Shown: in pieces, positions 1 to 35,311 of the stretch
Layout of the letters: each line of letters opens with the position of its first letter
How positions within the stretch are numbered: position 1 is the first letter of the stretch
Virus record (IMG/VR): IMGVR_UViG_3300017934_000004
Coordinates: 1-35,311 of that record
Reading direction: 5' to 3' (one strand)
Length of the DNA: 35,311 nt
Source of the DNA: a virus
Position numbers and translations under genes: made by a program
Notes under the pieces: generated by a model
Databases searched by the model: none
What the model was told of the DNA's origin: nothing
The model's input: only the letters and a program-made list of their open reading frames with translations

Positions 1-67
1 AACACGGCGCAGCGTGCCGTCGTTTTCGGCCGGGCGGCGGCACGTGGGGTGGCAGCCGCTACTAGTA
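1..67. repeat. Terminal direct repeat, copy 1 (contig closes on itself)
   Basis: nt 1..67 are base-for-base identical to 35245..35311. This implies a 35244-bp circular or terminally redundant genome. Confidence 0.9.
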
Positions 68-745
68 CCGCGCGGTGTTGGGGCTCTCGCTCCGCAATCA
101 CAGCAAATCGCGCAAATTGCTGCGACTGGTGCCTCGACTGCGGCCGGTATGCTGGTGGCGCTCGGTACAATCGGCGGGCCGGTCGGCGCGGCGATCGGTG
201 GCCTAATCTCGATCGGGCTGCTGGTGGCGAATCAATTCGGCGGCTGCGGTCAAACTTGTGTGGAGGCGACCAAAATCGCCGATCAAGTCGGCGCGCTGCT
301 CGATCAGATGTTGCAAACCTACCTCGCGGCGCCAGTGCATTATTATTCGATGCAGCAAGCGTATCTAACGCAATGGGATGCCGCATGGGCCGCGCTCGAA
401 AAGGCCTGCTCAAATCCGCAGCTCGGCGATGCCGGCGCGCGCTGTATTACCGATCGCCAGCGCGGGTCTTGCAAATGGCACACGTCGCCCGGCGGTTGGC
501 AACAGGCTAACGGCGTGTGGCAGTATATCGCGCCTGGTCCGGATGGTTCGGGCTCTACTTGCTGGAATTGGTTCGTCGGTTCTCGCGATCCGGTTGCGAA
601 CGATCCAACCGTTGTACCGGATCCGGCGAGCTCGGCCAGCTCGCCATTATCAGCCATCAGCTCCGCGGTTTCCGGTGTTAGCCCGGTTATTTTGATCGGC
701 GGCGCTCTGCTAGTCGGCGCTTGGCTTTTCATCGGAGATAACTAG
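14..745 (+). CDS. Membrane protein with RGVG leader motif, Cys-rich central domain and C-terminal anchor
   Basis: 243-aa ORF. RGVGA at 71..85. Hydrophobic helix LVALGTIGGPVGAAIGGLISIGLLV. Six Cys in the central part. C-terminal helix VILIGGALLVGAWLFIGDN just before the stop. Confidence 0.6.
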   Translation: MPSFSAGRRHVGWQPLLVPRGVGALAPQSQQIAQIAATGASTAAGMLVALGTIGGPVGAAIGGLISIGLLVANQFGGCGQTCVEATKIADQVGALLDQMLQTYLAAPVHYYSMQQAYLTQWDAAWAALEKACSNPQLGDAGARCITDRQRGSCKWHTSPGGWQQANGVWQYIAPGPDGSGSTCWNWFVGSRDPVANDPTVVPDPASSASSPLSAISSAVSGVSPVILIGGALLVGAWLFIGDN

Positions 746-746
746 C

Positions 747-1532
747 ATGGCCTACGTGAATATCACCAGGCCGAGCGGAGGATTGAATGGGCGAGGCCTG
801 GGCGCCATACCGCGGCCCGTTCAACGCCTGCGTGTTAAAAACATGCTGCCGCGCGGCCGCGGTATGGGTTATGCGATCAGCGCAGCGGCGCCTTACTTCA
901 CGCCGGATCCGCCAACTTTCGTCACGGTCACGCCGACGACCGGCGCGCTGCCTTTTCAAGTTGTCTCGACTGAAAGCTATCTGCAGCAAAATTTAGTCGG
1001 CCAAATGCAGAACAGCGCGCAGTACAACGGATGGACACTCGCGCAATGGATCGCGGCAATCACGGCCGACGCGCAGCAGCGATGCAGTTTTTATCCTGGG
1101 AGCTGCGGCAGCTCAACACCCGAGCAGCTCGGCCAAAAATACGGCACGCTCGCCTACCAGATAATGCAGCTCAAGGCTTCGCAGCAGCCGGCCAGCTCGC
1201 CGGCGCCGGTGCCTGTCACACCGTCAGGAAGTTTCGGACCTAACCCGACGCCTGGCGCGATCCCGCCGCAGGTTTCGAGCGGACCGGCAATCGGCGTATC
1301 CGTACCGACCTCGCCGGCTAGTCCGGCCGGCTCACCCGGCCAGGCGTCGATTCCGCTTGTGCCGTTTACGACGCCGGCGCAAACATCGGCGCCTACCGGT
1401 GTTGATTTCAGCTTTCTCACAAACCCGATTTCGCTTTTCGGTTACGGCGTGCCGCTTTGGATGCTACTTGCGGCTGGCGGCGCGGGTATCTATGCGCTCG
1501 CGAGCTCGGGCGGCGGAGGCCGGCACCGATGA
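747..1532 (+). CDS. Tail-anchored Pro/Ser/Thr-rich membrane protein (MAYV / RGMG leader family)
   Basis: ATG 1 nt after the upstream stop. N-terminus MAYV. RGLGA at 792..806 and RGMGY at 858..872. Long P/S/T/A linker. C-terminal helix plus GGGGRHR. Stop overlaps the next start (ATGA). Confidence 0.65.
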   Translation: MAYVNITRPSGGLNGRGLGAIPRPVQRLRVKNMLPRGRGMGYAISAAAPYFTPDPPTFVTVTPTTGALPFQVVSTESYLQQNLVGQMQNSAQYNGWTLAQWIAAITADAQQRCSFYPGSCGSSTPEQLGQKYGTLAYQIMQLKASQQPASSPAPVPVTPSGSFGPNPTPGAIPPQVSSGPAIGVSVPTSPASPAGSPGQASIPLVPFTTPAQTSAPTGVDFSFLTNPISLFGYGVPLWMLLAAGGAGIYALASSGGGGRHR

Positions 1533-2164
1533 ACAGCGCAATTAAAATCGGCTTGCTTGCCGGGGGCGCATGGCTGCTCTATGAATGGTGGCAGCAGCAG
1601 CAGCTTACCGCAGTACCCGGCTCGATTCCTAACGCGGCGTTGCCGGCGCCGACGCCTGGCCCGCTCGGTACGACGGTGAGCAGCTCGCCGGCACCGGCCG
1701 CGCAGGCGACGAACACAGCCGCAAATTCCGCGAGTCTGGCCGCGATCCGTTCGCAGTTGCAGGCACTCGCGATGGCGTACCTGGCGGCAAATCCATCGGC
1801 GACCGGGCTCGATGTTGACCAGTGGAACTATTATTACGCGCAAATCCGGGGCATATCCTTTCCCGGTGCTGCCGGCACTTTAATCCTCAACTCGCTCGGG
1901 ATTCCACTGACCGCGCCTGGCCGTTCGCAACCGGTTTCAATCGACCAGTGGATAAGCGCGGCTGCGGCCGCCGGGCTTAGTGGTTATCGGCGCGGCCTTG
2001 ATGCTGCAGCACCATTCCTGCAGCTCCGCAATCGCGCGAAAGTGATCCGGCTACCACTGACGACACCGGCAATCGCGGCCATTCGCCGCGGCGTGGCGGC
2101 GCGATCGCGAGCCGGGCAAAACTATCTGCCGAGCAATACGCCGATGGTAGGGGGTGCCGCGTAA
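1529..2164 (+). CDS. Membrane protein with N-terminal anchor
   Basis: ATGA overlap with the upstream stop. N-terminal helix IKIGLLAGGAWLLYEWW. Ala/Pro-rich remainder. The track ORF 1457..2164 is trimmed to the in-frame ATG. Confidence 0.6.
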   Translation: MNSAIKIGLLAGGAWLLYEWWQQQQLTAVPGSIPNAALPAPTPGPLGTTVSSSPAPAAQATNTAANSASLAAIRSQLQALAMAYLAANPSATGLDVDQWNYYYAQIRGISFPGAAGTLILNSLGIPLTAPGRSQPVSIDQWISAAAAAGLSGYRRGLDAAAPFLQLRNRAKVIRLPLTTPAIAAIRRGVAARSRAGQNYLPSNTPMVGGAA

Positions 2165-2472
2165 TGGCATTCGTGCGCCGGCGAGGGCGGGGCATGGGCG
2201 ACACAGCAGCTTGTCCCTCGCTCGCTCAACTCATGGGCGTAGTCGATGCAACGGACCCGTGCCAGCAACAATCGCAGATCCCAACTGAAACGACGTATCC
2301 GGTTCTCACGACCGCGCCGGCAAGCGGCGGGGTAACGCCAACGGGCGCGCCGGCGAGTGCCTCTGCTGGCCTGATGAGCTGGTTACAGACCAATCCGGCC
2401 GCAATGCTCGGCCTCGGCGCGGCGCTCTTAGTTGTCGTCGGCGGTGCGCTTCTGGGAGGGCGCCGGCGATGA
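2164..2472 (+). CDS. Small tail-anchored membrane protein (MAFV..RGMGD leader family)
   Basis: TAATG overlap. N-terminus MAFVRRRGRGMGD (motif at 2188..2202). C-terminal helix AAMLGLGAALLVVVGGALLGG followed by RRR. Confidence 0.65.
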   Translation: MAFVRRRGRGMGDTAACPSLAQLMGVVDATDPCQQQSQIPTETTYPVLTTAPASGGVTPTGAPASASAGLMSWLQTNPAAMLGLGAALLVVVGGALLGGRRR

Positions 2473-2714
2473 GTGATTTTAAACGGGCGCCACTTTCCAA
2501 TCTCGCCGCACGCCTGGCGCGAGCAAGTGTCGCGCAGTTTGCCGAGCACGTACGGGCTAATCCTGGCGTGATGGCCGCTTACGATGAACACGCCGCGCCG
2601 ATCGTCGAGGAAGCAATAAACCGAGTGCTACCGGGCGAGCCGTTGAGTTTGGTCGAAATCGCCGATCGCATCGGGATCCTGCCAAAACGAAGGGGGCGCC
2701 GTGCCCTACGTTAG
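2469..2714 (+). CDS. Small soluble hypothetical protein
   Basis: ATGA overlap with the upstream stop. 81 aa, helical-looking, basic C-terminal tail. No motif recognised. Confidence 0.45.
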   Translation: MSDFKRAPLSNLAARLARASVAQFAEHVRANPGVMAAYDEHAAPIVEEAINRVLPGEPLSLVEIADRIGILPKRRGRRALR

Positions 2715-3186
2715 CGCAGCAGTGCCGATGGGCCGGCCAATGATCGCGCCGGCGCGACCTGGCCCGCGCTTGGTGCGCAACCGCGGGCGCCGCGGCGTCG
2801 GCGACTACTTCAGCGAGAATTGTCTCGGGCCGGCATCGCTCGCGACCGTCTTAAACCCGTTCTGTTACCTGTACCCTGGCCGCAACCTTTCAGCGTCGGC
2901 GAGCAATATCATTTCGCCATATAATCCGCCGCCGCTGCCGACACCGATCGCGCAGCCGACGGCATACACGCCAACCGGGGCGGTTGATGTTGCCGGCAAT
3001 CCGGTTTACGACATCAGCTTTCAAACGCCGCAAGAAAACCAGGCGGCGAACGCTGCGCAGGCGCAGCAGTTTTTCACTAACCTCGCCGATCAAAACGCGG
3101 CCGGCAATCCGAGCAGCACGGCGATTTGGCTCATTGCCGGCGCCGTGTTGCTCGGCGGGCTCTGGCTTTTAGGGGGGCGGCAATAA
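2701..3186 (+). CDS. Tail-anchored membrane protein (MPYV..RGVGD leader family)
   Basis: GTG start about 6 nt after an aaggggg SD. N-terminus MPYV. RGVGD at 2791..2805. C-terminal helix AIWLIAGAVLLGGLWLLGGRQ. Confidence 0.6.
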   Translation: MPYVSAAVPMGRPMIAPARPGPRLVRNRGRRGVGDYFSENCLGPASLATVLNPFCYLYPGRNLSASASNIISPYNPPPLPTPIAQPTAYTPTGAVDVAGNPVYDISFQTPQENQAANAAQAQQFFTNLADQNAAGNPSSTAIWLIAGAVLLGGLWLLGGRQ

Positions 3187-3551
3187 TGGCGTACACGATG
3201 CGGCGCGGCATGGGCGATTACGATCAGGTGAAAAACTGGAGCTGGTTATATTATCCGCCTCCGTACGGTTTTGTAAATCCCGATCGGCCGCGGCCAAAGT
3301 CACCTGCGCAGTTCTACGCACCGGCGGCAACGATGGGGCTCGGGTGCGGCTGCGGCGGTACCTGTGGCGGTTGTAGCGCGCCTGGCGCGCCAGGCCTGGG
3401 AATGTTCGAGTCCGGGCTCGATATTTCGGGCTGGGGCCTTGGCGAGTGGCTTACGGTCGGCGCCGGCATCGCGATCGCCGCGGCCGCCTTCGGTAAGGGC
3501 AAGCGGACGGTGCGATCGCGTAAAGCGATGCGGCGCATTAGAGGTTTTTGA
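3186..3551 (+). CDS. Tail-anchored membrane protein (MAYT..RGMGD leader family), Gly/Cys-rich
   Basis: TAATG overlap. N-terminus MAYTMRRGMGD (3204..3218). GCGCGGTCGGC stretch. Helix WLTVGAGIAIAAAAF followed by a basic tail. Confidence 0.6.
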   Translation: MAYTMRRGMGDYDQVKNWSWLYYPPPYGFVNPDRPRPKSPAQFYAPAATMGLGCGCGGTCGGCSAPGAPGLGMFESGLDISGWGLGEWLTVGAGIAIAAAAFGKGKRTVRSRKAMRRIRGF

Positions 3552-3559
3552 GAAATACA

Positions 3560-4894
3560 ATGACGAGGCGGGCAACATCACAGAGGAAGGCGCGGGGCGG
3601 TACCGGATCCAACCGGCCGCACCTGCGCCGGAATCTGTGGCCGTTCTCGGCTTTTAAAACGAGTACGACTTATCACGTCAAGCGCAAGCGCGGTCCGACG
3701 ACTGCGGGCGCGGGCAGTTTCAAGGGGCACAGGATCGAGCGGCTGCCCGATGGCGGTTTTACTGTGCCGTCGCTCGATCGTGAAAGCGTTTTTGACGATA
3801 AGCGCCAGGCGAAGCGATTCATCACAGCGCAGACTAAGTACAACAATGCGGCTCGCAAGAATAGCCAGCCAGTGATGACATATCAACTCGCGCACGCCGC
3901 GGCGACCGATGCCGCCAATAAGGCGATGCGAAAAGCCGGCCGTACGTCCTGGAATAAGGCCGATTACAATGTAGCGGTCCGCACATTCAAAAAACTTTTC
4001 AAGGCCAATCCTGGTAAGCATGCTTTCGCCCGGTGTGTTGCGAAAGTTTCCCAACGGCCCGAGGTAGTGAGCCCTGCCGGCGTGTGCGCGGCAGCCGGCC
4101 GGAAAAAGTACGGTGCTAAAAAATTCGCAGCGATGGCTCGCGCCGGCAAGCGAGCGGCGGCCCGCAACCCTGGCCTGCGCATCGTCGCACTGAATGAATC
4201 CCGCTACAATCGCGACATCCGGCACCTGCTCCGCGATCCTAGCCAAACTTACGCGGAATACAGCCGGAATTATCCCGGCCGCATGTGGATGCTGTATCGC
4301 GGGTCGGAGTTCATCAGAACATCGGCATCAAAAGCTGAGCTCAAGGGCTACGGGCGGGAAAACTCCGGAAAGCAGAAAAACTGCGGCGCATTGCGTCAAC
4401 CTAAGCACAGCAATCCGGTCGAGGCCGCGAAAGAAGTTTACGAAAAATTCCATGGCCGGCCGGCTGCGAAAATCCTTAAGATCACCGAGCGGGTGCATGT
4501 ACACACGGCTTTATCGGGCATCGGTGATTTGAAGCGGCTCACTGTGCGTCACATAGGCGGCCGCAAAAAAACCGACCTCGATTTCGGGCCTGGGGCCGTG
4601 CTGGCACAAAATGAAAAACGGAATCAGCTTTTTATTCGGGGCGGCGACCAAAGCGTACCGCTCGCGGTTTTTGGAATTAAGCCGCCATACCATGAAAGCG
4701 AAATCCTCGGTGAGGTTCTCTCGGTTGACTACTTCACGCGCAAGGATCATCTGGCGCCCAAGGATGGAGGCACGGCGACATATCGCCATAAATTCGGCCG
4801 CAAAAAACCAACGCTGATCTATAGCGTGCCCGATAAGAAACTCAGCTTTGCCGGCGGCGGTTACACCATTCCGGATGAGGGGATCGACCTCTAG
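3560..4894 (+). CDS. Very basic 444-aa protein (possible nucleic-acid-binding or internal virion protein)
   Basis: Long ORF (track start TTG 3548, first ATG 3560). K/R-rich N-terminal two thirds. C-terminal globular part of about 160 aa. No catalytic motif recognised. Confidence 0.55.
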   Translation: MTRRATSQRKARGGTGSNRPHLRRNLWPFSAFKTSTTYHVKRKRGPTTAGAGSFKGHRIERLPDGGFTVPSLDRESVFDDKRQAKRFITAQTKYNNAARKNSQPVMTYQLAHAAATDAANKAMRKAGRTSWNKADYNVAVRTFKKLFKANPGKHAFARCVAKVSQRPEVVSPAGVCAAAGRKKYGAKKFAAMARAGKRAAARNPGLRIVALNESRYNRDIRHLLRDPSQTYAEYSRNYPGRMWMLYRGSEFIRTSASKAELKGYGRENSGKQKNCGALRQPKHSNPVEAAKEVYEKFHGRPAAKILKITERVHVHTALSGIGDLKRLTVRHIGGRKKTDLDFGPGAVLAQNEKRNQLFIRGGDQSVPLAVFGIKPPYHESEILGEVLSVDYFTRKDHLAPKDGGTATYRHKFGRKKPTLIYSVPDKKLSFAGGGYTIPDEGIDL

Positions 4895-4896
4895 CC

Positions 4897-6156
4897 ATGC
4901 GATTCGTTTTTATTTCCGAGCGCACTTTCGAGCCGTGGGATTGGACGAATCCCGAGCTCGCCGGCATCGGCGGTTCGGAAACGTCACACATTGAAATGGC
5001 CCAACGCCTCGCGCGCCGCGGTCATGATGTCATGTCATACGCGCCGCTCGCGCTCGACGAACGCATGGGCATGGCTCGCGTTGCCGGCTACCAAATCCCC
5101 GCGGATAGCTTCACGGACCCTGCAGGCGTGGAGTGGTATCCGATCGAGCGGTTTCTCGAAGTCGTCGGCCGCGCCCATGTTCCCGGCTTAGTGTATGTAA
5201 TCTATCGCGCGCCGCACCTAGTCGATCTACTGCCGGCCGGCTCGATCGCCTGGCTAATCTGCCAGGATACCGATTACACGCGGGCCGACAACCTGCTCGA
5301 CCTCGATCGCGCGAGCCGGTTTACGCGCATCGTCACACTCTGCCAGGCGCAAGCGAAGGCCATGCGGCGCCGGCTCGATTCCCTGCCTGGCTCGAAAGGG
5401 CGCCGCGATAACATCGTAGTTTCCTCGAACGGCATCAAGCGCGAAACCATCGACGCGCTCGAAAATCTTTCAAGGGAAACGCCGTATGCACCTGAGCGGA
5501 ATGAATGCCGGCTCATTTATGCGAGCTCGCCGGATCGCGGCCTAGAAAATCTCTTGCCCATTTTTGAACGCGTGCGCGAAATCGTGCCCAAGGCCGAACT
5601 GCATGTTTGTTATGGCTTCAACAACATAGAGAAAGTCATCCAGCGCATCGACGATCGCGGCTTTAAAAACAATCCGGTCGCGCAAAACCGCGCGCACCTT
5701 CTCGCTGAAATGGAGCGGCTCGGCGTGCATCACTATGGCCGCCTGGGCCAAACCGAATTGCTCGCGCACTGGCTACGATCCGCCGTTTGGTGCCATCCCT
5801 CGAACTTCACTGAAACAAGCTGTATCACTTGCATGGACGCGCAGGCCTGCGGCGCCGTGCCGGTTACTAATCCAGTGTGGGCTATCGGCGAAAACGTCGA
5901 ACACGGCGTTTTTATTGAAGGCGACGTACGCACCGAAGCAATCCGCGCCCGCTATGTTTATGCGGTCGCCGAGCTGCTGTTAAACCCGCAAATGCAGCAG
6001 GAACACCGGGCCGAAATGATGCCCTGGGCTCGCGATCGTTTCAACTGGGAAAGATTCGTCGATCAGTGGGCTATGTGGGCCGCGGGTGACACAGAAAATT
6101 TAGCCTGGCCGGTGACCGAGCAGGAAATGGCCGATTATCCGGGGGTGACACTTTGA
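4897..6156 (+). CDS. Glycosyltransferase, GT-B fold (GT4/GT1-like)
   Basis: N-terminal GIGGSETS..LARRGHDV and C-terminal PSNFTETSCITCMDAQACGAVPV (E-x7-E-like) match the classical group-1 glycosyltransferase pattern. Confidence 0.8.
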   Translation: MRFVFISERTFEPWDWTNPELAGIGGSETSHIEMAQRLARRGHDVMSYAPLALDERMGMARVAGYQIPADSFTDPAGVEWYPIERFLEVVGRAHVPGLVYVIYRAPHLVDLLPAGSIAWLICQDTDYTRADNLLDLDRASRFTRIVTLCQAQAKAMRRRLDSLPGSKGRRDNIVVSSNGIKRETIDALENLSRETPYAPERNECRLIYASSPDRGLENLLPIFERVREIVPKAELHVCYGFNNIEKVIQRIDDRGFKNNPVAQNRAHLLAEMERLGVHHYGRLGQTELLAHWLRSAVWCHPSNFTETSCITCMDAQACGAVPVTNPVWAIGENVEHGVFIEGDVRTEAIRARYVYAVAELLLNPQMQQEHRAEMMPWARDRFNWERFVDQWAMWAAGDTENLAWPVTEQEMADYPGVTL

Positions 6157-6722
6157 CGCCGGTTAAGATGGCTTCGCAAGTCTATCGCGATCAGTTCGGC
6201 TTTCAGCGCGAGCACTCCAAGGGGCGAGTGTTAAACGTGGGCTCGAATACCGACGGCGCCAAACTCGCAGCCGATTTCGGCGCTATCAACGTCGATATGC
6301 GCATCGTCGATCACGTTTCTGGTTTTGTTTTGCCGGTGGCGGTCTTGGCCGATGCGCGCGCCCTACCGTTTGCTGGTGCCTTCGATACGGTGGTACTAGG
6401 TGAAATTCTCGAACACATGGAGCCTGCCGATGCCGTTCGCTCGTTACGCGAGGCAGTCGCGGCGATCCACGACAGCGGCCAGGTGGTTATCACCATGCCG
6501 CACGACGGTCGGCGCGAAACAGGAGAGATCGAAACGCCGCAGGGCGAAAAACAGTTTTATGCGCCAGGCATCTACGCGTATCACTACCGATCCATCAGCC
6601 GGCTAGAGCTGCTCGCGTGGATCCGCGAGGCAGGCTTGCGCGCCGAAGTGATCGCGCGAATTATTTACGTATGGGGTGAGCAGGGATCCGGAATCGTAGC
6701 GCGAAAGTGGTGCGAGGCATGA
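6153..6722 (+). CDS. Class I SAM-dependent methyltransferase
   Basis: Motif I VLNVGSNTDG, acidic loop, then ALPFAGAFDTVVLGEILEHM. TTGA overlap with the GT4 stop after a ggggg SD (alternative ATG at 6168). Confidence 0.75.
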   Translation: MTPVKMASQVYRDQFGFQREHSKGRVLNVGSNTDGAKLAADFGAINVDMRIVDHVSGFVLPVAVLADARALPFAGAFDTVVLGEILEHMEPADAVRSLREAVAAIHDSGQVVITMPHDGRRETGEIETPQGEKQFYAPGIYAYHYRSISRLELLAWIREAGLRAEVIARIIYVWGEQGSGIVARKWCEA

Positions 6723-7465
6723 TCCGGCACAAACTCATCGGCACAGTTGCATACATGGGCGGCACGATGGCCGTGCCGGAAGCCTTCGCCTGGTCCTGGG
6801 GGCAGCTCATGCGGCACACTGAGGCCGTAATTTGCGGGCCTCATGAGCATATCCACCCTACGCGCTCGACGGTGAGCCTGCACGATTGGGGCCGCAACCA
6901 AATCGTCAGCGACCTGCGCGGCGAGTGGCTTTTTATGCTCGACAACGATTTAGCTTTTGAGCCCGACCTATGCGCTCGCATGTTGGCGATCGCGAACCGC
7001 TATGAGCTCGACGTGGTGACCGGAATTTATTCGTACAAGTCGCCGCCTCACTATCCGGTGTTGTATCTCTACAACCATGAAAGCGGGCAAAACGAAATCG
7101 TCGCCGAATGGGAGCGGAGCTGCGAAGTCTTTCGCGTGGATTCTGCCGGTGCCGGCTGCCTGTTCGTTCGCCGCAGTGTGTTCGAGCGGATCGCACGCGA
7201 GCTCAAGGTTAACCCGTTCGATCGGATCGGGCGCAAGGGTGAAGATCATTCGTTTTTCGAGCGGCTGCGCGAGCTCGGAATCCCGGCCTGGTGCGCATGG
7301 AATATCGAAGTACAGCACCTAGCCGTTTTGGGACTTCAAACCTCGGTGCATTTCAAGCCGACGCGCGAGCCCGATCATTACTACGACGGGCAAGGTTTTG
7401 AAAGAGAAGGGGCTGGCGTAAAGGCGCCGCCACAATTGGGAGAAAAGGAGCAACTAGCACTATGA
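6719..7465 (+). CDS. Glycosyltransferase, GT-A fold (GT2-like)
   Basis: DxD-type motif FMLDNDLAFEPD. GAGCLFVRRSVFERI. GEDHSFFERL. ATGA overlap with the methyltransferase stop. Confidence 0.75.
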   Translation: MIRHKLIGTVAYMGGTMAVPEAFAWSWGQLMRHTEAVICGPHEHIHPTRSTVSLHDWGRNQIVSDLRGEWLFMLDNDLAFEPDLCARMLAIANRYELDVVTGIYSYKSPPHYPVLYLYNHESGQNEIVAEWERSCEVFRVDSAGAGCLFVRRSVFERIARELKVNPFDRIGRKGEDHSFFERLRELGIPAWCAWNIEVQHLAVLGLQTSVHFKPTREPDHYYDGQGFEREGAGVKAPPQLGEKEQLAL

Positions 7466-7797
7466 GCGTTACATTAACATACCGGGCGCCTTACAGCTCG
7501 GCGCCGACACTGGTACAGCAGCACTACAAGCCCAAAAACCTTGTGATCGCGACCGTGCTCGCCGGCGCAGCATCCGACGCGCAGGTTATCATCACGCACG
7601 ATTTCGGTCTGACCTCGCAGGATTTGGCGATGGGTTATCCGCTCGTGACGATCACGCCGGAAGATGGGAACTCGATCACTTCGCCATGGTTTGAGGCCTC
7701 GCAGGCCCATGACTACACCGTGCTCGGCAAGAGTACCGTTGACGTTGGCGGTCAAGTCAAGGTCGGCATTTCGCGGCCGCCGACTTCGATCCGTTAA
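7462..7797 (+). CDS. Small beta-rich structural-module protein
   Basis: aaggag SD. ATGA overlap. 111 aa with alternating hydrophobic pattern. Function unknown. Confidence 0.55.
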   Translation: MSVTLTYRAPYSSAPTLVQQHYKPKNLVIATVLAGAASDAQVIITHDFGLTSQDLAMGYPLVTITPEDGNSITSPWFEASQAHDYTVLGKSTVDVGGQVKVGISRPPTSIR

Positions 7798-7807
7798 GCT
7801 CGGCGCC

Positions 7808-8416
7808 ATGAAATCCACCGTGATAGCGGAAATGCTCGGGATCCTCGGCCGTGCCGAGGCTTCCCGAGCACGGAATGAGCTGCCGGCATTCGCGCAACTG
7901 CGGAGCACGCTCGCGGCCGCCTTTGCATTGGGTTTATACACAGACGCGGATCTTGATGTTTCTGTTTTCATTGACGCGCTAGAGCGAGCGCAGTCGGCGG
8001 CCGAGGTTATGATGCCGGCCGCCGCCATCCGCCAGAAGCTAGAGCCGCTCACGGAAGACGAGGCAACGGGTGCGACCGGTATCGAGCTGCAGACCTATCC
8101 GCCGGCGGTCGAAATCCTCCCGATGGCTCTGGCTGAAGCGCAACAGAGTGAGGCGCCGCCGGCGCCGGCCGCTTTGCCTGCGCACGTTATTAGCGTTCTC
8201 ATCGGTATTCTTGACGCGATCGATGAGGCGCAAACATTGGACGACGTAGCGAGGGGCGTCGCCGTGGCACGTCAGTTTTTACACGATGCCGCGGGCACCA
8301 GTGGAATCCGTAAACCCGAGGCGCCGGCGGCCGATCAAACCGCGCCGGCGGAAACCGACCAGGCCGAAGGCGCATCGGCGCCCGAAGTCGAGGCCGAAAA
8401 CGCAGGGGGTAATTAG
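7808..8416 (+). CDS. Acidic Ala/Glu/Asp-rich helical protein (scaffold-like by position and composition)
   Basis: In-frame ATG at 7808 of track ORF 7664..8416. 202 aa, strongly acidic. Lies directly upstream of the basic membrane protein and the capsid-like gene. Confidence 0.5.
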   Translation: MKSTVIAEMLGILGRAEASRARNELPAFAQLRSTLAAAFALGLYTDADLDVSVFIDALERAQSAAEVMMPAAAIRQKLEPLTEDEATGATGIELQTYPPAVEILPMALAEAQQSEAPPAPAALPAHVISVLIGILDAIDEAQTLDDVARGVAVARQFLHDAAGTSGIRKPEAPAADQTAPAETDQAEGASAPEVEAENAGGN

Positions 8417-9249
8417 TGGCAGTTGCGACACGTACGACCATCATCCCTAACCGCGGGCGACGCCGGCCCGCGGTTAGGCCGATCTCGCCGCACAGGAAAC
8501 GTGCGGGGGCAAAGCGGGCGAAAAATCCATCCGATGTGATCGGATGGACTATGAACAAGGGCCGAAAGTCGGCACAGAAAGGGCGAGGTTTTACAATGGC
8601 ACAGAAATCGAAAAAGAAAAAGAAATCCGCGGCCGGCGCGCGGCCTGTCATCATCATGCGGGCGAACACCGGCAAGAAGCAAAACCGGAAAAACGCCGGC
8701 CACCACAAGCATCATCACGCGATGAAGCACAACAGAGGCCGGCATCATCATGTTCGCCATAATATCGGCGGCGGACGGATGCGCGGAGTGAGCGACCTGG
8801 TGATTAACGGTGTTTTCGTGATCGCCGGCGCGTTGGGCTCGAAACTCATCGCGCAAATGGTGCTCGGTGCCAACAACACAGGCATTATGGGGTACGGCGT
8901 GAGTCTCCTCGCCGGCACTGCGCTTTGGTTTGCAACCGACAAGCTCTTGAAGAATCCCGCGGCCTCGGCCGGCGTGATCTCGGGAACGATCGTGCAAATC
9001 ATCATCCGTCTGCTCAACGACTACACGCCTTTCGGCACGTACGTTGCGAGCCTTGGCATGGGTGACTACCAGGCGCAGGCGTTCCTTACGCCTCAAATCC
9101 TGGTCGATCCGTACAAAAACTCCACTATCAAATTTCCCGCGGCTCTCATGCCGCCGGCGCCTAGCGCGCCGCCGCCGTCGAAAACCATGCCGGCGTCGGT
9201 GGGCGTGAGCGGGTTTGATCCGCTCTATGGTGGCCGCAGCATTTACTAA
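8416..9249 (+). CDS. Basic His/Lys-rich protein with hydrophobic C-terminal half
   Basis: TAGTG overlap (alternative ATGs at 8551 and 8596). KKKKK and HHKHHH..GRHHHVRH tracts. 2-3 hydrophobic helices. LGMGD at 9052..9066. Confidence 0.55.
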   Translation: MAVATRTTIIPNRGRRRPAVRPISPHRKRAGAKRAKNPSDVIGWTMNKGRKSAQKGRGFTMAQKSKKKKKSAAGARPVIIMRANTGKKQNRKNAGHHKHHHAMKHNRGRHHHVRHNIGGGRMRGVSDLVINGVFVIAGALGSKLIAQMVLGANNTGIMGYGVSLLAGTALWFATDKLLKNPAASAGVISGTIVQIIIRLLNDYTPFGTYVASLGMGDYQAQAFLTPQILVDPYKNSTIKFPAALMPPAPSAPPPSKTMPASVGVSGFDPLYGGRSIY

Positions 9250-9307
9250 GGGGCTCGCGACTGGCGCGGGCGGCAGTAAAAATTTAAAGAACAAGGGAGC
9301 ACTTGCG

Positions 9308-10057
9308 ATGCACGCGAAACAATTCGATTTCCGTAAACGGCCAACCCTCGAACAGTTGGCCGCGTGGCTTGAAACGCACACGATTGGAGGCGGGGCCTAT
9401 GGCCCCAATCCCAATCAGAACCCCAGCGGCCAGATTCTCGACGCGACCGAGGCGCAGGGCCGCAACACGAACTCGATCATGGAGGGCTGGGTCGATCGTG
9501 GTCCCTGGCAGTACTGGGATACGATTCCATTTATCGCCGGCGCGCAGGTAGCACAAAGCTACTCGCCGTTTTCGGTGCCGATCGGCCAACAGGATCCGAT
9601 CACGAACACCACGAAAACCAAACTGCAGACCAACCTGCAGCGTGGCAACCAATTCCCGCCGCCGAAATGCCTGCTGCTCATGGCAATCGGCTTTTACTTC
9701 GATCCGACCTGGGCGCTTTCCGATATCCAGGCAGTTTTGAACGCATGCTATATGCAGTTCAAAATCGACGACAAGATTTTCCACGAGGGTTTTCTGTGGG
9801 ACTTCCCGCCGGGCGGTGCGATCACCGGCTTTACGCAAAACTCGGGCGATTCGACTTTCACGCTCGGACTGCCGGCGCCGCAGTACCAACGCCGGTATGG
9901 TGATTGGGCGAAGTACATCGCGCCGATTCAGCAATTCTCGATGGACCTGATTTTCGGCGGTGGCGGCGTCGCCATCCCGACGGTAGGCGTCGCCGAGGGG
10001 CCGAATAACTACCTCATCGTGCAGCTCGACGGCCTGACCGATCGGTCGGTACAGTAG
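9308..10057 (+). CDS. Putative major capsid-like beta-sandwich (jelly-roll-like) protein
   Basis: Strong SD aagggag 8 nt upstream. 249 aa, beta-rich. Followed by an 8-bp stem-loop. Has a shorter paralog at 26847..27398. The capsid role is inferred from position, expression signals and strand pattern only. Confidence 0.55.
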   Translation: MHAKQFDFRKRPTLEQLAAWLETHTIGGGAYGPNPNQNPSGQILDATEAQGRNTNSIMEGWVDRGPWQYWDTIPFIAGAQVAQSYSPFSVPIGQQDPITNTTKTKLQTNLQRGNQFPPPKCLLLMAIGFYFDPTWALSDIQAVLNACYMQFKIDDKIFHEGFLWDFPPGGAITGFTQNSGDSTFTLGLPAPQYQRRYGDWAKYIAPIQQFSMDLIFGGGGVAIPTVGVAEGPNNYLIVQLDGLTDRSVQ

Positions 10058-10067
10058 CTCCGGGTCT

Positions 10068-10098
10068 GCGCCTGGTGTTTACTCTCCTTGCCAGGCGC
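10068..10098 (+). terminator. Stem-loop downstream of the capsid-like gene
   Basis: gcgcctgg (10068..10075) pairs with ccaggcgc (10091..10098) around a 15-nt loop. There is no U-tract, so it may be an attenuator or RNA-stability element rather than a canonical terminator. Confidence 0.4.
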
Positions 10099-10186
10099 GC
10101 GCTAACCCGAGGGCAGGCGCGGCGGCCGTTTACGTTCAGGCAGCGGTCGCCGTGGCTGTTCTCTTTTTGAGTTTCTGGAGGCCTTT

Positions 10187-10810
10187 ATGTACTTGCTGAG
10201 CTCGGATTCCTGCTCTCATCCGAACAGTGCGACGCCGATCCCACAAACGGCGATCGACGCGCAAAATGTGCGGATCGCGCGCGTCGGGCATCATTTCAAT
10301 CGCGGCAATGCGGCGATAGATGCGATCATGGCGGCGCTCACGCCGCCGGTTGCTAGTCCGTCCTGTGGCGACCTGCAAAATAGCGATGGTTTAATCGCCG
10401 GCTCTCCGTTCCCAAATCCTGGCGGCGGCCCGGCGCCAACAGTCGAAATCATGAGCGCGTCACAGCTCGCCGCCTGGTACAAGTCATGGAGCGCGAGCTC
10501 GGCCGCTGCGGCGGCTGCAGCGAATTACGGCTCAATCCCTATGCCGATCGTGGGCGGTCCTTCTGCCGGTATCTCGCGCTTACCGCGGGGCGTGCGGCCG
10601 GCCAGGTGGGGCCGTTGGGCGCCGCCTGGCGTGTCGGCCCAGTGCCAGGATCCCGAAGTTTTGCCGGTCGCGACCGTCTCACGGCCGGCGAATGGCAGTG
10701 GTACGCAAAACGCTGCGGCGCCGCAGGCCTCGGTCATGCAGCCGTGGCAGTGGCTGGCGCTCGCAGCTCTCGCGGGTTTGGGTTTGTATCAGGTTTCAAC
10801 GCAAAGGTAG
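10187..10810 (+). CDS. Tail-anchored membrane protein
   Basis: ggagg SD 6 nt upstream of the ATG. Ala/Pro/Ser-rich. C-terminal helix WQWLALAALAGLGLY followed by QVSTQR. Confidence 0.6.
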   Translation: MYLLSSDSCSHPNSATPIPQTAIDAQNVRIARVGHHFNRGNAAIDAIMAALTPPVASPSCGDLQNSDGLIAGSPFPNPGGGPAPTVEIMSASQLAAWYKSWSASSAAAAAAANYGSIPMPIVGGPSAGISRLPRGVRPARWGRWAPPGVSAQCQDPEVLPVATVSRPANGSGTQNAAAPQASVMQPWQWLALAALAGLGLYQVSTQR

Positions 10811-10813
10811 CAA

Positions 10814-11188
10814 ATGTTCGAGGGACTCCGACAAGCCGATGCTGTGCTCGACGCCTGCGGGCGTGAAGTCGCGCCGCCGGGCTACAAGTTTGTGGACCTT
10901 CCTTATGTCATTCCACAGAAAGCGACGTTTACCAGTGGCGGCCCGACGCCGTTTCAAATCCGCGTGAAAAACAACGGGCTCACGGCGTTCCGCTGTAAGG
11001 GCATCGTGATCGATTGCATCTTACCGATCCGTATAAAGTGGCCGTCGGGCCGCTATCTCGCTCAGGGGCCGAGCTGGCCGGGCTCGGCTGGCTCGCCCAT
11101 CGGCGCCGGTGGAAACTTGATCGCGCTGAACGAGGAAGTCGAGATTGAAAGCGGCGCGAATATCGTCATCGAGGTTTCGCAGCCATGA
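10814..11188 (+). CDS. Truncated beta-sandwich domain protein (paralog of the N-terminal domain of 13942..14937, lacking the last strand)
   Basis: Roughly half of aligned residues are identical to 13942 aa 8-135 (VLDACGR..PPGY..VDLP, F-x-C-[KR]-G, IRI[KR]WP.GRYL.QGP, IALxxExEIExGAxIxIE). It ends at IEVSQP, before the IQFWGV strand. Confidence 0.65.
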   Translation: MFEGLRQADAVLDACGREVAPPGYKFVDLPYVIPQKATFTSGGPTPFQIRVKNNGLTAFRCKGIVIDCILPIRIKWPSGRYLAQGPSWPGSAGSPIGAGGNLIALNEEVEIESGANIVIEVSQP

Positions 11189-12315
11189 CCGAAATAGTAG
11201 ATTCCTTCGGCCTGTACGTGCTTACCTCGGTGAGCCCTGGCGCGAGCCAGAACTCGCTTACCACGTTTTGGAATGCGATCGGGCCTGGTGGTTTCACTAT
11301 GGGCGTGCAGGCTGGCGCCGGCGACCGTGGCAATCCGGCGCTTTATCTTCCGTTCGGCGCCGCGATTTGCAAAACAGTTTCGCATCAGCCGACATACACG
11401 CTCGGCCTCCGCGTTTCAATGAGCTGCGTCGCCGGCGTCGGCGGCGGATCTTCTTTTCTTCAGTTCTGCAACTGCGGTTTCGCGCTCTGCTCTCTCCGCG
11501 TGAACCCCGATGGCTCGATTCTGGTCTACGGAAACAATGTCGGTAGCACTGTGATTTTCACGGCGCCGGCGGGCACCTTGACGGCGGCGACGCAAACCTA
11601 TCTCGAATTGACGGCGACCGTCACGGCCGATGTGCTCGGCGACATGAGCGTAACGGCCGAGGCTTGGGTCAACTCAGTTTCGATCGGCAGCGGATCCGCT
11701 GCGCTCGGCCGGAACATCAGCACGCTCAAAAATGCGGCTGCGAATTTCAACCAGATTTTCATTTTTTCCGGCGTCGCGACGAACGGCCAGGCGTTTGTGT
11801 CCGACCTGTACCTAAACAATGGGCAAGGGCCGACGAACACCGGCCGGCTCTCGCTTTTGCCGCCGAATAATACGGCGCCGTTTGTGATCGTTGAGCCGCT
11901 TGTACCTAACGCTGACACATCGCCGCTCAATTGGACGCCGCTCGCGCCTGGCCCGCACTTCAGCGAGATCAACGAGGTTCCCGCCGACGGCGATGCGTCT
12001 TACAACTTCGCGGCGGCCGCGGCAGCCGGCACGATCGACAATTACCGCTGGCAGCCGATCTCTACTTTTGTAGGAACCGTGCAATCGGTGCAGCTCCGCT
12101 ATCAGGCGCGCTCGACCGCGGCCGGTCCGGCCGGCTATCGTTCGACTGTAGGAATCGGCGGGATCGAGGCGACGGGACAAAAAGCCGGGCTCTGTAGTTC
12201 CTATACTTACCAGGGCTCGCAGACATTCGACCTTGATCCGCGTACCGGGCTGCCCTGGGCACAGCCGAATTTTAACTTGAAACCGTTCGGCGTCGAAGTG
12301 GTGGCACTGCCATGA
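11185..12315 (+). CDS. Fibre/spike-like protein, LamG/concanavalin-like N-terminal domain (inferred)
   Basis: ATGA overlap at both ends. 376 aa, beta-rich, Gly/Asn/Thr-rich. Composition is typical of phage receptor-binding proteins. No direct motif proof. Confidence 0.5.
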   Translation: MTEIVDSFGLYVLTSVSPGASQNSLTTFWNAIGPGGFTMGVQAGAGDRGNPALYLPFGAAICKTVSHQPTYTLGLRVSMSCVAGVGGGSSFLQFCNCGFALCSLRVNPDGSILVYGNNVGSTVIFTAPAGTLTAATQTYLELTATVTADVLGDMSVTAEAWVNSVSIGSGSAALGRNISTLKNAAANFNQIFIFSGVATNGQAFVSDLYLNNGQGPTNTGRLSLLPPNNTAPFVIVEPLVPNADTSPLNWTPLAPGPHFSEINEVPADGDASYNFAAAAAAGTIDNYRWQPISTFVGTVQSVQLRYQARSTAAGPAGYRSTVGIGGIEATGQKAGLCSSYTYQGSQTFDLDPRTGLPWAQPNFNLKPFGVEVVALP

Positions 12316-13955
12316 GCCTGCTGTACGACGACGATTTCCAGAGCTATGCAGTCGGCGCATTCCCGCCTTATGGAAACCTGTTTAATATCGCGATTATTGC
12401 GCCGAAGATCGCAAACAGTGTCCCGCCTGGTGGCGTTTTTGGTGCCGCCAAGTACGTTAACATGGCCTCGCTGCCGAGCCTCATCTGGCCGACGACGACA
12501 CCTTCGACGGCACTACCGGCTTACTCTGAATTTTCCGTTTTCCAGCACGTGCTCATCCTGGGCGGCCAGGGGAGCGATGAACAGGGCGCGATTTTGCAGT
12601 TCAATTGCAACCTAAGCCCATTCGCAGGCATAAGCCTCGCTGCGCTGCGCGTTCTCTCCGATGGAACTCTCGCATTTACGGCACCGCAGAGCTCGGCCTT
12701 TTCTCCGAATCAGTTTGTTTCAAACGATTCGATTCTGGTCAATGCCTGGTACTCGATCCAGACCAACGTTCGGTTTTTCGCGGCCGGTGCATTCGTCGGC
12801 GTCGATGTCGAGGTAGCGATCAATAACAAGTCGGTTTTTGCCGGCAGTTTCGTGACCACTCAAACGGTGGCATCGCTGCCGGCCCTATTCGTAAACAATC
12901 TAATTTTCGGTGGACTCGGCGGCGGCTGCGCTTATGGCCGTATCACCGTTTCTGATACAATCCTCCCGATCGGCGCCGATCCCCATGCCGGCACACCCGA
13001 CGTGCGTGTGACGCAAGGCGCGATCGAGCTCATACTCGCGGCGTCTGGTGGCCTGCCGGTGCCAGTGTGCCCTATCGGTGGCGGTAACGCGACGGTCGGG
13101 CAACTCTACAACAAGACATTGACCGCAAGCGGCGGCATTCCGCCTTACACCTGGAATGTAACCGGCCTGCCGCCCGGCATCACATTCAATCCGGTAAGCG
13201 GGCAATTGCTCGGGATCCCGACCACGCCAGGCACGTTTACATACCTGGCGACGGTTACCGACCTGGCGACGGCGATGGGCTCGGTTAACTGCACGATTGT
13301 AGTCGTCGCCTCGCTCACCGTCGATATTCAGTTTTGGGGCGTGCTCCGTTTCCTGGTGCCGGTTGGATCTGGCGACGGCGACGCCGCTGAGTATTCGGCG
13401 ATCGGGCGCCAGGCATTACGCAGCCTGGCCGCGATCGCGCTTAGGGCGGCCTCAGTGCTGCTCGACCAGTTGGCGCGCACCCTGGCGCCGGCGAGCTCAG
13501 GGCGCCGCCTGCAGCTCGCCGCGTCGCCGGCGTCGGCCGTTAAAATTCCGATCCCTATGCCGGCCGCTCTGGAAACTGCAGCGGATAAGTGCAACTTGCG
13601 ACCGTTTGTGCAACCGGTTGCACAAACGACGCGAGAAACAAATGAGTTAGGTATATCCTTAACACTATCATCGCCTCGCATTCGCTTTTCTGGCGGTTTC
13701 AGTTTTTCTTGGCGGCCATTCGTGCAACCGGTTGCACAAACGACGCGAGAAACAAATGAGTTAGGTATTCCCTTAACACTATCATCGCCTCGCATTCGCT
13801 TTTCTGGCGGTTTCAGCTTTTCTTGGCGGCCATTCGTGCAACCGGTTGCACAAACGACGCTAGAAACAAACGGCTTAGGTATTTTACCCTGCCATTTGGC
13901 AGGGGCTCATAAAACGCCGACGTTTTTAGGGGAGGGTATCAGTGGCGCAGCTTAG
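12312..13955 (+). CDS. Fibre/spike-like protein with Ig-like (He_PIG-type) domain; 3' third reads through a 114-bp repeat array
   Basis: Residues 248-332 (13053..13307), containing GQLYNKTLTASGGIPPYTWNVTGLPPGITFNPVSGQLLGIPTTPGTFTY, match the putative Ig domain consensus. VDIQFWGVLRF at 13320..13352. No stop until 13953. GC3 falls from about 75 to about 38 percent inside the repeats, so the real C-terminus is uncertain. Confidence 0.55.
   Translation: MSLLYDDDFQSYAVGAFPPYGNLFNIAIIAPKIANSVPPGGVFGAAKYVNMASLPSLIWPTTTPSTALPAYSEFSVFQHVLILGGQGSDEQGAILQFNCNLSPFAGISLAALRVLSDGTLAFTAPQSSAFSPNQFVSNDSILVNAWYSIQTNVRFFAAGAFVGVDVEVAINNKSVFAGSFVTTQTVASLPALFVNNLIFGGLGGGCAYGRITVSDTILPIGADPHAGTPDVRVTQGAIELILAASGGLPVPVCPIGGGNATVGQLYNKTLTASGGIPPYTWNVTGLPPGITFNPVSGQLLGIPTTPGTFTYLATVTDLATAMGSVNCTIVVVASLTVDIQFWGVLRFLVPVGSGDGDAAEYSAIGRQALRSLAAIALRAASVLLDQLARTLAPASSGRRLQLAASPASAVKIPIPMPAALETAADKCNLRPFVQPVAQTTRETNELGISLTLSSPRIRFSGGFSFSWRPFVQPVAQTTRETNELGIPLTLSSPRIRFSGGFSFSWRPFVQPVAQTTLETNGLGILPCHLAGAHKTPTFLGEGISGAA
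13594..13885. repeat. Tandem repeat, 114-bp unit, about 2.6 copies
   Basis: Units 13608..13721 and 13722..13835 are 111/114 identical. A third partial unit starts at 13836. Each begins with the palindrome GTGCAACCGGTTGCAC. Confidence 0.9.
13608..13851. promoter_or_regulatory. Three copies of the 16-bp palindrome GTGCAACCGGTTGCAC, 114 bp apart
   Basis: Exact copies at 13608..13623, 13722..13737 and 13836..13851, upstream of the gene starting at 13942. Confidence 0.7.
13887..13926 (+). other. Two short hairpins between the repeat array and the 13942 start
   Basis: ccctgcc-attt-ggcaggg (13887..13904) and aaaacg-ccga-cgtttt (13911..13926), followed by a ggagg SD. Confidence 0.4.
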
Positions 13956-14937
13956 AATGCAACCGCTACGTGAGGCCGATATGGTGCTCGACGCGTGCGG
14001 CCGGCGGCAACCGCCGCCGGGTTACCGTTGGGTCGATTTACCGGCCGTGCTGCCGTTCAACTGGTCACAATTCGCGACCGTAGCGCCAGTGACGCCGGCG
14101 CAGGGACGCGTTGCCAACAATTCCAAGGCGAATTTTATTTGCCGCGGCGTGATGATTCAGAGCCCGGTCGGTGTGCGGATCCGCTGGCCTGGCGGCCGCT
14201 ATCTCTCGCAAGGGCCTACTTGGGTCGGCGTGCCGACCGTGCCGGGCAATCCGATCGCGACCGGCGGAAGTATGATCGCGCTCGACAGCGAGCAGGAAAT
14301 CGAGCGCGGCGCAAAAATCGCGATCGAAATGTCGGGCGGCACTGCCGGCCTGGTTAATATACAATTTTGGGGCGTGCGACGGTACTTACTTATGCAACCG
14401 AAAAACGGCGGCGCCGGCAGCTCGCCGGCGATGATTCCGGATCCGATCGACGAGCTGGAAGCACGGCCACGCTATCGGTGCGGGCCGCCTCAGAACATCA
14501 TGGCGCCCGAGTGGTACCTCGGAAACCAATGCACGCCGGAAACGCCGGCAGGTTACGAAGATGAGCCCTTTACATTCTTCTCGCCGCCGATCACCGTGCC
14601 CGTCGCAAAGCAGAATTTCAATAACGCCGTGATCGTGCCCGGCGGCGACGATGTGATTATCCGGCGGTACCGGGCAATCACCGATTACAGCGGGCTCGGT
14701 GGAGCCAGCTCGACGATTCCGGTATTCTCGCTGCGGCTGCCTAATGGCTATTCAGTCACCGGCGGCGATCTTGTTCCGACGCCGTTTCTGTTCTGGATCC
14801 CGATGTTTCCGACGATCCGCCTGCATCCCGGCGATCGGATCATACTCGACGTGGCCGACATGCAACCGGTCGGTACGGGCTCGGTGACGACGACGTTTGA
14901 ATTTGAGGGCGTGAAACGGAGGAAACTCATAGTATGA
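13942..14937 (+). CDS. Two-domain beta-sandwich protein (domain family F-x-[CL]-R-G .. F-x-G-x-[KR])
   Basis: GTG start 6 nt after ggagg. Domain 1 has FICRGV, IRIRWPGGRYL, AKIAIEM, VNIQFWGVRR. Domain 2 has VIIRRYRAI, FSLRLPNGY, LHPGDRIILDV, FEFEGVKRR. Confidence 0.7.
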   Translation: MAQLRMQPLREADMVLDACGRRQPPPGYRWVDLPAVLPFNWSQFATVAPVTPAQGRVANNSKANFICRGVMIQSPVGVRIRWPGGRYLSQGPTWVGVPTVPGNPIATGGSMIALDSEQEIERGAKIAIEMSGGTAGLVNIQFWGVRRYLLMQPKNGGAGSSPAMIPDPIDELEARPRYRCGPPQNIMAPEWYLGNQCTPETPAGYEDEPFTFFSPPITVPVAKQNFNNAVIVPGGDDVIIRRYRAITDYSGLGGASSTIPVFSLRLPNGYSVTGGDLVPTPFLFWIPMFPTIRLHPGDRIILDVADMQPVGTGSVTTTFEFEGVKRRKLIV

Positions 14938-15779
14938 AAATGCCGTGCCAGTTTCCGCGGGATCTTTTCAAGCCGCAATTTGCTTATGCGACGCCGCAGG
15001 GTTACCGCGATGAACCCTACTGGATCCCGTTCAAATTCACCATACCGGCCGACGGCAATATCCATTTAGGCCTACCTTGGTCGCTCGACGACGACGTGCC
15101 TTTTATCCTACGCGGCGTGATCTTCCCGGCGATCGGCACGGCGCAACCTGGCGCGAACACGATCCCGCCGACGGCATTCCCTGCCCTGTGCCGGATGCGC
15201 GATACGGAGGGGAATGCGCTGCAGGATACGCTAGTGCTCGCGCTCGGCGTATGGGCTCAATCCGGCTTTGCTCCGACGACGACGCCGACCGGCATCAACG
15301 CATTCGGTTTTCCTGTGGAGCCGGAAGTTTTGTGCGCGCCGGGCGGCACAATCATTTTCGATTTTCAAATTCCAACCGATGCAGTGCCGGCGACGCTGTC
15401 GCACACGGTCGGCGGTTCGACGGTGGTTTTCGCGGCCGCGGTGTACGGCCTGGCAGGCAACGCTTACACCATCCAGTTTACAAATCCTGGTGCACCTAGC
15501 GTGCCGCTTTCGGTCGCCGTCGTCGGCAATGCGGTAAACGTCACGCTCGCCACTAACGGCGCCTCAGTGATCGTAACCACGATCGCGCAAGCCGCCGCGG
15601 CGATCAATTCAACGCTCGCGGCCCTGGCGCTCATGGGCGCCGTCGTCACTGTCGGCGGCTCTGACCTCGCGACGGCCTTCGGGCCAACAAATCTAGCCGG
15701 CGGCCTGGCGCAAGTCGGCGCCGGCGTCGTACTGACCGGGACTATGATCGGCGTCAAACGCTTTCCGGAGTGTGACTAG
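14934..15779 (+). CDS. Beta-sandwich domain protein with inserted Ala/Val/Thr-rich module
   Basis: ATGA overlap. PQGYRDEPYW, FILRGVIF, CRMRDTEGNAL, PGGTIIFDF. About 110 aa are inserted before the last strand, LTGTMIGVKRF. Confidence 0.7.
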   Translation: MKMPCQFPRDLFKPQFAYATPQGYRDEPYWIPFKFTIPADGNIHLGLPWSLDDDVPFILRGVIFPAIGTAQPGANTIPPTAFPALCRMRDTEGNALQDTLVLALGVWAQSGFAPTTTPTGINAFGFPVEPEVLCAPGGTIIFDFQIPTDAVPATLSHTVGGSTVVFAAAVYGLAGNAYTIQFTNPGAPSVPLSVAVVGNAVNVTLATNGASVIVTTIAQAAAAINSTLAALALMGAVVTVGGSDLATAFGPTNLAGGLAQVGAGVVLTGTMIGVKRFPECD

Positions 15780-15781
15780 CA

Positions 15782-16666
15782 ATGATTCAACGCCATCAGG
15801 ATTATCAACTCACGATTCCGGTCGTGCCGCCAGGCGGCCTGAATGATTTGCCGCTGAAGCTCGACACGGATGCGCCTTTCGCGTTGCGCCTGGTCAAATC
15901 GCGGAACCTCGGGCTCTCTGGTTTTCGTTTTGAAACGCCGCGGCGCCAGTGGCAGAGCTCAGGGCTCACTACTGACCTTATTCCGCAAGCGCCAGGCGCG
16001 ACACTTCCAAATCCGCAACCATCGCGCGGGCGGATCCTCTATCCCGAGCTGGTCTATCCGATCGGCGGGACCATTGTTTGTTCGGTCGGCAACACCACGA
16101 ACTCGAACCTCACAAACGTAAAGCTGCTATTCCGTGGCTCGAAACTTTTCCCCGACGGTGCGATCCCGTCGCCGACCTATCCGGCGAAAATGTCGGTTTT
16201 GCCGTTCCTGTATCCGCCGAGTGAAACGGTGTTAGTGAACGTGCCGGCAGTGACGGCGCCGGCAATCCGAAACGTGCAGCTCCGCAACAAAACCGACGCC
16301 GATTTCGTGCTGCGCTATGGCGTCTGTGATCCATTCACTCTCGGGATCGACGGCGGCCCGTACCGGCCGTTTAATTACACCGAGCTGTATGTGCAGCTCC
16401 GCGATGAAGGCTATAAGGCCTATTCGAATGAGCCGATCCACGTAAACGACCTTTTCGGGCAAGGGCAGCCGCGGCCATTTCAAACCTCCGTCGCCGGCCT
16501 TCCGGTGAATGATGACGACGTTGTTTTCCTGCCAAACGTGTTCACGCCTGAGATTTACATTTTGCGCGATCACTCGATTTACTTCGACGTGTACCGCAAT
16601 GATCCCGGTAGTGGCCCGGTCGATTTGCATTTTCGATTTCAAGGAAGTAAGGTGTTTTCACGATGA
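15782..16666 (+). CDS. Two-domain beta-sandwich protein
   Basis: Domain 1 has FALRLV, FRFETPRRQW, PIGGTIVCSV, LLFRGSKLF. Domain 2 has FVLRYG, LYVQLRDEGY, EIYILRDHSIYFDV, FRFQGSKVF. Confidence 0.7.
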   Translation: MIQRHQDYQLTIPVVPPGGLNDLPLKLDTDAPFALRLVKSRNLGLSGFRFETPRRQWQSSGLTTDLIPQAPGATLPNPQPSRGRILYPELVYPIGGTIVCSVGNTTNSNLTNVKLLFRGSKLFPDGAIPSPTYPAKMSVLPFLYPPSETVLVNVPAVTAPAIRNVQLRNKTDADFVLRYGVCDPFTLGIDGGPYRPFNYTELYVQLRDEGYKAYSNEPIHVNDLFGQGQPRPFQTSVAGLPVNDDDVVFLPNVFTPEIYILRDHSIYFDVYRNDPGSGPVDLHFRFQGSKVFSR

Positions 16667-17145
16667 GTTTATCCAGCCTGGCCCTTGATTCGAGCTGGCG
16701 CGATTACGCCGGCATGTGGAATCCGCTGATCGAGCCGCAAATGGCGCCGATCGAGAAAAGCCCATGCCATGCGCCGCGGCTCGCCCTGGTGCCCGACATT
16801 CTAAACCAGGTGGTGCCGGCGAGCGGCAAGATTCAGTACAACTTTCATCTTGTGCCGGGCTCGCTGATTTGGGGTTTCTTCCCTGGTCAAATGTCGAGCC
16901 TCGATATGGTCGTGCAGCTTACCGATGTCGAGCTGGGGCACCAGTTGTTTCAGGATCCAGTCACGGTCAAGTTTTTGTTGACCGTCGGCGCCAATGCCGG
17001 CCGGTTCCCGTCCTATACCCTGCTGCCGGCGCCGCACCCGGTTATCGGCGACGGCTTATTTACGCTCGAAGTGTGGGGCAACGCCGGCGATGTGGCCGCC
17101 CTAATTCTCGGCGTCGCGGAGGTAACCGATTGCAACGTAAAGTGA
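16663..17145 (+). CDS. Single beta-sandwich domain protein (divergent member)
   Basis: ATGA overlap. MVVQLTDVELGHQLF, IGDGLFTLEV, ALILGVAEV follow the family strand order. Confidence 0.6.
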   Translation: MSLSSLALDSSWRDYAGMWNPLIEPQMAPIEKSPCHAPRLALVPDILNQVVPASGKIQYNFHLVPGSLIWGFFPGQMSSLDMVVQLTDVELGHQLFQDPVTVKFLLTVGANAGRFPSYTLLPAPHPVIGDGLFTLEVWGNAGDVAALILGVAEVTDCNVK

Positions 17146-17642
17146 TTACGCCTGGGCCGTCGCTGGTCACGGCCGCCCGCGCGATCGCCGGCGCGGATCC
17201 GCGGAACGCGATCGGCACGTATCCCTATCAGTGGCTCTTTCCTGGGCCGCATTCGCGCAACGTGACCGCTCAAAATACGGTCGCGCTTTCCGGACCTGGC
17301 TTTACTGATTTGATTCTGCAGTACGTCGTACCCGATGGCGAGATTTTTTCATGCCGCGGTGTTGTCGTCGGTTTCATCGGCACTGGTTGGAGCGAAGGCA
17401 GCACACAGCTAGAATGGACTCTTAGCGTTACCGCGGCCGGCACGCGCAAAGTGGATTTTTTTGCCAACATCAGAACGCATCTGGGGTCGCTGGAGTCGCC
17501 TTACCCGGTTCTCGGCAGGCTCGAATTTGCTCCGCTCAGTGTTTTGCAGTGGACCGTACAAAACACCGGCGGGCCGTCGGCGGGCACGTTCAGTTTCGCG
17601 CACCTGGTCGGGCACACTTATCCGCAAGTCGAGGCGGCTTAA
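17130..17642 (+). CDS. Single beta-sandwich domain protein
   Basis: 3' part of track ORF 16716..17642. TTG at 17130 lies 7 nt after ggagg (alternative GTG at 17142 in a GTGA overlap). FSCRGVVVG, LEWTLSV, LQWTVQN, FSFAHLVGH. Confidence 0.55.
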   Translation: MQRKVITPGPSLVTAARAIAGADPRNAIGTYPYQWLFPGPHSRNVTAQNTVALSGPGFTDLILQYVVPDGEIFSCRGVVVGFIGTGWSEGSTQLEWTLSVTAAGTRKVDFFANIRTHLGSLESPYPVLGRLEFAPLSVLQWTVQNTGGPSAGTFSFAHLVGHTYPQVEAA

Positions 17643-17643
17643 C

Positions 17644-17934
17644 ATGGGCGACGAAGGCAACGGAAAAATCCCGTTTCTCGGGCATCCGCCGGCGATTCGC
17701 ATTGTGCGGACGCAAACGCAGCGGATCGGCTGCCCATATTGTCCGGCGGATCCAAAAACCGGTATGCCGACCGGGTATGTCGATGTGACCGCGGAAGTCA
17801 CGCCAGGGCCGAGCGGCCATCCTCAAATGCAGATACAGAATTTCCACACACCGAAGAAGTGCGTAACGTGCGGGCGATTTTTCCAGCTCGAACCGGTGTT
17901 GCAGGTCAGAGGCGTTCCAATCCCAGGGGAGTAA
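17644..17934 (+). CDS. Small zinc-ribbon protein
   Basis: In-frame ATG at 17644 of track ORF 17461..17934. CPYC..(47 aa)..CVTC four-Cys arrangement. Confidence 0.5.
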   Translation: MGDEGNGKIPFLGHPPAIRIVRTQTQRIGCPYCPADPKTGMPTGYVDVTAEVTPGPSGHPQMQIQNFHTPKKCVTCGRFFQLEPVLQVRGVPIPGE

Positions 17935-17939
17935 ACACT

Positions 17940-18386
17940 ATGAGTGCGCAGGCATGGCAAATCTATAACGAGTTTAAGGCGACAGTCGGGCTCGCGCAGT
18001 TGAACCTCAACGCCGACGCGATGAATGTCGCGCTGTTCCTTTCGACCTCGAACTGCGCAAACGTCGGCCTAGTGACCGCGCAGTATGCGACGCTGACCCA
18101 TGAACTCGCCAACGGCAACGGCTACCTGACGGGCGGATTTGCACCGACGGGCGTGAGTTACTCACAAAGCGCCGGTACGGCAACTTTCACCATGGGAACG
18201 TCCACATGGACGGCTGCCGGCGGGAATCTGGTTTTTCGCTACGCGGTGATCTATGACAACACGGCCGCGAGCAAAAACTTAATCTGTTATTCGCTGCTCG
18301 ACACCACGCCGGCCGACATCACGATTTTAAACGGCGAGACACTGAATCTCTCGATCAACGCCAGCGGAGTTTTCACTCTCACGTAA
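17940..18386 (+). CDS. 148-aa beta-rich structural protein, probably abundant
   Basis: In-frame ATG at 17940 of track ORF 17739..18386. Followed directly by a GC stem plus T6 terminator-like hairpin. Confidence 0.6.
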   Translation: MSAQAWQIYNEFKATVGLAQLNLNADAMNVALFLSTSNCANVGLVTAQYATLTHELANGNGYLTGGFAPTGVSYSQSAGTATFTMGTSTWTAAGGNLVFRYAVIYDNTAASKNLICYSLLDTTPADITILNGETLNLSINASGVFTLT

Positions 18387-18413
18387 GCCGCGAGTGTCGG
18401 CAGCGGCTTTTTT
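18385..18413 (+). terminator. Intrinsic-terminator-like hairpin with T-tract
   Basis: aagccgc (18385..18391) pairs with gcggctt (18403..18409) around an 11-nt loop. A T6 run at 18408..18413 directly precedes the next ATG. Confidence 0.5.
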
Positions 18414-19478
18414 ATGGCAATCGCTCCAGTAGCTCACGCGACCGCGGCGGGGCCGAATAGTGCGACGACACCAGCGCAGGACACGAGCACTGCGAATCTC
18501 ATAGTCCTTTCGGCCTTAACCGGGCCGCTCGCGGTGGGGCCGGCCGTGCAGGATAGTAACCATAACATCTGGACGCCGCTCAACGGAAACCGCGGCGGCG
18601 GATTTTTCTGGAATCAGTTTTTTTACTGCATTAATCCAGTTGTCGGGCCGGGCCACACGTTCACCATAAACGATGCCGGCGGTTTCGGCTCTATCCAGAT
18701 GACGGCCTGGAGTGGCGCCGCGGGAGGCTTCGACTTACAAGGGGCTGATTTTGGCGGATCGACAACGCAGCCACTCACTCCGAGCGTAAACGGATGCCTC
18801 GTTGTCGCTTCCTACGTCGGCAGCAATGACATAACAAGTGTCAATCTTCCCTTCGCTCTCAGCGATACCGAGCCGTTTACCGGCGGCGTCAATTACGCCT
18901 CGGGCACGGCTTTCGTCATCCAAACGACGGCCATCCTGGCGCAGTGTACGTTTAACGGAGTCGGCTCAGGCGGTCCGCTGTCAATTGCATCTTTCAAACC
19001 GTCGGCAACGGCTACCACGATCACGCCACCAGCAGGCGCACTCGCGACGGCCACATTTGCGCCACTGCTCACCGATACGATCACGCCAGGCGCCGCGGCT
19101 CTCGCGATCGCGACCTTTGCGCCAGCACTGATCGGCGGATTATTGGTGCCGACCGGTGCGCTCAGCCTGCAAGGTTTCGCGCCGGCTCTGACGCGCACAA
19201 TACCGGTGCCAGCGGGCGCGCTTACGCTCGCGACCTTCGCCCCGCTGCTGGGCGAGGTAGTCGGGCCAGTGCCGCCGGCTCATCTGGTGCTGACAACCTA
19301 TGCGCCGAAACTGGTGTTTTCATTTGGGCCGGCTGCCGGCAATCACGCCGCCGCCTGGTGGTGGAGCGGCGCGGCGGCGCGCATGATAAACGATGCCGGT
19401 TTTCAACTGCTGGTGGAGCCGCACTTACAGAATGAGAATTACACCGGCGAGCCGCAACCGGATGAGGGCGCGCCATGA
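18414..19478 (+). CDS. Fibre-like protein with five 20-aa tandem repeats
   Basis: 354 aa. Globular N-terminal domain, then 5 x (I/V)xPxAGALxLATFAPxLxxx. Confidence 0.65.
   Translation: MAIAPVAHATAAGPNSATTPAQDTSTANLIVLSALTGPLAVGPAVQDSNHNIWTPLNGNRGGGFFWNQFFYCINPVVGPGHTFTINDAGGFGSIQMTAWSGAAGGFDLQGADFGGSTTQPLTPSVNGCLVVASYVGSNDITSVNLPFALSDTEPFTGGVNYASGTAFVIQTTAILAQCTFNGVGSGGPLSIASFKPSATATTITPPAGALATATFAPLLTDTITPGAAALAIATFAPALIGGLLVPTGALSLQGFAPALTRTIPVPAGALTLATFAPLLGEVVGPVPPAHLVLTTYAPKLVFSFGPAAGNHAAAWWWSGAAARMINDAGFQLLVEPHLQNENYTGEPQPDEGAP
19020..19319 (+). repeat. Five in-frame 60-bp tandem repeats inside 18414..19478
   Basis: Units start at 19020, 19080, 19140, 19200 and 19260. The first two share atcacgcca and all share the ..gcgc.ct....c.....c.t..gcgcc core. 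Confidence 0.8.
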
Positions 19479-19506
19479 TTGCGAAGGCGATTTCGAGGGC
19501 TGTTTC

Positions 19507-20121
19507 ATGAACCTTGCCGCCATCAGGCCGCGCCGGCAAATGCCGCACCCGGTACTTTACGCGCCGCGGCGCCGCGGCGGCCTGGCCGGCTACGGCCTAG
19601 GCGTCGTGCAAGTGCTTGCACCGTCGCAAACGGCTACGATCGCGAGCACGATTCAGCAAGTCGAGGGCTACTATCCTGGCTCGCTCGCGTATCAGAATAA
19701 CAACCCTGGAAACCTGGTCTACGTCGGCCAGACAGGGGCCTCGCCCGGCGCCGGCGGGTTTGCGCAATTCCCGAGCTACTCGGCCGGCCTGCAGGCGCTC
19801 GACGATCAGATACAACTCTATGCCGCCCGCGGCATGACGATTTCTCAAATGATGAACACGTACGCGCCGGCCTCGGCCGGCAATAATCCGACAGCGTACG
19901 CGAACCAAATCGCCGGCGCGCTCGGTGTGGATCCATCAACCTCGCTGCTCGACCTGGCTGGGTTTTCGACCAGCTCGCCGGCGCCGCTGCCTGCCCTGCC
20001 CGATGTCTCGACGTGGGCGAGCTGGCTACCGGACTTTTCGAGTATCGACCCGTCGAGCCTGGCAATGATCGCCGGCGGCCTGCTGCTCGGAATTGTTGTG
20101 CTCAACGTCACCGGCGACTAG
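19507..20121 (+). CDS. Tail-anchored protein with NNNPGN motif domain (possible cell-wall-active or virion-associated protein)
   Basis: In-frame ATG at 19507. Basic leader ..RRRGGLAGYGLGV. YQNNNPGNLVY..GFAQFPSYSAGLQAL..YAP..NNPTAYANQIA. C-terminal helix LAMIAGGLLLGIVVL. Confidence 0.55.
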   Translation: MNLAAIRPRRQMPHPVLYAPRRRGGLAGYGLGVVQVLAPSQTATIASTIQQVEGYYPGSLAYQNNNPGNLVYVGQTGASPGAGGFAQFPSYSAGLQALDDQIQLYAARGMTISQMMNTYAPASAGNNPTAYANQIAGALGVDPSTSLLDLAGFSTSSPAPLPALPDVSTWASWLPDFSSIDPSSLAMIAGGLLLGIVVLNVTGD

Positions 20122-20141
20122 TACCCCTAGACCTGGCCGGC
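20119..20141 (+). promoter_or_regulatory. 23-nt conserved element, copy 1 (TAGTACCCCTAGACCTGGCCGGC)
   Basis: 21/23 identical to 22135..22157. Both copies begin at the stop codon of the preceding gene and precede an intergenic gap of about 115-135 nt. Confidence 0.45.
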
Positions 20142-20276
20142 TCGCCGGCGCCGTGCTAACATTCCCGCGTGTTCCGTTGGATCCGGAAAATCCGCCGGCT
20201 GCTGCTAGGCCGCCGACCGTATCGACCCTATATCAACCCGCGGCGGTTTCATCGGCGCCGCCGGCCTGGAGGTTAC

Positions 20277-20831
20277 ATGAGAGATAGCGAAAGCATGAAG
20301 GCATACGCCGACGATTTGGAAAGCCTGGTGCTCGAACACCGGCAGGCGATCGAGCGTTTAGAGGATCGCCTTAACGGCGATCGTGGAAACCTCGACCCCG
20401 ACGACCTGGTGCGCAGTCAGATCGAGTTTTTGGTTTTGAATGTGCGCGGGCTCATGCTCGGCAAAGAACAGGAATTGCGCCAGGTGCGCGCCGAGCTCGA
20501 ATATCGGCGGCAAATGGAGGCCGATCGCGGACCCTGGCAAGAAACGCGGCCGGCCCGCATGTATCCGACCGAGCCGGCGTATCCGCCGCTCGCGACGACG
20601 CCAGGCGAATTATTTACCAGGGCCGCCGAATACATGGGGCCGGTGCCGGCGGCCGCGATCGCGCGTACAGTTTTCGCTCATCACAGAAACCCGGCGATGG
20701 TGATGATTTGCTACCGCTTAAACAACGGCGAGCTGCTGCCGATCCACAACAAAGCCGAAAAGTGGGATCCCTCGGGCGAGTGGGATTGCATCTACGAAAC
20801 CGCGATCGAGGGCGCGCAACATGCCTCTTGA
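20277..20831 (+). CDS. Hypothetical protein with coiled-coil N-terminus
   Basis: ATG 4 nt after ggagg. In-frame trim of track ORF 20169..20831. Confidence 0.55.
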   Translation: MRDSESMKAYADDLESLVLEHRQAIERLEDRLNGDRGNLDPDDLVRSQIEFLVLNVRGLMLGKEQELRQVRAELEYRRQMEADRGPWQETRPARMYPTEPAYPPLATTPGELFTRAAEYMGPVPAAAIARTVFAHHRNPAMVMICYRLNNGELLPIHNKAEKWDPSGEWDCIYETAIEGAQHAS

Positions 20832-21447
20832 ATTGCCGGCCGACATTCCGCGGACTATCTTCCGCACGCTCGACGGCCGCATGACGACCGAGGCGCAGGC
20901 CGCTTTTGAGGCCGCGAAATCGATCGTAGCGAACGGCCGCAACCTCAACGATGCGGTACTACTCACGCGCGCCGTGCGCGTGCTGGTGCTCTATGGGCAC
21001 TATACGCAATGGCCGCGGCCGGTCGTGTTCCCGGCGATCGGGATGCTGCAGGGGTGTTTCGATCGCCAGCTATACCGCGGCCGCGGGATCCGCGCGCAGC
21101 TCGCCGGCTTCCTATTCCGCTTAGTTCACGCGAGACTAGAGGCGGAGGCCCTAAAAAAGTATGGCGCCAACTCGCCAGGCTGGAACGATTTTCACATGGC
21201 GTACTGGTTTATGACCGCGGATCGGGCGACTGTGTGCGAGCTCCACCGGCGCGCGACCTTAACCCTGGTGCCAGGCGACGGACGCGAAATGCGGGCCGTG
21301 AAGGCCACCGCGGTCTACCTGGTGCAAAATGTTCGGGCTCAGTATCCGGATTTTGATGAGGCGCTAGGGCGCGTAGAAACGCGCTGTAAGCAGCCGGTGA
21401 TCGCCGGGGATCTAGCGGAAGGCCCGGCGCCGGGCGGCGCTGCATAG
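20821..21447 (+). CDS. Hypothetical protein
   Basis: 208-aa ORF overlapping the upstream stop by 11 nt. No motif recognised. Confidence 0.5.
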   Translation: MPLELPADIPRTIFRTLDGRMTTEAQAAFEAAKSIVANGRNLNDAVLLTRAVRVLVLYGHYTQWPRPVVFPAIGMLQGCFDRQLYRGRGIRAQLAGFLFRLVHARLEAEALKKYGANSPGWNDFHMAYWFMTADRATVCELHRRATLTLVPGDGREMRAVKATAVYLVQNVRAQYPDFDEALGRVETRCKQPVIAGDLAEGPAPGGAA

Positions 21448-21509
21448 CGCGCGCGAGGCCGTGCCGTTTGAATTTTATGAACAGACTGGCAGCGGTTCCG
21501 AGCCGTCCC

Positions 21510-21521
21510 GCAACCGGTTGC
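21510..21521. promoter_or_regulatory. Seventh copy of the palindrome core GCAACCGGTTGC
   Basis: Exact 12-bp core about 90 nt upstream of the gene starting at 21614. Confidence 0.6.
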
Positions 21522-21613
21522 CTAACTCGACGCGTTAAAGTATGATTCTAAACATAGCGGCGACGACCCAAGGGCCGGCCCGCAAACTGGTGTTTAAGGG
21601 ACGGGGGTAAAAA

Positions 21614-21898
21614 ATGCGACAAGGGCAAACGGTGACTATGCATAACCCTGGCGATCGCGGGGAGCATGAGAGCTGGACCCGCGGAGTAGTTAGGGGCTCG
21701 ACCCTAGTAGGCGGGCTCATCGCCTACATAGTGGAAATTGACGGCTTTAAGTGGGACGCCGGCGCACCGTGGGGAGTATATGACGGCGTGCCGGAAGTGC
21801 TCGCCAGGCCGGCGGGATTCGGCCGGCTCGATTCGGTCGAACCTGAATTGCCGCGCCTGGAGTTTATCGACACCTGGCCGCGGCGTGCTGCGGGATGA
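21614..21898 (+). CDS. Hypothetical protein
   Basis: ggggg SD then ATG. 94 aa. Confidence 0.5.
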   Translation: MRQGQTVTMHNPGDRGEHESWTRGVVRGSTLVGGLIAYIVEIDGFKWDAGAPWGVYDGVPEVLARPAGFGRLDSVEPELPRLEFIDTWPRRAAG

Positions 21899-22137
21899 AA
21901 CTCACAGATTTTGAGCCTAACATGGCCGGCGGTTTCTTGGTGTTCTGGTGCCCGGCGTGCCGCGGCGAACACGATCACCGTATCCGCGTGCCGATCGCGC
22001 CGACGGTTTTCCACGAGCATTCATGGCGGCCGGCCGGTGAGTTTCCGGCAACGCTCACGCTCACGCCGTCGATCGACGCCGGATGCTGGCACGGCAATTT
22101 AACAAACGGCGAGCTCATCACAATCCCGCCGGCGTAG
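21895..22137 (+). CDS. Small Cys/His protein of a phage-typical type (CPxC .. PT.xPSI .. CWHG..nGeli)
   Basis: ATGA overlap. FWCPACRGEH .. TLTPSIDAGCWHGNLTNGELI resembles, from memory, a widespread small phage protein family (possibly catalogued as DUF6527; not verified). Confidence 0.5.
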   Translation: MKLTDFEPNMAGGFLVFWCPACRGEHDHRIRVPIAPTVFHEHSWRPAGEFPATLTLTPSIDAGCWHGNLTNGELITIPPA

Positions 22138-22157
22138 TACCGCTAGACCTTGCCGGC
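22135..22157 (+). promoter_or_regulatory. 23-nt conserved element, copy 2 (TAGTACCGCTAGACCTTGCCGGC)
   Basis: See 20119..20141. Confidence 0.45.
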
Positions 22158-22271
22158 GATCGCGACCAGGCGCAAACTTGAAAGCGGCCCGACAATTGGC
22201 CGGCTATCCTGGCGACGCGCACCCAGACCGCGAAAACCTCGGGCCGGCCATCTAGGGCCGAAAGGGATCCG

Positions 22272-22661
22272 ATGAGTATCTCACTTGCATGGCCGACGCC
22301 GGCCAGGATTCGCGAAATCGCCGCAGCGTTCCGTCAATGGCCGAGGTGGGAATTCGCGGTCGTCGCTGCGGCCGATTTGGAAATTTGGGCCGCCCGGCTC
22401 GACGCCGCGGGGCTGCCGCCGCCGCCGGCGGCGATCAAGTGGATGTCCACACAAAAAGGCGAGGTTTATATCGCCGTCGATGAGGCGAGCGAGCGCGTGC
22501 TTGGTTACGTCGAAAAGATTGAAGGGCCGGCGGGCGGCCCGATGATGTGGCGCTGGACTATTTTCGATAAAACTTTTCTGACCGCAGAGGCCGCGAAAAC
22601 GCAGCTTGAAATCGCGTTTAGGCCGCATAGTACGGCAACTTCAGTCTACCCCTTGAACTGA
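22272..22661 (+). CDS. Hypothetical protein
   Basis: 129-aa ORF with a weak aaaggga SD. Confidence 0.5.
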   Translation: MSISLAWPTPARIREIAAAFRQWPRWEFAVVAAADLEIWAARLDAAGLPPPPAAIKWMSTQKGEVYIAVDEASERVLGYVEKIEGPAGGPMMWRWTIFDKTFLTAEAAKTQLEIAFRPHSTATSVYPLN

Positions 22662-22858
22662 TGCCTCGGCCATGTTACTTTTGCCTTGCGTGGAAGCGTG
22701 CCGAATAGACCGGCGTAAGTGACCCGCCGCCAAAGTGGACCCCGTTCGATCAAGCTATCCTCCGAGTCGGGCGGGTGTTCCCCTGGCGCCGCCGGCGCCG
22801 CTTGGGACTCCTCAGCACACCGGGAATTACTGCACAATTCGGCGCCGGCTAATTTACC

Positions 22859-23119
22859 ATGCACCCGCACGCGTTTCCTAATTGCGAGTTTTGCGGCGCT
22901 GAGGGCGCCGGCGCGCTACTGTGCGACGGACGCCTATCGTCACCCGAGCAAGTTACTCACGTCAAAACCTGCGATCGCCGTATGTGTCGCAAGTGCGCCG
23001 GCAAACCGGTTTTGGTGATTCACATGCAAATTCAAAAGAAGGGCGGCGGCCGCGGCAGCGCTTGGGACTCGCGCGACCTATGCCCTGAATGCCGCGAGCT
23101 CGGGCGTAGCGCATGGTAA
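22859..23119 (+). CDS. Cys-rich (zinc-binding-like) small protein
   Basis: CEFC .. C..(C) .. CRKC .. CPEC pairs. Last rightward gene before the convergent junction. Confidence 0.45.
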
Positions 23120-23239
23120 TTTAACCGCCAGTAGGATACAGCCCGAGGGATCCCTCCACCGGCTTGCTTTTGTGCGCCTTTGGCTTGGGGCGCGCCGGCT
23201 CTTGGGCTTGCCTTACGGCTGTACCCTACTCGCGGTTGT

Positions 23240-23746
23240 TCATCGCCTAGCCTTCAAATCCTCGATCGCCACCCGAGGGCGATCGCCGCGACCGTCGAGA
23301 ATCAGCTTGTCCAGTTCTTCCATGCCCGGAATGCTGCGGCTCGCAACGTCGGGCAACTGCTTGAGCACGCGCGAAGCCTGCGCCGGCCGGCGTCCTAGAG
23401 GTTTCAGCATCGGCTTACAGGTAAACGCGGCCGGATCCGCCTCGATTTGCATCTTGAGCTGGGTGATGAGCTGCGCTAGTTCCGGATCGGCCACGGCGGC
23501 GCGTTCTATGAACTGGCACGAATTGATAACCGTCGTGTGATGTCGGCCGATCGCACGGCCGACCTCCGACAAGGCCATGCCGGCGCCGACCAAGAGATAC
23601 GCGACTAAGTGCCGGGGGTGTGCGATATGGCGGGCATTGCTGCGACGCGTGAGGGTGCCCGGCACATAACCATACGCTTGCTCCACCAGGGCGAGGATCG
23701 CCGCTGCATTCGTTTTCTGCATTCGTGCCGGCGTCAAGAATTGCAT
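23240..23746 (-). CDS. DnaA domain IV-like helix-turn-helix DNA-binding protein
   Basis: RHIAHPRHLVAYLLVGAGMALSEVGRAIGRHHTTVINSCQFIE matches the DnaA C-terminal pattern (R..a.pRqiamYL.r.lt..Sl.eIG..fG.rdHtTV.ha...i). ATG at 23746 follows an agagg SD. No AAA+ domain is present. Confidence 0.6.
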   Translation of the reverse strand: MQFLTPARMQKTNAAAILALVEQAYGYVPGTLTRRSNARHIAHPRHLVAYLLVGAGMALSEVGRAIGRHHTTVINSCQFIERAAVADPELAQLITQLKMQIEADPAAFTCKPMLKPLGRRPAQASRVLKQLPDVASRSIPGMEELDKLILDGRGDRPRVAIEDLKARR

Positions 23747-23756
23747 AAGCGGGCCT

Positions 23757-24011
23757 CTAATCCGGATAGCGGGTGCGGGTCGGCGCCGCGGGACCATCGA
23801 CCTTGAACGTAGCGAAGTCGATAGCACGGTTCGAGTTCGACCATTCACAATTTGCCAGCTCAGGGTTTGGATCGCCGGCCATCTCCAAGGTGCAGGGCGC
23901 CTGGCGGCTGGTCACTAAGGCGCACTGCCTGCCTCCGGAAACATCATCGGGCAACGGCACAAGGATCCTCAGTAACTCATTCGCGCTTTTACCATAAAAC
24001 GGGCAAGGCAT
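23757..24011 (-). CDS. Hypothetical protein
   Basis: Strong SD aaggggga 5 nt upstream of the ATG at 24011. Confidence 0.55.
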   Translation of the reverse strand: MPCPFYGKSANELLRILVPLPDDVSGGRQCALVTSRQAPCTLEMAGDPNPELANCEWSNSNRAIDFATFKVDGPAAPTRTRYPD

Positions 24012-24029
24012 CGTTTCCCCCTTTTTCTA

Positions 24030-24203
24030 TCAGTTCGATTTGAAAAAACCAACGACGTGTTCGAGGCCTTCCGCTTTGAGTAAGTCGAGCCGGCCGGTTT
24101 CGCGCAGGTAAGCGGCGCGCCTAGTGCGCCAGTCTTTATCGTTCGGCTTTTCGTGTAGAGTAATCTTCGGCGCAGGCGCCATGGGAGTATGTTTGGATTT
24201 CAT
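24030..24203 (-). CDS. Small basic hypothetical protein
   Basis: ATG at 24203 forms an ATGA overlap with the stop of 24200..24535. Trimmed from track ORF 24030..24371. Confidence 0.4.
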   Translation of the reverse strand: MKSKHTPMAPAPKITLHEKPNDKDWRTRRAAYLRETGRLDLLKAEGLEHVVGFFKSN

Positions 24204-24535
24204 GGCCGTCGGTACTCCAAAAACCCGAGCTGGTGCCGGCCGCTCGCGCAAATGATCGGCAGCCGGCGCCGGCAGCTCGCCGGGCGGATCCACCCGCGGG
24301 GCTCGGACTCGATTTGCGGATCCCAACGGGCAAGCTCGCGCGCTGCCGTATCTACCTCGGCGTAGCACCATCCATCCTCGGTATGGTCAGGCGTTCGCAC
24401 CACTAGGCGCACATTGAACATTTGCAGACGCAGGAAAGCCTCGCGGCCGTCGGACAAGTGGCGGCGTGTGAACTTTTCGAGCCTGGCCGCGGCCCTTTGG
24501 AGCCACTTAAAGCTATAGACAAACTCGACGCTCAT
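24200..24535 (-). CDS. Hypothetical protein
   Basis: ATGA overlap with the upstream stop at 24532..24535. Confidence 0.5.
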   Translation of the reverse strand: MSVEFVYSFKWLQRAAARLEKFTRRHLSDGREAFLRLQMFNVRLVVRTPDHTEDGWCYAEVDTAARELARWDPQIESEPRGWIRPASCRRRLPIICASGRHQLGFLEYRRP

Positions 24536-24846
24536 GACCGGGCCGCCTTAGTGCGCGACCTGGCGCCGGCGGCCGCGATCGCCGCGGCGTTCGATCGACG
24601 CCGACGGAAGGGCAGCGGCGCCGATGGAATTCGACGAAATGCGTTCATGAGCGCGCCGGTTCTCATCTCATACGCAACCTCGGCATAGTCGAGCAGGTGC
24701 GCTAGGATTTCGGCGCAATTCGAGCAAAGCGGCGCCGTCCCGAGGGCCTTTTCTTGTGCTGGGCCGGCCCAACTGCAGCCATTGGCACACGCGCGATCGT
24801 AACTACAGCGGCAAATCTTACAACGTGGCATCAGATTTCCTTTCAT
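24532..24846 (-). CDS. Cys-rich small protein
   Basis: CKICRC .. C..GC .. C..C arrangement with a basic C-terminal tail. Confidence 0.5.
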   Translation of the reverse strand: MKGNLMPRCKICRCSYDRACANGCSWAGPAQEKALGTAPLCSNCAEILAHLLDYAEVAYEMRTGALMNAFRRIPSAPLPFRRRRSNAAAIAAAGARSRTKAARS

Positions 24847-25261
24847 CCAAGGCGGCCAGTATCGGCCGGCTCAAATCCTTGCGAGCTGCACGCGTTTCCG
24901 CGTGGTGTTTTTTGTCATAGTCCAGATGGCACCATTGGCACCAGGCGGCTAAGTTGTCGTCGCGATCGTCGCCCGAAACGTGATTACGGTGCGCGATCGT
25001 GAGCACGACGCGGATCCGCCGAGTTTTCCCGGCTGGTCGATCGCCGATGTATCGGCCTAATGTGTCGCGCCAGTGTTCGATAACTCCGTCCGTCCATGTT
25101 ACGGTTTGATCGAGCCAACAGCCGCCGATTCTAGTTACATCGGTGTGGTTTGGAATGTCGCAGGCCTCGCACTTGTTCCCAGCCCGCGCGAGGATCCGCG
25201 GCCGCGTGACCGTTCGCCAAATGCGGCCGTAATAGATGCGCAGCTCTTTTCTAATCGGCAT
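24818..25261 (-). CDS. HNH endonuclease
   Basis: CEAC .. LTIAHRNHVSGDDRDDNLAAWCQWCHLDYD (CxxC, H-N-H, CxxCH). ATG at 25261. The upstream part of track ORF 24818..25525 looks like non-coding read-through. Confidence 0.7.
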   Translation of the reverse strand: MPIRKELRIYYGRIWRTVTRPRILARAGNKCEACDIPNHTDVTRIGGCWLDQTVTWTDGVIEHWRDTLGRYIGDRPAGKTRRIRVVLTIAHRNHVSGDDRDDNLAAWCQWCHLDYDKKHHAETRAARKDLSRPILAALDERKSDATL

Positions 25262-25442
25262 GGTCGCGGCCGTACAAACTGCCGTCGGCGTGGATCCCTC
25301 TCGACACTGGAAGGCGTAACGATGTTGGCGCCGCGGGCTCGGGCCTGGTAGCGATCGCGAGCAGCGCGGCGATAATCCCGATGCCGGCATTTGAAACGGT
25401 GAAGCGTTCGGGCTCTTTAACGTGCGGCTCGTAGACGAGCAT
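25251..25442 (-). CDS. Possible small membrane protein
   Basis: In-frame ATG at 25442 of track ORF 25251..25517. Helix AGIGIIAALLAIA. GC3 about 70 percent. Fills the gap between 25495 and 25261. Confidence 0.3.
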   Translation of the reverse strand: MLVYEPHVKEPERFTVSNAGIGIIAALLAIATRPEPAAPTSLRLPVSRGIHADGSLYGRDHAD

Positions 25443-25494
25443 GAAAATTGAGCCGACTGCCCAACATAGAGGGCGACGATGTGCACTAGTTTTC

Positions 25495-26004
25495 TCATGG
25501 CAGCAACCCCGTCGCACATGTCCAATGCACCGGTACGGCGATCGCGCTATAGGCGAACTGCTGCCGGCACTTGTCTTGCTGTTCCTTATCCAAACCTGGC
25601 CCGAGGGCGACTAGGGTGTAAACGTCGCCCTGTTTTAGAAACTCCTGGCAGGCGGCGCAGCGCGATACAGGCACGCTCAGATAGGGGTGACCCGAGGGCA
25701 GGGGTTCGGACTTCCGGAGTATCGACATACGGCGCCATTCGTCGGGATTTGGGGCATTAGCGTTCACTGTGCCACGGCCGAGCTCGGTACCTGGTATCGC
25801 CTGGAGATTACCAGAGACAACGGCAGGCGCGAGCGCGCCGGGCCGCTGCCATTCTGGAATTTGCCAGGGGCCGACGGCCGGCGGTATGCCGCCCGGCGGA
25901 GCCTCGGGGCGCCGCGGAAGTACCTCGGGTGTGAGCCCGGCCGCCTCGGCTATTTTGCCGACCTGCACAATCCCGGTTTCGCGAGTGGTTTTATCTTCGG
26001 GCAT
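25495..26004 (-). CDS. Hypothetical Pro-rich protein
   Basis: ATG at 26004 preceded by an aggggga SD. 169 aa. Confidence 0.55.
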   Translation of the reverse strand: MPEDKTTRETGIVQVGKIAEAAGLTPEVLPRRPEAPPGGIPPAVGPWQIPEWQRPGALAPAVVSGNLQAIPGTELGRGTVNANAPNPDEWRRMSILRKSEPLPSGHPYLSVPVSRCAACQEFLKQGDVYTLVALGPGLDKEQQDKCRQQFAYSAIAVPVHWTCATGLLP

Positions 26005-26251
26005 CGCTTCCCCCTGTATTGGCAGGCCGTTCGCACCGGCAGGGCATACGATCGCAGGCCGGGCAGTTCATGCGGCCGATATTCGCCGAGCTGCCGACAA
26101 TTCGGGCGATGCGCAAGGCGGCGAGGATCACGGCCAGCTCATCGCCATCCGCCTGCAAATCGACGACGCGGCGATCGGCTACGGCCGGCAGTGGATCGCC
26201 AAGGTGCCAGATGACTACACCATCGGTATGTGGATCCCCAAAATAGATCAC
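25991..26251 (-). CDS. Hypothetical protein
   Basis: GTG at 26251 in a GTGA overlap with the recombinase stop, preceded by an aggggggg SD. Confidence 0.5.
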   Translation of the reverse strand: MIYFGDPHTDGVVIWHLGDPLPAVADRRVVDLQADGDELAVILAALRIARIVGSSANIGRMNCPACDRMPCRCERPANTGGSDARR

Positions 26252-26850
26252 TTCCCCCCCTTATCCTCGGCCTCGGCCAAAGTGCGGCCGACGACGCTTT
26301 TACTGGACTTCAATTCAGTAGCGATCTCGCGCAGGCTATAGCCGGCATCTCGCAGCTCGCGCACGCGTATCCTGTCGAGCACTGCCGGCCGGCGGCCGCC
26401 GATGACGCCATTCGCCCTGGCGCGCGCCAGACCGGCCCTAACGCGGGCCTGCATCGTTAGGCGTTCCTGCTGCGCGATAAATGCCGCAATCGCGATGAGC
26501 AGCTCGCCGGCAGGGCCGGCAGTTCTGAAATGCTCCTCGTTCATGCTCCATAACTGCACGCCGGAACTGCGCAGCCTAGCAATGAGCTCGAACGCGCTCG
26601 CAGGCCCGCGGCGGGTGAGCCGGCTTAGATCGAACACCAGCACGGTATCAAAGTCGCGCCGGGCCGCGTCCCGCATCAAAGCCTCAAGGCCGGGCCGCGC
26701 GGAGCTCGCGCCAGTGATTTCATCGGTGTAGACTGCGGCGACTTTCCAACTCATCGCCGCGGCGTATTTCCGAAGGGCGCGGACCTGGCTACTGAGGTTC
26801 TGCTTTCCGTCCGACGTGCTGATTCGGGCATAGACGCCTGCGGTTTTCAT
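26248..26850 (-). CDS. Small serine recombinase (resolvase/invertase family)
   Basis: N-terminal GVYARISTSDG (catalytic Ser context). D..LVFDLSRLTR. C-terminal HTH GYSLREIATELKSSKSVV. 200 aa. Confidence 0.9.
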   Translation of the reverse strand: MKTAGVYARISTSDGKQNLSSQVRALRKYAAAMSWKVAAVYTDEITGASSARPGLEALMRDAARRDFDTVLVFDLSRLTRRGPASAFELIARLRSSGVQLWSMNEEHFRTAGPAGELLIAIAAFIAQQERLTMQARVRAGLARARANGVIGGRRPAVLDRIRVRELRDAGYSLREIATELKSSKSVVGRTLAEAEDKGGK

Positions 26851-27398
26851 TGGAGCGCTAACACTCCCTGCAAGTAGAACCGCAAACCGCGCTCGGCCGC
26901 CAAGTCAAGCGCGTCGCCGGCAATCTCTAGCCTAAAATCGGATTGAGGCGCGATCGCAATTTGAGGCGCGATCGGTTGCCAGGCCGCCGAGCTAAACGCA
27001 TTCGGCGCCATCAGGGCCAGCGGCGCCGCGAAATAGGTCTTGCCGCCAATCACTAGCTGGCATTCAAACGCGTCAAGGATCCGCGCCGCCTCGGCGACCG
27101 GAATATCGCCGAGGCCGCTCCATCCGATCGAGCGAATAGCAAAATTCGTCGGGCTCGGTCCAGTGAAAAGTATCTCACGCGTTTCCTTGCCCGGCTGCAG
27201 CATGACGGTATCCCAGATAGACCAATCCTGCAGCCAGGAATCCGCCCAACCCTCAATGATTGGATTACGCGTGCGCATGCTCGCGATCGCGTCGGCGAAG
27301 TGCGGAAGCGGCGGCTGTACTAACTGCTCTGGCTTGACCGCGAGGGCCGCGGCCAGCATCGCAAGAAATGACCGACGGCTTACGGGCTCGATGCTCAT
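26847..27398 (-). CDS. Tat-signal-bearing short paralog of the capsid-like protein
   Basis: N-terminus MSIEPVSRRSFLAMLAAALAV (SRRxFL twin-arginine pattern). IIEGWADSWLQDWSIWDT, FAIRSIGW, CQLVIGGKTYF, IAPQSDFRLEI, FYLQGVLALQ align with IMEGWVDRGPWQYWDT, LLMAIGFY, CYMQFKIDDKIF, IAPIQQFSMDLI, YLIVQLDGLTDRSVQ of 9308..10057. Confidence 0.65.
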   Translation of the reverse strand: MSIEPVSRRSFLAMLAAALAVKPEQLVQPPLPHFADAIASMRTRNPIIEGWADSWLQDWSIWDTVMLQPGKETREILFTGPSPTNFAIRSIGWSGLGDIPVAEAARILDAFECQLVIGGKTYFAAPLALMAPNAFSSAAWQPIAPQIAIAPQSDFRLEIAGDALDLAAERGLRFYLQGVLALQ

Positions 27399-27619
27399 AA
27401 AATCCTTTCTTTCCCCTCCCCGTACAATTCGGCATAGGCGGCGAAGCCGTAGCGGAATCCATCAAGAAAACACGCGGCCAGGCAACCTAGGATTATGCCG
27501 ACAAGCAGCAACGGGAAACCTAGCCATACTGTGATAACTCCAAGAATCACCTGACCCAGGTTTATTGGTTCGGGTGGCGGCACCGGAGATTTATGCTCGC
27601 TGTCCATGATGGTTTTCAT
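27395..27619 (-). CDS. Small two-helix membrane protein
   Basis: ATGA overlaps at both ends. VILGVITVWLGFPLLLVGIILGCLAACFL. Confidence 0.55.
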   Translation of the reverse strand: MKTIMDSEHKSPVPPPEPINLGQVILGVITVWLGFPLLLVGIILGCLAACFLDGFRYGFAAYAELYGEGKERIL

Positions 27620-27840
27620 ATTCGGGTTAGACCCTTGAGTATCCGCACAGCGCGCATTCCAACGATCCAGGCATGAACCGCGATGTATGCCTCACCGCTG
27701 CAATTTCGCCCGGCCTCGATCGAGTTAAGCACACGCGGCGTTATTCCAATCTCGCGGGCCGCATCGTGGCAACTAAGGCCGGCTGCCGCGCGCAGGCTGC
27801 GCACGATGCTGCAAAAATCTTGATAGTCGTTTCCGATCAC
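27616..27840 (-). CDS. XRE-family helix-turn-helix transcriptional regulator
   Basis: LRAAAGLSCHDAAREIGITPRVLNSIEAGRN matches the HTH_3 pattern. GTGA overlap with the upstream stop. Confidence 0.7.
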   Translation of the reverse strand: MIGNDYQDFCSIVRSLRAAAGLSCHDAAREIGITPRVLNSIEAGRNCSGEAYIAVHAWIVGMRAVRILKGLTRI

Positions 27841-28136
27841 GCACGACCCTTTCGCTCGGTTAGCTGGTGACTCGCAACTCTCACGCCGATCAGCTCGGCA
27901 GCCTCGAAAATTGTGTCGGCGTGGCCGGTTCCGACCAGCTCTTTTTTATGGTAAACGGCCCATGCAATCCGTTGCACACCGAGCACCCAGTAGCGAGCGA
28001 AAACAAACCGGAAACCGCGGCGGCTGCCTTTCCATTTTCCGGTTTTTGCCAAGCCGCGAGTGATGTCGCCGCGAGCTCGGGCAGTGAGGATTTCGGTAGC
28101 CGCAATCATACCGCTAGTGGCTAGAGTGTCCCACAA
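27837..28136 (-). CDS. Hypothetical protein, first gene of the leftward operon
   Basis: 99-aa ORF with a TTG start (alternative ATG at 28109). No SD seen. Confidence 0.45.
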   Translation of the reverse strand: MWDTLATSGMIAATEILTARARGDITRGLAKTGKWKGSRRGFRFVFARYWVLGVQRIAWAVYHKKELVGTGHADTIFEAAELIGVRVASHQLTERKGRA

Positions 28137-28180
28137 ACTCTAGTTTGGGTCAATTTTTTTTGGTTGAAAAAGTACCAAAT

Positions 28181-28243
28181 GTGCAACCGGTTGCACGGCG
28201 AGTTTGTGCAACCGGTTGCACGAAAACGCGCAACCGGTTGCAC
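28181..28243. promoter_or_regulatory. Three clustered copies of the palindrome (operator, iteron or res-like array)
   Basis: GTGCAACCGGTTGCAC at 28181..28196 and 28206..28221, and GCGCAACCGGTTGCAC at 28228..28243. Lies in the divergent region between 28136 (-) and 28564 (+). Confidence 0.75.
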
Positions 28244-28244
28244 G

Positions 28245-28324
28245 ACGTATCTCTATTACATTTAGAAGAATCTTTAGAAGAACTAACAGCAGCAGCTAAA
28301 GGTACTACTAGCGGGCTGCTGCTG
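28245..28324. other. AT-rich segment with 2 x TTTAGAAGAA, then a 10-bp stem-loop (origin-like unwinding region)
   Basis: tttagaagaa at 28261..28270 and 28273..28282. cagcagcagc (28287..28296) pairs with gctgctgctg (28315..28324). This is the most AT-rich patch I noticed in the window. Confidence 0.5.
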
Positions 28325-28445
28325 CTCGCGTTCGCCTGCTGTTCCCTCTTGCAAAATAAAACCTGCTATGCTTACGATTGACGGGTAAGCGCGCCAAAAA
28401 CCGCAACGCGGATTTGGTCACCGGTTCGGCCTTGGGTTTGGTTTC

Positions 28446-28514
28446 CTCAGAAAACTCCCGACCCTAGCCGAGCTGGTGACCGGTTCGCCAAACAGCGCGC
28501 GGGAGTTTTCTGAG
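28446..28514 (+). promoter_or_regulatory. 15-bp perfect inverted repeat in the Rep-gene leader
   Basis: ctcagaaaactcccg (28446..28460) pairs with cgggagttttctgag (28500..28514) around a 39-nt loop. The 3' arm contains gggag upstream of a 16-codon uORF (28517..28567) whose stop overlaps the Rep ATG. Confidence 0.6.
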
Positions 28515-28563
28515 ACATGAAAAGCTCGATCCGTTATCCACTCGCGTTCGGAGTCGCCCGGCA

Positions 28564-29637
28564 ATGAACGCACCCGCCCAACAAACCGGCCAATTTTTTT
28601 ACGTTCCAAACTCACTCACCGAAAACCAGATGTTTTTGACTCATGCCGAGCTGGCAATGGCCCTGATCGTGTTGAGGCGATCCCACAGCAACAAGGGCGG
28701 GGCGGTACCGGTGAGTGATGAAAACTGGAAAAACTGGACCGGCCTCAGTATTCGGCAAAAAAAATATGCTGTCGCCGGCCTTGAAAAAAAAGGCCTACGC
28801 ATCGAGGGCCGCGGCGATCGCGCGCGTTACGCCTGGCAGTTCGATATGTGGGAATCGTACGCGCGGCAAACGGCGATCGAGCAGCGCGCGAAAACCGAGG
28901 GCCGGAAACCCGCGCCAGTGCCGGCGAAAAAGGGCGCAATGGTACATCCGGAATGCGCTGCCGGCTGCGCGATGCTACAACAGACACCGGCGAAACTTGT
29001 GCTGCTACCGGCCGGCCAAATTGAACAGGCTTGGCCTGAAACCCTCAGTACGATCCGGCAAGCGTTCCCGCCGGTCACTGGCGCATTTCTGGCGCGCCTG
29101 GTCGGCGTAGTGAAAGCCTCGATCGGCACCGTAACCGATGCCGAGCTCGCGCACGCGGTCACCATCGCGTACAAACGGCAGCAGCGTAGCGAGGGCCTAT
29201 TTCTCGACACGGTGCCCGAGGCGCTCGCCGCGCTTCGGCGCGTGAAGGCAAAGCCGGTACTGCCGGCAGCCGGCGACGTGGATCCGGCCGCGATCGAGCA
29301 GCGCATCGGCGAAGTGCTCACGATTCTATCAGCCGACAACTGGGCCTCGGCCGCGCTCTGCGCCGATCTCGAAAAACTGCGCGATCGCGTGAAGTCTACC
29401 GAGCTGCAGCAGCTCGATGACGAAATGAACGCGCTCGAAAAGCGGATTATCAATGCGGCACATGATGCGATCGCCGAGCCACAACGCGAGAAAATCCGGC
29501 AGCGTGTCGCCGGCCAGATGAAATCCTACGCCGGCAAAATGTCGCCCGCGCAGCTCGACCAGCTCGCGCACACCATGCTAGAGCGCGAGCTCTTGCAGTA
29601 CTTCGACGTGCCGCGGCTCGGGGTCTTCTATGTGTGA
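28564..29637 (+). CDS. Putative replication initiator / winged-helix DNA-binding protein
   Basis: N-terminal FFYVPNSL..LTHAELAMALIVLRR..WTGLSIRQKKYAVAGLEKKGLRIEG resembles phage/plasmid replisome-organiser wHTH N-termini. Lies directly downstream of the iteron/AT-rich region. The function is inferred. Confidence 0.5.
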   Translation: MNAPAQQTGQFFYVPNSLTENQMFLTHAELAMALIVLRRSHSNKGGAVPVSDENWKNWTGLSIRQKKYAVAGLEKKGLRIEGRGDRARYAWQFDMWESYARQTAIEQRAKTEGRKPAPVPAKKGAMVHPECAAGCAMLQQTPAKLVLLPAGQIEQAWPETLSTIRQAFPPVTGAFLARLVGVVKASIGTVTDAELAHAVTIAYKRQQRSEGLFLDTVPEALAALRRVKAKPVLPAAGDVDPAAIEQRIGEVLTILSADNWASAALCADLEKLRDRVKSTELQQLDDEMNALEKRIINAAHDAIAEPQREKIRQRVAGQMKSYAGKMSPAQLDQLAHTMLERELLQYFDVPRLGVFYV

Positions 29638-29638
29638 A

Positions 29639-29803
29639 ATGCTTGCGGCGCCGGGCCTTCAAAGTGCGCGGATCATTACCGCGCTCGACAAGGTGCGCGT
29701 ACCGCGGTCAGTGAATGAAAGCCGTGACGGTGCGCACCGTTGCGGACGGATGACACTAGGCAGGCGTGACCTAAGGGCCGGCGCCGCAAGGAGTTCACAG
29801 TGA
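29639..29803 (+). CDS. Possible 54-aa ORF bridging Rep and the next gene
   Basis: ATG 1 nt after the Rep stop, and its stop forms a GTGA overlap with the GTG at 29800. GC3 is only about 63 percent. Below the ORF-track length cutoff. Confidence 0.3.
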   Translation: MLAAPGLQSARIITALDKVRVPRSVNESRDGAHRCGRMTLGRRDLRAGAARSSQ

Positions 29804-30057
29804 GAGCCGAGCTAGTGATACAATTCCGCGAGCTGTATCCCGACAAACCTGAGGCCAGCGTACGGCTTTATCCCGCGCTGGAAATAATCAGGCAGGCCGG
29901 CGCCGTTTCCATCGACCTCTGCGAAGATGGTGCCGTACTTCTCGGGAAACAGGAATTTAGAAAGCTTGCTCACATTGCCGATGATGCGTCGATCGGCAGC
30001 GGCCGCCTAGTGTTGCCTTTTGCAGAAGGCGCGCCCGTGTACCTCGTCCGCGAATGA
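29800..30057 (+). CDS. Hypothetical protein
   Basis: GTG start 6 nt after an aaggag SD. 85 aa. Confidence 0.55.
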   Translation: MRAELVIQFRELYPDKPEASVRLYPALEIIRQAGAVSIDLCEDGAVLLGKQEFRKLAHIADDASIGSGRLVLPFAEGAPVYLVRE

Positions 30058-30242
30058 AGAAAGCAGCGAGTGTTACCTTTTCGGCAAGCTGCCCGAAGTG
30101 CGGCGGGCTCATGACTGTAAGGCTTGGCAAAAAAGCGGCGGCGGCGACGATGCTGCGCGCGCTCACCGTTCAACACCAAAAAGAGCACGCGGCATGTATT
30201 TCGGGTTTCCTGGTGCTTCCGATGCTCTCCGATTTGCGGTAG
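30054..30242 (+). CDS. Small zinc-ribbon-like protein
   Basis: ATGA overlap. CPKCGG motif. 62 aa. Confidence 0.5.
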   Translation: MKKAASVTFSASCPKCGGLMTVRLGKKAAAATMLRALTVQHQKEHAACISGFLVLPMLSDLR

Positions 30243-30270
30243 CATTTTCTGGTGAGAGGAATTCGCAACA

Positions 30271-30381
30271 ATGTACGCATGGATCTATGGGCTGCTGACC
30301 GGCGCCCTGCTGTGCCTCGGCGGCGCTGGTACCGCGGTTTACTACGCTGCTCGCTCGGTGCTGCGTCACTGGCCGCGATAG
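30271..30381 (+). CDS. Possible 36-aa single-helix membrane peptide
   Basis: MYAWIYGLLTGALLCLGGAGTAVYYAARSVLRHWPR. GC3 about 75 percent. Below the track cutoff. A second 28-aa hydrophobic ORF at 30414..30500 follows. Confidence 0.3.
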   Translation: MYAWIYGLLTGALLCLGGAGTAVYYAARSVLRHWPR

Positions 30382-30496
30382 CATTCGCGACGACGCCGGC
30401 GGGTGAGCTGTTCATGTTGCGCCACAATTTTCTATCCGGCTTTGGCGACCTGGCCCTTATCGCGGTCGCGACTGCACTCGCTGTGGGGTTTGAGAA

Positions 30497-30748
30497 GTGA
30501 GCCTAACGGATTCCAAGCGTAACGCCTGGCGCCGCTGCTGGTGGCTACAACCGCAGTTGTTGAGCGTTTTGTATCTAGCGGCGCAAGCCTACCGCATGAT
30601 CGCGCGCGCTGGCCGGCCAGGCGGCGGGGTTGCCTATGCCGGCGAGCAACGGCTCGGTGTGCCGCACGTCGTCGTATTCGTCGGCACTGATCGCGAGGCC
30701 TGGCGCATCTCGCAACGCGCTATCGAGGAATGGCAGCGGCCGGCGTAG
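30497..30748 (+). CDS. Hypothetical protein (conflicts with 30575..30868 on the other strand)
   Basis: GTGA overlap with the 30414..30500 mini-ORF. GC3 about 75 percent. Confidence 0.35.
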   Translation: MSLTDSKRNAWRRCWWLQPQLLSVLYLAAQAYRMIARAGRPGGGVAYAGEQRLGVPHVVVFVGTDREAWRISQRAIEEWQRPA

Positions 30749-30868
30749 GATTTGGCCGCCGGTGCGCGCCTGGCGCCCGGTGAGCTGCTCAGATAGGCAG
30801 AGCAGGCACGGTGTCGCCCGCTCGAACTCGATCGCATGACGGCCGCACATTTCGCGCCGCGGGCTCAT
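30575..30868 (-). CDS. Hypothetical protein (conflicts with 30497..30748)
   Basis: ATG at 30868. GC3 about 82-85 percent, including the part not shared with the plus-strand ORF. An AT-rich patch lies upstream. Confidence 0.4.
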   Translation of the reverse strand: MSPRREMCGRHAIEFERATPCLLCLSEQLTGRQARTGGQILRRPLPFLDSALRDAPGLAISADEYDDVRHTEPLLAGIGNPAAWPASARDHAVGLRR

Positions 30869-30977
30869 CGGGATACCGCCAGCCAAATTAATTCATATAC
30901 AGCCATCGCCGCCAAGCACAGGAAAGCGATTCTCGGTTTTTCCATGTCCGATCGTACAGGGCCAATGTGCGCGCGCC

Positions 30978-31090
30978 AATAGAGCGCGAGTACCGTTTTA
31001 CGCTCGGGCCTTCGCCTTAGATCGGCCGGGCGCAACGTGTGCCTGCTAATAGATTGGCAGTACCGTTTTAGGCTCGGGCATTCGCCTTAC
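30978..31090. repeat. Two 43-bp imperfect direct repeats, 70-bp period
   Basis: 30978..31020 and 31048..31090 are 36/43 identical (aataga..agtaccgtttta.gctcgggc.ttcgcctta). Intergenic, just downstream of 31092..31598 (-). Confidence 0.8.
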
Positions 31091-31091
31091 G

Positions 31092-31598
31092 TCACTTAGG
31101 GCTCGGAAGGCTGCCAGCTCGCATGGATTTTGTTTCGCGAGCTTGGCCAAGGCCCGCTGGCGGCCGCGGATCCGGATGAAAGTTTGCGACCGCCGCCTCT
31201 AACACTCGCACGCGAGAATACAGCGCGCGTATCGTGCGCTGGTCGGCGGCAAGCAACTCAGCCAGGCTCACTACTTGTTTGGCGAGCGAGGCGCCGGCGG
31301 CCGGCAGCTCATCGCGCATCACAAACCCGGCGGCGCGTAATGTGCCTATCTGCGTCGTCGATCCGGTTTTAGTTTCGGCAGCGACAAGTTTCCGAACCAG
31401 CTTTTCGAGTTTGATCCTTAGCGGTCCGAATGCCGAGCCGTGCCGCCCGTATTCGTTCTTGCAAGCGGTCGTACAAAACATGCGGTTCGGTTTAGTGACT
31501 GGAAATTTTTTATCGCAATTCCGGCAGCATTTCCGCTTGTACCGGATCGGTTCGGGCGGCGCTGTGACGGCCTGTGGCGATTCGAGGGATACGTTCAT
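31092..31598 (-). CDS. Zinc-ribbon plus coiled-coil protein
   Basis: CRNCDKKF..(10 aa)..FCTTAC four-Cys motif near the N-terminus, with a helical C-terminal half. Confidence 0.55.
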   Translation of the reverse strand: MNVSLESPQAVTAPPEPIRYKRKCCRNCDKKFPVTKPNRMFCTTACKNEYGRHGSAFGPLRIKLEKLVRKLVAAETKTGSTTQIGTLRAAGFVMRDELPAAGASLAKQVVSLAELLAADQRTIRALYSRVRVLEAAVANFHPDPRPPAGLGQARETKSMRAGSLPSPK

Positions 31599-31679
31599 AC
31601 ACCGAGCGTACCATGTGCCGCTTGCGGCACGCTCTAAGCCGGCGCGCGGGGATTTAATTCGGCTCAGTGAGCCTCAAAA

Positions 31680-32159
31680 TCAGGAAAGTTTAGGCGGGCC
31701 GCCGGCCTCAGTGATCGTATCGCGCATTTCCTGAAGCAACTTTACAACTTTCATACCGAGGCCGTTCCCGGTGAAAGTCGCGCGGAGCTCGGCCTCGGTG
31801 TGCGTCGCCGCGAACAGCTCAGTAACTCGCGCGACGATTCGCTCATCGCTCACGCGAATCGCAGCGGTCGCCTGGTGGATCTTCCACCTGGTTTGATCGG
31901 CCTGGTGCCGCACTTCGCCATTCACGCCGAAGTATCGAAGCATGAGCATTCCGCCGTACTCTTGACCCTGGATTGCCGCGGCCTTAAATTCGTTTGGGTG
32001 TGTCTCGCGCAAGTGCGTCGATAGCCTCATCACAAAACGAGCAGTGCGCGCGTCGGGTGTATCGCCTAGATCCACACCTGGCGGCGGCGTGAATCGCCGG
32101 TTACATAAGCGGCAATTGATCGGCACGACGATTTCGGAAACTGCAGCCGGCGAGCTCAT
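31680..32159 (-). CDS. Hypothetical protein
   Basis: 159-aa ORF whose ATG directly follows the stop of 32160..33725 (TAGATG). Confidence 0.55.
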   Translation of the reverse strand: MSSPAAVSEIVVPINCRLCNRRFTPPPGVDLGDTPDARTARFVMRLSTHLRETHPNEFKAAAIQGQEYGGMLMLRYFGVNGEVRHQADQTRWKIHQATAAIRVSDERIVARVTELFAATHTEAELRATFTGNGLGMKVVKLLQEMRDTITEAGGPPKLS

Positions 32160-33725
32160 CTAAAAACCGCCATCGCTTGCGCGACCATTCGGGGCCGCCG
32201 ATGCCGGCAGGCCTGGCGCGGGCTGCTGAATGTCGCCGGCGGTTTCCTCATCCTCACTAAACTCGCTCGGCTCGCTTGACAAGAATTGCGCGATGAATTG
32301 CAAAACCTGTTCTTTCGGTGCGAGCTGCGCGAGCTGGCCGCGGAGCAGCTCGGTCGGCGCCTCAGTCTTACGCAGCTCGATCACATCGGCAATTGTTTGC
32401 GGGTGGAGCTGCTTTAGTCCATCGTAGGCCCGGCGGCCGTATTCTTGTATGAACCAATCGCGGAACTCCATGCCGGTAACGCCTCGTACAAAATAGTTTG
32501 AGAGAAACGGCGTGACCTCATCGAACATCGGGCCGAATTGTTCACTGATATTCGCGATCATCTCTTGAATCTCCTCGGGGGTTTCTTGCTCTGCTGCTGC
32601 TGTTGCACTCGTCGGTAACGCGCCGGCGCCGTTGGCGACCTCGGCTGTGCGGCGTGCCGGCTGCTTGACACCGCTACGCATCGCGATCGCCTGCATCACG
32701 GGGCCTGCGGCCTCGATTAGTTTTTCGCCAATTCGTACGCCGACCTCCGGCCACTCAATTTTTCCGTCGGTTGTCACCTTGCCGCCGCGGCCGAAAATCG
32801 TACCGAGTACATCTTTTGCCTCGGCGAGCTCTCTTAACTCCGCGAGCAGTGAGCGCGGCGCCGCGACCGTTCCTTTATTCGCCTCGGTGAGTTTTAACAG
32901 CAACTCGTTTTGGAAGCGGCGCGATTCGATGAGCTCGGCGCGCAAATGATCGTCGCCGCCGCCGCCATTTTTACTTTCAAGTAGCTTCAGTACGATCGCC
33001 TCTAGGCCGGCGCTGGTTTTCGGCTGCTCGCGTTGAATCGCCTGCACGACCTCGGCCGCGATCGTCGAGGCCTCATCTTTACGCGCACCGGGTAGCAACT
33101 CGCGCACCAAGGCGATAACTTTATCCTCGCCGGCGGCTGCCGGTGCGCCCTGCGCGGCTGCCTGTTCCGCGGCGGCCTCTTGTCTTGCGAGGGCCTGCAG
33201 CTTCGGTTTCGCCCATGCCCACTCTTTATTATTGTCGCTGTCGAGCCATTCGCCGAAAGGAATCCGCGGCGGAAAGTCGTAATTCAAAATCTTAAAATAC
33301 TCCTGCCGTATGTTCGTCGTTAACCTGGTCGTCGGATTGTAGCGGACCAGGGTAAGTTTATAGCCGCCGCTGCCGCCATAAGAGGCGCGCATGATTTCGT
33401 CAGGATCCGTCGGCCTGGTGAACTTTTGTATGTTGAAATCGTTCCCAGTGCGCCCGCGGTCGATCACCGGCGCGGTGCGGAACAAGTACATGAACAGGCC
33501 GCCCTTTTCCCAATCGAGCGGATCGTATGCGCGTTGCAGTGCGAAAATATCCAAGTGGCTGTTGTCGCTGTCGAGCTCGGCACCAGTCCGTACAGCGGCC
33601 TCTAACTCGGGCGACGTTTCACCAGGCGCGGCATAATTCGTGTTGGTGCGCGGCCGGCCTCGGCCTCGCTTTGGTGCGGCAGCCTCGGACGGTTCCTCGA
33701 TCGGTGTAGTTTTTGTGCGTGCCAT
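32160..33725 (-). CDS. AT-hook-containing 521-aa protein with long helical and acidic regions
   Basis: KRGRGRPR AT-hook at aa 19-26. Ala/Glu-rich coiled-coil centre. Acidic C-terminus. Function unknown. Confidence 0.6.
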   Translation of the reverse strand: MARTKTTPIEEPSEAAAPKRGRGRPRTNTNYAAPGETSPELEAAVRTGAELDSDNSHLDIFALQRAYDPLDWEKGGLFMYLFRTAPVIDRGRTGNDFNIQKFTRPTDPDEIMRASYGGSGGYKLTLVRYNPTTRLTTNIRQEYFKILNYDFPPRIPFGEWLDSDNNKEWAWAKPKLQALARQEAAAEQAAAQGAPAAAGEDKVIALVRELLPGARKDEASTIAAEVVQAIQREQPKTSAGLEAIVLKLLESKNGGGGDDHLRAELIESRRFQNELLLKLTEANKGTVAAPRSLLAELRELAEAKDVLGTIFGRGGKVTTDGKIEWPEVGVRIGEKLIEAAGPVMQAIAMRSGVKQPARRTAEVANGAGALPTSATAAAEQETPEEIQEMIANISEQFGPMFDEVTPFLSNYFVRGVTGMEFRDWFIQEYGRRAYDGLKQLHPQTIADVIELRKTEAPTELLRGQLAQLAPKEQVLQFIAQFLSSEPSEFSEDEETAGDIQQPAPGLPASAAPNGRASDGGF

Positions 33726-33869
33726 TTTTCCGGAGCTCTCCTGTCTGTTTGCCTGGAATCGTACCGCAAAACAGCGGCGTTTTCAATTCGGCTCAATATC
33801 TTAGTGCCACTAACCCCCTACTTGCGCGCCAAAATCGGGATGGTGTATGCTCAGCCTTAATCTGGAGAA
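33726..33869. promoter_or_regulatory. Divergent intergenic region (probable promoters for 33725 (-) and the long rightward block)
   Basis: Positional inference only. A ggag SD precedes the ATG at 33870. Confidence 0.3.
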
Positions 33870-35141
33870 ATGTTGCAAGACATCGAACCAACTGCCGGCA
33901 ATCGGCTCTATGACGTGAGCGCACCAGCGGCCACGGCGCCGGCCGATAGTGCGCCCGCGCGGCGCCTGGCGATCGTGCCGAAGGATCCACAGAGCACGAA
34001 ACCGCCGGTAGCTGGCGCGCGCATGGAGCGGCGCACCGTTCCCGATGATGACGACCAGGCGACGGCCGAAACCATATCAATGATGTGCGACTACATCCGG
34101 GCCGGCGTAAAGGATCCGCTCTGCGTCGCGTGGGCCGAGTGGGCTCTCGATTGTTTCGGTATGGGCGTTGATGACGCCCGCGCGAAATTTTGGGCCGTGT
34201 TCTGGTGTTTGAAACATGCGGTGAAGTACCGACGCGATGAGCCCGAGCTGTTCCGAATCGGCGAACGCAGTGCGCGTGATTTGCTAACCGCGCCGAGTGT
34301 GTTAGTGCGGCAAGCGGCGCCGGCCGAGGATTGCGACGGTTTTACGATGCTCGCATGCACACTGCTGCAGATCCTCGGTGTGCCGGCATTCATTGTCACG
34401 GCGAAAGTGGATCCGGGTGAGCCTGGCCGCTGGTCACATGTATTCGCGATGGCCGATGTTGCCGGTGTCGGATTGTGTTCGCTGGATGGTTCGCACGGCA
34501 AGGCGCCCGGCTGGATGGTTCCGCGATCGCACATTTTCGGTTACCAGGTTTGGGATCTTAATGGCCGCCCGATTCATAAAAAATTGCCCGTCGTGCAGCC
34601 GCGGCTGCAGGGTTACGAATATCGGCCGCGAGGCATGGGCGCGCAGCCTGGTGCGGTTCGCCGGCGCCGCGGCGTGGGCGATACCTGCGCGGTGGATCCT
34701 ACGACGGGCGTACTGTCGGATCTCACGACGGGCCTACCGTGCGGAACGAGCACCGGCCCGCTTTCTGCGCTGCCATCATCGGGCGTTTGCGTCAATGGTT
34801 TTGATACCGGCTCTGGCGATCCGTGCCTCGCGCCGACGGGCCCGCCAGCCGTAATCACTCCGATCGCCGGCACGCCAGCACCGAATCCGGCGAATGTTCC
34901 GACTGCAACGCCGAGCACACTACAGTCTATTATCAATAATCTTTTTGGTGCGGGCACCAAGATCGCCACCATCGCGACGGCGCCGGCCGGATCCACTATT
35001 TCGCCGACGGGCGCCGTCACGATCGGCGGCGCGCCGCTCATGGCTTCACTCGGGAATCTGCTGCCCTGGCTGCTGGTTGGCGGAGTGATTCTTTTTGCCG
35101 TGAATGCGGCGAGCAGCGCACCAAGTCGAGGGCGGCACTAG
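33870..35141 (+). CDS. Membrane-anchored transglutaminase-like (papain-fold) cysteine peptidase
   Basis: EDCDGFTMLACTLLQILGVPAFIV .. RWSHVFAM .. SLDGS fits the Cys-His-Asp transglutaminase-core pattern. RGMGA (34629..34643) and RGVGD (34668..34682) follow the domain. Gly/Pro/Thr-rich linker. C-terminal helix LPWLLVGGVILFAV. Confidence 0.65.
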   Translation: MLQDIEPTAGNRLYDVSAPAATAPADSAPARRLAIVPKDPQSTKPPVAGARMERRTVPDDDDQATAETISMMCDYIRAGVKDPLCVAWAEWALDCFGMGVDDARAKFWAVFWCLKHAVKYRRDEPELFRIGERSARDLLTAPSVLVRQAAPAEDCDGFTMLACTLLQILGVPAFIVTAKVDPGEPGRWSHVFAMADVAGVGLCSLDGSHGKAPGWMVPRSHIFGYQVWDLNGRPIHKKLPVVQPRLQGYEYRPRGMGAQPGAVRRRRGVGDTCAVDPTTGVLSDLTTGLPCGTSTGPLSALPSSGVCVNGFDTGSGDPCLAPTGPPAVITPIAGTPAPNPANVPTATPSTLQSIINNLFGAGTKIATIATAPAGSTISPTGAVTIGGAPLMASLGNLLPWLLVGGVILFAVNAASSAPSRGRH

Positions 35142-35170
35142 TGTACGTCAGCTCCGCAAATGCGCTGCCG

Positions 35171-35311
35171 ATGTTACCGCGCGTGCGGAATCTGCAGCGG
35201 CCGGCCCGGCCCCGGCTGCAACTTATCAAACCGTCAACACTAGCAACACGGCGCAGCGTGCCGTCGTTTTCGGCCGGGCGGCGGCACGTGGGGTGGCAGC
35301 CGCTACTAGTA
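35171..35311 (+). CDS. Probable 5' end of the gene that continues as 14..745 across the junction
   Basis: ATG at 35171 is in frame (87 nt) with the ORF at 14 once the 67-nt overlap is collapsed, with no stop between. The start choice (ATG 35171, GTG 14 or ATG 149) is unresolved. Confidence 0.4.
   Translation, partial: MLPRVRNLQRPARPRLQLIKPSTLATRRSVPSFSAGRRHVGWQPLLV
35245..35311. repeat. Terminal direct repeat, copy 2
   Basis: Identical to 1..67. Confidence 0.9.

Follow-up and report, generated by a model that had tools for sequence, protein, structure and literature searches.

A short G-Φ-G motif shared by the small membrane-anchored proteins of an uncultured bacterial virus and by a co-encoded enzyme of predicted transglutaminase-like fold

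The analysed window, a stretch of 35,311 nucleotides with a G+C content of about 60%, ends with an exact 67-nt repeat of its beginning (35245-35311 is a copy of 1-67). Because of this overlap it represents a complete circular genome of 35,244 bp, which comes from a large, undescribed group of uncultured bacterial viruses. A GenBank phage search was empty. The genome codes for a dozen small membrane proteins; neither a terminase gene nor a recognisable P-loop ATPase gene was found in it. The most conserved protein of the group (9308..10057, 312 homologues) was modelled by AF2 as a single jelly-roll-like fold (pLDDT 79.5) and is a candidate jelly-roll capsid protein; its Foldseek matches to such capsid proteins were weak (E 0.03 or worse in the PDB, about 1e-3 in BFVD). 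All genes given here with coordinates lie on the plus strand.

The first gene of a membrane-protein operon (33870..35141) codes for a membrane-anchored enzyme of 423 residues, here called the peptidase. Its catalytic core (34326..34496) contains Cys155 (EDCDGF), His190 (SHVF) and Asp206 (SLDGSH). The catalytic domain is joined to the C-terminal helix (35058-35114) by a disordered linker, which has two copies of the motif, YRPRGMGA and RRRRGVGD (34620..34682). The next gene spans the junction of the circle. The earlier note on this DNA had placed its start at position 14; the true start is the GTG at 35141, which overlaps the stop codon of the peptidase gene. Start and leader (MYVSSANALP...PRGVGA) begin in 35141..35311, and the remainder (2..745) comprises the motif VPRGVGA (65-85), a second, central hydrophobic region rich in Gly (140-226) and the C-terminal helix (677-733). 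An independent gene call in a protein database (P0185) is identical to this product of 282 residues.

The other genes of the operon follow in close succession. The g747 protein (747..1532) starts with MAYV and has two copies of the motif (GRGLGA, 789-806; GRGMGY, 855-872), a Pro/Ser/Thr-rich middle and a weak C-terminal hydrophobic stretch (1449-1502) with the tail GGGGRHR. In g1529 (1529..2164) the hydrophobic helix is N-terminal (1538-1591), and two degenerate motif-like sequences, YRRGLDA (1985-2005) and IRRGVAA (2081-2101), are found near the C-terminus. Its relatives in the loci L008 (...MYARGMGR...) and L012 (...IPHGVGA-stop) have a clear motif at the C-terminal end, and in L009 the motif MASGGMGD stands immediately ahead of the N-terminal helix. 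The g2164 protein (2164..2472) consists of the compact motif MAFVRRRGRGMGD (2164-2202), a Cys pair, a C-terminal helix (2398-2454) and the tail GGRRR; orthologues in L012, L015 and L021 retain the motif and CPS..DPCQ. The soluble 81-residue product of g2469 (2469..2714), inside the same module, lacks the motif in this genome, and its relatives have an internal W-x-x-G-L-G-[DE]. In g2701 (2701..3186) a start with MPYV and a 34-residue Arg/Pro leader precede RGRRGVGD (2782-2805), and the C-terminal helix (3121-3177) is followed by RQ. The g3186 protein (3186..3551) has the compact motif MAYTMRRGMGD (3186-3218), the conserved WSWLYYPPPYGF, the Cys cluster GCGCGGTCGGC (3342-3374), a weak hydrophobic stretch (3447-3494) and a long basic tail. 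A glycosyltransferase-methyltransferase-glycosyltransferase cluster also sits within the membrane-protein module.

Three more distant genes were considered as well. The g8416 protein (8416..9249), which like the g3548 product is very basic, has its basic residues in the N-terminal third, at least two hydrophobic segments, and YVASLGMGDY (9040-9069) ahead of a C-terminal tail. This element, YV[AS]xLGMGDY, is kept in L001, L002, L004, L009, L012 and L014-L016. In g19507 (19507..20121) a basic leader ending in RRRGGLAGYGLGV (19567-19605) precedes a lytic-transglycosylase-like domain (PHROG 2276, E 7e-19; PHROG 873, E 1e-16) and a C-terminal helix (20059-20115). The g10187 protein (10187..10810) starts with MYLL and has a weak C-terminal hydrophobic stretch (10745-10795); its N-terminal part contains no G-Φ-G, and it is a doubtful member of the set.

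The earlier note had described an Arg-rich leader ending in G-x-G. The copies it listed were all found in the translations: RGVGA (71-85), RGLGA (792-806), RGMGY (858-872), RGMGD (2188-2202), RGVGD (2791-2805), RGMGD (3204-3218), LGMGD (9052-9066), GYGLGV (inside 19567-19605), and RGMGA (34629-34643) and RGVGD (34668-34682) of the peptidase. The four similar N-termini it reported (MAYVNIT, MAFVRRR, MPYVSAA and MAYTMRR) are likewise correct, each start being preceded by a G-rich ribosome-binding site, but because the junction gene starts at 35141 as MYVSSAN, the common N-terminus belongs to five adjacent genes. Read as sequence, MAYV and RRGMGD are the two halves of a single motif, [YF]-Φ-(R)n-G-Φ-G-[DQE]. 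The net charge of the leaders lies between +2 and +11; the 40 residues that follow are in most cases neutral or acidic, g747 being an exception. Two or three tandem copies occur in the leader of g747, in the peptidase and in the relatives at L008 15067 and L015 12425.

The annotated proteome contains eight RG[MVLI]G sequences, a sevenfold enrichment over the 1.15 +/- 1.1 expected from 2000 composition-preserving shuffles (highest shuffle value 8), and all eight fall in one unbroken run of six genes that starts at 33870, crosses the junction and ends at 3551. A product of chance and composition, aided by wrongly called starts, might be suspected in a genome of about 60% G+C, where Gly and Arg codons are frequent and G-Φ-G alone is not enriched proteome-wide (28 observed, 19 +/- 4 expected). 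The clustered excess of RG-Φ-G speaks against this explanation, to which we give practically no credence, and it is already refuted by a conservation that is position-specific and tied to the anchor; independent gene callers also agree on the N-termini.

In the hydrophobic C-termini a clear helix was scored where 19 residues averaged 1.6 or more on the Kyte-Doolittle scale. That eight proteins end in one helix and a short basic tail, as had been proposed, is true in part. A clear helix is present in five of them, namely the peptidase, the junction protein, g2164, g2701 and g19507; in g747, g3186 and g10187 the hydrophobic stretches are shorter and rich in Gly/Ala. Basic tails are present in g747, g2164, g3186 and the peptidase and reduced to a single Arg in g2701 (RQ) and g10187; the junction protein (GDN) and g19507 (D) lack them. 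The tail-anchored topology with the N-terminus inside is uncertain. The positive-inside rule is an established basis for a cytoplasmic location of a basic C-terminus, and by this rule the basic residues after the helix, together with the Cys-rich N-terminal parts, would suit a reversed orientation.

The motif corresponds to none of the described signal types: patterns of the lipobox, prepilin, Tat, LPXTG and PEP-CTERM kinds were all absent. Neither Sec, Tat nor lipoprotein signals were found on these proteins, whose leaders have no hydrophobic core; another route would be needed if they were exported. The motif might then be an unconventional topogenic or export signal that directs the translocation or insertion of type-I-like proteins, whose N-terminal part would lie outside and whose basic tail (GGRRR, GGRQ, GGKK) would be cytoplasmic. 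Regions rich in Cys pairs and in Pro/Ser/Thr after the motif, and the glycosyltransferase-containing cluster in the module, would suit such an arrangement. We consider it unlikely: an export signal would hardly be expected in the internal or C-terminal positions seen in the peptidase, g8416 and the g1529 family, the motif lacks a hydrophobic core, a strongly basic leader is unfavourable for translocation of the N-terminus, and no translocase candidate was evident.

A great many related genomes keep the motif, which is present in hundreds of divergent homologues. It stands at the linker position in 61 of 64 peptidase homologues, and in 23 related loci G-Φ-G-[DQE] occurs within the first 80 residues of 40 of the 110 proteins with a C-terminal helix (36%) vs 13 of 514 others (3%; Fisher p = 1e-22). 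These results bear out the central proposal of the earlier note, that membrane proteins with little else in common share one signal. Its description as a leader ending in G-x-G has to be modified, since the N-terminal M-x-Y-V and R-G-Φ-G-D form one motif; many relatives have the entire motif as their first 6-8 residues (MYVRGLGQ, MSLVGMGQ, MGLGQY) and may thus possess hardly any leader. Arg is not universal either: in a deep sister clade the residues ahead of G-Φ-G are hydrophobic.

This last observation also bears on a nucleic-acid-binding role, in which Arg/Gly-rich leaders of the RG type would link the genome to the membrane in a virion without a packaging motor. The charge of the leaders, the lack of a terminase or recognisable P-loop ATPase gene and the very basic g3548 and g8416 proteins are in its favour. 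We regard it as very improbable, since G-Φ-G with D/Q, and not Arg, makes up the invariant part, an entire clade has no Arg in the motif (MSLVGMGQ), and RGG boxes are not known to have a hydrophobic residue between their glycines.

A given genome uses one residue (Asp or Gln) after G-Φ-G, and genomes differ in which one: 37 of 39 copies had the majority residue of their genome (permutation p = 6e-5). The linker site of the peptidase has the matching residue in D-type, Q-type and one E-type genome. D-type and Q-type genomes are present in both deep clades, and between the clades the residue preceding the first glycine moves from Arg to hydrophobic. This concerted change in unrelated proteins indicates a single common reader. 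The motif is most likely a short linear recognition signal on nearly all small membrane-anchored proteins of this virus group, probably virion proteins, and the tag is most likely recognised by a virus-encoded enzyme or by the capsid.

A docking or targeting peptide that is not cleaved is the main rival of the processing explanation given last, and we hold it to be less likely than that one. The motif would bind a putative pocket on the jelly-roll capsid protein, on a scaffold or on an assembly factor; the anchored proteins, the two enzymes included, would be sorted into the virion membrane, and the membrane would be tied to the shell. Such a peptide would act in the manner of encapsulin cargo-loading peptides or of the T4 capsid targeting sequence in its targeting role. 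Concerted change suits any single binding partner, tandem copies would allow multivalent binding, and the motif, whether N-terminal, internal (peptidase, g8416) or near the C-terminus (g1529 family), is always in a flexible region. In many genomes it is a compact unit of about eight residues at the extreme N-terminus, and both halves, Y-V and G-Φ-G-D/Q, are retained when separated; in T4 the 10 N-terminal residues of IPIII are enough to bring it into the head (PMC9026906). Docking gives no reason, however, for the long, variable Arg/Pro-rich upstream extensions in one clade. The motif also stands where unalignable sequence gives way to conserved sequence, as at the boundary of a propeptide. 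Cysteine-protease sites, more than docking peptides, typically have a Gly-x-Gly core with small or polar P1'-like residues. The junction-protein family (267 homologues, G-Φ-G kept in 107 of the 120 listed) shows this boundary. Its leaders ahead of the motif range in length from 3 to about 80 residues and cannot be aligned, and G-Φ-G stands about 10 residues, a roughly fixed distance, before the conserved core. By its sequence the position looks like a propeptide boundary.

The candidate reader is the peptidase. In an alignment of its 64 close homologues (A1) Cys155, His190 and Asp206 are invariant, alongside G268 and G270. A profile search yielded 2559 cluster representatives in all, and the motif persists in more distant members among these; in the distant clade, short peptidases have no motif site of their own. 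In the AF2 model the core has pLDDT >90; the motif region (<50) is not placed in the active site. Foldseek matched the model to transglutaminase-like proteases and transglutaminases, including putative cysteine proteases and LapG (4u65), and also to arylamine N-acetyltransferases, which share the Cys-His-Asp triad, and cell-wall isopeptidases such as PeiP. The peptidase itself had no Pfam match at threshold and no PDB sequence match, 11 of the 64 members matched Pfam Transglut_core weakly, and family membership is not established at sequence level; the model indicates a transglutaminase-like fold with an invariant Cys-His-Asp triad. Since the fold is shared with transglutaminases, N-acetyltransferases and PeiP-type isopeptidases, the enzyme could instead act in entry or lysis and have nothing to do with the motif. 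The motif could also be a tag for a non-hydrolytic reaction (transamidation, cross-linking or acyl transfer to the N-terminal region), with which true transglutaminases and the acetyltransferases among the structural neighbours, and Gln after G-Φ-G in many genomes, would agree. We think this improbable. A Gln acyl donor cannot be general, because in many genomes and proteins the position is Asp, Glu, Ala, Ser or Gly, and no conserved Lys partner was seen.

Several known systems offer partial parallels. The prohead protease of T4 is a serine protease which cuts after L/I-x-E. The capsid targeting sequence (CTS) of T4 internal proteins, also a short N-terminal peptide common to unrelated virion proteins, directs them into the particle and ends at the site of this protease, gp21, which removes it (PMC9026906). 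Its targets are soluble proteins within an HK97-fold head, whereas here the signal is built on G-Φ-G, its carriers are anchored in a membrane, and the candidate enzyme, whose cleavage is putative, has a transglutaminase fold. The adenovirus cysteine protease AVP (adenain), itself encoded by the virus, trims the virion and core precursors pVI, pVII, pVIII, pX/Mu, pIIIa and pTP at the small Gly-containing sites (M/I/L)XGX-G and (M/I/L)XGG-X; a precursor often has two of these sites, and they lie in basic DNA-associated segments (PMC7998265). Compact copies like MYIRGMGQ and MYLRGVGH formally fit ΦXGX-G. In contrast to the adenovirus system, P4 is here usually Arg or variable and not M/I/L, the fold is transglutaminase-like and not that of clan CE adenain, the host is bacterial and the substrates would be membrane-anchored. 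LapG, a bacterial transglutaminase-like cysteine proteinase (BTLCP) related to the peptidase by fold only, cuts the membrane-associated LapA between two small residues near the N-terminus (Ala108-Ala109), and this site is conserved in adhesins coded next to LapG homologues (PMC3032545). LapG differs in being a periplasmic, cellular protease regulated by c-di-GMP, which acts on a single giant adhesin at a di-alanine site. Encapsulin cargo-loading peptides are short Gly-/hydrophobic-rich sequences common to unrelated cargo, which dock uncleaved inside the shell. They are usually C-terminal, with an HK97-fold shell and soluble cargo. The internal-membrane phages PRD1 and PM2 resemble this virus in their many small membrane proteins, membrane-anchored lytic transglycosylase and jelly-roll capsid (here a candidate), and the portoglobovirus SPV1 in its circular dsDNA genome, basic DNA-binding candidates and lack of a packaging ATPase gene (PMC8459092). 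No sequence match or significant structural match links the virus to any of the three (empty GenBank phage search; Foldseek E 0.03 or worse). We know of no shared sorting motif in their membrane proteins. The tripartite sorting signals LPXTG (sortase), PEP-CTERM (exosortase) and GlyGly-CTERM (rhombosortase) also combine a hydrophobic helix and a basic cluster at the extreme C-terminus of unrelated proteins; here no LPXTG or PEP precedes the helix, and the conserved motif is at the opposite end of the protein.

The best explanation, which we hold tentatively and at somewhat less than an even chance, is that the motif is a processing site of the membrane-anchored Cys-His-Asp enzyme. That the enzyme is the reader, that it reads by hydrolysis and which bond it would cut is what we infer from the excess over chance, the conservation, the link to anchored proteins, the concerted change, a fold with LapG among its neighbours, the tandem sites, the charged leaders and the propeptide-like variability upstream of a G-Φ-G near the conserved core. 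Against cleavage, the removable part would be only 4-7 residues in many relatives (MSLVGMG|Q, MGLG|Q), an odd propeptide, and the Y-V half stays conserved even 50 residues away from G-Φ-G, which seems hard to explain if the leader is discarded. The disorder of the enzyme's own motif in the model, the short distant-clade peptidases without a site and the g8416 copy, which retains Asp even in Q-type genomes, also count against it. The enzyme has the architecture of its putative substrates (soluble part, flexible linker, C-terminal helix, basic tail), which suggests that enzyme and substrates would be seated on one face of one membrane. A cut at G-Φ-G or beside it would take off the N-terminal leaders, which are variable, rich in Arg/Pro and 1 to about 80 residues long, a cut at the enzyme's own linker motif would free the catalytic domain from its anchor, and in g8416 the cut would clip the C-terminal tail of a basic membrane protein. 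Overall, this would amount to a maturation step of the adenovirus or T4 kind.

The window begins and ends with an exact 67-nt direct repeat (positions 1-67 are identical to 35245-35311), which indicates that it was assembled from a closed circle of 35,244 bp. On translation, all copies of the motif that the earlier note had placed in it were found in position, and the four N-termini quoted there (MAYVNIT, MAFVRRR, MPYVSAA and MAYTMRR) had been read correctly. The gene crossing the join of the circle had been started at position 14, but its frame runs upstream in the circle to a GTG at 35141, which overlaps the stop codon (TAGTG) of the membrane-anchored peptidase gene (33870..35141, plus strand). 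The corrected junction product starts MYVSSANALP, has a 62-residue leader ending in PRGVGA, and is identical over all 282 residues to P0185, a protein from a public collection with independent gene calling. With this start five consecutive genes begin with M-(x)-[YF]-[VT], each preceded by a G-rich ribosome-binding site. The valine codons vary among the leaders (GTC, GTG, GTT), thus the conservation is at the protein level; the varying synonymous codons and the upstream location of the ribosome-binding sites rule out a nucleotide-level cause of MAYV. RG[MVLI]G occurs eight times in approximately 10,200 annotated residues versus 1.15 +/- 1.1 expected from composition-preserving shuffles, and all eight copies lie within six contiguous genes. 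A chance origin of the motif was excluded.

Related genome loci revealed more compact forms. In L008, whose peptidase is about 36% identical to that of the window, independently called downstream genes start with MYVRGLGQ, MYIRGMGQ, MYIRKRGRGFGQ, MYLRGVGH..RRRGVGQ, MSYQRGLGQ and MLRRGVGSYQ. The starts in L013, the most distant locus of the close set, are MYTRSGLGG, MAYRRAGLGD, MYSRGLGA and MYGGLGAS. These compact starts show that the "MAYV" and "RRGMGD" of the window together make up a single motif, [YF]-Φ-(R)n-G-Φ-G-[DQE] (Φ, hydrophobic), whose halves have been separated in the window by Arg/Pro-rich insertions. A deeper clade (L024-L029) also has the junction protein and the basic protein, and the similarity of its peptidase is limited to the catalytic core (29-41% identity). 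There the starts are MSLVGMGQ, MLMGMGQY, MSMMGLGQ, MGLGQY, MLIGMGQT, MSILGLGD, MGLIGLGD and MLMPRGLGL, from which it follows that Arg is not universal, whereas Φ-x-G-Φ-G-[DQ] is. A minor rival explanation would make the motif an RG-type DNA-binding element.

The peptidase carries the motif itself. In 61 of its 64 homologues R-(x)-G-Φ-G-[DQE] has a fixed location, on the stretch that links the catalytic domain to the C-terminal helix. Both glycines are invariant columns of the alignment (n = 64), as are Cys155, His190 and Asp206, a Cys-His-Asp triad conserved in order and spacing. Arg is present at the four positions preceding the first glycine in 37%, 50%, 64% and 87%, climbing toward the glycine. 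The residue between the glycines is Met, Val, Leu, Phe or Ile, and the second glycine is followed by Asp (57%), Gln (23%) or Glu (7%). Among 120 homologues of the junction protein the part preceding the motif is unalignable and can be as short as three residues (MRPGLGQV) or as long as about 80; 107 of them have G-Φ-G, at a short and roughly constant distance N-terminal to the conserved core. The basic membrane protein g8416 (genes are named by start coordinate) has Y-V-[AS]-x-L-G-M-G-D-Y C-terminal to its hydrophobic segments, kept in most relatives examined. Proteins of the g1529 family have their helix at the N-terminus, and in them motif-like sequences lie at the C-terminal end or directly precede the helix. 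The small soluble protein g2469 (2469..2714) has homologues with an internal W-x-x-G-L-G-[DE]-Φ-V, perhaps the same signal (L009 4412-4657, L012 10976-11242, L013 4152-4349, L016 12088-12321), which the window copy lacks. In all, the motif was present across hundreds of divergent homologues in related genomes.

Specificity was assessed in a crude, motif-blind gene set from 23 non-redundant genome loci. G-Φ-G-[DQE] occurred in the first 80 residues of 40 of the 110 proteins with a C-terminal helix versus 13 of 514 others (Fisher p = 1e-22), with densities of 4.6 and 0.35 per 1000 residues, respectively. In a hand-transcribed table of phylogenetically related genomes, from which one evidently spurious ORF had been removed, the residue following G-Φ-G matched the majority of its own genome in 37 of 39 copies (permutation p = 6e-5). 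The residue in the leaders also matches that of the peptidase's own site: Asp in the window, L009 and L016; Gln in L007/L019, L008, L012, L015, L018, L020 and L023; Glu in one genome, L014, where two leaders have it as well. Genomes of the D-type and of the Q-type occur in both deep clades, so the change must have taken place repeatedly, each time affecting several unrelated proteins jointly. The junction protein has mostly Ala at this position regardless of genome type, and the g8416 copy retains Asp in Q-type genomes. We argue that the uniformity within genomes, these caveats notwithstanding, points to a single reader shared by all the copies that a genome encodes. Judged from its sequence conservation, the motif is genuine: a short linear signal, strongly conserved and specific in position, which defines the anchored-protein set of this virus group.

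Eight proteins had been described in the earlier note as ending in a hydrophobic helix followed by basic residues. The helix is clear in g2164, g2701, g19507, the peptidase and the junction protein, which has an additional hydrophobic region, but weak or short in g747, g3186 and g10187; basic tails are present in most of the eight, not in all. As tail anchors these would be lone transmembrane helices no more than about 30 residues from the C-terminus, in proteins lacking an N-terminal signal peptide. The tail very often reads G-G-[KR]-[KRH] (LLGGRRR, LLGGRQ, GGGGRHR, LLGGRH, MGGKH), as at window 2440-2472, 3160-3186 and 1503-1532 and in many loci, a second recurrent feature of the anchored set. 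Rhombosortase-type signals share the helix and basic tail, but their GG precedes the helix, whereas here Gly-Gly comes after it. LPXTG and PEP-CTERM (sortase/exosortase) patterns were not found by regex in the anchored proteins. The basic C-terminal tails and the Cys-rich N-terminal parts would argue, if anything, against the N-in orientation of tail-anchored proteins. A Cys cluster in g3186, GCGCGGTCGGC (window 3342-3374), reads GCGCGG(S/T)CGGCGG in relatives, where it lies beside a conserved W-x-W-x-YYPPPY(D/G)F, and may be a metal site.

The leaders were compared with known signals by regex and hydropathy only. They contained no Sec (SPase I; AxA), Tat ([ST]RRxFLK), lipobox (L-x-x-C) or type IV prepilin (G|FTLIE) pattern, their best 10-residue hydropathy was low, and they had no hydrophobic core; the earlier note had likewise not recognized the motif from any described phage system. 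An unconventional export signal is a minor rival explanation. What was found is a short conserved N-terminal peptide common to otherwise unrelated proteins of the structural module. By sequence the motif matches no known signal class; in kind it most resembles the propeptides and targeting sequences of virion proteins.

The candidate enzyme acting on the motif is the 423-residue peptidase. In its AlphaFold2 model the core (residues 50-243) has pLDDT above 90 and is followed by the disordered motif region (244-271, below 50) and the C-terminal helix; the peptidase's own motif is not placed in the active site, which, with the motif region itself disordered, does not speak against self-docking. 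Foldseek matched the core with probability 1.0 to 3kd4, 4xz7, 3isr, 9crn, 4u65 and 6g4h (E 4e-5 to 5e-3). The neighbors include the putative cysteine proteases 3kd4 and 3isr, the TGase 4xz7, TglA, TgpA and LapG (4u65); weaker ones are arylamine N-acetyltransferases and PeiP, a pseudomurein isopeptidase. The modeled structure places the core in the transglutaminase-like superfamily (papain/transglutaminase-like fold). The Pfam Transglut_core HMM (PF01841) did not match the window peptidase at the curated threshold and matched 11 of the 64 homologues weakly (best E 6.7e-4), and a PDB search with the peptidase profile returned no hits.

LapG is a transglutaminase-like protease, which cuts its substrate between Ala108 and Ala109, close to the N-terminus; adhesins encoded beside LapG homologues retain this site (PMC3032545). 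Such a protease cutting between two small residues is a useful precedent for the viral enzyme. BTLCP/LapG enzymes, however, use a di-alanine site and are periplasmic and calcium-dependent, whereas the conserved viral site is G-Φ-G, not A-A. The viral enzyme is built like the motif-bearing proteins, in which a linker joins the soluble part to a C-terminal helix and a basic tail follows; this common architecture would put the enzyme and the motifs on the same side of the same membrane in either orientation of the helix.

We propose that the motif is processed proteolytically by the co-encoded enzyme. This is the most likely reading, if one held at somewhat less than even confidence. It is suggested by the motif marking the boundary between a hypervariable leader and a conserved protein, by the tandem copies in several leaders, by the enzyme bearing the motif where cleavage would free the catalytic domain, and by the joint drift of all copies within one genome. 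The site is also Gly-based and followed by small or polar residues, as in many viral cysteine-protease sites, such as those of AVP (adenain), (M/I/L)XGX-G and (M/I/L)XGG-X (PMC7998265). The adenain consensus matches only some of the compact viral copies. An adenain-type site, cut by a clan CE protease, was rejected: most copies have Arg or no fixed residue at the position equivalent to P4, and the fold of the enzyme is transglutaminase-like.

Several observations speak against processing. In many genomes just 4-7 residues would be lost, long leaders still keep the Y-V half at their extreme N-terminus, and the enzyme of the distant clade lacks a motif site of its own. The main rival, possible but rather unlikely in our estimate, is that the motif is an uncleaved docking or targeting peptide, which binds the capsid or an assembly factor. 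Such a peptide would resemble encapsulin cargo-loading peptides and, in its targeting role, the capsid targeting sequence of T4, where 10 residues are enough (PMC9026906). Also against processing, the fold of the enzyme suits non-proteolytic or cell-wall-directed enzymes as well, and a minor rival is that the motif is a tag for transamidation or acylation by this enzyme. Transglutaminase cross-linking through the Gln following G-Φ-G was rejected as a general explanation, since in many genomes this position is Asp, Glu or Ala.

The motif-bearing genes belong to a conserved module. Its most conserved protein, g9308 (9308..10057), retrieved seven IMG/VR loci, four of them long contigs (33-44 kb), and has 312 homologues in the protein collection. 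The 64 close homologues of the peptidase are typically encoded on 31-44-kb contigs, and its profile retrieved 2559 cluster representatives at E <= 0.001. The order peptidase, junction protein, small anchored proteins, basic 300-450-residue protein, basic membrane protein and g9308 is kept. A scan of the genome collection found just two MAG contigs, of viral-genome size (Phycisphaerales and Terriglobia), which are probably binned viral genomes. The core genes matched no Pfam family, PHROG family or GenBank phage, and a literature search on the virus group or the motif returned no relevant description. The viruses are a large, coherent, undescribed group, with contigs from peat, soil and wetland samples.

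Predicted as a single jelly-roll-like sandwich (AlphaFold2, pLDDT 79.5), g9308 is the capsid candidate. It weakly matched jelly-roll capsid proteins in the PDB (tomato aspermy virus, SPV1, satellite panicum mosaic virus, P23-77 VP17) and CRESS-virus capsids in BFVD, none of the similarities to known capsid structures being significant. By tblastn neither g9308 nor the peptidase matched any of 50,697 GenBank phage records. Pfam and PHROGs searches of the whole window detected no terminase, portal, HK97-fold or double-jelly-roll capsid protein, or ATPase. A convincing Walker-A motif is absent from all window genes, the sole pattern inside a real gene being in the HNH protein. The window also encodes many small membrane proteins, a membrane-anchored transglycosylase and two very basic proteins (g3548, 3548..4894; g8416, 8416..9249). 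By analogy with portogloboviruses, and with low confidence, virion assembly may need no packaging motor.

Among the leader proteins and the peptidase only g19507 had a Pfam/PHROGs match, to a lytic-transglycosylase-like domain. Elsewhere in the window (G+C about 60%; no tRNA genes or Rfam families found) the matches were two glycosyltransferases (GT4-like and GT2) with a methyltransferase (4897-7465), a serine recombinase (26248-26850, minus strand), an O-like replication gene (28564..29637), a He_PIG Ig domain, a DnaA-C-like helix-turn-helix protein and an HNH nuclease. The glycosyltransferase/methyltransferase/glycosyltransferase cluster, which relatives also keep, lies midway through the structural module. 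Since the anchored proteins have Pro/Ser/Thr-rich linkers too, the virion proteins may be glycosylated. In some relatives (L012 8364-8822; the contig of P0029) a DUF192 (PF02643) gene, absent from the window, is inserted among the motif-bearing genes. The basic 300-450-residue family has a conserved extreme C-terminus, GGGY-x-[IL]-P-x-EGI-[DR]-[GL]* (window 4852-4894, the end of 3548..4894; L008, L009, L012-L016), which may be another short docking peptide; L008 encodes a second, shorter protein with the same GGGY...EGI-type end. A 124-residue protein (10814-11188) is paralogous to the N-terminal third of a 331-residue protein (13942-14937), sharing DAVLDACGR..PPGY.(F/W)VDLP; both sit among several unannotated proteins (14934-17642), which may be additional components of the capsid or its vertices.

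A perfect palindrome of 16 nt, GTGCAACCGGTTGCAC, has six copies in the window (13608-13883; 28181-28243), with none expected. A 114-nt tandem repeat (2.4 copies at 95% identity) lies within the 3′ end of the ORF 12312..13955, and three of the palindromes each stand at the start of one of its units; the other three, spaced 22-25 nt, are intergenic, upstream of the O-like replication gene. The palindrome looks like an operator or iteron of a dimeric DNA-binding protein. The region 29640-31090 is without a convincing gene; a non-coding 70-nt direct repeat (30950-31089; two adjoining copies, 77% identity) lies beside the gene 31092..31598 (minus strand).

In its widest form, which we regard as doubtful, the proposal is that of a new sorting and maturation system. 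A membrane-tethered enzyme of transglutaminase fold would read a universal tag the size of an octapeptide (M-x-Φ-x-G-Φ-G-D/Q, also in expanded forms), and the tag would thereby select and process the virion membrane proteins of a large assemblage of bacterial viruses, at family level or above, with a portoglobovirus-like build (jelly-roll shell, lipid membrane, basic-protein/DNA core, no packaging ATPase). Even for PRD1 and PM2 the question of how membrane-containing viruses select their own over host membrane proteins has yet to be answered. If true, a short transplantable tag on all anchored virion proteins would open it to direct test and would be a sequence handle for the virion membrane proteome of a very abundant, undescribed virus group. 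Should the enzyme be the maturation protease, it would represent a new protease family in viral maturation, and portoglobovirus-like virions, should these be such, would extend to soil bacteria an architecture that has so far been known from hyperthermophilic archaea alone.

Follow-up and report, generated by a model that had tools for sequence, protein, structure and literature searches.

The spike protein P5 and the penton protein P31 of PRD1 have an N-terminal domain in common, and VP16 and VP17 of the sphaerolipovirus-type P23-77 are paralogous single jelly rolls that are encoded side by side and build one assembly, which is regarded as the unfused counterpart of a double jelly roll. Double-jelly-roll capsid proteins are assumed to have originated when single jelly rolls became fused; to our knowledge, the step from separate to fused domains is rarely seen within one family, and an FtsK/HerA-type packaging ATPase is present in every double-jelly-roll virus that we know of. 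The Portogloboviridae, represented by SPV1, have circular dsDNA, an internal membrane with many small membrane proteins, and capsid proteins of a single jelly roll next to distinct vertex complexes. No packaging ATPase is found among the function-assigned ORFs of SPV1, in which the enzymes are limited to one glycosyltransferase and one methyltransferase (PMC8459092). In STIV, A223 with two jelly rolls and C381 with three are stacked into a turret at the fivefold vertices, host binding is by the outer domains, with C381 attaching to host pili, and the circular dsDNA genome encodes a membrane anchor protein and glycosyltransferases (PMC10551542).

Here, we analysed a 35,311-nt stretch of DNA from an IMG/VR virus record (IMGVR_UViG_3300017934_000004; the window is this whole stretch), in which four to five neighbouring genes encode six to seven homologous domains, a multi-jelly-roll feature as in the STIV turret. 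As in STIV, the jelly rolls are spread over adjacent genes, two plus three in STIV and two plus one plus two in the core of the window (g13942, g14934 and g15782). However, PDB searches gave no sequence match to A223 or C381, counterparts of the double-jelly-roll capsid protein B345 and the FtsK/HerA ATPase B204 are not recognisable in the window, the host is probably a soil bacterium and not Sulfolobus, and the vertex location is one that we infer. With PRD1 P3 the window shares two jelly rolls per chain in g13942 and a weak Foldseek match (E 2e-4), but TM-scores are 0.20-0.24, a disordered 50-aa linker separates the domains of g13942, and there is no sequence similarity; moreover, PRD1 is linear and 15 kb, whereas the window is circular, 35 kb, and without a packaging ATPase. 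A shell-protein paralogue with a receptor-binding extension would also follow the logic of PRD1 P5 and P31. Like SPV1, the window is circular, lacks an ATPase, encodes very basic proteins, and has GT1, GT2 and a methyltransferase as its only recognised enzymes; unlike SPV1 (20 kb, hyperthermophilic archaeal hosts, not described with a tandem paralogue array), it measures about 35.2 kb and points to bacterial hosts, and nothing in it matches that virus significantly in sequence or structure. The adjacent jelly-roll paralogues, which are fused in some genomes of the window's family and lie in separate genes in others, recall VP16 and VP17 of P23-77, but viruses of that type have two paralogues and a packaging ATPase, the window five to seven and none.

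Paralogous beta-sandwich domains in a tandem array

The original prediction placed eight to nine copies of one small beta-sandwich domain in six to seven consecutive genes. Its ORFs and coordinates were correct (Table 1), and the listed motif order is present in our multiple alignment of the domains; the counts came out lower, with six firm copies, one probable and one unsupported, in four and probably five genes. HHalign comparison of profiles built from orthologs drawn from 75 related loci showed that g10814, both domains of g13942, the N-terminal domain of g14934 and both domains of g15782 are mutually related. Among the 15 possible pairs of these six domains, 13 reached 69-100% probability (E 4.5e-5 to 1e-50); g10814 and either domain of g15782 were joined only via other domains. 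The closest pair was g10814 and g13942-N (100%, E 1e-50), which is also the single pair supported by plain BLASTP (52% identity over 126 aa, to g13942 aa 6-131, E 7e-39). The two domains of g13942 matched each other at 92% (E 5.5e-7) and those of g15782 at 93% (E 4e-7); g14934 matched both g13942 domains at 96% (E 1.5e-9), g15782 matched g14934-N at 95%, and g15782-C matched g13942-C at 95%. Iterated HMM searches merged g10814, g13942, g14934 and g15782 into one family, and g8416, g9215, g10187 and g11185, operon neighbours that served as negative controls, stayed below 1% in HHalign. These four genes are thus diverged paralogues of one domain, and the predicted tandem duplication of one ancestral beta-sandwich, with partial fusion, is borne out.

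The gene g16663, counted as a member in the original prediction, drops out: all its HHalign probabilities against the domains and against the merged superfamily profile were below 7%. It is kept in 32 loci, and its orthologue in L010 carries an insertion of about 425 aa. g17130, for which the TTG start is called likewise in the near-identical contig L001, is probably a seventh, highly diverged member, with motifs that align in the family order and a 63% match to g14934-N (E 7e-5 over 119 columns); a 74-sequence profile gave 43% (E 2.4e-4), so that depth did not raise the score, and the merged superfamily profile gave 27% (E 7e-4). Residues 148-264 of g14934 were rejected as a further domain copy. 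The match there is confined to the last ~15 residues of the protein, which correspond to the family's final strand (HHalign E 0.004), and the remainder is an insertion that is missing from many orthologues of 155-180 aa.

Table 1. Features of the window discussed in the text; nucleotide positions refer to the whole stretch.
Feature	Position (nt)	Strand	Residues or length	Description
g8416	8416..9249	+		strongly basic N-terminus, hydrophobic segments
g9215	9308..10057	+	249 aa	beta-sandwich unrelated to the array domain, N-terminal arm
g10814	10814..11188	+	124 aa	g13942-N domain type
g11185	11185..12315	+	376 aa	cassette protein between the split-domain halves; not a member of the domain family
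g12312	12312..13955	+	547 aa	cassette protein, Ig-domain-bearing, fibre-like
g12312 He_PIG Ig domain	13080-13304	+	aa 257-331	Pfam E 4.5e-10
g12312 orphan final strand	13320..13358	+	aa 337-349	VDIQFWGVLRFLV
g13942	13942..14937	+	331 aa	two-domain member
g13942 N domain	14023-14394	+	aa 28-151	
g13942 linker		+	aa 152-204	conserved but disordered
g13942 C domain	14554-14925	+	aa 205-328	
g14934	14934..15779	+	281 aa	single-domain member
g14934 domain body		+	aa 4-147	
g14934 insertion	15375-15725	+	aa 148-264	in-frame, ~117 aa
g14934 final strand	15726-15764	+	aa ~265-277	...TGTMIGVKRF
g15782	15782..16666	+	294 aa	two-domain member, domains directly abutting
g15782 N domain	15782-16159	+	aa 1-126	
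g15782 C domain	16163-16663	+	aa 128-294	
g16663	16663..17145	+	160 aa	conserved, in the array, without detectable domain homology
g17130	17130..17642	+	170 aa	TTG start
large ORF	3548-4894			no assignment
large ORF	32160-33725			no assignment
large ORF	33870-35141			no assignment

The domain itself had no match in Pfam or PHROGs, and sequence profiles of the g13942 and g9215 families found nothing in the PDB. An HMM search of 1.84 billion representatives retrieved only 210 proteins, all apparently of the window's family except one spurious DUF11 repeat protein, and without an annotated distant relative among them; none of the 88 homologues of g13942 is named. The AF2 model of g13942 (pLDDT 81, pTM 0.45) contains two 8-stranded beta-sandwiches joined by a 50-aa linker of pLDDT below 50, in which the motif RPRYxCGPNQNIMAPE is near-invariant; these values leave the two domains without a defined packing. 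The model and its Foldseek matches thus agree with the predicted jelly-roll-like fold. The suggested kinship with TNF and C1q found no support: the array domain resembles them in being a compact jelly roll of about 130 aa, but TNF/C1q was absent from the Pfam matches, from the PDB profile search and from the best 50 Foldseek matches of g13942, and C1q and adiponectin matched g9215, which lies outside the array, at a non-significant E of 0.14-0.6.

Nor did Foldseek single out PRD1 or any other specific relative. The matches of g13942 were generic tandem jelly-roll proteins with TM-scores of at most 0.28, including PRD1/PR772 P3, the GC1 major capsid protein and birnavirus VP2, and CBM22, Cry-toxin domains, PHM and phage tail proteins scored level with the capsid proteins. 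P3 of PR772/PRD1 was matched at E 2e-4 to 2e-3 and probability 0.77-0.97, with TM 0.20-0.24 and an rmsd of ~20 Å, and was outscored by the unrelated tandem beta-sandwiches of Cry toxins, CBM22 and PHM. Surface glycan-binding proteins and galactose-binding-like domains were matched too, and many of the BFVD matches are minor tail or tail-fibre proteins. STIV A223 and C381 were not among the best 50 PDB matches; this, together with the generic matches at TM up to 0.28, counts against placing the array at a vertex.

The gene order across the family is g8416-g9215-[variable]-g13942-g14934-g15782-g16663-g17130, and that of the array is invariant in more than 30 loci, with start and stop codons overlapping throughout. 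The number of domains is constant at about five plus g17130, and the fusion state differs by lineage: the five domains lie in three single-domain genes and one double in L076, and in five single-domain genes in L077, where g15782 is represented by two separate genes. In-frame insertions of ~90-430 aa, among them FG-GAP and BNR propellers, are present in homologues of the array proteins, and Ig-domain and other cassettes are attached. g15782 is the most conserved member (dN/dS 0.09), and its orthologues are compact (275-325 aa) and almost without insertions, an observation that likewise counts against a vertex role. No signal peptides were seen in the sequences of the array proteins.

A domain split between two genes

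g10814 ends directly after the penultimate strand (...GANIVIEVSQP*) and is without the final one. The strand VDIQFWGVLRFLV lies instead in g12312, where it matches the final strand of g13942-N, VNIQFWGVRRYLL, at 69% over 13 aa in BLASTP, and it was recovered by HHalign (E 1.6e-5) and by HMM search (i-E 1e-4). It is the sole match to the domain in g12312, whose N-terminal part gave none in HHalign; the order in this protein is N-terminal part, He_PIG Ig domain, orphan strand, and a low-complexity tail through tandem repeats, of which the ORF in L001 (509 aa) has one fewer. The intervening g11185 matches phrog_2448, of unknown function (E 1.5e-12), and its homologues in the distant relatives L046, L057 and L068 likewise follow a shortened domain gene. 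A simple pseudogene remnant was rejected, since g10814 shows a dN/dS of 0.15-0.28 across three genomes, indicating a functional gene, and no decayed C-domain was found behind the orphan strand in three frames. The same split arrangement occurs in L003, L024, L037/L039, L046, L057 and L059.

This recurrence in several lineages, together with purifying selection, suggests that attachment may occur by strand complementation in trans. In chaperone-usher pili, another polypeptide donates the strand that a beta-sandwich lacks, and this links the subunits. By analogy, g10814 would supply every strand except the last and g12312 the last one, and the fibre-like g12312 would probably dock onto g10814 in this way. 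The analogy with donor-strand complementation has limits in that the domain here is jelly-roll-like and the pilin Ig-like, and that the strand lies C-terminally on the fibre protein and not in an N-terminal extension. If true, the split domain would be a new mode of attachment for exchangeable receptor-binding proteins, and one that recurs in deep branches.

The element family and a candidate capsid protein

The 67-nt terminal direct repeat of the window points to a circular assembly, so that the window covers an entire circular genome of ~35.2 kb. Its family is known from metagenomes only, from soil and peat, and literature searches found no description of it. IMG/VR holds three relatives, listed as viral, and contigs carrying relatives cluster at 32-38 kb and 43-46 kb. 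Searches with tblastn found no relatives in PLSDB (72,556 plasmid records) or among GenBank phage records. Among 185,579 GTDB species genomes, the g13942 profile matched nothing and the g9215 profile matched two contigs, of 41 and 43 kb, binned into one Phycisphaerales and one Terriglobia MAG; these contigs are probably entire viral genomes, and the bins therefore give no reliable host assignment. Bacterial hosts are indicated by an SLT lytic transglycosylase gene downstream in relatives and by the bacterial DnaA C-terminal HTH domain in the window.

The Pfam and PHROGs scans covered every array gene and almost all remaining ORFs of at least 96 aa. Matches in the window were He_PIG, GT1/GT2, a methyltransferase, a serine recombinase, DnaA_C, phrog_2448 and, weakly, a replication-O-like protein. 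No ATPase, terminase, portal or HK97 capsid protein was matched in the scanned ORFs, conjugation or partition ATPases were absent from the window, and neither a tape-measure protein nor a tail tube was found in the complete genome, in which every plausible ORF also lacks a P-loop NTPase/Walker-A motif. About 30 proteins of this widespread soil and peat element have no family assignment. Many small membrane proteins and very basic proteins are encoded, and a promoter/terminator scan showed no excess over shuffles. We tentatively read the window as the genome of an uncultured virus, probably tailless, that infects soil bacteria.

The most conserved protein of the family is g9215, which always follows g8416 (more than 30 syntenic loci). 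It has 312 homologues, with identities of 56-100% among the 120 matches listed, a median identity of 58% against 43-53% for the array genes, a dN/dS of 0.08 and little length variation among orthologues; in L037 its identity is 56%, compared with ~30% for the array genes. Its AF2 model (pLDDT 76) is a beta-sandwich with nothing significant in Foldseek (best E 0.08), and single-jelly-roll coat proteins are over-represented among its matches, including the non-significant ones to SPV1 chain 6oj0_Z (E 0.23, TM 0.25-0.33) and P23-77 VP17 (E 0.51). On conservation and this non-significant list, g9215 is a candidate major capsid protein, and a better bulk-capsid candidate than the array proteins. 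An asymmetric unit of one g9215 and six array domains (pseudo-T=7) was discarded, as its shell is, by estimate, too small for 35 kb of dsDNA.

A putative surface or vertex complex

Given that the genome is virus-like and without the hallmarks of tailed phages, a vertex, spike or capsid component, as originally predicted, is still the most reasonable class for the array. We tentatively favour, with a little less than even confidence, a surface or vertex complex of the virion, turret- or spike-like and with docking on a split copy, in a tailless soil virus. Homology, fold class, synteny, domain number, insertion sites and the split architecture with its purifying selection are established by the analysis; a place in the virion, the vertex role, co-assembly and complementation in trans are inferences from it. 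The genes g13942, g14934, g15782 and probably g17130 arose by tandem duplication and variable fusion, with g10814 as a lineage-specific extra copy; they would be co-expressed from one translationally coupled operon, and their products may co-assemble in fixed stoichiometry. The overlapping codons, the invariant gene order and the constant domain number under varying fusion argue for such co-assembly, and the large in-frame insertions and attached Ig-domain cassettes for surface exposure and host binding. The insertions sit in two loops, after the first strand and before the last, which would be display sites; the Ig-like, beta-propeller and small alpha/beta modules grafted there presumably bind the host. 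The array would be peripheral and the upstream g9215 the bulk capsid protein, since g9215 is much more conserved and stable in length.

The array itself might instead be the main capsid lattice, with g15782 above all as a small double-jelly-roll capsid protein, or with hetero-capsomers of the five to six different jelly rolls, much as sphaerolipoviruses use two capsid proteins of one jelly roll each and picornaviruses use VP1-3, and with g9215 as a penton or other component. The abutting domains, stable length and low dN/dS of g15782 would fit this, as would the Foldseek matches of g13942 to P3 and the GC1 protein; five domains plus g17130 make six, the jelly-roll number of a pseudo-hexameric capsomer, and the variable fusion from single to double recalls how double-jelly-roll capsid proteins are proposed to have originated. 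Yet g9215 clearly stands out as the best-conserved structural candidate, the domains of g13942 are unpacked in the model, the TM-scores to P3 are low, insertions of hundreds of residues and fibre cassettes are ill-suited to a close-packed subunit, and the genome has no FtsK/HerA-type packaging ATPase; we regard a lattice as unlikely.

A plasmid or another replicon of non-viral nature, with array products that are beta-sandwiches of a carbohydrate-binding or adhesin-like kind, secreted or on the cell surface, is quite improbable, even though Pfam and PHROGs found no virus hallmark genes, the recognised enzymes are limited to glycosyltransferases and a methyltransferase, and CBM22, glycan-binding and galactose-binding-like domains are among the Foldseek matches. 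Relatives are missing from the plasmid records, nearly so from the species genomes, and classed as viral by IMG/VR; their genome sizes are narrowly distributed and they carry the lysis-type SLT gene. In addition, the array proteins lack signal peptides, conjugation and partition ATPases are absent, and the tightly coupled operon, the basic membrane protein and the many small membrane proteins are as in membrane-containing viruses. That the array encodes tail fibres or baseplate parts of a highly divergent tailed phage, to which the minor-tail and tail-fibre matches in BFVD and the Ig-like and propeller modules typical of fibres might point, is close to refuted: terminase large subunit, P-loop ATPase, portal, HK97-fold capsid, tape-measure protein and tail tube are all missing, and the g9215 model is a beta-sandwich and not an HK97 fold.

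Building on the surface or vertex complex, a bolder proposal, possible but doubtful, is that the family is an ATPase-less, membrane-containing jelly-roll lineage of soil bacteria in which the split jelly roll acts as a socket for swappable fibre or receptor-binding cassettes. A particle-embedded domain of the g10814 type would be completed by the C-terminal-side strand of g12312-type proteins, host-range modules could be exchanged as gene cassettes while the shell protein stays untouched, and the surface complex would consist of five to seven paralogous jelly rolls in differing fusion states. Such a lineage would be previously undescribed and architecturally nearest to the archaeal portoglobo- and turriviruses. 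If these are virion proteins, a bacterial, mesophilic branch would join the few ATPase-less builders of shells or vertices from single jelly rolls. The array also offers a natural series, from genomes that keep its jelly-roll domains as separate genes to genomes that have them fused into two-domain proteins, and the profiles built here would let the soil and peat element be recognised in viromes.

A repeated beta-sandwich domain in the array genes

None of the genes proposed to carry the repeated domain matched Pfam or PHROG, and all-against-all BLASTP of the genes gave one clear pair, g10814 and the N-terminal half of g13942 (52% identity, E 7e-39; genes are named by ORF start, and -N and -C denote N- and C-terminal domain slices of a gene). 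We gathered 88 homologues of g13942, 3 IMG/VR loci and 70 metagenome loci, built ortholog alignments from the ORFs of these relatives and compared domain slices by HHalign. We found that g10814, g13942-N, g13942-C, g14934-N, g15782-N and g15782-C form one family: 13 of the 15 pairs matched with 69-100% probability (E 4.5e-5 to 1e-50), and the other two, g10814 with g15782-N and with g15782-C, were connected solely via the remaining domains. Control profiles of g8416, g9215, g10187, g11185 and the N part of g12312 stayed below 1% probability against the domain in HHalign, and independent iterated HMM searches merged g10814, g13942, g14934 and g15782. The match of g17130 to g14934-N was collinear and lay in the twilight zone (63%, E 7e-5; 43%, E 2.4e-4 with a 74-sequence profile), and g16663 matched no domain profile in HHalign, merged and deeper profiles included. 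Rather than a further copy, the C-terminal 130 residues of g14934 comprise an insertion and, behind it, the last strand of the domain in a displaced position. The original prediction of 8-9 copies thus narrows to six firm ones and a probable one in g17130, with g16663 unsupported. The ordered strand motifs that it described were seen in the multiple alignment as PxGY..D.P, F.xRG, hRhR.P.G, P.h.h..G..I.h.h and h.F.G.K.

We then modelled g13942 with AlphaFold2 from a 54-sequence alignment (mean pLDDT 81). The model contains two 8-stranded beta-sandwiches (aa 28-151 and 205-328) joined by a linker of ~50 residues, which is predicted to be disordered yet holds the protein's best-conserved motif, RPRYxCGPNQNIMAPE; the orientation between the domains is undefined, because the pTM is 0.45. 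Foldseek searches of PDB and BFVD returned solely generic tandem beta-sandwich/jelly-roll proteins (E ~1e-5 to 1e-3, TM-score <=0.28), among them Cry-toxin C-terminal domains, CBM22 tandems, peptidylglycine monooxygenase, PRD1/PR772 P3, birnavirus VP2, the GC1 capsid protein and phage minor tail/fibre proteins. The jelly-roll class suggested earlier is therefore borne out by the model, while the proposed TNF/C1q relationship left no signal among the matches; as judged from the model, the search establishes the fold class of g13942 and not its family. An exhaustive HMM search found 210 proteins matching the domain among 1.84 billion representatives, and literature searches returned no description of this family. 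The domain is a new sequence family with a known fold class.

Conserved order, insertion sites and a split domain

The order g8416-g9215-[variable]-g13942-g14934-g15782-g16663-g17130 was kept in all loci of sufficient length. The two most distant relatives carry the same domains in a different organisation, with one double-domain gene and three single-domain genes in L076, and five single-domain genes in L077, where the halves of g15782 are separate genes. Therefore, domain number stays constant (five, plus g17130) and the fusion state varies, which, on these gene layouts, argues for an assembly of fixed stoichiometry. Array proteins also accept large insertions: 90-430 aa follow the first strand of g13942-N in five loci (L013, L017, L028, L030, L078), FG-GAP or BNR propellers are inserted in other homologues, g14934 of the window has 117 aa ahead of its last strand, and a g16663 orthologue has about 425 aa. 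The jelly-roll fold places its B-C and H-I loops together at one end of the wedge, so both insertion sites are compatible with one exposed face. A small Ala/Val/Thr-rich module (...ITV.LATxGG..ITTT...LAAAI......ALV.A...) was observed at 15375-15725 of the window, at 13414-14823 of L078 and at 11334-12107 of L024. In g14934 it occupies the loop that leads into the last strand, and in g13942 homologues the loop that follows the first; this distribution indicates a module that may move between display sites of different paralogues.

The domain of g10814 (10814-11188) stops immediately past the penultimate strand. The last strand, VDIQFWGVLRFLV, is encoded 2.1 kb further downstream (13320-13358) in frame with g12312, one of two cassette proteins encoded between g10814 and g13942, and directly follows the He_PIG Ig domain of g12312. 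By BLASTP, aa 337-349 of g12312 gave a 13-residue match to the end of the g13942 N domain, and no decayed second domain was found behind this orphan strand in any frame. The split arrangement, with the strand on the C-terminal side of a downstream fibre or Ig protein, is also present in L003, L024, L037/L039, L046, L057 and L059, where cassettes and paralogue types differ. In L024, the strand-bearing protein comprises a cassette, FYFWGVLRF, a linker and a complete C domain, and adjoins an intact 306-aa paralogue; in L037/L039, the Ig protein is followed by an intact 155-aa paralogue ending WEFRGVKRY. A g11185-like protein lies between the truncated domain and the fibre/Ig protein in L046 and L057, and the fibre or Ig protein of L046, L057 and L059 ends in ...IRITLRGVKLRR, IRITFRGVKRTR or IKITFRGVKVVK and shares a conserved P.VKRA tail. 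In every split case the orphan strand was of the type of its truncated partner, and the dN/dS of g10814 (0.15-0.28) shows purifying selection, as in the intact genes. The strand-bearing protein, we infer, would complement the truncated domain in trans, the two forming one domain that would anchor an exchangeable fibre.

Genes and split loci with their coordinates
Feature	Sequence	Coordinates	Strand	Description
Plus-strand run	window	g8416, g9215 (true start 9308), g10187, g10814, g11185, g12312, g13942, g14934, g15782, g16663, g17130	+	genes considered
GT1	window	4897-6156
Methyltransferase	window	6153-6722
GT2	window	6707-7465
ORF	window	747-1532		G-[MV]-G-[DAY]
ORF	window	2701-3186		G-[MV]-G-[DAY]
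ORF	window	3126-3551		G-[MV]-G-[DAY]
ORF	window	8416-9249		G-[MV]-G-[DAY]
ORF	window	33870-35141		G-[MV]-G-[DAY]
Split domain	L003	7678-10004		123-aa truncated domain, then unrelated 652-aa protein bearing ...VNVIFCGVVRFMIL
Split domain	L024	11334-13877		257-aa truncated N domain, stop codon then directly ATG, 589-aa protein
Split domain	L037/L039	11456-13370 (L037)		138-aa truncated g14934-type domain, then 342-aa Ig protein ending MEFRGVKRTVCN
Split domain	L046	9147-11226		deep-branching clade; truncated g14934-type domain first
Split domain	L057	14909-18306		deep-branching clade; truncated g14934-type domain first
Split domain	L059	15233-17632		deep-branching clade; truncated g14934-type domain first

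Proposed shell and periphery, and kind of element

The window is a circularly assembled genome of ~35,244 bp, because its ends carry an exact 67-nt direct repeat (1-67 = 35245-35311); a 35,230-bp contig from another assembly (L001) is near-identical to it. The array lies in a single densely packed plus-strand gene run (~8.4-21.4 kb), in which start and stop codons of many neighbours overlap. GT1, GT2 and a methyltransferase were the sole enzymes identified in the window; further recognised functions were a serine recombinase, a DnaA-C HTH protein and a weak lambda-O-like initiator. Many small membrane proteins rich in proline and alanine are encoded in the left arm, as is a very basic 448-aa protein (3548-4894), extremely basic in its N-terminal two-thirds and without a family match, which is a candidate DNA-condensing or nucleoprotein component.

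Pfam and PHROG scans of nearly all window ORFs of 96 aa or more found no terminase, portal, HK97 capsid, tail protein or polymerase, and a Walker-A/P-loop NTPase motif was absent from every plausible ORF of the complete genome. With none of these found, a tailed phage is essentially excluded. No relatives were found among GenBank phages and PLSDB plasmids, and a plasmid is unlikely; the best fit is a tailless virus assembling around its own genome. As to its shell, an alternative and less favoured reading is that the array itself, especially the compact and well conserved g15782, could form the capsid lattice. The upstream g9215, modelled as a beta-sandwich unrelated to the array with an N-terminal arm (AF2 pLDDT 76), is by far the most conserved protein (median identity 58% versus 40-53% for array genes; in L037, 56% versus about 30%), with a dN/dS of 0.08; its model gave no significant Foldseek match, in a list rich in single-jelly-roll coat proteins. 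This conservation, the large insertions in array proteins and the g9215 model together favour g9215 for the bulk shell and, for the array, a complex at the periphery that faces the host.

Virion complexes from paralogous jelly rolls are known in STIV, PRD1 (P31/P5) and sphaerolipoviruses. The closest described analogue of the putative array complex is the STIV turret, in which A223 (two jelly rolls) and C381 (three) are stacked at vertices and C381 binds pili (PMC10551542). Portogloboviridae have circular dsDNA, single-jelly-roll shell proteins with vertex complexes, an internal membrane and a nucleoprotein core, and the only enzymes among SPV1 ORFs with assigned function are a glycosyltransferase and a methyltransferase (PMC8459092); this inventory is very similar to the one predicted for the window. 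Unusual here are how many paralogues there are and how their fusion varies inside a single family, together with a surrounding genome devoid of ATPases and the repeated occurrence of the split domain.

Relatives are common in soil and peat metagenomes, where contigs cluster at 32-38 kb and 43-46 kb, and 185,579 species genomes gave two matches, contigs of 41 and 43 kb binned in a Phycisphaerales MAG and a Terriglobia MAG. An SLT lytic transglycosylase downstream of the array in relatives (e.g. L078/L079 18789-19319) points to a probable bacterial host; at the equivalent position, the window encodes a protein with an EGYYPG...NNPGNL motif and without a Pfam match (19393-20121). The 71-kb contig L079 is 99.9% identical to the 34.7-kb circular relative L078 from position 8698 on, with unrelated genes upstream (PIN, DUF4279, CLC channel fragment); it would be either an integrated copy with host flank, which could reveal the host, or a chimeric assembly.

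Further ORFs, motifs and repeats

The structural operon has few intergenic gaps of appreciable size, and one of them (10058-10186) lies directly 3' of g9215, with terminator-like hairpins at 10060-10075 and 10142-10160, in a genome whose overall promoter/terminator scan gave no excess over shuffles; the hairpins would fit g9215 being expressed more strongly than the genes downstream of it. Next to the serine recombinase, a minus-strand 183-aa ORF (26847-27398) with a twin-arginine-like signal peptide matched g9215 in hhalign (51%, E 1.5e-4, 29% identity over 90 columns). It appears to be a distant g9215 paralogue, and its product could be a secreted decoy or a superinfection-exclusion protein.

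The motif G-[MV]-G-[DAY], usually after arginines, was seen in six places, spread over five small proteins of membrane or structural appearance (RGMGY, RRGVGDY, RRGMGDY, LGMGDY, RGMGA, RRGVGDT), and its first glycine is invariant across the g8416 family; it may be a maturation-cleavage or docking motif. ORF 33870-35141, one of the five, also shows a Cys/His/Asp pattern reminiscent of transglutaminase-like proteases, without a Pfam match. A 354-aa protein (18414-19478), with a globular N-terminal domain and about five 20-aa repeats ITPxxGALxhATFAPxL (19017-19244), looks fibre-like; its sole match was weak (phrog_38872, E 0.001). In the minus-strand early region, ORF 24818-25525 carries an HNH-like motif, CEAC...HRNH...CQWCH, without a Pfam match.

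The 3' tail of g12312 holds 2.5 tandem copies of a 114-nt unit (13598-13882), one fewer in L001, and L003 has the same PFVQPVA-coding repeats. Each unit bears the palindrome TTTGTGCAACCGGTTGCACAAAC, which recurs at 28202-28236, ~330 nt 5' of the O-like replication gene (28564-29637), and as a partial copy at 21.5 kb (21493-21521); it may be an operator, an iteron or a recombination site.

Follow-up and report, generated by a model that had tools for sequence, protein, structure and literature searches.

The window analysed here, a stretch of viral DNA of 35,311 nt (positions 1 to 35,311 of IMG/VR record IMGVR_UViG_3300017934_000004), carries a short gene, two longer genes downstream of it and, behind these, a full-length paralog of the short gene. 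The features of this region are listed below by their positions in the window.

10814..11188, + strand: candidate socket gene, 124 aa, ending just short of the last beta-strand of domain 1 of 13942
11185..12315, + strand: cargo gene 1, 376 aa, without the strand motif; it travels with cargo gene 2
12312..13319, + strand: cargo module of cargo gene 2 (aa 1-336), a beta-rich N-terminal domain and a He_PIG Ig-like domain
13320..13358, + strand: candidate plug, the counterpart of the last strand of domain 1, VDIQFWGVLRFLV
13359..13955, + strand: variable tail of ORF 12312, about 200 aa, missing from related loci L002, L004 and L006
13608..13883, no strand assigned: tandem repeat of 114 bp in 2.4 copies, with the palindrome GTGCAACCGGTTGCAC in each unit
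13942..14937, + strand: two-domain full-length paralog, 331 aa, with the last strand of domain 1 at 14353..14391

The AF2 model of the 13942 protein (pLDDT 80) shows two beta-sandwich domains, at residues 28-151 and 205-328. A strand of 14 residues (138-151, pLDDT about 88) closes domain 1 and is followed by a disordered linker. Residues 6-131 of this protein align with the product of the short gene (65 of 126 identical, 52%; E 5e-40), in agreement with the earlier note, which had read the short gene as a paralog of domain 1 that stops before the last strand. The alignment runs out at ..GANIVIEVS / ..GAKIAIEMS, and the short protein ends with ..IEVSQP, so that the last strand of domain 1 and domain 2 are both missing. 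The 124-aa product is probably a beta-sandwich of the jelly-roll type without its final strand. Domain 2 has been lost from this duplicated copy. There are 88 homologs of the 13942 protein, and a profile built from the short forms retrieved full-length members of the family. Neither Pfam nor PHROGs pointed to a function of 10187, 10814, 13942, 14934 or 15782, the 13942 protein had no match in the GenBank phage collection, a scan of GTDB species genomes yielded no match, and PDB sequence searches with the 13942 family profile, ORF 3548 and ORF 32160 returned nothing significant. Fold searches with the 13942 model in the PDB and BFVD produced generic tandem beta-sandwich matches with TM of about 0.2; Foldseek matched PRD1 P3 and PR772 chains at E 7e-5 and a probability of 0.97, yet also with TM of about 0.2 and alongside numerous other proteins with tandem beta-sandwiches.

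The counterpart of the missing strand lies where the earlier note had located it, directly after the Ig domain of ORF 12312 and in frame with it (aa 337-349). It shares 9 of 13 residues and 27 of 39 nt with VNIQFWGVRRYLL, the corresponding strand of 13942. When the window and eight loci were translated in six frames (257,000 aa in all) and scanned with a regular expression for the strand, every hit lay in a full-length gene or in the C-terminal part of a cargo gene. The DNA that encodes the strand shows many synonymous differences between lineages with the peptide pattern retained, and the nonsynonymous difference fraction was lower than the synonymous one in all 15 pairs compared. An exact 13-nt match between 13332 and 14365, also cited by the earlier note, is real and unique for that word, but it carries no weight on its own because the GC-rich window holds about 100 further direct repeats of at least 13 nt. 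The idea that the strand is the last one of the Ig domain was rejected, since neither the Pfam match nor the region of homology to P0103 and P0105 extends to it. A possible covariation between W/C in the strand and V/I in the fragment was dropped, the independent lineages being too few and the full-length proteins inconsistent.

The first cargo protein matched a PHROG family without known function, phrog_2448 (E 1.5e-12). The He_PIG domain (PF05345) of 12312 covers aa 257-331 (nt 13080..13304; E 4.5e-10; 40.3 bits, the Pfam gathering cut-off being 24) and is the only domain that Pfam detected in 11185 or 12312 at E <= 0.1; the homology of 12312 to P0103 and P0105 stops right after the final Ig strand. 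The names 'fibre' and 'LamG', which the earlier note gave to these genes, are putative labels, and no LamG-type profile was matched in 11185 or in the N-terminal part of 12312 at that Pfam cut-off. An AF2 model of 12312 aa 1-358, for which only three sequences were available, had a pLDDT of 48.6, with values below 60 over aa 1-250. Only the Ig domain is usable, and the strand is left unmodelled because the model is poor. In L009, homologs of 11185 and 12312 stand side by side (45% and 42% identity), which supports the two-gene cassette of the earlier note, and in L010 the short gene is followed by a 26%-identical homolog of 11185. By these sequence relationships the two genes are a mobile two-gene cassette. 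The second cassette gene of L009 lacks the strand and ends in another C-terminal domain; therefore, the strand appears to be a clade-specific anchor rather than a part of the cargo.

Four cargo proteins (window, L001, L005 and L012) continue for 55-200 aa past the strand, which is thus not always the true C-terminus; in L002, L004 and L006 the protein ends 6-11 aa after it. The tail of ORF 12312 remains open in the window, L001 and L012. Its in-frame third-position GC drops from about 0.75 to about 0.4 after 13587, and its final 350 nt do not look like coding sequence. The palindrome GTGCAACCGGTTGCAC, which seems operator-like, is found elsewhere three times at 28181..28243, twice in L001 and twice, as AQPVAQ, in the L012 tail. 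P0102 equals the 12312 protein minus one 114-bp repeat unit. As regards a reading of the repeat as part of a diversity-generating retroelement (DGR), no reverse transcriptase was present among the proteins scanned.

The same organization recurs in related loci. At all seven loci with a complete cassette (window, L001, L002, L004, L005, L006 and L012) the short gene ends at the same column and one or two cargo genes follow, the last of which bears the strand near its C-terminus; where there are two cargo genes (window and L004), the strand is found in the last one only. Short homologs with intact ORFs make up 13 protein clusters, and the 12 that reach the C-terminal region all end at the same alignment column. 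The earlier note had proposed a comparison with relatives as a check, and the equal truncation of the short homologs, together with the presence of the strand at every complete locus, supports its reading of a split domain. Purifying selection acts on the short gene, whose dN/dS is 0.07-0.27. The cargo proteins, outside their C-terminal 25-40 aa, mostly have no detectable similarity to one another. Short forms occur in three clades, each nearest to, or beside, the full-length type of its own clade. The split is a conserved architecture under selection in several clades with differing cargo and not a one-off scar. What the earlier note described as a footprint of modular receptor-binding-protein evolution is thus not a single one.

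Some relatives carry the equivalent of this arrangement in a single chain. A domain of about 125 aa occupies the very loop that is split here in P0084 and P0086, and an insert of about 440 aa occupies that same loop in P0133. Domains of 125-450 aa are distributed across three domain 1 loops in P0084, P0133, P0130 and P0135, and the L004 cargo of 144 aa has a body with homology (E 1e-4) to the single-chain inserts of the split loop. The single chains P0084, P0086 and P0133 fit the earlier suggestion that a cassette was put into the last loop of a duplicated domain 1.

From these comparisons we infer a physical complementation, a location on the virion and a receptor-binding role. We consider it fairly probable that the C-terminal strand of 12312 completes the 124-aa fragment in trans and so anchors exchangeable, probably receptor-binding modules on the virion. 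The proteins would be translated separately, and the folded part of the last cassette protein (12312 in the window) would end with the missing strand, which would then insert into the incomplete sandwich of 10814. The outcome would be a rebuilt copy of domain 1 of the putative virion protein 13942, with the cargo hanging from the former last surface loop and the strandless 11185 probably carried on 12312. The rebuilt domain would give exchangeable, probably glycan- or receptor-binding modules a position on the particle, and new cargo would require just the short C-terminal strand. More tentatively, with a confidence that falls a little short of even, we propose that these little-studied phages of about 35 kb, possibly tail-less, load host-recognition modules via a naturally split domain, in which any protein with a terminal strand tag of about 13-16 aa is captured by a dedicated 124-aa socket, and that this arrangement arose or was re-created in at least three clades.

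It is also conceivable, though unlikely, that the docking site of the strand, by insertion or by exchange, is the full-length 13942 protein or a further component of the virion; the 124-aa protein would then serve as a temporary cap or chaperone or as an independent structural protein. The resemblance between the strand and its counterpart in the full-length protein is of the degree expected if the strand pairs with the short fragment, and strand exchange after chaperone capping has a precedent in chaperone-usher pili. However, in L006 and L007 the short gene is accompanied by cargo, and the stretches read there (10.6 kb and 8.3 kb) contain no called full-length gene. Moreover, the short gene and the strand always co-occur, and in L003, where the short gene is absent, no strand-bearing cargo was found. 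The precise confinement of cargo turnover to the region between the flanks could also mean that these are DNA homology arms for cassette exchange between co-infecting relatives, with no protein role. We regard this as improbable, since the DNA of the strand has diverged synonymously with the peptide pattern kept, and 39 nt would make a poor homology arm; such an effect is nevertheless compatible with complementation in trans as a side benefit.

A non-functional scar, in which the cassette broke a duplicated gene and left a decaying 5' fragment and 3' strand, would agree with the absence of domain 2 from the duplicated copy and with the non-coding composition after the strand in the window. This reading is strongly disfavoured and has, in our estimate, a slightly smaller chance than the homology arms: the short ORFs are intact in all 13 protein clusters and constrained at the low dN/dS given above, the strand has been retained despite many synonymous changes, cargo has been replaced repeatedly with both flanks kept, and three clades have the architecture in common.

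The earlier note had also raised a partial fusion of the three ORFs and had stressed their identical junctions. Both junctions in the window (10814/11185 and 11185/12312) do read gccATGA, but this identity is incidental because the relatives use other junctions. Over the seven loci, the short gene and the cargo gene are joined through ATGA, TTGA or GTGA, a 2- or 7-nt spacer after TAA, or an 8-nt overlap, and the downstream frame is shifted by -1 in five of them and by +1 in the other two. No slippery heptamer of the X XXY YYZ type was seen at these junctions, so that neither a conserved slippery site nor a constant offset, as expected of a frameshift fusion, was found. Frameshifting or read-through that would fuse 10814, 11185 and 12312 into one jelly-roll chain with a giant loop insertion, as the natural single-chain versions P0133 and P0084 and the ATGA overlaps of the window might suggest, is therefore very unlikely, and the window would require two such recoding events.

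Completion of a beta-sandwich by a strand of another polypeptide is well established in chaperone-usher pili (PapD/FimC), in which the donor strand of an incomplete pilin of the Ig-like fold is supplied either by the chaperone or by the following subunit through its N-terminal extension, with strand exchange following chaperone capping. The likeness to the present locus, proposed here from sequence, is confined to the completion of a beta-sandwich by a strand of another chain; a scan of 30 window proteins detected no Pfam family of PapD-like chaperones, ushers or Ig-like pilins. Modular receptor-binding proteins of phages combine a conserved anchor with exchangeable distal modules. The locus resembles them in its conserved attachment element, the fast exchange of cargo and the sharing of a cassette with unrelated phages (L009). 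To our knowledge, anchors of this kind are contiguous domains of the same protein, usually N-terminal, whereas the anchor proposed here comes in two parts, a separately encoded protein of 124 aa and a C-terminal strand of 13 aa. Viral jelly-roll proteins are known to accept domain insertions in their surface loops, and the single-chain relatives P0084, P0133, P0130 and P0135 display inserted domains in a similar manner; in the window, by contrast, the insertion is divided into separate genes. We found no natural viral case of a loop insertion cut into separate genes in the literature searched. In split GFP, one strand (strand-11 tagging) rebuilds a beta structure, and the proposed socket and tag would be nature's equivalent of this or of SpyTag-style tagging.

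A comparable pair of trans and cis forms is found at the tips of type IV pili, where a short C-terminal peptide of the large adhesin PilC/PilY1 completes the beta-sheet of its small partner PilK, while the PilK homologs of type II secretion have that strand in their own chain (PMC12918778, bioRxiv 2026). The pair predicted for this locus is similar, but the known system belongs to a bacterial pilus, has a pilin fold and is unrelated in sequence. In addition, the candidate phage socket is a paralog of a putative virion protein, and the split falls at the insertion site of the cargo.

If the strand does plug into the short protein, evolution would repeatedly have made use of a minimal principle by which arbitrary cargo can be fixed to a virus particle. 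This would account for the exchange of receptor-binding modules between these phages and unrelated viruses, because only a 13-aa tag must persist. The occurrence of one domain in trans and cis forms would provide a natural model for protein fragment complementation and possibly a tag-and-socket pair for phage engineering. For the annotation of viral dark matter, it would mean that a short orphan ORF beside variable genes may encode one half of a split domain.

The 124-aa product of 10814..11188 (the short gene) aligned with residues 6–131 of the 331-aa, full-length product of 13942..14937, with 65 of 126 positions identical (E 5e-40), and the alignment ended at ..GANIVIEVS in the former and ..GAKIAIEMS in the latter. 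The AF2 model of the 13942 protein (49-sequence alignment, mean pLDDT 80) showed two beta-sandwich domains, residues 28–151 and 205–328; residues 138–151, LVNIQFWGVRRYLL, were modelled with confidence as a long strand closing domain 1, followed by a disordered linker. The counterpart of this strand, VDIQFWGVLRFLV, is encoded at 13320..13358 within the reading frame of ORF 12312 (aa 337–349), directly after a He_PIG Ig domain (aa 257–331), and is identical to the 13942 paralog at 9 of 13 residues and 27 of 39 nt (N-terminal part, 55% nt identity). The predicted model of 12312 was poor and showed only that the strand lies outside the Ig domain. The paralogy and the in-frame strand bear out the earlier note, which proposed a split domain with its missing strand at the end of 12312. 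The 13-nt exact match between the strand codons of 12312 and 13942, cited there in support, is present, but it is uninformative alone because some 100 further direct repeats of at least 13 nt occur in the window. The 13942 family appears to have a jelly-roll-like fold. In a Foldseek search the double jelly-roll capsid protein PRD1 P3 was one of many tandem beta-sandwich proteins listed, with a weak fold match (TM about 0.2).

In a large protein collection, 88 homologs of the 13942 protein were found, many on 32–37 kb contigs, along with 13 short homologs (110–133 aa) of the 10814 protein. All 12 short homologs that reach the C-terminal region stop at the same alignment column. The genomic context was compared for ten loci of short-gene homologs; in L008, L010 and L011 the sequence stops inside the cargo, which places them outside the complete-cassette set. 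Every locus with a complete cassette has the short gene followed by one or two cargo genes, with the strand motif near the C-terminus of the last one.

Complete cassettes in the window and related loci: short gene; cargo; end of the last cargo protein
Window: 124 aa; 376 aa and 547 aa; ..TVDIQFWGVLRFLV, then a tail of ~200 aa
L001: 123 aa; 652 aa; ..IDVNVIFCGVVRFMILD, then a tail of ~180 aa
L002: 125 aa; 449 aa; ..LDVALVFCGVIRYLVVDTEKGAVRK, then stop
L004: 128 aa; 614 aa (without strand) and 144 aa; ..LEIALIFCGVIRYLVRDSSAKAVG, then stop
L005: 127 aa; 458 aa; ..LELDVVFCGVIRFLIRDK, then a hydrophobic tail of ~55 aa
L006 / L007: 133 aa; 434 aa; ..RSDIQFWGVLRYLLKEEECE, then stop
L012: 123 aa; 522 aa; ..LEVNIVFCGVVRFMIRD, then a tail of 60 aa

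A regular expression for the strand, run on 257,000 aa of six-frame translation, matched only in full-length genes and cargo C-terminal regions. The more distant relative L003 has neither short gene nor cargo, and its full-length gene lies directly 3' of the 10187 homolog. The short gene is under purifying selection (dN/dS 0.07–0.27, six pairs). In the strand codons the fraction of nonsynonymous differences was below the synonymous one in 15 of 15 pairs and synonymous changes were many, indicating that the constraint acts on the peptide.

Partial fusion of the three ORFs, the earlier note's other reading, is disfavoured. The identical gccATGA junctions of the window are incidental: across the loci, short gene and cargo meet at ATGA, TTGA or GTGA, at a TAA with a spacer of 2 or 7 nt, or in an overlap of 8 nt. 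Five loci have the cargo frame offset by -1 from the short gene and two by +1, and no slippery heptamer is conserved at the junctions. Separate translation is the simplest reading.

Of 1.84 billion representatives searched exhaustively by profile, only 79 proved to be members of the 13942 family. In P0084 and P0086, a domain of ~125 aa sits between ..KITIEVQQPAV and PIYMYFWGVLRYLLK, exactly the loop split in the window, and P0133 (713 aa) carries a repeat-rich insert of ~440 aa, propeller-like as read by eye, between ..ISIEVS and VSFWGVLRYML. These single-chain relatives support the evolutionary reading, in which a copy of the domain was duplicated and received the cargo in its last loop. Homology (E 1e-4) links the body of the 144-aa cargo of L004 to the inserts of the single-chain proteins P0084 and P0045, which indicates that separate and single-chain forms carry related modules in the same position. 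P0130, P0135, P0151 and the P0035 group carry cargo elsewhere in domain 1, in two loops, the first following VDLPxIIPFH and the second lying between the FxCRG and RIxWP strands. Domains of 125–450 aa occupy those loops in P0035, P0038, P0045, P0051, P0077, P0081, P0130, P0135 and P0151, and include BNR-like modules resembling the cargo of the split loci.

We infer, with moderate confidence, that the last cargo protein donates its C-terminal strand in trans to the 124-aa fragment and so completes it. Such pairing would rebuild a copy of domain 1 with the cargo on its former last loop. The tails following the strand (window 13359..13590; L001 9470..9740; last 55 aa of L005 753..2129) contain a hydrophobic or amphipathic helix, e.g., LALAILIGLAALGALVA in L005, a hint of contact with a membrane or the interior beneath the rebuilt domain.

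Most cargo proteins have no detectable mutual similarity outside their last 25–40 residues. Several contain Asp-box-like motifs, e.g., SxDxGxTW (judged by eye), and one a glycine-rich domain. In L009, P0103 (42% identity to 12312) adjoins an upstream gene product with 45% identity to 11185, and L009 has downstream genes in common with window 17.7–18.9 kb. P0103 lacks the strand and runs on from the Ig domain into an unrelated domain of ~230 aa, and P0105 ends soon after its Ig domain. This marks the strand as the putative anchor specific to the window's clade, joined to an imported 11185+12312 cassette.

The short forms of the window, L001, L008, L002, L004 and L005 grouped as one clade in a neighbour-joining tree; its branching mirrors that of the same loci's full-length paralogs, which points to a single ancient duplication. 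For the L006 short form the nearest sequence is the L003-type full-length protein (49%). In L010, the 124-aa short form P0144 directly follows the single-chain insertion protein P0084, resembles its N-terminal part and precedes an 11185-like gene. Three clades thus have the split architecture, by either independent origin or exchange between paralogs.

The perfect palindrome GTGCAACCGGTTGCAC, of which chance would give no copy, occurs three times at 114-bp spacing within the 3' tail of ORF 12312 (13605..13883). Three more copies, spaced by 22–25 bp, lie near 28.2 kb in an AT-rich intergenic region (28181..28243). It recurs in L001 (9750..9903) and in the L012 tail of 1915..3483. The ORF is open across the repeats in three lineages, and a near-identical contig (P0102, 509 aa) has one repeat unit fewer. 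The palindromes look like candidate operators of a phage regulator, lying before the 13942 operon.

The first 67 nt of the contig (60.5% GC) recur exactly, in direct orientation, at its other end (1..67 and 35245..35311), which indicates that it probably represents a whole genome of 35,244 bp, circular or terminally redundant. Pfam and PHROGs identified no terminase, portal, HK97-type capsid or tail protein among the window proteins scanned, including those of 13942..16666, and neither GenBank phages, queried with the 13942 protein, nor GTDB genomes gave a match. The element may represent an undescribed group, possibly of tail-less phages. Other genes of the window include:
4897..7465, two glycosyltransferases (GT4/GT1-like, GT2-like) and a methyltransferase just upstream of the structural genes, kept in L004 and L008, whose products may modify virion proteins or host glycans
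8416..9249 (L001 5243..6055), on the immediate upstream side of 9215..10057, the structural gene with the strongest conservation; in the product, hydrophobic helices follow an N-terminal half that is His-rich and extremely basic, and it could be a membrane-anchored DNA-condensing protein
26248..26850, minus strand, a small serine recombinase (Resolvase domain and HTH, E 4e-34); a Resolvase-domain gene was also called in L006 (10098..10632, minus strand)

Literature searches turned up no virus in which strand complementation serves as an anchor. The closest logic is that seen with the PilC/PilY1 adhesin and PilK minor pilins, in which a C-terminal peptide of the adhesin completes the pilin sheet; in type II secretion homologs of PilK the chain itself supplies this strand (PMC12918778). 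Other analogues are the donor-strand complementation of chaperone-usher pili and, among engineered systems, split GFP. The window locus belongs to none of these families. It is better read as a conserved architecture, probably of plug-and-socket type, for surface modules that can be exchanged.

Follow-up and report, generated by a model that had tools for sequence, protein, structure and literature searches.

The virus-derived assembly analysed here (IMG/VR record IMGVR_UViG_3300017934_000004; the window is its whole length of 35,311 nucleotides) is circular with a terminal overlap of 67 bp and carries a 16-bp palindrome at three places, near 13.6, 21.5 and 28.2 kb. This raises the question of which protein reads the palindrome. 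We consider it probable (roughly 0.6) that the palindrome is an iteron read by a lambda-O-like replication initiator that the element itself encodes and that would bind an origin cluster and two outlying sites. The palindrome family is new; the design is already known.

Occurrence of the palindrome in the window

A scan of the window found exact copies of the 16-mer GTGCAACCGGTTGCAC at 13608, 13722, 13836, 28181 and 28206. The copy at 28228 (GCGCAACCGGTTGCAC) has one mismatch, and at 21510 only the 12-bp core is kept, not the full 16-mer. The core (GCAACCGGTTGC) occurs without a mismatch seven times, 21510 included, so that the seven copies listed in an earlier sequence-only reading were all recovered. 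When up to three mismatches to the 16-mer are allowed, 8 matches are observed where 0.28 are expected, and none of 100 shuffles reached 8. The excess over chance that had been claimed thus stands, but the copies at 13608, 13722 and 13836 are parts of a single 114-bp tandem repeat and cannot be counted separately. This leaves about five independent occurrences, which is still far above chance.

Weak matches are a different matter. Besides the seven exact cores, 7 matches to the 12-mer with up to two mismatches were found versus 3.2 expected. The degenerate copies previously reported at 1927, 14871 and 27963 belong here: they match at 1927 (11 of 12 positions), at 14862 rather than 14871 (2 of 12 mismatched) and at 27962 (3 of 16 mismatched), which is near chance level.

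The site cluster upstream of rep

Three palindromes (28181-28196, 28206-28221 and 28228-28243; centre-to-centre spacing 25 and 22 bp) are clustered between divergent operons, 320 bp upstream of a gene for a Rep-like protein. We propose that they form a core iteron array and a site of Rep auto-control. No other 40-mers in the genome are as AT-rich as the two that flank the cluster. The second most AT-rich one lies to its left (28141..28180, 28% G+C) and is a candidate DNA-unwinding element, while the most AT-rich one lies to its right (28248..28287, 25% G+C), includes the conserved CGACGTATCTCTATTACATTT and is almost invariant in an alignment of three relatives. Cumulative GC skew gave no origin signal (block-shuffle p = 0.55).

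A putative leftward promoter (TTGACC-N17-GACACT, 28125..28153, minus strand) may serve the operon headed by a gene for a 90-aa protein. It is absent from the promoter-scan output and was read from the sequence and the alignment, where its hexamers and their spacing are kept in three relatives. Its -35 hexamer falls within the left A+T-rich tract, and the palindrome centres are at about -70, -95 and -117 relative to this predicted promoter. For rep, a putative rightward promoter (TTGCAA-N18-TACGAT, 28349..28378, plus strand) lies about 110 bp to the right of the cluster; it scores under the promoter-scan threshold and reads TTGACT...TAAAAT in a relative. The cluster thus lies between two putative divergent promoters and clear of the -35 and -10 hexamers predicted for them. 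Between the cluster and the rep promoter there is a conserved hairpin (CAGCAGCAGCT / GGCTGCTGCTG, 28287..28324), which 8 of 11 lineages share, its loop measuring 9-44 nt, and which shows a compensatory change in lineage L157.

The Rep-like gene (28564..29637, plus strand) codes for 357 aa. An AlphaFold model has an N-terminal winged helix, a disordered linker (residues 111-151) and a helical C-terminal domain. The family phrog_678, 'replication initiation O-like', matches 8 of 11 Rep family members (best E 1.1e-6), while Pfam Phage_rep_O matches one of the 11 (E 0.0099). With hhalign, Rep aligns to residues 24-97 of lambda O with an E-value of 0.0042 and a probability of only 8%. A fold search with the model returned winged-helix dimers, none of them significant (E-values >0.1). 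Homology of Rep to lambda O is thus weak. There is no Rep_3 match to the protein, and no lambda-P-like loader was recognised downstream of rep.

Conservation and concerted change in related lineages

The window was compared with 11 related metagenomic loci and 22 Rep-like homologues. Conservation of the palindrome in related genomes had been suggested as a check, and it was found: a relative with about 70% DNA identity, which is collinear with the window, carries the same palindrome, unchanged, at each of the three places. Palindromes occur upstream of rep in all 10 related loci that span this region. They form a cluster of 3-4 sites with 22-26-bp spacing in six loci (L015, L152, L153, L155, L156 and L158) and lineage-specific variants of it in three (L157, L159 and L160). 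Two extra copies lie within rep itself, in an insertion in the inter-domain linker, in L154, L155 and L157-L161. At the protein level, the translated site is found twice in the linker of 15 of the 22 Rep homologues. These linker pairs are 78-102 bp apart in the relatives; the rep gene of the window has no site inside. In six of the seven loci with a linker pair (about 20 kb or shorter), matches to the lineage motif with up to two mismatches are confined to the cluster and the linker pair, and L155 has two further weak matches.

Five site types occur across the lineages (GCAACCGGTTGC, GCAACGCGTTGC, GCGCAGAAAACTGCGC, GCGAAACGGGTTTCGC and TGAAACCGGTTTCA), and the type switches jointly in the upstream cluster and the linker pair. 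The recognition helix of the Rep winged helix covaries with the site type (KEYAxAGL, KEVAxKGL, KELAIKGL, KYNAxKGL), a correlation that is confounded by phylogeny because any protein of a lineage diverges alongside its sites. Rep co-occurs with the sites in every related lineage.

We favour Rep as the reader of the palindrome for several reasons. The sites track rep in related lineages, lie within it in those 15 homologues and covary with its recognition helix. They exceed chance and keep their positions in the collinear relative, and the most AT-rich DNA of the genome flanks their cluster. Rep itself resembles an initiator in its phrog_678 matches, winged helix and disordered linker, and none of the other candidates (the XRE, resolvase, 90-aa and DnaA domain IV-like proteins) was found in every related locus. 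A Rep dimer would occupy every 16-bp dyad, whose general form is G(T/C)GCA-N6-TGC(A/G)C. Together with their AT-rich flanks, the three palindromes at 28181-28243 would be the core origin, and the cluster probably doubles as the region where Rep controls its own expression.

Alternative readers of the palindrome

The first gene of the leftward operon adjoins the cluster (27837..28109, minus strand), and its 90-aa product is a rival candidate. In that role it would act as a small transcription regulator, with a new fold (alpha-beta4-alpha), that autoregulates the divergent early promoters, acts within rep in sister lineages and gates a promoter at 21518. Among 5.8 billion sequences searched, only four proteins match; an HMM built from these detects homologues in most related loci. 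The gene adjoins the cluster in the window, L015, L151-153, L156, L157 and L160, is present at a non-adjacent position in L155 and L159, and is cut off by the contig end in L158. The family has an invariant basic stretch (GKWKGSRRGFRF), and the confident structural model (pLDDT 87) weakly resembles the PUR and dsRBD-like folds of nucleic-acid-binding proteins, but there is no significant match to known DNA-binding folds. The overlap of the 21510 site with a -35 hexamer would also suit such a regulator. However, the 21 kb fetched from the L154 and L161 contigs (41 and 46 kb) yielded no homologue, and the perfect sites kept there are identical in sequence to those of lineages with the 90-aa protein. 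The sites in the rep linker of 15 of the 22 homologues would also be left unexplained. We consider this protein an unlikely reader.

Much less likely is a host factor, or a site that works as a DNA or RNA hairpin. The idea of a host factor arose because the palindrome fits TGnAAnCGnTTnCA, the LacI/GalR-type operator consensus. The core is constant across lineages with only 35% identity between their Rep proteins, and the outer positions vary symmetrically, from T..A to C..G; both observations would suit a host protein. Against this, three lineages have quite different palindromes that are altered in concert at both locations, which argues for a reader encoded by the element, and a regex scan found no LacI-type HTH encoded in the window. 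A hairpin would have a stem of only 6 bp and no T-run after it on the plus strand.

The sequence-only reading had offered three explanations, of which Rep iterons with a distal array turned out to be the best supported. Another was a lambda-like three-operator switch, with the palindrome as operator of an XRE-type HTH protein (27616..27840, minus strand; Pfam HTH_31/HTH_3) or of a DnaA domain IV-like HTH protein (23240..23848, minus strand; Pfam Bac_DnaA_C, E 1.5e-11). Three neighbouring dyad sites between divergent operons and the HTH domains of both proteins are in line with such a switch, but the position of the cluster outside both predicted promoters is not. The XRE gene is specific to the window: no relative, not even the one with the identical palindrome, has a homologue or an HTH at the matching position. 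Homologues of the DnaA-like gene came up in just two relatives: the one from IMG/VR and, weakly, L155. Domain IV of DnaA normally reads asymmetric 9-mers, and a separate asymmetric DnaA-type 9-mer box (TTATCCACT) is found at 28534-28542. Both proteins were rejected as conserved partners of the sites, and we regard the switch as very improbable.

The last explanation treats each triplet as a res-like set of accessory and crossover sites for the small resolvase/invertase-type serine recombinase (26248..26850, minus strand; Pfam Resolvase, E 4e-34), and is the least credible: although three subsites lie upstream of the operon that contains this gene, and unrelated Hydrogenedentes contigs have the same 16-mer duplicated around a serine recombinase gene (not closely related to that of the window), L154 and L161 retain the sites with no resolvase found in their fetched loci of about 21 kb. 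The recombinase was rejected as partner of the sites. The site is 16 bp long with conservation peaking at the centre and unconserved outer 12-bp ends, whereas known res and hix subsites are 25-34 bp long and are recognised through their outer bases. If the copies at 13.6, 21.5 and 28.2 kb recombined with one another, essential genes would be deleted or inverted, but the relative is collinear.

The distal sites at 13.6 and 21.5 kb

The palindromes near 13.6 kb are part of a 114-bp tandem repeat (13608..13883, plus strand; 2.4 copies, 95% identity), and the first of them extends to a 26-bp perfect palindrome (13603-13628). They had been assigned to a control region preceding an operon, which has to be revised: the sites are intragenic. 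The array lies in the C-terminal tail (about 13570-13955) of an ORF of 547 aa with an Ig-like He_PIG domain (12312..13955, plus strand; Pfam He_PIG, E 4.5e-10). The frame stays open throughout; its in-frame GC3 drops from 0.8 to 0.4 at about 13570, and the stop codon overlaps the start of the gene at 13942. The collinear relative (about 70% DNA identity) carries a pair of copies here, separated by 138 bp; its ORF is also open across the sites and ends in a stop that overlaps the GTG start of the next gene.

The spacings of the array are multiples of 3 and its sites translate as VQPVAQ, in the same frame as AQPVAQ of the Rep linkers. On this sequence resemblance we propose that the triplet at 13608-13851, with its 114-bp spacing, is the counterpart of the widely spaced linker pair inside rep in sister lineages. 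The array is 14.6 kb away from rep, and to our knowledge there is no precedent for an iteron array within a structural gene at such a distance. Its role is guesswork.

The single site CCGCAACCGGTTGCCT (21508..21523, exact 12-bp core) is intergenic and precedes the gene at 21614. Two other lineages have an equivalent site after the homologue of 20821-21447 (L009, 9944; L156, 1458). The right half of the site is the -35 hexamer of a predicted sigma-70-like promoter (TTGCCT-N17-TATGAT, 21518..21546, plus strand), a consensus match (1 found versus 0.1 expected).

If Rep reads the palindrome, the 13.6-kb array and the 21510 site would be auxiliary Rep sites. One possible role is looping to, or handcuffing of, the origin cluster, for copy control or for activation of a second origin. 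Alternatively, they could be roadblocks or repressor sites through which the expression of downstream genes is coupled to Rep occupancy.

Comparison with known systems

The res sites of Tn3 and gamma-delta also have three adjacent dyad subsites upstream of an operon with a small serine recombinase, but subsite size and conservation pattern do not fit and the sites persist in two lineages with no resolvase found in their fetched loci. Plasmid P1 has its incC (origin) and incA (control) arrays of 19-bp direct repeats on either side of repA, within about 1.5 kb, and RepA mediates handcuffing. A second array of initiator sites, set apart from that at the origin and acting as a control locus, is also proposed here; however, it is 14.6 kb away in another gene and the sites are palindromic. 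R6K has a gamma origin and distant alpha and beta origins which are activated by pi-mediated looping, with ori beta at the end of the initiator gene. It resembles the window in having a core iteron cluster and one or a few initiator sites kilobases away. Its iterons are 22-bp direct repeats bound by monomers of pi, a Rep_3-type protein, while the window has dyad sites and a Rep protein that gave no Rep_3 match.

Lambdoid origins offer further parallels. They are situated halfway along gene O and are built of inverted-repeat iterons to which O binds as a dimer, extra iterons adding residues to O (PMC7466680). The window differs in its tight cluster upstream of rep with no site inside the gene. 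Relatives have only two intragenic sites, and those in the rep linkers and the 13.6-kb array are 78-138 bp apart in coding DNA, unlike the tight array of lambda. Sequence similarity between O and Rep is marginal, and no P-like loader was recognised. What is shared is the design. In both systems, inverted-repeat sites of 16-19 bp are placed about 20-25 bp apart by A+T-rich DNA, with a spacing of 20, 24 and 23 bp in lambda and of 25 and 22 bp in the window cluster. Lambda O is a dimeric initiator with an N-terminal winged helix, as is predicted for Rep. As in gene O, the sites code for the linker in 15 of the 22 Rep homologues, and their number alters the length of the protein. In lambdoid phages, among them Stx phages with extra iterons (PMC7466680), as in the Rep family, the site sequence and the N-terminal domain change together.

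Copies of the palindrome

The 16-bp palindrome GTGCAACCGGTTGCAC occurs in exact form at 13608, 13722, 13836, 28181 and 28206 of the window, and a further copy at 28228 has one mismatch. Its 12-bp core GCAACCGGTTGC is found exactly at seven places, 21510 included. When up to 3 mismatches are allowed, there are 8 matches in the window compared to 0.28 expected, and no shuffled sequence reached 8. The scan recovered the positions of the copies as listed by the sequence-only reading, and the repeated palindrome is real, with corrections that concern the 13.6-kb copies. That reading had counted seven copies at three control regions. The seven are present, but they are not all independent, since those at 13608, 13722 and 13836 belong to a single 114-bp tandem repeat. 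While the site at 21510 is truly intergenic, the 13.6-kb copies are intragenic and lie in ORF 12312-13955.

A scan of a genome collection (596 Gb) returned at least 120 loci with the 16-mer, which is about the chance number for 596 Gb, and none is related to the window. A literature search for the core motif retrieved an unrelated primer only, and Rfam and tRNA scans found nothing. The palindrome was also considered as a terminator, but the scan gives only minus-strand pseudo-terminators, which are formed by the palindromes themselves.

The same 16-mer occurs in contigs of Hydrogenedentes MAGs (L065 at 32-55 and 730-753, L041 at 1366, L102 at 2780), in an element unrelated to the window. It lies there inside the HTH-coding part of a gene for a 237-aa serine recombinase, where it is read as ATGCT; a second copy is nearby, and in L065 the two make up a 24-bp direct repeat. 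The recombinase in question may use the 16-mer as its own site. A corresponding link for the window, as raised by L065 and L041, was rejected: that enzyme and the one of the window are not closely related, and in the window family the sites persist in loci where no resolvase was found.

Related loci

An exact-pattern scan of IMG/VR led to contig IMGVR_UViG_3300046473_000469 (loci L009 and L015), which is collinear with the window at about 70% DNA identity. The palindrome is present in this relative in the same form at each of the three corresponding positions. Immediately ahead of the homologue of gene 13942 there are two copies at a distance of 138 bp; the leftward operon and the gene for the Rep-like protein (rep) are separated by a cluster of three sites; and the homologue of 20821-21447 is followed by a core with one mismatch. 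Conservation in related genomes, which had been proposed as a check, is thereby seen at the equivalent positions. Ten more loci (L151-L161) were obtained by protein look-ups with Rep and with the 90-aa protein encoded beside the cluster (27837-28109, minus strand). Their Rep proteins range from about 67% down to 29% identity to that of the window. Single-protein IMG/VR scans with Rep and with ORF 11185-12315 gave nothing.

The sites accompany rep

Palindromes are found upstream of rep in all ten loci that cover this region. They mostly form clusters of two to four, with a spacing of 22-26 bp in six loci, and a single clear copy is present in L154 and L161. In the related loci the cluster adjoins a conserved CAGCAGCAGC/GCTGCTGCTG hairpin. 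In seven loci (L154, L155, L157, L158, L159, L160 and L161), rep itself contains two more copies, perfect or nearly so, at a distance of 78-159 bp; they lie in a linker insertion between the N-terminal domain and the remainder of Rep. Upon translation these sites yield a peptide, and 15 of 22 Rep homologues contain it twice. The seven members of the window's clade are devoid of the linker insertion, and a search of the window rep (28564-29637, plus strand) for the core, with up to 2 mismatches allowed, gave no match. The motif of the lineage (up to 2 mismatches) is confined to the cluster and the linker pair in six of the seven loci that have such a pair; L155 has two further weak matches elsewhere.

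The short sequence AGTACC(A) adjoins the cluster at 28170-28178 of the window. It recurs, in either orientation, at the equivalent place of L152, L153, L157, L159, L160 and L161, whatever the palindrome type.

Concerted change of site and recognition helix

Five site types exist among the lineages, each with its own linker peptide: GCGCAACCGGTTGCGC (GTGC...GCAC in the window) with AQPVAQ, GCGCAACGCGTTGCGC with AQRVAQ, GCGCAGAAAACTGCGC with AQKTAQ, GCGAAACGGGTTTCGC with AKRVSQ, and TGAAACCGGTTTCA with xKPVS. As read from the DNA of L157, L159 and L160, one and the same variant is present in the cluster ahead of rep and in the pair inside it, which argues that the reader of the site is encoded by the element and is not a general host factor.

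The predicted recognition helix of Rep is KEYAxAGL in combination with AQ(P/R)VAQ sites, KEVAxKGL with AQKTAQ sites, KELAIKGL with AKRVSQ sites, and KYNAxKGL with KPVS sites. The five site types thus follow four helix variants, a correlation which is supportive but not proof because it is confounded by phylogeny. These natural site types and helix variants represent a testable recognition code. They also point to a dual constraint, where a putative DNA-binding site dictates the peptide (AQPVAQ, AQKTAQ, AKRVSQ or KPVS) in two different proteins.

Which protein reads the sites

Nearly all large loci have in common Rep, an HNH endonuclease and three proteins without family assignment. Among these, only Rep has a predicted sequence-specific DNA-binding domain. 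The "replication initiation O-like" family phrog_678 matches 8 of 11 members of the Rep family (best E 1.1e-6), with a weak match for the window Rep, and Pfam Phage_rep_O matches one of the 11 (E 0.0099). By hhalign, Rep residues 6-77 align to residues 24-97 of lambda O with E 0.0042 at a probability of only 8%. The 357-aa window Rep has no Pfam family. In its AlphaFold model, three helices (27-40, 52-59 and 63-74) precede a beta wing (78-91), and residues 111-151 form a disordered linker. A fold search placed winged-helix dimers at the top (ArsR and MarR types, TubR, AspA, and a RepA_N-DNA complex), with high probability but non-significant E-values.

Of the three interpretations offered by the sequence-only reading, the one best supported by these comparisons is that the palindromes are Rep iterons, to which we assign a probability of about 60%. 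It had been proposed together with a distal control array. The iteron part is favoured, as the sites track rep and change with the Rep helix; the role of the 13.6-kb array stays a putative one.

The main rival to Rep iterons is that the 90-aa protein is the binder. Its gene is the first of the leftward operon and lies beside the cluster, but a fold search gave no significant match, and the family could not be detected in the 21-kb loci of L154 and L161 although both have kept perfect GCGCAACCGGTTGCGC sites. We consider this explanation unlikely; if it were correct, the protein would represent a new DNA-binding fold.

The proposal of an operator switch read by the XRE protein or the DnaA-domain-IV-like protein is not sustained. 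None of the relatives has a gene corresponding to the XRE gene of the window, not even the one whose palindrome is identical, and detection of the DnaA-domain-IV-like gene was limited to the IMG/VR relative and, with a weak match, L155. Furthermore, neither the predicted -35 nor the predicted -10 elements overlap the cluster. A leftward promoter of consensus level (TTGACC-N17-GACACT) is at 28153-28125 and a rightward one (TTGCAA-N18-TACGAT) at 28349-28378, an arrangement which speaks against an operator of the lambda OR type.

The third proposal, res-like sites of the serine recombinase, fails on site length (16 bp) and on conservation, which is highest in the centre; in addition, no resolvase was detectable in the 21-kb loci of L154 and L161. 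A LacI/GalR-type operator fits the motif pattern but was rejected, as the window encodes no LacI-type HTH and the sites vary from one phage lineage to the next.

Origin-like anatomy around 28.2 kb

The cluster at 28181-28243 consists of three 16-bp dyads, spaced 25 and 22 bp, and is abutted by the two most AT-rich 40-mers of the genome (28141-28180 and 28248-28287). GC skew gave no significant origin signal in the window. Between the cluster and the rep promoter there is a hairpin (CAGCAGCAGCT/GGCTGCTGCTG, 28287-28324), which is found in 8 of 11 lineages with loops of 9-44 nt and which in L157 has the compensatory pair CAGCATCAGCA/TGCTGATGCTG. It has no Rfam match; it may belong to the origin or represent a small structured RNA. 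With the probable origin and its initiator, the palindrome provides a first functional anchor in a nearly unannotated element.

Two other features were observed between the rightward promoter and rep. A 15-bp long-range hairpin (CTCAGAAAACTCCCG/CGGGAGTTTTCTGAG, 28446-28460 and 28500-28514) is located in the presumed rep leader just before the start codon. The same arrangement, made of other sequences, is seen in L015 (about 4143-4206), L156 (7578-7652) and L159 (9874-9930), and the differences, as read by eye, appear to amount to covariation. The DnaA-box-like TTATCCACT (28534-28542) is 22 bp before the rep start, and its GTTATCC is kept in close relatives only. Host DnaA, or the DnaA-domain-IV-like protein of 23240-23848, would more naturally bind here than at the palindrome.

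The distal sites

The 114-bp tandem repeat at 13608-13883 (2.4 copies, 95% identity) carries all three 13.6-kb palindromes. ORF 12312-13955, which has a He_PIG Ig-like domain, is open through all of them and reads them as FVQPVAQ; near 13570 its in-frame third-position G+C, about 0.8 before, drops to 0.4. The VQPVA frame of the IMG/VR relative has no stop from the beginning of the locus to beyond the second site, and the stop that ends it overlaps the GTG of the next gene (GTGA). The sites are spaced by 114 bp in the window and by 138 bp in the relative, both multiples of three, and the flanking peptide FVQPVA(Q/R)(T/S)TR..L.ISLT.SSP is conserved between them, with synonymous changes at third positions. 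The open frame, the spacing and the conserved peptide argue that the C-terminal tail which contains the array is translated, and the frame is that of the AQPVAQ in the Rep linkers, an agreement that chance could give in 1 of 3 cases. We interpret the array as the counterpart of the intragenic rep pair, moved to its present place in an ancestor shared by the window and the IMG/VR relative. The first copy extends to a 26-bp perfect palindrome (CGTTTGTGCAACCGGTTGCACAAACG, 13603-13628), while copies 2 and 3 do not.

A half-site-like TGCAAC is located at 13590-13595, about 20 bp upstream of the first array copy, and likewise before the intragenic sites of L154 and L155.

A site at the position equivalent to 21510 is kept in three lineages (the window, L009 at 9944 and L156 at 1458). 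Its right half forms the -35 element of a sigma-70-like promoter (21518-21546), which occupancy of the site would be expected to repress. For the distal sites in general, several roles may be envisaged: they could loop or handcuff with the origin cluster, serve as a second origin, or function as roadblock or repressor sites.

We tentatively propose, with more doubt than confidence, that the origin module has been split. It would comprise a tight cluster upstream of rep and a widely spaced pair that is in all cases set in frame within coding DNA. In the window's lineage the latter would have left rep for the C-terminal tail of a virion gene (Ig-domain, tail-fibre-like) 14.6 kb away, to act as second origin or looping partner. 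If so, replication could be coupled directly to expression of downstream virion genes, and a working array would be an unusual case of initiator sites inside a structural gene.

The element and its genes

The window has a 67-bp exact terminal direct repeat (1-67 and 35245-35311), so the assembly closes to a circle of 35,244 bp. The group of this element is an orphan, known from metagenomes only. Searches of 50,697 phage and 72,556 plasmid records by blastn and tblastn gave no match to its DNA or proteins; these include blastn with 26000-30000 and tblastn with Rep and with ORF 3548-4894. Most ORFs have no Pfam or PHROG family. Those that could be assigned code for a small serine recombinase (26248-26850), the XRE HTH protein (27616-27840), the DnaA-domain-IV-like protein (23240-23848), a lytic-transglycosylase-like domain (19393-20121) and the HNH endonuclease (phrog_1571, E 4.8e-20; within 24818-25525, minus strand). 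The latter probably starts at Met89 and is the most conserved protein of the family (50-90% identity). Two glycosyltransferase-like genes (4897-6156 and 6707-7465) occupy the positions where the sequence-only reading had assumed head genes. Terminase, portal and capsid families were not recognised anywhere in the window, and the virion module is unannotated. The element is treated as phage-like because its relative is listed in IMG/VR, and the label "late genes" is an assumption.

Comparison with known systems

Lambdoid origins lie in the middle of gene O and consist of 19-bp imperfect inverted repeats, bound by O dimers, and an AT-rich region; in Stx phages two extra iterons add 13 residues to O (PMC7466680). 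The window cluster resembles this type in dyad length (16 bp, where about 16-19 bp is typical), in dyad spacing (25 and 22 bp compared to 20, 24 and 23 bp for the lambda iterons), in the adjoining A+T-rich DNA, and in the covariation of iteron sequence with the DNA-binding domain of the initiator, which is confounded by phylogeny here. It differs in that no site is found inside the window rep, while linker-coding sites occur in L154, L155 and L157-L161. In contrast to ori-lambda, the family has its tight cluster ahead of rep, and its intragenic sites amount to no more than a widely spaced pair.

Iteron plasmids of the Rep_3/RepA type (P1, R6K, F, pPS10) have direct-repeat iterons of 19-22 bp instead of dyads, and the Rep described here has no Pfam match. 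Operators of the lambda OR type overlap divergent core promoters and have an HTH repressor gene conserved alongside; the window cluster is outside the consensus-predicted elements and the XRE gene is restricted to the window. The res sites of Tn3/gamma-delta have three subsites of 25-34 bp with conserved outer inverted ends, compared to 16-bp, centre-conserved sites here, and are always accompanied by a cognate resolvase, while none was found in the L154 and L161 loci that keep the sites.

By analogy, the design is already known, from lambda O and ori-lambda and, for distal initiator sites, from R6K or P1. New are the family, the split arrangement, and the placement of the array inside a structural gene.

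Follow-up and report, generated by a model that had tools for sequence, protein, structure and literature searches.

A palindromic repeat array read through by a viral surface-protein gene may represent a clade-specific set of cis-acting DNA modules

The DNA analysed here (the window) is a stretch of 35,311 nucleotides, positions 1 to 35,311 of the IMG/VR virus record IMGVR_UViG_3300017934_000004. On its plus strand, an open reading frame of 547 aa (12312..13955) encodes a variable surface (spike or fibre-like) protein followed, as written, by about 190 passenger codons. The product carries a Pfam He_PIG Ig-like domain at aa 257-331, and the homologue P0002 (L002, 370 aa) aligns to aa 1-331 only. 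A conserved C-terminal strand motif, TVDIQFWGVLRFLV, lies at aa 337-350 (13320..13361, plus strand). Between the motif and the repeat array is a GC-rich filler (13392..13593, plus strand, 68% GC), which is open in two forward frames and showed no similarity to the equivalent stretch of the relative L034 in nucleotide and six-frame comparisons. The array is located at the right border of a variable cassette, the left border of which is a 124-aa gene (10814..11188, plus strand). The next structural gene (13942..14937, plus strand) encodes a 331-aa protein modelled with two beta-sandwich (jelly-roll-like) domains, and the best match of the model among solved structures was the PRD1 coat protein. 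Since this neighbour models as jelly-roll-like with such a match, the label "fibre" for the surface protein is uncertain.

The strand motif TVDIQFWGVLRFLV also closes unrelated variable proteins of L034, L052, L053, L054, and L060. In L052, L053, and L060, which have no array, the stop codon is found about 10 aa past the motif, in the form (V/I)x(V/I)xF(C/W)GV.R(Y/F), and the next gene follows immediately. The motif matches aa 138-150 of the 331-aa protein, which form the last strand of its N-terminal beta-sandwich in an AlphaFold2 (AF2) model. The product of the 124-aa gene is a paralogue of aa 6-131 of the same protein, without that last strand. We considered and rejected the idea that insertion of the cassette had split a 331-like gene, of which the 124-aa gene and the motif would be the halves; the 124-aa gene is not a pseudogene fragment, because it is independently conserved, with different downstream genes, in L033, L034, and L052-L054. 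On these alignments, the strand motif apparently marks the ancestral, functional end of the surface protein.

Tandem Repeats Finder reported a single array at 13608-13883, with a period of 114, 2.4 copies, 95% matches, and a score of 503. In the register that starts at the palindrome at 13608, units 1 and 2 are identical at 111/114 positions, which is the figure given in the original prediction; starting from 13598 or 13594 gives 108/114 or 105/114. A perfect 16-bp palindrome, GTGCAACCGGTTGCAC, is present in every unit, as box 1 (13608..13623, with the symmetry extending to 26 bp, 13603-13628), box 2 (13722..13737), and box 3 (13836..13851). With up to 3 mismatches allowed, the window contains 8 occurrences of the palindrome where 0.28 would be expected, a count that was not reached in any of 100 shuffled sequences. 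Unit 1 (13598..13711) and unit 2 (13712..13825), both on the plus strand, are of an X-type, unit 1 consisting of the palindromic box, an A-rich flank, and a weak hairpin. Unit 3 (13826..13941, plus strand) is of a Y-type, in which the box and A-rich flank are followed by a GC hairpin (CCCTGCC-ATTT-GGCAGGG, 13887..13904, plus strand) and then by the Shine-Dalgarno sequence (SD) of the next gene. It is homologous to the gene-proximal unit of L057 (82% nucleotide identity), and at the position of its hairpin L034 has CCCCC-ATA-GGGGG.

Conservation among units is seen in the nucleotides: the palindrome does not vary and an adjoining flank, GC.RSAA..AAA.G, is kept, whereas the sequence between boxes cannot be aligned between X-type and Y-type units. 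The small second hairpin of each unit differs in sequence, and its pairing is maintained. Neighbouring array boxes are separated by only 98-122 bp, and their spacings of 114 and 138 bp correspond to 10.9 and 13.1 helical turns, so that they are nearly in phase. Spacing of this order is unlike that of a tight origin nucleoprotein complex, an observation that counts against an origin reading.

The original prediction was that the surface-protein gene reads through this palindrome-bearing array in frame, and its description of the sequence was borne out. The 547-aa frame is uninterrupted across the array and ends at a TAG (13953-13955), 11 nt past position 13942, where the next gene starts with GTG. 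GC content at third codon positions (GC3) is 0.70-0.90 in this frame until about 13570 and falls to 0.33-0.47 within the array, against about 0.7 in genes. The opposite-strand frame (13328..13795) is likewise present; it shares third codon positions with the plus frame, and its equivalent in L034 is broken, each minus frame there having 2-6 stops. GC3 was therefore rejected as proof of coding in 13390-13593, a stretch that is also unconserved in any frame.

The array has no stop codon in the frame of the upstream gene and 7 and 3 stops in the other two forward frames. By dinucleotide shuffling, the probability of an open frame by chance was 0.015 with the array taken whole, 0.066 with the duplicated part left out, and 0.029 for the array of L034; these statistics are moderate, and the lineages share ancestry and are not independent. 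The frame reading GTG CAA CCG GTT GCA through the palindrome is stop-free in both the window and L034, where the other forward frames have 2-7 stops, and it is also open in the single available units of L057 and L059. The region of the ancestral stop/start junction (13929..13944, plus strand) contains the SD GGGGAGGG and the GTG with which the next gene begins. Its layout is similar in L034, L059, L057, and L060: stop and start overlap as GTGA in L034 and as ATGA in L059, and the stop lies 11 nt past the start in the window and L057. The final codons, EGISGAA*, resemble the ancestral tail EEGSAA* of L060.

The possibility that the array is a functional C-terminal peptide module of variable copy number, such as a spacer or an anchoring repeat, was weighed against the pattern of substitution. 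The repeat is translated as written, the frame is open through all copies and in four lineages, and unit lengths are multiples of three, as such a module would require. However, differences among homologous units of the window, L034, L057, and L059 fall 33/30/36 at codon positions 1/2/3, with no third-position excess. Real genes compared between the window and L034 gave 73/58/140, 56/41/153, 32/21/67, and 24/23/109; the contrast between the flanking genes (about 27/21/52% by codon position) and the units has a chi-square of about 10.5 with 2 degrees of freedom. Codon composition in the array is not gene-like, the repeat is missing from homologues, relatives without an array terminate 10 aa past the strand motif, the sequence between boxes is unalignable, and the same 16-mer recurs in a non-coding control region. 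The peptide module is thus very improbable. Judged by these sequence comparisons, the array peptide shows no constraint at the amino-acid level, and the array is not a real protein repeat but is translated as passenger sequence. The central judgement of the original prediction, that the array resembles a binding-site element rather than coding sequence and is nevertheless translated, is therefore upheld. Its proposal that the real gene ends earlier in relatives also agrees with what we found, both in the stops about 10 residues past the motif and in the 370-aa homologue of L002. The variable C-terminal extension that it offered holds in the trivial sense that residues are appended, and fails as a module under amino-acid-level constraint.

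The distribution of the array was examined among relatives, and copy number varied in their assemblies, as the original prediction had proposed to check. The closest relative, L001 (ENA ERZ27257556 k141_648302), is 99.95% identical over the 21.5 kb compared. Its array is exactly one 114-bp unit (38 aa) shorter, which gives an ORF of 509 aa; the difference rests on assemblies, in which an assembly effect is possible. The single unit of L001 combines, in mosaic fashion, the variants of units 1 and 2 of the window, which could reflect gene conversion or an assembly mixture of population variants. When relatives are graded by identity of the next gene, all those at 71% or above have the array and those at 64% or below lack it. 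Units lie directly upstream of the 331-like gene in L057 (84%), L059 (73%), and L034 and L058 (71%), the contigs of L057, L058, and L059 ending inside the array; no array was found in L060, in L052-L054 (about 60%), or in loci at 30-50% identity. Across relatives, the array comprises 1.4 or 2.4 units of 114 bp or 2 units of 138 bp. The open frame and a unit length that is a multiple of three recur in a relative with an unrelated upstream gene. Searches of INPHARED revealed no DNA or protein similarity, and a full-text literature search for the 16-mer found no paper. Viral contigs scanned for the 16-mer gave single, presumably chance, matches except in one true relative.

The palindrome also occurs in the early region, where a cluster of three boxes (28181..28243) starts at 28181, 28206, and 28228, the last with one mismatch, at spacings of 25 and 22 bp. 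The cluster lies within the most AT-rich divergent control region, 320 bp upstream of a gene for a candidate O-like replication initiator (28564..29637, plus strand, 357 aa), and has on its flanks the two 40-nt windows with the lowest GC in the genome (0.25 and 0.28); the flanks of the array boxes, at 33-35% GC, are less AT-rich. Repeated sites beside a candidate initiator gene and an adjacent AT-rich region are thus both found here, as at an origin; GC skew was uninformative on the origin. The early cluster is kept in L017 and L062, in which only site 3 is perfect, sites 1 and 2 being degenerate, and occurs in L063 as the variant GCGCAATCGGTTGCGC. The distance from the early cluster to the array is 14.4 kb on the 35.2-kb circle.

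Several neighbouring genes were considered as sources of a protein that binds the box. The O-like gene adjoins the early cluster in all relatives examined. Aa 11-131 of its product match PHROG 678, "replication initiation O-like", weakly (E = 2.6e-4), 1 of 11 family members matches Pfam Phage_rep_O, also weakly (E = 0.0099), and searches of PDB and NCBIfam gave no support. On this genomic context, the O-like protein is most likely the best candidate binder. A small conserved protein of 90-99 aa, encoded by the first gene of the leftward operon (27837..28136, minus strand), is an alternative candidate. A single-sequence AF2 model of it has an alpha-beta4-alpha topology, with no recognisable DNA-binding fold and no significant Foldseek match (best E = 0.03). 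The only clear helix-turn-helix gene near the cluster, an XRE gene (27616..27840), was rejected, as an unrelated gene replaces it in L017 and the identical box is retained there. A resolvase was considered unlikely as the binder from the site geometry. Conserved promoter candidates, recognised by eye, are sigma-70-like and comprise P_L (TTGAnn-N14-TGG-GACACT), P_R, and a late promoter. By eye, the early cluster lies upstream of both predicted divergent promoters and overlaps neither, and a promoter scan gave no promoter across the boxes.

Given that the same palindrome occurs at the early control region, the array would provide the protein bound at that region with another set of sites, far from the first. 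We lean towards the explanation that the array consists of clade-specific cis-acting DNA modules, the frame of which is kept open for the passage of ribosomes. Each module would comprise the 16-bp palindrome, about 30 nt of conserved A-rich flank, and a small hairpin; insertion of the modules would have taken place in the final codons of the gene for the variable surface protein, immediately before the next structural gene. The array sites would be of high affinity and would be bound by the protein of the early cluster, most likely the O-like replication initiator, so that the array may act like oriR of phage SPP1, as a secondary origin, a fork-arrest site, or a site for initiator titration or looping. 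The ORF would read through the array because the insertion took place upstream of the ancestral stop, which abuts the start of the next gene. Only in-frame, stop-free versions would let ribosomes reach this junction and preserve translational coupling, and read-through would avoid leaving an untranslated stretch of 350-550 nt exposed to Rho. Such frame-keeping would explain why units measure 114 or 138 bp (38 or 46 codons) and why the same frame is open in four lineages, and the tail of about 190 residues would therefore be translated passenger sequence. Coupling may not be strictly required, because the next gene has its own SD. That the frame is always open to the ancestral junction suggests that what is selected is the passage of ribosomes rather than the peptide. 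A more specific version is tentative and, in our estimate, rather improbable as a whole: an oriR-like second locus of initiator sites placed within the frame of a host-recognition gene, in which copy number tunes replication and translatability itself is selected.

The most serious competitor is that the array is a distal operator for a repressor or an activator, for instance the conserved 90-99-aa protein, acting through an internal promoter in each unit, as a roadblock within the 24-kb rightward operon, or by looping to the early operators. The three early sites at 25 and 22 bp spacing resemble a lambda-type tripartite operator, with site strength graded in L017 and L062; the gene immediately downstream of the array has an SD of its own and a 5' hairpin, and the 114/138-bp spacings of the array are near helical phase. 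Against this, no unit contains a sigma-70-like promoter, either in a tool scan or in eight units inspected by eye, whereas the recognisable promoters of the genome are sigma-70-like. Palindromic sites of lambda-type operators overlap the cores of early promoters, and here the early cluster lies outside both predicted divergent promoters. The XRE gene is missing from L017, which retains the identical box, and the 90-aa protein has no recognisable DNA-binding fold. An operator array is consequently possible, but we consider it doubtful. Other promoters within the units were also rejected: a sigma-54 type is off by one nucleotide in spacing, and Bacteroidetes-type motifs do not fit. Late promoters of the P2 Ogr/Delta type each have a TGT-N12-ACA dyad upstream; here only box 1 fits this pattern, and its 5 matches in the window against 2.8 expected are accounted for by chance. 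The ribosome-transit-sensitive operator of the original prediction is unsupported, because ribosomes work on RNA and the early spacer, in which boxes of identical sequence occur, is predicted to be untranscribed.

That same spacer bears on action at the RNA level, in which 11-bp mRNA hairpins would serve as signals for processing, stability, or translational pausing. Folding of the array RNA is more stable than that of shuffled sequence (z = -4.5), and each unit has a second small hairpin with its pairing kept despite sequence change. A good part of the excess stability is pairing between repeated palindromes, expected of any such array, however, and the identical boxes between the predicted divergent promoters would not be transcribed. 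Rfam and tRNA scans found nothing, and the hairpins lack a U-tract, so that no intrinsic terminator (GC hairpin plus U-tract) was seen. We regard an RNA signal as having little to recommend it. Equally hard to credit is a set of crossover or accessory sites for the resolvase-type serine recombinase encoded at 26248..26850, by which cassettes would be inverted or exchanged. In the tail-fibre systems Gin, Cin, and Min, an ORF likewise reads through the recombination site; moreover, the resolvase-family gene is present and conserved, the array lies at the right border of the variable cassette, and unit 1 has a 26-bp palindrome. But res, hix, and gix sites are 24-34 bp long, with recognition at the outer ends and an AT-rich centre of 2 bp, whereas conservation here does not extend beyond the inner 16 bp, which have the GC-rich CCGG at their centre. 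Alternative coding segments in inverted orientation were not found, the minus frames carry stops in L034, cassettes are equally variable in relatives without an array, and the recombinase gene is 12.4 kb from the array.

The reading as cis-acting modules was compared with known systems, the closest analogues of which would be the lambdoid iterons inside gene O and oriR of SPP1. In lambdoid phages, iterons lie within gene O, and the difference between 4 (lambda) and 6 (Stx phages) adds 13 residues to O (PMC7466680). Both there and here, an array of dyad-symmetric sites is read through in frame and copy number adds residues. The lambdoid sites, however, are placed centrally within the gene of the initiator itself, at intervals of about 20 bp, and assemble into a single compact complex. 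In the window, the array that is translated has boxes 114-138 bp apart and sits at the end of an unrelated structural gene, at a distance of 14.4 kb from the candidate initiator gene, and the compact cluster beside the latter is non-coding.

In SPP1, gp38 is described as binding oriL, in gene 38, and oriR, which interrupts the late genes; the two are about 13 kb apart on the circularised genome, and oriR, when bound, is proposed to stall forks and to set off the change to concatemer synthesis (PMC6316719; PMC3485210). The window shares with SPP1 two separate clusters of sites, putative here, one at a replication gene and one among late structural genes, and a distant cluster with repeats and an AT-rich stretch. 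Unlike the array, oriR is intergenic and consists of direct repeats, whereas here palindromes of variable copy number lie inside an ORF.

The arrangement also recalls OR and OL of lambda, in that three palindromes of 16-17 bp, 22-25 bp apart, lie between divergent early units and a second set lies kilobases away. It differs in that no conserved CI/Cro-type repressor adjoins the sites, the predicted promoters are clear of them, and the distal set is spread at 114-138 bp inside the late structural operon. Stoperators of cluster A mycobacteriophages are described as repressor sites in transcribed late regions that act on elongating RNA polymerase (PMC9283540). Candidate binding sites within a late region are common to both, but stoperators are numerous, genome-wide, and asymmetric in recognition sequence (PMC9283540), whereas the sites here are palindromic and confined to one late locus and the early cluster.

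These findings bear on how such genomes are read. Gene callers attribute to the surface protein 120 residues that stem from the array, examples being P0001 and the 652-aa ORF of L034; placing the functional C-terminus at the strand motif matters for structural and host-range work on this virus family. The family consists of uncultured soil-metagenome viruses with circular genomes of about 35 kb, which may be non-tailed with a PRD1-like coat protein. In this uncharacterised, widespread group, the sequences point to a likely origin and control region and to the box recognised there. If the proposed explanation is true, the array would be a natural array of cis-acting sites selected to be stop-free and in frame for ribosome traffic and not for its peptide. 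On the more specific version with an oriR-like second locus, it would be a DNA element selected at once for protein binding and for the absence of stop codons, not for encoded content.

The only strong tandem array that Tandem Repeats Finder detected in the window lies at 13608-13883 (period 114, 2.4 copies, 95% matches). Each unit opens with the perfect 16-bp palindrome GTGCAACCGGTTGCAC, at 13608, 13722 and 13836, the first copy of this box being a perfect 26-bp palindrome, and with the register set at the palindrome units 1 and 2 are identical at 111 of 114 positions. The ORF 12312..13955 (547 aa) has no stop through the entire array and ends at TAG 13953-13955, 11 nt past the GTG start at 13942 of the next structural gene (13942..14937, 331 aa); GGGGAGGG, the Shine-Dalgarno (SD) ribosome-binding site of that gene, stands just before it. 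GC3 in this frame is 0.70-0.90 to ~13570 and 0.33-0.47 within the array. An opposite-strand ORF, 13328..13795, is also present; it shares third codon positions with the plus frame, GC3 upstream of the array being strand-blind, and it is not retained in the relative L034, with 2-6 stops per minus frame. The original prediction had described the near-identical 114-bp units, the read-through into the next gene, the fall in GC3 and the opposite-strand ORF, and all of its factual statements hold.

Comparison with related genomes revealed the anticipated variation in copy number. L001, which matches the window at 99.95% identity across 21.5 kb, is short by exactly one 114-bp unit, giving a 509-aa ORF, and L034 has two units, 138 bp apart. 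Two kinds of unit were distinguished, X-type (...CCTTAACA...TCGCC hairpin) and Y-type (TTTACCC, then a GC hairpin), either of which occurs as the gene-proximal unit; the palindrome and its A-rich right flank, ~30 nt, are common to all. The lone X-type unit of L001 is a mosaic of the variants of window units 1 and 2 and so did not arise by simply collapsing both; it may stem from gene conversion or from population variants mixed in assembly.

The gene carrying the array belongs to a variable cassette. Across the family, the order of the 124-aa gene (10814..11188 in the window), variable gene(s) and the 331-like gene is kept, and the variable genes are mutually unrelated (376 + 547 aa in the window, 652 aa in L034, 614 + 144 aa in L052, 449 aa in L053 and 458 aa in L054). 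The motif (V/I)x(V/I)xF(C/W)GV.R(Y/F)(L/M) appears in every last variable protein, at aa 337-350 (13320-13361) in the window. In relatives whose 331-like protein is at most 64% identical, the variable protein ends ~10 residues past the motif (L052, L053, L060) or has an additional ~55-residue tail beyond it (L054), and the next gene begins immediately, often with a stop/start overlap such as the GTGA of L060. The sole homologue found for the N-terminal 331 residues, apart from the genome's near-identical copy, is P0002 of L002 (37% identity), a 370-aa protein ending shortly past a He_PIG Ig-like domain. The suspicion that the real gene ends earlier in relatives was thus borne out, and the final ~190 codons of the window ORF, a GC-rich filler (13392-13593) followed by the array, are hence a clade-specific addition. 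The window ORF closes with EGISGAA (stop), which resembles the EEGSAA (stop) of the ancestral tail in L060; the insertion therefore sits within the former C-terminal tail and upstream of the former stop/start junction. In every relative of at least 71% identity (L057, 84%; L059, 73%; L034 and L058, 71%), an array with the identical palindrome immediately precedes the 331-like gene, and no array was found in the relatives examined at 64% identity or less. Three of these contigs (L057, L058 and L059) end within the array; assemblers break contigs at repeats.

The filler shows no similarity to the L034 filler in any frame. In L034, a small ORF at 12380-12553, with its own SD (GGAGGG) and in a frame different from that of the 652-aa ORF, encodes a membrane-helix peptide (MLRLTLASLIGLVSLGGLAVMVV...) and reads through the first palindrome; at ~1990-2129 of L054 a similar peptide forms an in-frame tail of the variable protein, with an SD before it. 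The window filler could be what is left of such a gene after decay.

The window carries a terminal direct repeat of 67 bp and is therefore a complete genome of ~35.2 kb, either circular or terminally redundant; it is one of a large family of metagenome contigs 32-37 kb long. It shows no similarity to deposited phages in either DNA or capsid protein, and Pfam or PHROG matches are very few. A single long rightward operon runs from ~33870 round to ~23100, and a leftward early operon (28136 to ~23240) includes a resolvase-type serine recombinase. In the AF2 model (pLDDT 78), the 331-aa protein has two beta-sandwich domains, the motif LVNIQFWGVRRYLL being the final strand of the N-terminal one. The 124-aa protein is a paralogue of this domain that ends just short of the motif strand, and the strand motif is found at or near the C-terminus of all the unrelated variable proteins (window; L034 10448-12774; L052-L054), suggesting that the variable protein's C-terminal strand may complete the 124-aa fold in trans and so anchor a host-recognition protein. 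Among solved structures, the best matches to the model of the 331-aa protein were the double-jelly-roll major coat protein P3 of PRD1 and PR772 (E ~1e-4, probability 0.96-0.99, TM-score only 0.23); a viral structure library gave mixed generic beta-sandwich matches, the 15th being a tectivirus coat protein. The ORFs scanned yielded no terminase, portal or tail family. The genome may come from a PRD1-like virus without a tail; "fibre" would then denote a vertex spike. The long structural operon also carries two glycosyltransferases and a methyltransferase (4897-7465), kept in relatives and an unusual cargo among virion genes. A second, intergenic tandem repeat at 30950-31089 comprises two 70-nt units, 77% identical, which differ in the sequence of their GC hairpin and share the tail AGTACCGTTTTA(C/G)GCTCGGGC...TTCGCCTTA; it has no Rfam or tRNA match.

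The spacer that separates the leftward early genes from the rightward ones holds three more copies of the box, at 28181, at 28206 and, with one mismatch, at 28228, spaced 25 and 22 bp. If up to 3 mismatches are allowed, the window has 8 matches, versus 0.28 expected by chance. This early cluster is flanked by the genome's two most AT-rich 40-nt windows. The three-site layout is kept in L017, where two sites are degenerate, in L062, and in L063 (O-like protein 45% identical) with the variant box GCGCAATCGGTTGCGC. In alignments read by eye, a candidate leftward promoter (TTGAnn-N14-TGG-GACACT, 28154-28126) and a candidate rightward promoter (TTGCAA-N18-TACGAT, ~28351-28386) are conserved. The cluster lies between these predicted divergent promoters, upstream of both, and hence would be untranscribed, which argues that the palindrome is a putative DNA site for a genome-encoded protein. 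In the array, perfect boxes identical to these form a second locus, distant from the first and variable in copy number, and we infer that it binds the same protein.

Several further blocks of the early control region are conserved between window 28100-28570, L017 3800-4270, L061, L062 and L063. An inverted repeat, CTAGAGT...ACTCTAG, surrounds TGGGACAC at the leftward gene start; the 20-nt block GACGTATCTCTATTACATTT abuts box 3, without any change in L017 and L061 and with a single base difference in L062; a CAGCAGC...GCTGCTG hairpin is conserved; and the leader of the O-like gene, a rightward early gene (28564..29637), forms a long hairpin, CTCAGAAAACTCC...GGAGTTTTCTGAG, with compensatory changes. 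At ~28544, TTATCCAC agrees at 8/9 positions with the DnaA box consensus, and it is not conserved in these alignments. Two near-matches to the box, each with 3 mismatches, were found at 19606-19621 (GTGCAAGTGCTTGCAC, within ORF 19393..20121) and at 27962-27977 (ATGCAATCCGTTGCAC, within the 99-aa gene, 220 bp off the cluster); the latter is not conserved in L017, and both could be weak auxiliary sites or chance.

Given that the array is open as written, it could be a functional peptide repeat, but this is contradicted by the pattern of substitution. Differences between homologous units of four lineages fall 33/30/36 at codon positions 1/2/3, whereas those in real genes of the window and L034 fall 73/58/140, 56/41/153, 32/21/67 and 24/23/109, and the amino-acid identity of the array peptide simply follows nucleotide identity. 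The array peptide is thus free of amino-acid-level constraint, and it is the DNA that is constrained. An RNA element is likewise unlikely; the excess folding energy (z = -4.5) is expected of any palindrome array, no Rfam family matched, and no U-tract follows any array hairpin. Nor is the array's existence likely to be an assembly artefact, the array being present in five independent assemblies, although its exact copy number is possibly artefactual.

As for the protein bound, the O-like gene adjoins the early cluster in all relatives examined, and a 90-99-aa protein gene, with no DNA-binding fold detected in its product, is likewise conserved beside it. The match of the O-like protein to lambda O-type initiators is weak (PHROG 678, E = 2.6e-4), as is a Pfam Phage_rep_O match in one of 11 relatives (E = 0.0099). 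The sites bound by O-type proteins are dyad-symmetric and lie in tightly spaced arrays next to AT-rich DNA. We tentatively favour this candidate initiator, at slightly short of an even chance, because no other conserved neighbour resembles a DNA-binding family at all, because O-type sites have this character, because the early cluster lies between and not over the predicted promoters, and because no promoter was detectable in the array units. The main rival, a transcription regulator for which the array would supply distal operators acting by looping, as a roadblock or at activator-dependent promoters, appears distinctly less probable. Recombinase sites, and the resolvase as binder, are unlikely: conservation is confined to the inner 16 bp with a CCGG centre, whereas res, hix and gix sites span 24-34 bp with recognition at the outer ends and AT-rich centres, and the cassettes are just as variable in relatives without the array. 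The XRE helix-turn-helix (HTH) protein encoded nearby (27616..27840) was rejected as binder, L017 having an unrelated gene there and keeping the identical box. Elsewhere, a 202-aa protein (23240-23848) contains a DnaA C-terminal (domain IV) DNA-binding domain (Pfam E = 1.5e-11; TIGR00362 E = 5.6e-11) and is apparently conserved (L011, ~42% identity by tblastx; an annotated Bac_DnaA_C gene in L001).

Distal copies of operators or initiator sites, and translated arrays of binding sites, are already known. Two close systems are documented. One is that of lambdoid phages, where the iterons lie inside gene O and are likewise translated in frame, 6 iterons instead of 4 adding 13 residues (PMC7466680). 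The other is SPP1, whose gp38 binds both oriL, within gene 38, and oriR, ~13 kb off in a stretch interrupting the late genes; oriR, once bound, is proposed to stall forks and trigger the switch to concatemer synthesis (PMC6316719, PMC3485210). The array and early cluster here are 14.4 kb apart on a 35.2-kb circle. Three features are unusual here: the array stands inserted in the tail of a structural gene that is unrelated and evolves fast, its frame is kept across a swap of that gene, and its copy number and unit length change by whole codons.

The frame GTG CAA CCG GTT GCA has 0 stops in the window and L034 arrays, versus 7 and 3 in the other forward frames of the window and 7 and 2 in those of L034. 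It is open too in the single available units of L057 and L059, and terminates at or beside the next gene's start in 4/4 lineages. Both unit lengths, 114 and 138 bp, are divisible by three. In dinucleotide shuffles, the frame stayed open with P = 0.015 when the window array was taken whole, 0.066 when only its non-duplicated part was used and 0.029 for the L034 array; because the lineages have a common ancestry and are not independent, the support for selection of an open frame is suggestive, not decisive. With moderate confidence, we propose that in-frame, stop-free arrays are favoured for keeping ribosomes moving to the stop/start junction, a passage that would preserve translational coupling and would avoid leaving a long untranslated stretch open to Rho.

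Follow-up and report, generated by a model that had tools for sequence, protein, structure and literature searches.

A small protein with a predicted twin-arginine signal, encoded beside a recombinase gene in an IMG/VR virus, as a probable re-use of a capsid-type fold

Why should an operon of regulator and recombinase genes carry a gene whose product resembles a virion-type protein and begins like an exported one? The question was raised by a sequence-only reading of IMG/VR virus record IMGVR_UViG_3300017934_000004 (35,311 nucleotides, analysed as a whole and hereafter referred to as the window). In that reading, a short protein, designated here the mini protein, was described as a miniature paralogue of a 249-aa protein encoded elsewhere in the same stretch, provided with a Tat signal and possibly acting in superinfection exclusion, receptor masking or as a decoy. 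The features concerned are collected in Table 1.

The mini ORF is a real gene under purifying selection, with a dN/dS of 0.28 against its closest relative (L006). Its 5' side reads ...GGGGAGGGGAAAGAAAGGATTTTATGAGC, including a purine-rich ribosome-binding site and an ATGA in which the stop codon of the upstream 74-aa gene (27395..27619) is overlapped by the ATG of the mini gene. At the 3' end, the mini stop codon in turn overlaps the ATG of the serine recombinase gene (CTCCAATGAAAACC). The ATGA coupling proposed on both sides, to the recombinase downstream and to a two-helix membrane protein upstream, could therefore be read directly in this genome. The upstream neighbour contains about 32 hydrophobic residues in succession, which make up its two helices. 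It is present and coupled here; as a conserved partner it did not hold, since the mini genes of L016, L018 and L006 do not have it upstream. The junctions between the operon genes are ATGA and GTGA overlaps. It was likewise borne out that the mini gene belongs to an operon which also encodes an HTH regulator and a recombinase, and that the structural block is carried by the other strand; the distance between the two was found to be 17 kb. Among the products of the structural block are membrane-anchored proteins and a very basic one that has membrane helices. In the scan for promoters and terminators, scores were no better than those of shuffled sequences and no convincing promoter was detected. 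PADLOC gave no family for the 74-aa and 99-aa neighbours of the mini gene.

Table 1. Coordinates in the window of the mini gene, its parts, its operon and its large paralogue
Feature	Coordinates	Strand	Evidence
Large paralogue, 249-aa jelly-roll protein	9308..10057	+	Homologues, IMG/VR contigs, AlphaFold2 beta-sandwich, weak Foldseek matches
Small serine recombinase, 200 aa, resolvase/invertase type, C-terminal HTH	26248..26850	-	Pfam Resolvase 4.1e-34, HTH_38; PHROG DNA invertase 1.3e-41
Mini jelly-roll gene, 183 aa	26847..27398 (stop codon included)	-	ORF, ATG start, RBS, ATGA overlaps
Mini jelly-roll core, eight to nine strands, codons 45-181	26856..27266	-	hhalign, AlphaFold2; opens with NPIIEGWAD..W.IWDT box
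Twin-arginine-type signal of mini (predicted), codons 1-21, MSIEPVS-RR-SFLAMLAAALAV	27336..27398 (RR = 27372-27377)	-	Family conservation, TatP expression
74-aa protein, two predicted membrane helices	27395..27619	-	Sequence; genome-specific
74-aa Cro/CI-type HTH regulator	27616..27840	-	Pfam HTH_31 2.7e-6, HTH_3 5.4e-6
First gene of the operon, 90-99 aa, no assigned function	27837..28136	-	Homologues upstream of mini gene in L006, L016, L018
Three perfect copies of a 16-bp palindrome, GTGCAACCGGTTGCAC, operator candidates	28177..28247	.	Divergent control region upstream of operon

The relationship between the mini and 249-aa proteins was examined at the levels of sequence and profile. BLASTP gave a single match of 39 residues (41% identity, E 9e-5), which covers the box N-x-I-[IM]-E-G-W-x-D..W..WDT, and the N-terminal box said to be common to both proteins was recovered in this way. 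When a 28-member profile of the mini family was compared by hhalign with a 40-member profile of the 249-aa family, a probability of 97.9% and an E-value of 4.5e-13 were obtained over 133 columns (mini residues 45-180 against residues 55-244 of the 249-aa protein); control profiles gave 0.2% and 0.04%. In this alignment the 249-aa protein carries two insertions of about 26 and 16 residues relative to mini, in agreement with the two internal loops that mini had been said to lack. In 11 related loci the mini-family HMM matched all members of the 249-aa family (E 8e-12 to 7.5e-4), and across the window it matched nothing besides the 249-family protein. For the 124-aa/331-aa structural pair, a possible third paralogue, the comparison with the mini family gave a probability of 41.7%. 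We conclude that the mini protein is very probably a diverged and shortened paralogue of the 249-aa jelly-roll protein.

The divergence is considerable. Mini retains 12 of the 48 residues that are invariant in the 249-aa family; eight of the 48 fall in the two deleted loops and five in the missing tail. Because so few invariant residues are kept and both the family-conserved loops and the C-terminal D-R-S-V-Q tail are absent, the mini protein forms a separate subfamily and does not belong to the 249-aa family proper. The mini gene and a large paralogue were seen together in one genome for this window only, the 10-kb flanks around the large paralogues ending short of a module 17 kb away.

The same relationship was observed for the predicted structures. 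The AlphaFold2 model of mini (pLDDT 84.2) contains strands at residues 56-67, 73-77, 86-96, 111-117, 120-126, 142-148, 154-161 and 170-181 and a helix at 101-110, and that of the 249-aa protein (pLDDT 73.2) is a beta-sandwich. When DSSP states of these two independent models were compared, 107 of the 132 aligned positions agreed (81%), all strands and the single helix lining up, so that the claim of a common strand order was sustained. In the Foldseek search of the PDB, the top match of the mini model was the spore-appendage subunit Ena3A (E 4.5e-5), with Ena2A at E 2.7e-3, and other matches included GOLD domains, CUB domains and PHM. The coat proteins of circovirus, bromovirus and SPV1 were matched at E 1.6e-3 to 1.3e-2. 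Since TM-scores did not exceed 0.44 for any of the Foldseek matches, these coat proteins included, the fold match of mini is to be taken as generic. The model of the 249-aa protein gave weak matches to viral jelly-roll capsid proteins, the best at E 0.02. Weak matches common to both paralogues were 6oj0, PBCV-1 (8h2i), birnavirus VP2 and Ena2A. On these models the 249-aa protein is presumed to be the major virion or capsid protein; its description as abundant in the sequence-only reading found no support.

Within the virus lineage, conservation is highest for the 249-aa protein. Its family comprises more than 312 homologue clusters, many of them on 30-38-kb contigs from soils and peat, and was found on nine IMG/VR contigs. 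Contigs of relatives include IMGVR_UViG_3300046473_000469 (35.6 kb), whose large paralogue is 83% identical, and JADEYI010000555.1 (47.9 kb), from a Binataceae MAG. The mini family is smaller, with about 30 small proteins (clusters) at 25-50% identity and no Pfam or PHROG annotation. In its alignment there is no conserved Cys, His or Met to suggest a cofactor, and the only invariant residues are P83, P145 and G178. Searches of Pfam, PHROGs, NCBIfam and PADLOC gave no family for either paralogue, apart from sub-threshold Tat models for mini. No match was obtained by sequence searches of the PDB with the 249-family profile and three other large window proteins, by tblastn of the 249-aa protein against 50,697 phage records, or by scanning viral contigs with the serine recombinase. 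Pattern scans of viral, genome and metagenome contigs with the mini protein and its alignment yielded no confirmed relative. Two large proteins, P0148 (1171 aa) and P0149 (1153 aa), were rejected as spurious relatives of mini, their weak matches (E ~3e-4) lying in short repeated stretches.

The contexts of mini genes were drawn from exact-protein look-ups, mostly on short contigs. Among these, the mini gene was found coupled to a serine recombinase gene in the window, L016 and L018, and to a tyrosine integrase gene, by the same 4-nt overlap, in L024. On the Binataceae contig (L001) it adjoins a serine recombinase gene divergently. A gene for a HerA-like ATPase lies downstream in L019, and other neighbours were found in L005, L017 and L021, indicating that the recombinase linkage is recurrent, yet not universal. 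In L018 a 99-aa gene upstream and an HNH gene downstream are arranged as in the window, and this conservation of neighbours in the same order fits vertical inheritance of the mini gene within its module. Further jelly-roll paralogues were detected inside the structural block of L003 (13275-14012, E 1.6e-6) and directly upstream of a mini gene in L022.

We then analysed the N-terminus of mini. It carries S7-R8-R9-S10-F11-L12 and A-L-A at residues 18-20, followed by K-P-E; R8, R9 and F11 are each at least 90% conserved among the 28 aligned family members. The TatP expression, RR.[FGAVML][LITMVF] (PMC1182353), was matched by 27 of the 30 true members, and the remaining three are considered to be truncated gene calls because their starts fall inside the hydrophobic stretch. 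In the 249-aa family a single member of 120 matched, and that one lacks a hydrophobic stretch. No twin-arginine motif was found in the other real ORFs of the window. The uncharged stretch after the RR pair is 12 residues long in mini and exactly 12 in 19 of the 28 members, and is followed there by a charged residue and proline; TATFIND applies a 13-residue rule to this stretch, and about 13-20 uncharged residues are typical. Its mean Kyte-Doolittle hydropathy is 2.4, which is high for Tat. Canonical stretches of 20-25 residues are present in the relatives P0133, P0140, P0142, P0144 and P0151.

The curated Tat models were the sole sub-threshold family matches of mini. It scored 14.2 bits with Pfam TAT_signal (PF10518; cut-off 22.7) and 12.5 bits with TIGR01409 (cut-off 16.7). 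At E<=1, only four and seven of the 28 members matched PF10518 and TIGR01409, respectively (best E 0.0071), and the matches cover only the first half of the model. The description of the signal as a textbook twin-arginine pattern was overstated, because the stretch has only 12 residues and both curated models stay below threshold; the S-R-R-S-F-L motif itself and its conservation in the family were upheld. Mini shares with Tat signal peptides (S/T-R-R-x-F-L-K) this motif, an A/L-rich stretch and A-L-A, but differs from them in HMM scores below cut-off and in a total length of about 16-21 residues, against an average of 37 for Tat signals (PMC1182353). Taken together, export of the mini protein to the host envelope through its predicted Tat signal is likely.

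As this relative of a virion-type protein has gained a conserved export signal of the twin-arginine type, the virus has probably turned a capsid-type fold to a new use, in a protein destined for the envelope of the host cell. In full, we propose that mini is a Tat-exported, single-jelly-roll accessory protein of the early or lysogeny module that acts in the envelope, a chain of steps which as a whole falls a little short of an even chance. The gene would have arisen by duplication of the 215-249-aa jelly-roll virion-type protein of the lineage, followed by loss of the two loops and the invariant C-terminal tail and by gain of the N-terminal twin-arginine signal. Its transcription would run leftward from the control region that carries the candidate operators and would also take in the HTH regulator and the recombinase; the operon structure is observed, and the timing is presumed. 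The protein may fold in the cytoplasm, possibly as an oligomer, as is often the case for jelly-roll capsid-type proteins, and such folding would explain the use of Tat, which carries folded proteins. To judge from the conservation of the motif, S-R-R-S-F-L would be recognised by the host Tat translocase and mini would cross the cytoplasmic membrane. Then either cleavage after A-L-A (residue 20) would free the protein, or the short helix would keep it at the membrane.

By analogy, mini in the envelope might serve as a virus-specific accessory factor, which would most likely keep related viruses from entering or prevent progeny from being lost to cell debris. It would do so by occupying a component of the envelope with which the homologous virion protein has to make contact. 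Lysogen-expressed exclusion genes often adjoin integrase and repressor genes, and the usual kind of exclusion protein is one located in the envelope, for instance T5 Llp, phi80 Cor, TP-J34 Ltp and T4 Imm/Sp. Such comparisons make superinfection exclusion or receptor masking the leading candidate for the function of mini, clearly below an even chance and put forward tentatively. The decoy suggested in the sequence-only reading fared less well: mimicry by a simple look-alike is doubtful, because 12 of the 48 invariant residues are retained and the conserved loops and tail are gone.

Several other explanations of the locus were weighed. Mini could be an unrelated small protein with an RR pair near its start, as the pairwise BLASTP match is short (39 residues) and the TatP expression alone wrongly flags 15% of the cytoplasmic proteins in which RR occurs near the start (PMC1182353). 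Chance resemblance and a chance signal are nevertheless refuted by the profile-profile E-value of 4.5e-13 with its clean negative controls, by HMM matches to the large paralogues at all 11 related loci, by the matching secondary structure and by conservation of the motif across a family at 25-50% identity; this reading is scarcely credible. Alternatively, the mini gene may travel as passenger of a mobile recombinase cassette, or be switched by the recombinase, for example on an invertible segment, and its position would then be uninformative on lysogeny. The invertases Gin of phage Mu and Cin of P1 act on invertible segments, the best PHROG match of the window recombinase is 'DNA invertase', and the recombinase partner has been swapped for a non-orthologous one (serine against tyrosine) with the same 4-nt overlap. 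Against this, the neighbours on both sides are kept in the same order in L018, and no convincing inverted repeats flank the mini gene. An invertible segment or shufflon was rejected, as no credible inverted repeats were found around 26.2-27.6 kb or pairing with 9.3-10.1 kb, the best pairs (30 nt at 77%, 16 nt at 88%) lying inside coding sequence. The passenger explanation is very improbable.

A role for mini in the virion or in morphogenesis has more to be said for it. The protein may be placed at the periplasmic face of the membrane for a virus membrane or an exit site, or its helix may be a membrane- or capsid-binding arm of a minor capsid or vertex protein. Homology to the presumed major virion protein would fit, as would the extra jelly-roll paralogues in the structural block (L003) or directly upstream of the mini gene (L022), the membrane-anchored and very basic membrane-helix proteins of the structural block, and the coupling of the mini gene in L019 to a gene for a HerA/FtsK-type ATPase, the genome-packaging class of membrane-containing jelly-roll viruses. 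We consider this role quite unlikely, as 17 kb separate the gene from the structural block, it is read from the opposite strand within a regulator/recombinase operon, and its product lacks the conserved loops and the C-terminal tail found in the virion-type paralogue. The near-invariant RR-x-F-L corresponds to the requirement for Tat recognition and has no obvious use in a membrane arm, and a helix of 12 residues is too short to span the membrane. An exported factor for lysogenic conversion or host fitness, unrelated to exclusion, would share all the evidence for export; it might resemble a lectin or carbohydrate-binding module in binding a glycan or protein of the envelope, or form a surface or periplasmic assembly that alters the host. 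Non-capsid jelly rolls (Ena3A, Ena2A, GOLD, CUB, PHM) are among the best Foldseek matches of mini, most invariant residues of the large paralogue are lost, and the gene occupies an accessory position beside recombinase genes. The TM-scores to all those matches are however no higher than 0.44, and mini lacks both the conserved Cys of Ena subunits and the metal ligands of PHM. The mini family was found in virus-like contexts only and its sole detectable sequence relative is the virion-type protein, which favours a virus-directed role. The host factor is an unlikely alternative.

The leading candidate, an envelope-acting exclusion or masking protein, was compared with known systems. Like the envelope exclusion proteins T5 Llp, phi80/N15 Cor, Streptococcus TP-J34 Ltp, T4 Imm/Sp and P22 SieA, mini is small, virus-encoded and provided with a (predicted) export signal; its gene likewise stands apart from the structural genes, next to those for a regulator and a recombinase, and the predicted site of action of the protein is the envelope. 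Those proteins are Sec-exported lipoproteins or membrane proteins unrelated to virion proteins, whereas mini, itself the paralogue of a virion-type jelly roll, bears a twin-arginine motif and contains neither a lipobox nor any Cys. In PADLOC, Pfam and PHROG it matched no described defence or exclusion family. A second parallel is offered by pIII of filamentous phage, which occupies periplasmic TolA, and by the retroviral envelope- or capsid-derived resistance genes Fv-4 and Fv1. In each case the resident virus makes a copy or derivative of a virion protein and puts it at a site with which an incoming virus has to interact, as would apply to mini. pIII is, however, the virion protein itself and Sec-dependent, and mini is a separate, shortened paralogue. 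With 12 of the 48 invariant residues kept and the conserved loops deleted, interference by mimicry is doubtful for mini.

With respect to fold, mini resembles the single-jelly-roll capsid proteins (Sulfolobus polyhedral virus 1, PDB 6oj0; bromovirus and circovirus coats) in its predicted eight-strand beta-sandwich, but TM-scores remain at or below 0.44, the best E-value for the 249-aa protein is 0.02, and there is no sequence similarity to solved structures. The subunits of Bacillus Ena endospore appendages (PDB 8pdz, 9i0y, 7a02) are also small exported jelly rolls, export being predicted in the case of mini. Membership of mini in the Ena family was ruled out by low TM-scores (0.29-0.40, rmsd 6.5 A) and by lack of the N-terminal Cys connector; conserved Cys are also missing. 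The literature searched contained nothing relevant on Tat-dependent exclusion proteins, exported capsid homologues or bacterial portoglobovirus-like viruses.

In its widest form, the proposal would describe a lineage of temperate, tailless viruses infecting soil and peat bacteria, in which a duplicated jelly-roll virion protein was trimmed to its beta-core and provided with a Tat signal. After export, it would serve in the periplasm to block entry or mask a receptor. Its cassette would be fused to an integration or resolution recombinase of either family, and the virion may rest on a single-jelly-roll protein, with no recognisable terminase, portal, HK97-type capsid protein or packaging ATPase. 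That all these parts hold jointly is unlikely.

If the proposal is correct, a structural virus fold would have been re-used as an exported protein. Re-use of virion genes is well known for retroviral genes in animals; to our knowledge, such re-use as an exported protein is undocumented for bacterial viruses. Mini would then be a Tat-dependent addition to the envelope-acting accessory proteins of prophages, and, in the widest form of the proposal, the first exclusion protein of a bacterial virus to depend on Tat and to derive from a capsid fold. As neither family is in Pfam or PHROG or informatively named, the pair of paralogues provides a handle on a lineage whose virion genes match almost nothing known. 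The recurrent fusion of the mini gene to a serine or tyrosine recombinase gene constitutes a testable genomic rule, which may be used for finding similar accessory genes.

The 183-aa mini protein is encoded by a real gene under purifying selection (dN/dS 0.28 against its closest relative, 76% identical, on contig L006). By direct reading of the DNA, a purine-rich ribosome-binding site was found ahead of its ATG, and the translational coupling proposed on both sides by the sequence-only reading was confirmed: the ATG overlaps, as ATGA, the stop of the upstream gene for a two-helix membrane protein, and the stop overlaps the ATG of the serine recombinase gene. Also upstream in the operon are a regulator gene with a GTGA overlap and a gene of 90-99 aa with no assigned function. 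The operon begins just below three perfect GTGCAACCGGTTGCAC palindromes, in a control region divergent from a replication-initiator-like gene. This 16-bp palindrome is present in six perfect copies in the window; the copies in the control region are spaced 22-25 bp apart, and the other three lie within a 3 x 114-bp tandem repeat at the 3' end of the 547-aa ORF, which makes its final ~115 codons doubtful. These copies may serve as operators or for looping, or may form a partition site or iterons. Additional repeats were detected in an intergenic region (2 x 70 bp, in tandem) and inside the 354-aa ORF, where a 60-bp period gives a repetitive T-I-T-P-P-A-G-A-L-type protein segment. The contig is complete and, as its ends form an exact direct repeat, the genome is circular or terminally redundant with a length of about 35,244 bp (~35.2 kb).

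Features of the window (positions in nt unless stated)
Feature	Position	Strand	Remarks
Terminal direct repeat	1-67 = 35245-35311		67 bp, exact
Structural block	14-21447 (to about 21.4 kb)	+
448-aa protein	3548-4894
Glycosyltransferase/methyltransferase cluster	4897-7465		GT4/GT1-type (419 aa), methyltransferase (189 aa), GT2 (252 aa)
277-aa protein	8416-9249
249-aa jelly-roll protein	9308..10057	+	large paralogue
124-aa protein	10814-11188
547-aa ORF	12312..13955		He_PIG Ig domain
GTGCAACCGGTTGCAC cluster	13598-13939		3 copies
331-aa protein	13942-14937
354-aa ORF	18414..19478
60-bp periodic repeats	19017-19244
Lytic transglycosylase	19393..20121
Leftward gene block	24.8-28.1 kb		contains mini gene
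Serine recombinase	26248..26850		200 aa; Pfam Resolvase 4.1e-34
Mini gene	26847..27398	-	183 aa
Two-helix membrane protein	27395..27619		74 aa
HTH_3/HTH_31 regulator	27616..27840		74 aa
GTGCAACCGGTTGCAC cluster	28177-28247		3 copies
Replication-initiator-like gene	28564..29637		PHROG 'replication initiation O-like' 2.6e-4
70-bp tandem repeat	30950-31089
423-aa protein	33870-35141

The mini protein is a paralogue of the 249-aa protein. By BLASTP, only the I[MI]EGW[VA]D..W..WDT box first spotted was matched (39 residues, 41% identity, E 9e-5). About 25 small relatives of 157-206 aa came out of a full HMMER scan over 1.84 billion representatives and were aligned (A3); for the large family, with more than 312 relatives, typically of about 215-220 aa and many on 30-38 kb contigs, 40 relatives were aligned (A1). 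None of these >312 relatives carries a name more informative than 'hypothetical protein'. Comparison of the two profiles by hhalign aligned residues 45-180 of the mini protein with 55-244 of the large one over 133 columns (probability 97.9%, E 4.5e-13), the probability being 0.2% and 0.04% for unrelated control profiles from the same genome. With the small-family HMM, the large paralogue was recovered from the window and from each of the 11 related loci (E 8e-12 to 7.5e-4); no further ORF of the window was matched. AlphaFold2 models from separately built alignments (pLDDT 84.2 for the mini and 73.2 for the 249-aa protein) show an identical order of elements; along the hhalign alignment, 81% of 132 positions have the same DSSP state in both, and all strands as well as the one helix are in register. 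The two internal loops said to be absent from the mini protein correspond to two insertions in the large protein, one of about 26 residues and one of about 16. The relation is old and asymmetric: of 48 residues invariant across the large family, the mini protein retains only 12; 8 of the 48 fall in the deleted loops and 5 in the absent C-terminal D-R-S-V-Q tail. The term 'miniature paralogue' fits; 'copy' does not.

The N-terminal motif of the mini protein is S-R-R-S-F-L, of which R8, R9 and F11 are at least 90% conserved in a family otherwise 25-50% identical. The TatP expression RR.[FGAVML][LITMVF], covering 97% of the TatP training set (PMC1182353), was matched by 27 of 30 true family members; the starts of the remaining three fall within the hydrophobic stretch, which suggests that their gene calls are truncated. 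In the large family it was matched by 1 of 120 sequences, with no hydrophobic stretch after the motif, and no other real ORF of the window has a twin-arginine motif. Scores were below cut-off for both Pfam TAT_signal (14.2 bits; cut-off 22.7) and TIGR01409 (12.5; cut-off 16.7), the first half of each model alone being matched. In 19 of 28 members, exactly 12 uncharged residues follow RR, and [K/R/E/D]-P comes next, so that the total signal would be 16-21 residues, the average for Tat signals being 37 (PMC1182353). In five relatives the stretch is longer, at 20-25 residues, and its end is Ala-rich; one of them is P0151 (reading MERRSFLSLLAGAFAATTISPAAAAPS), from a Candidatus Binataceae MAG. These are Tat signals of the ordinary kind. 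The mini family is very probably Tat-targeted, the subfamily of the window having an unusually short form of the signal. The pattern had been called 'textbook': the motif itself stands, but the sub-cut-off scores and the 12-residue stretch do not fit that word. A-L-A at residues 18-20 is a candidate cleavage site; alternatively, the short form may act as an anchor. Since no Cys, His or Met is conserved in the mini-family alignment, there is neither a lipobox nor a sign of a cofactor. The Tat route would probably serve export of a pre-folded, perhaps oligomeric, jelly roll.

The context of the mini gene was obtained for 11 loci by exact-protein look-ups. In L016 and L018, both of the same lineage as the window (99-aa gene upstream; HNH gene of L018 90.6% identical), it shares a 4-nt overlap with the gene of a serine recombinase that is 62-69% identical to that of the window. 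On the Binataceae MAG contig L001/L002, which has at least five other non-structural genes in common with the window, a resolvase gene is its divergent neighbour. In L024 (3938-5172) it overlaps by 4 nt the gene of a 231-aa tyrosine integrase (Pfam Phage_integrase, 1.9e-35), and in L019 (123-1639) the coupled downstream gene encodes a HerA/DUF87 P-loop ATPase (8.9e-10); in L005, L017 and L021-L023 the neighbours are other or truncated. The two-helix membrane protein and HTH genes are not conserved partners in L016, L018 and L006; directly upstream stands the 99-aa gene in L016 and a gene for a soluble 58-59-aa protein in L018 and L006. The strongest signal from context is that the mini gene is recurrently linked to a site-specific recombinase, whether serine or tyrosine, and this places it in the integration/maintenance module, not the virion module.

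By Foldseek, the mini model falls among generic eight-strand jelly rolls: the Ena3A spore-appendage subunit (E 4.5e-5), GOLD domains, circovirus and bromovirus coat proteins, Sulfolobus polyhedral virus 1 (SPV1; TM 0.43) and PHM (TM 0.44). Its BFVD matches were similarly generic. For the 249-aa model nothing was better than E 0.02, its top weak matches being viral jelly-roll capsid proteins (SPV1, PBCV-1, PM2 P2 and a cucumovirus). As these matches are weak and no solved structure matches either paralogue in sequence, we infer a capsid role for the 249-aa protein from its fold, its place in the conserved structural block, its conservation, the highest of any protein in the lineage, and its presence on 9 IMG/VR viral contigs. 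A further jelly-roll paralogue without signal was found in the structural block of a Phycisphaerales-MAG element (L003:13275-14012; mini-family HMM E 1.6e-6), and its homologue at L022:1-489 lies just upstream of a Tat-tagged mini gene.

Neither terminase, portal, HK97-type capsid protein nor Walker-A ATPase was detected across the 35 kb. Against PHROG and Pfam the structural block gave no terminase, portal, HK97-type capsid or tail protein, and none of its plausible ORFs has a Walker-A ATPase; the He_PIG Ig domain and the lytic transglycosylase are its sole recognisable domains. Together with the conserved jelly-roll protein, this absence of hallmark matches points to a virus lineage that is undescribed and may be tailless; that it is built like a portoglobovirus, without packaging ATPase, is a speculation. 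Members of the lineage come from metagenomes of peat and soil and from MAGs assigned on binning to Phycisphaerales, Terriglobia and Binataceae. The gene directly upstream of the 249-aa gene encodes the 277-aa protein, which every related locus conserves. Its N-terminal half is extremely basic (K/R/H-rich) and gives way to several hydrophobic helices, and it is a candidate membrane-anchored DNA-condensing protein. It is preceded by the glycosyltransferase/methyltransferase cluster, which is kept in the close relatives L007, L015 and L011 and may glycosylate a virion protein. The 448-aa protein, likewise kept in every related locus, is basic and variable in its N-terminal half and His-rich and strongly conserved over its C-terminal ~160 residues (FHGRP...LH.H...GGDQS...HKFG); it has no match in PDB, Pfam or PHROG. 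The 423-aa protein, conserved in the lineage and with a C-terminal membrane helix, shows in alignment a pattern, E-D-C-D-G-F...W-S-H-V-F...D-G-S-H-G, that resembles a Cys-His-Asp triad of transglutaminase-like or papain-like type; it has no family match. The 124-aa protein forms a second within-genome paralogue pair with the 331-aa protein, whose N-terminal third is 51-53% identical to it; this family gave an hhalign probability of 41.7% with the mini jelly-roll family.

The operon structure suggests that the mini gene would be expressed together with the regulator and the recombinase, and the conserved motif that the product would be exported by Tat. In the envelope it may then act on something important to this kind of virus, because its sole relative is a virion-type protein and the family is present only in virus-like contexts. 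Superinfection exclusion or receptor masking would be the most probable action, for which T5 Llp, Cor, Ltp, Imm/Sp and pIII-TolA interference are analogues. A decoy function was also suggested, but the idea of a decoy mimicking lattice or receptor contacts is weakened by loss of the conserved loops and tail of the large paralogue.

Rival readings are a morphogenesis or virion component, a host-directed conversion factor and a mobile recombinase cassette. An invertible-segment mechanism for the mini gene was tested and found no support. No PADLOC model matched the operon genes except for generic HTH, and no family of Pfam, PHROG, NCBIfam, PADLOC or PDB covers either paralogue. A Tat-dependent phage exclusion protein or an exported capsid homologue was not found in literature searches. 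Homology and signal are solid, the recombinase linkage is intriguing, and function is conjecture. The mini protein would belong to a known kind, the virus-encoded, envelope-targeted accessory proteins, among which its descent from a virion-type jelly roll and its twin-arginine signal are unusual.
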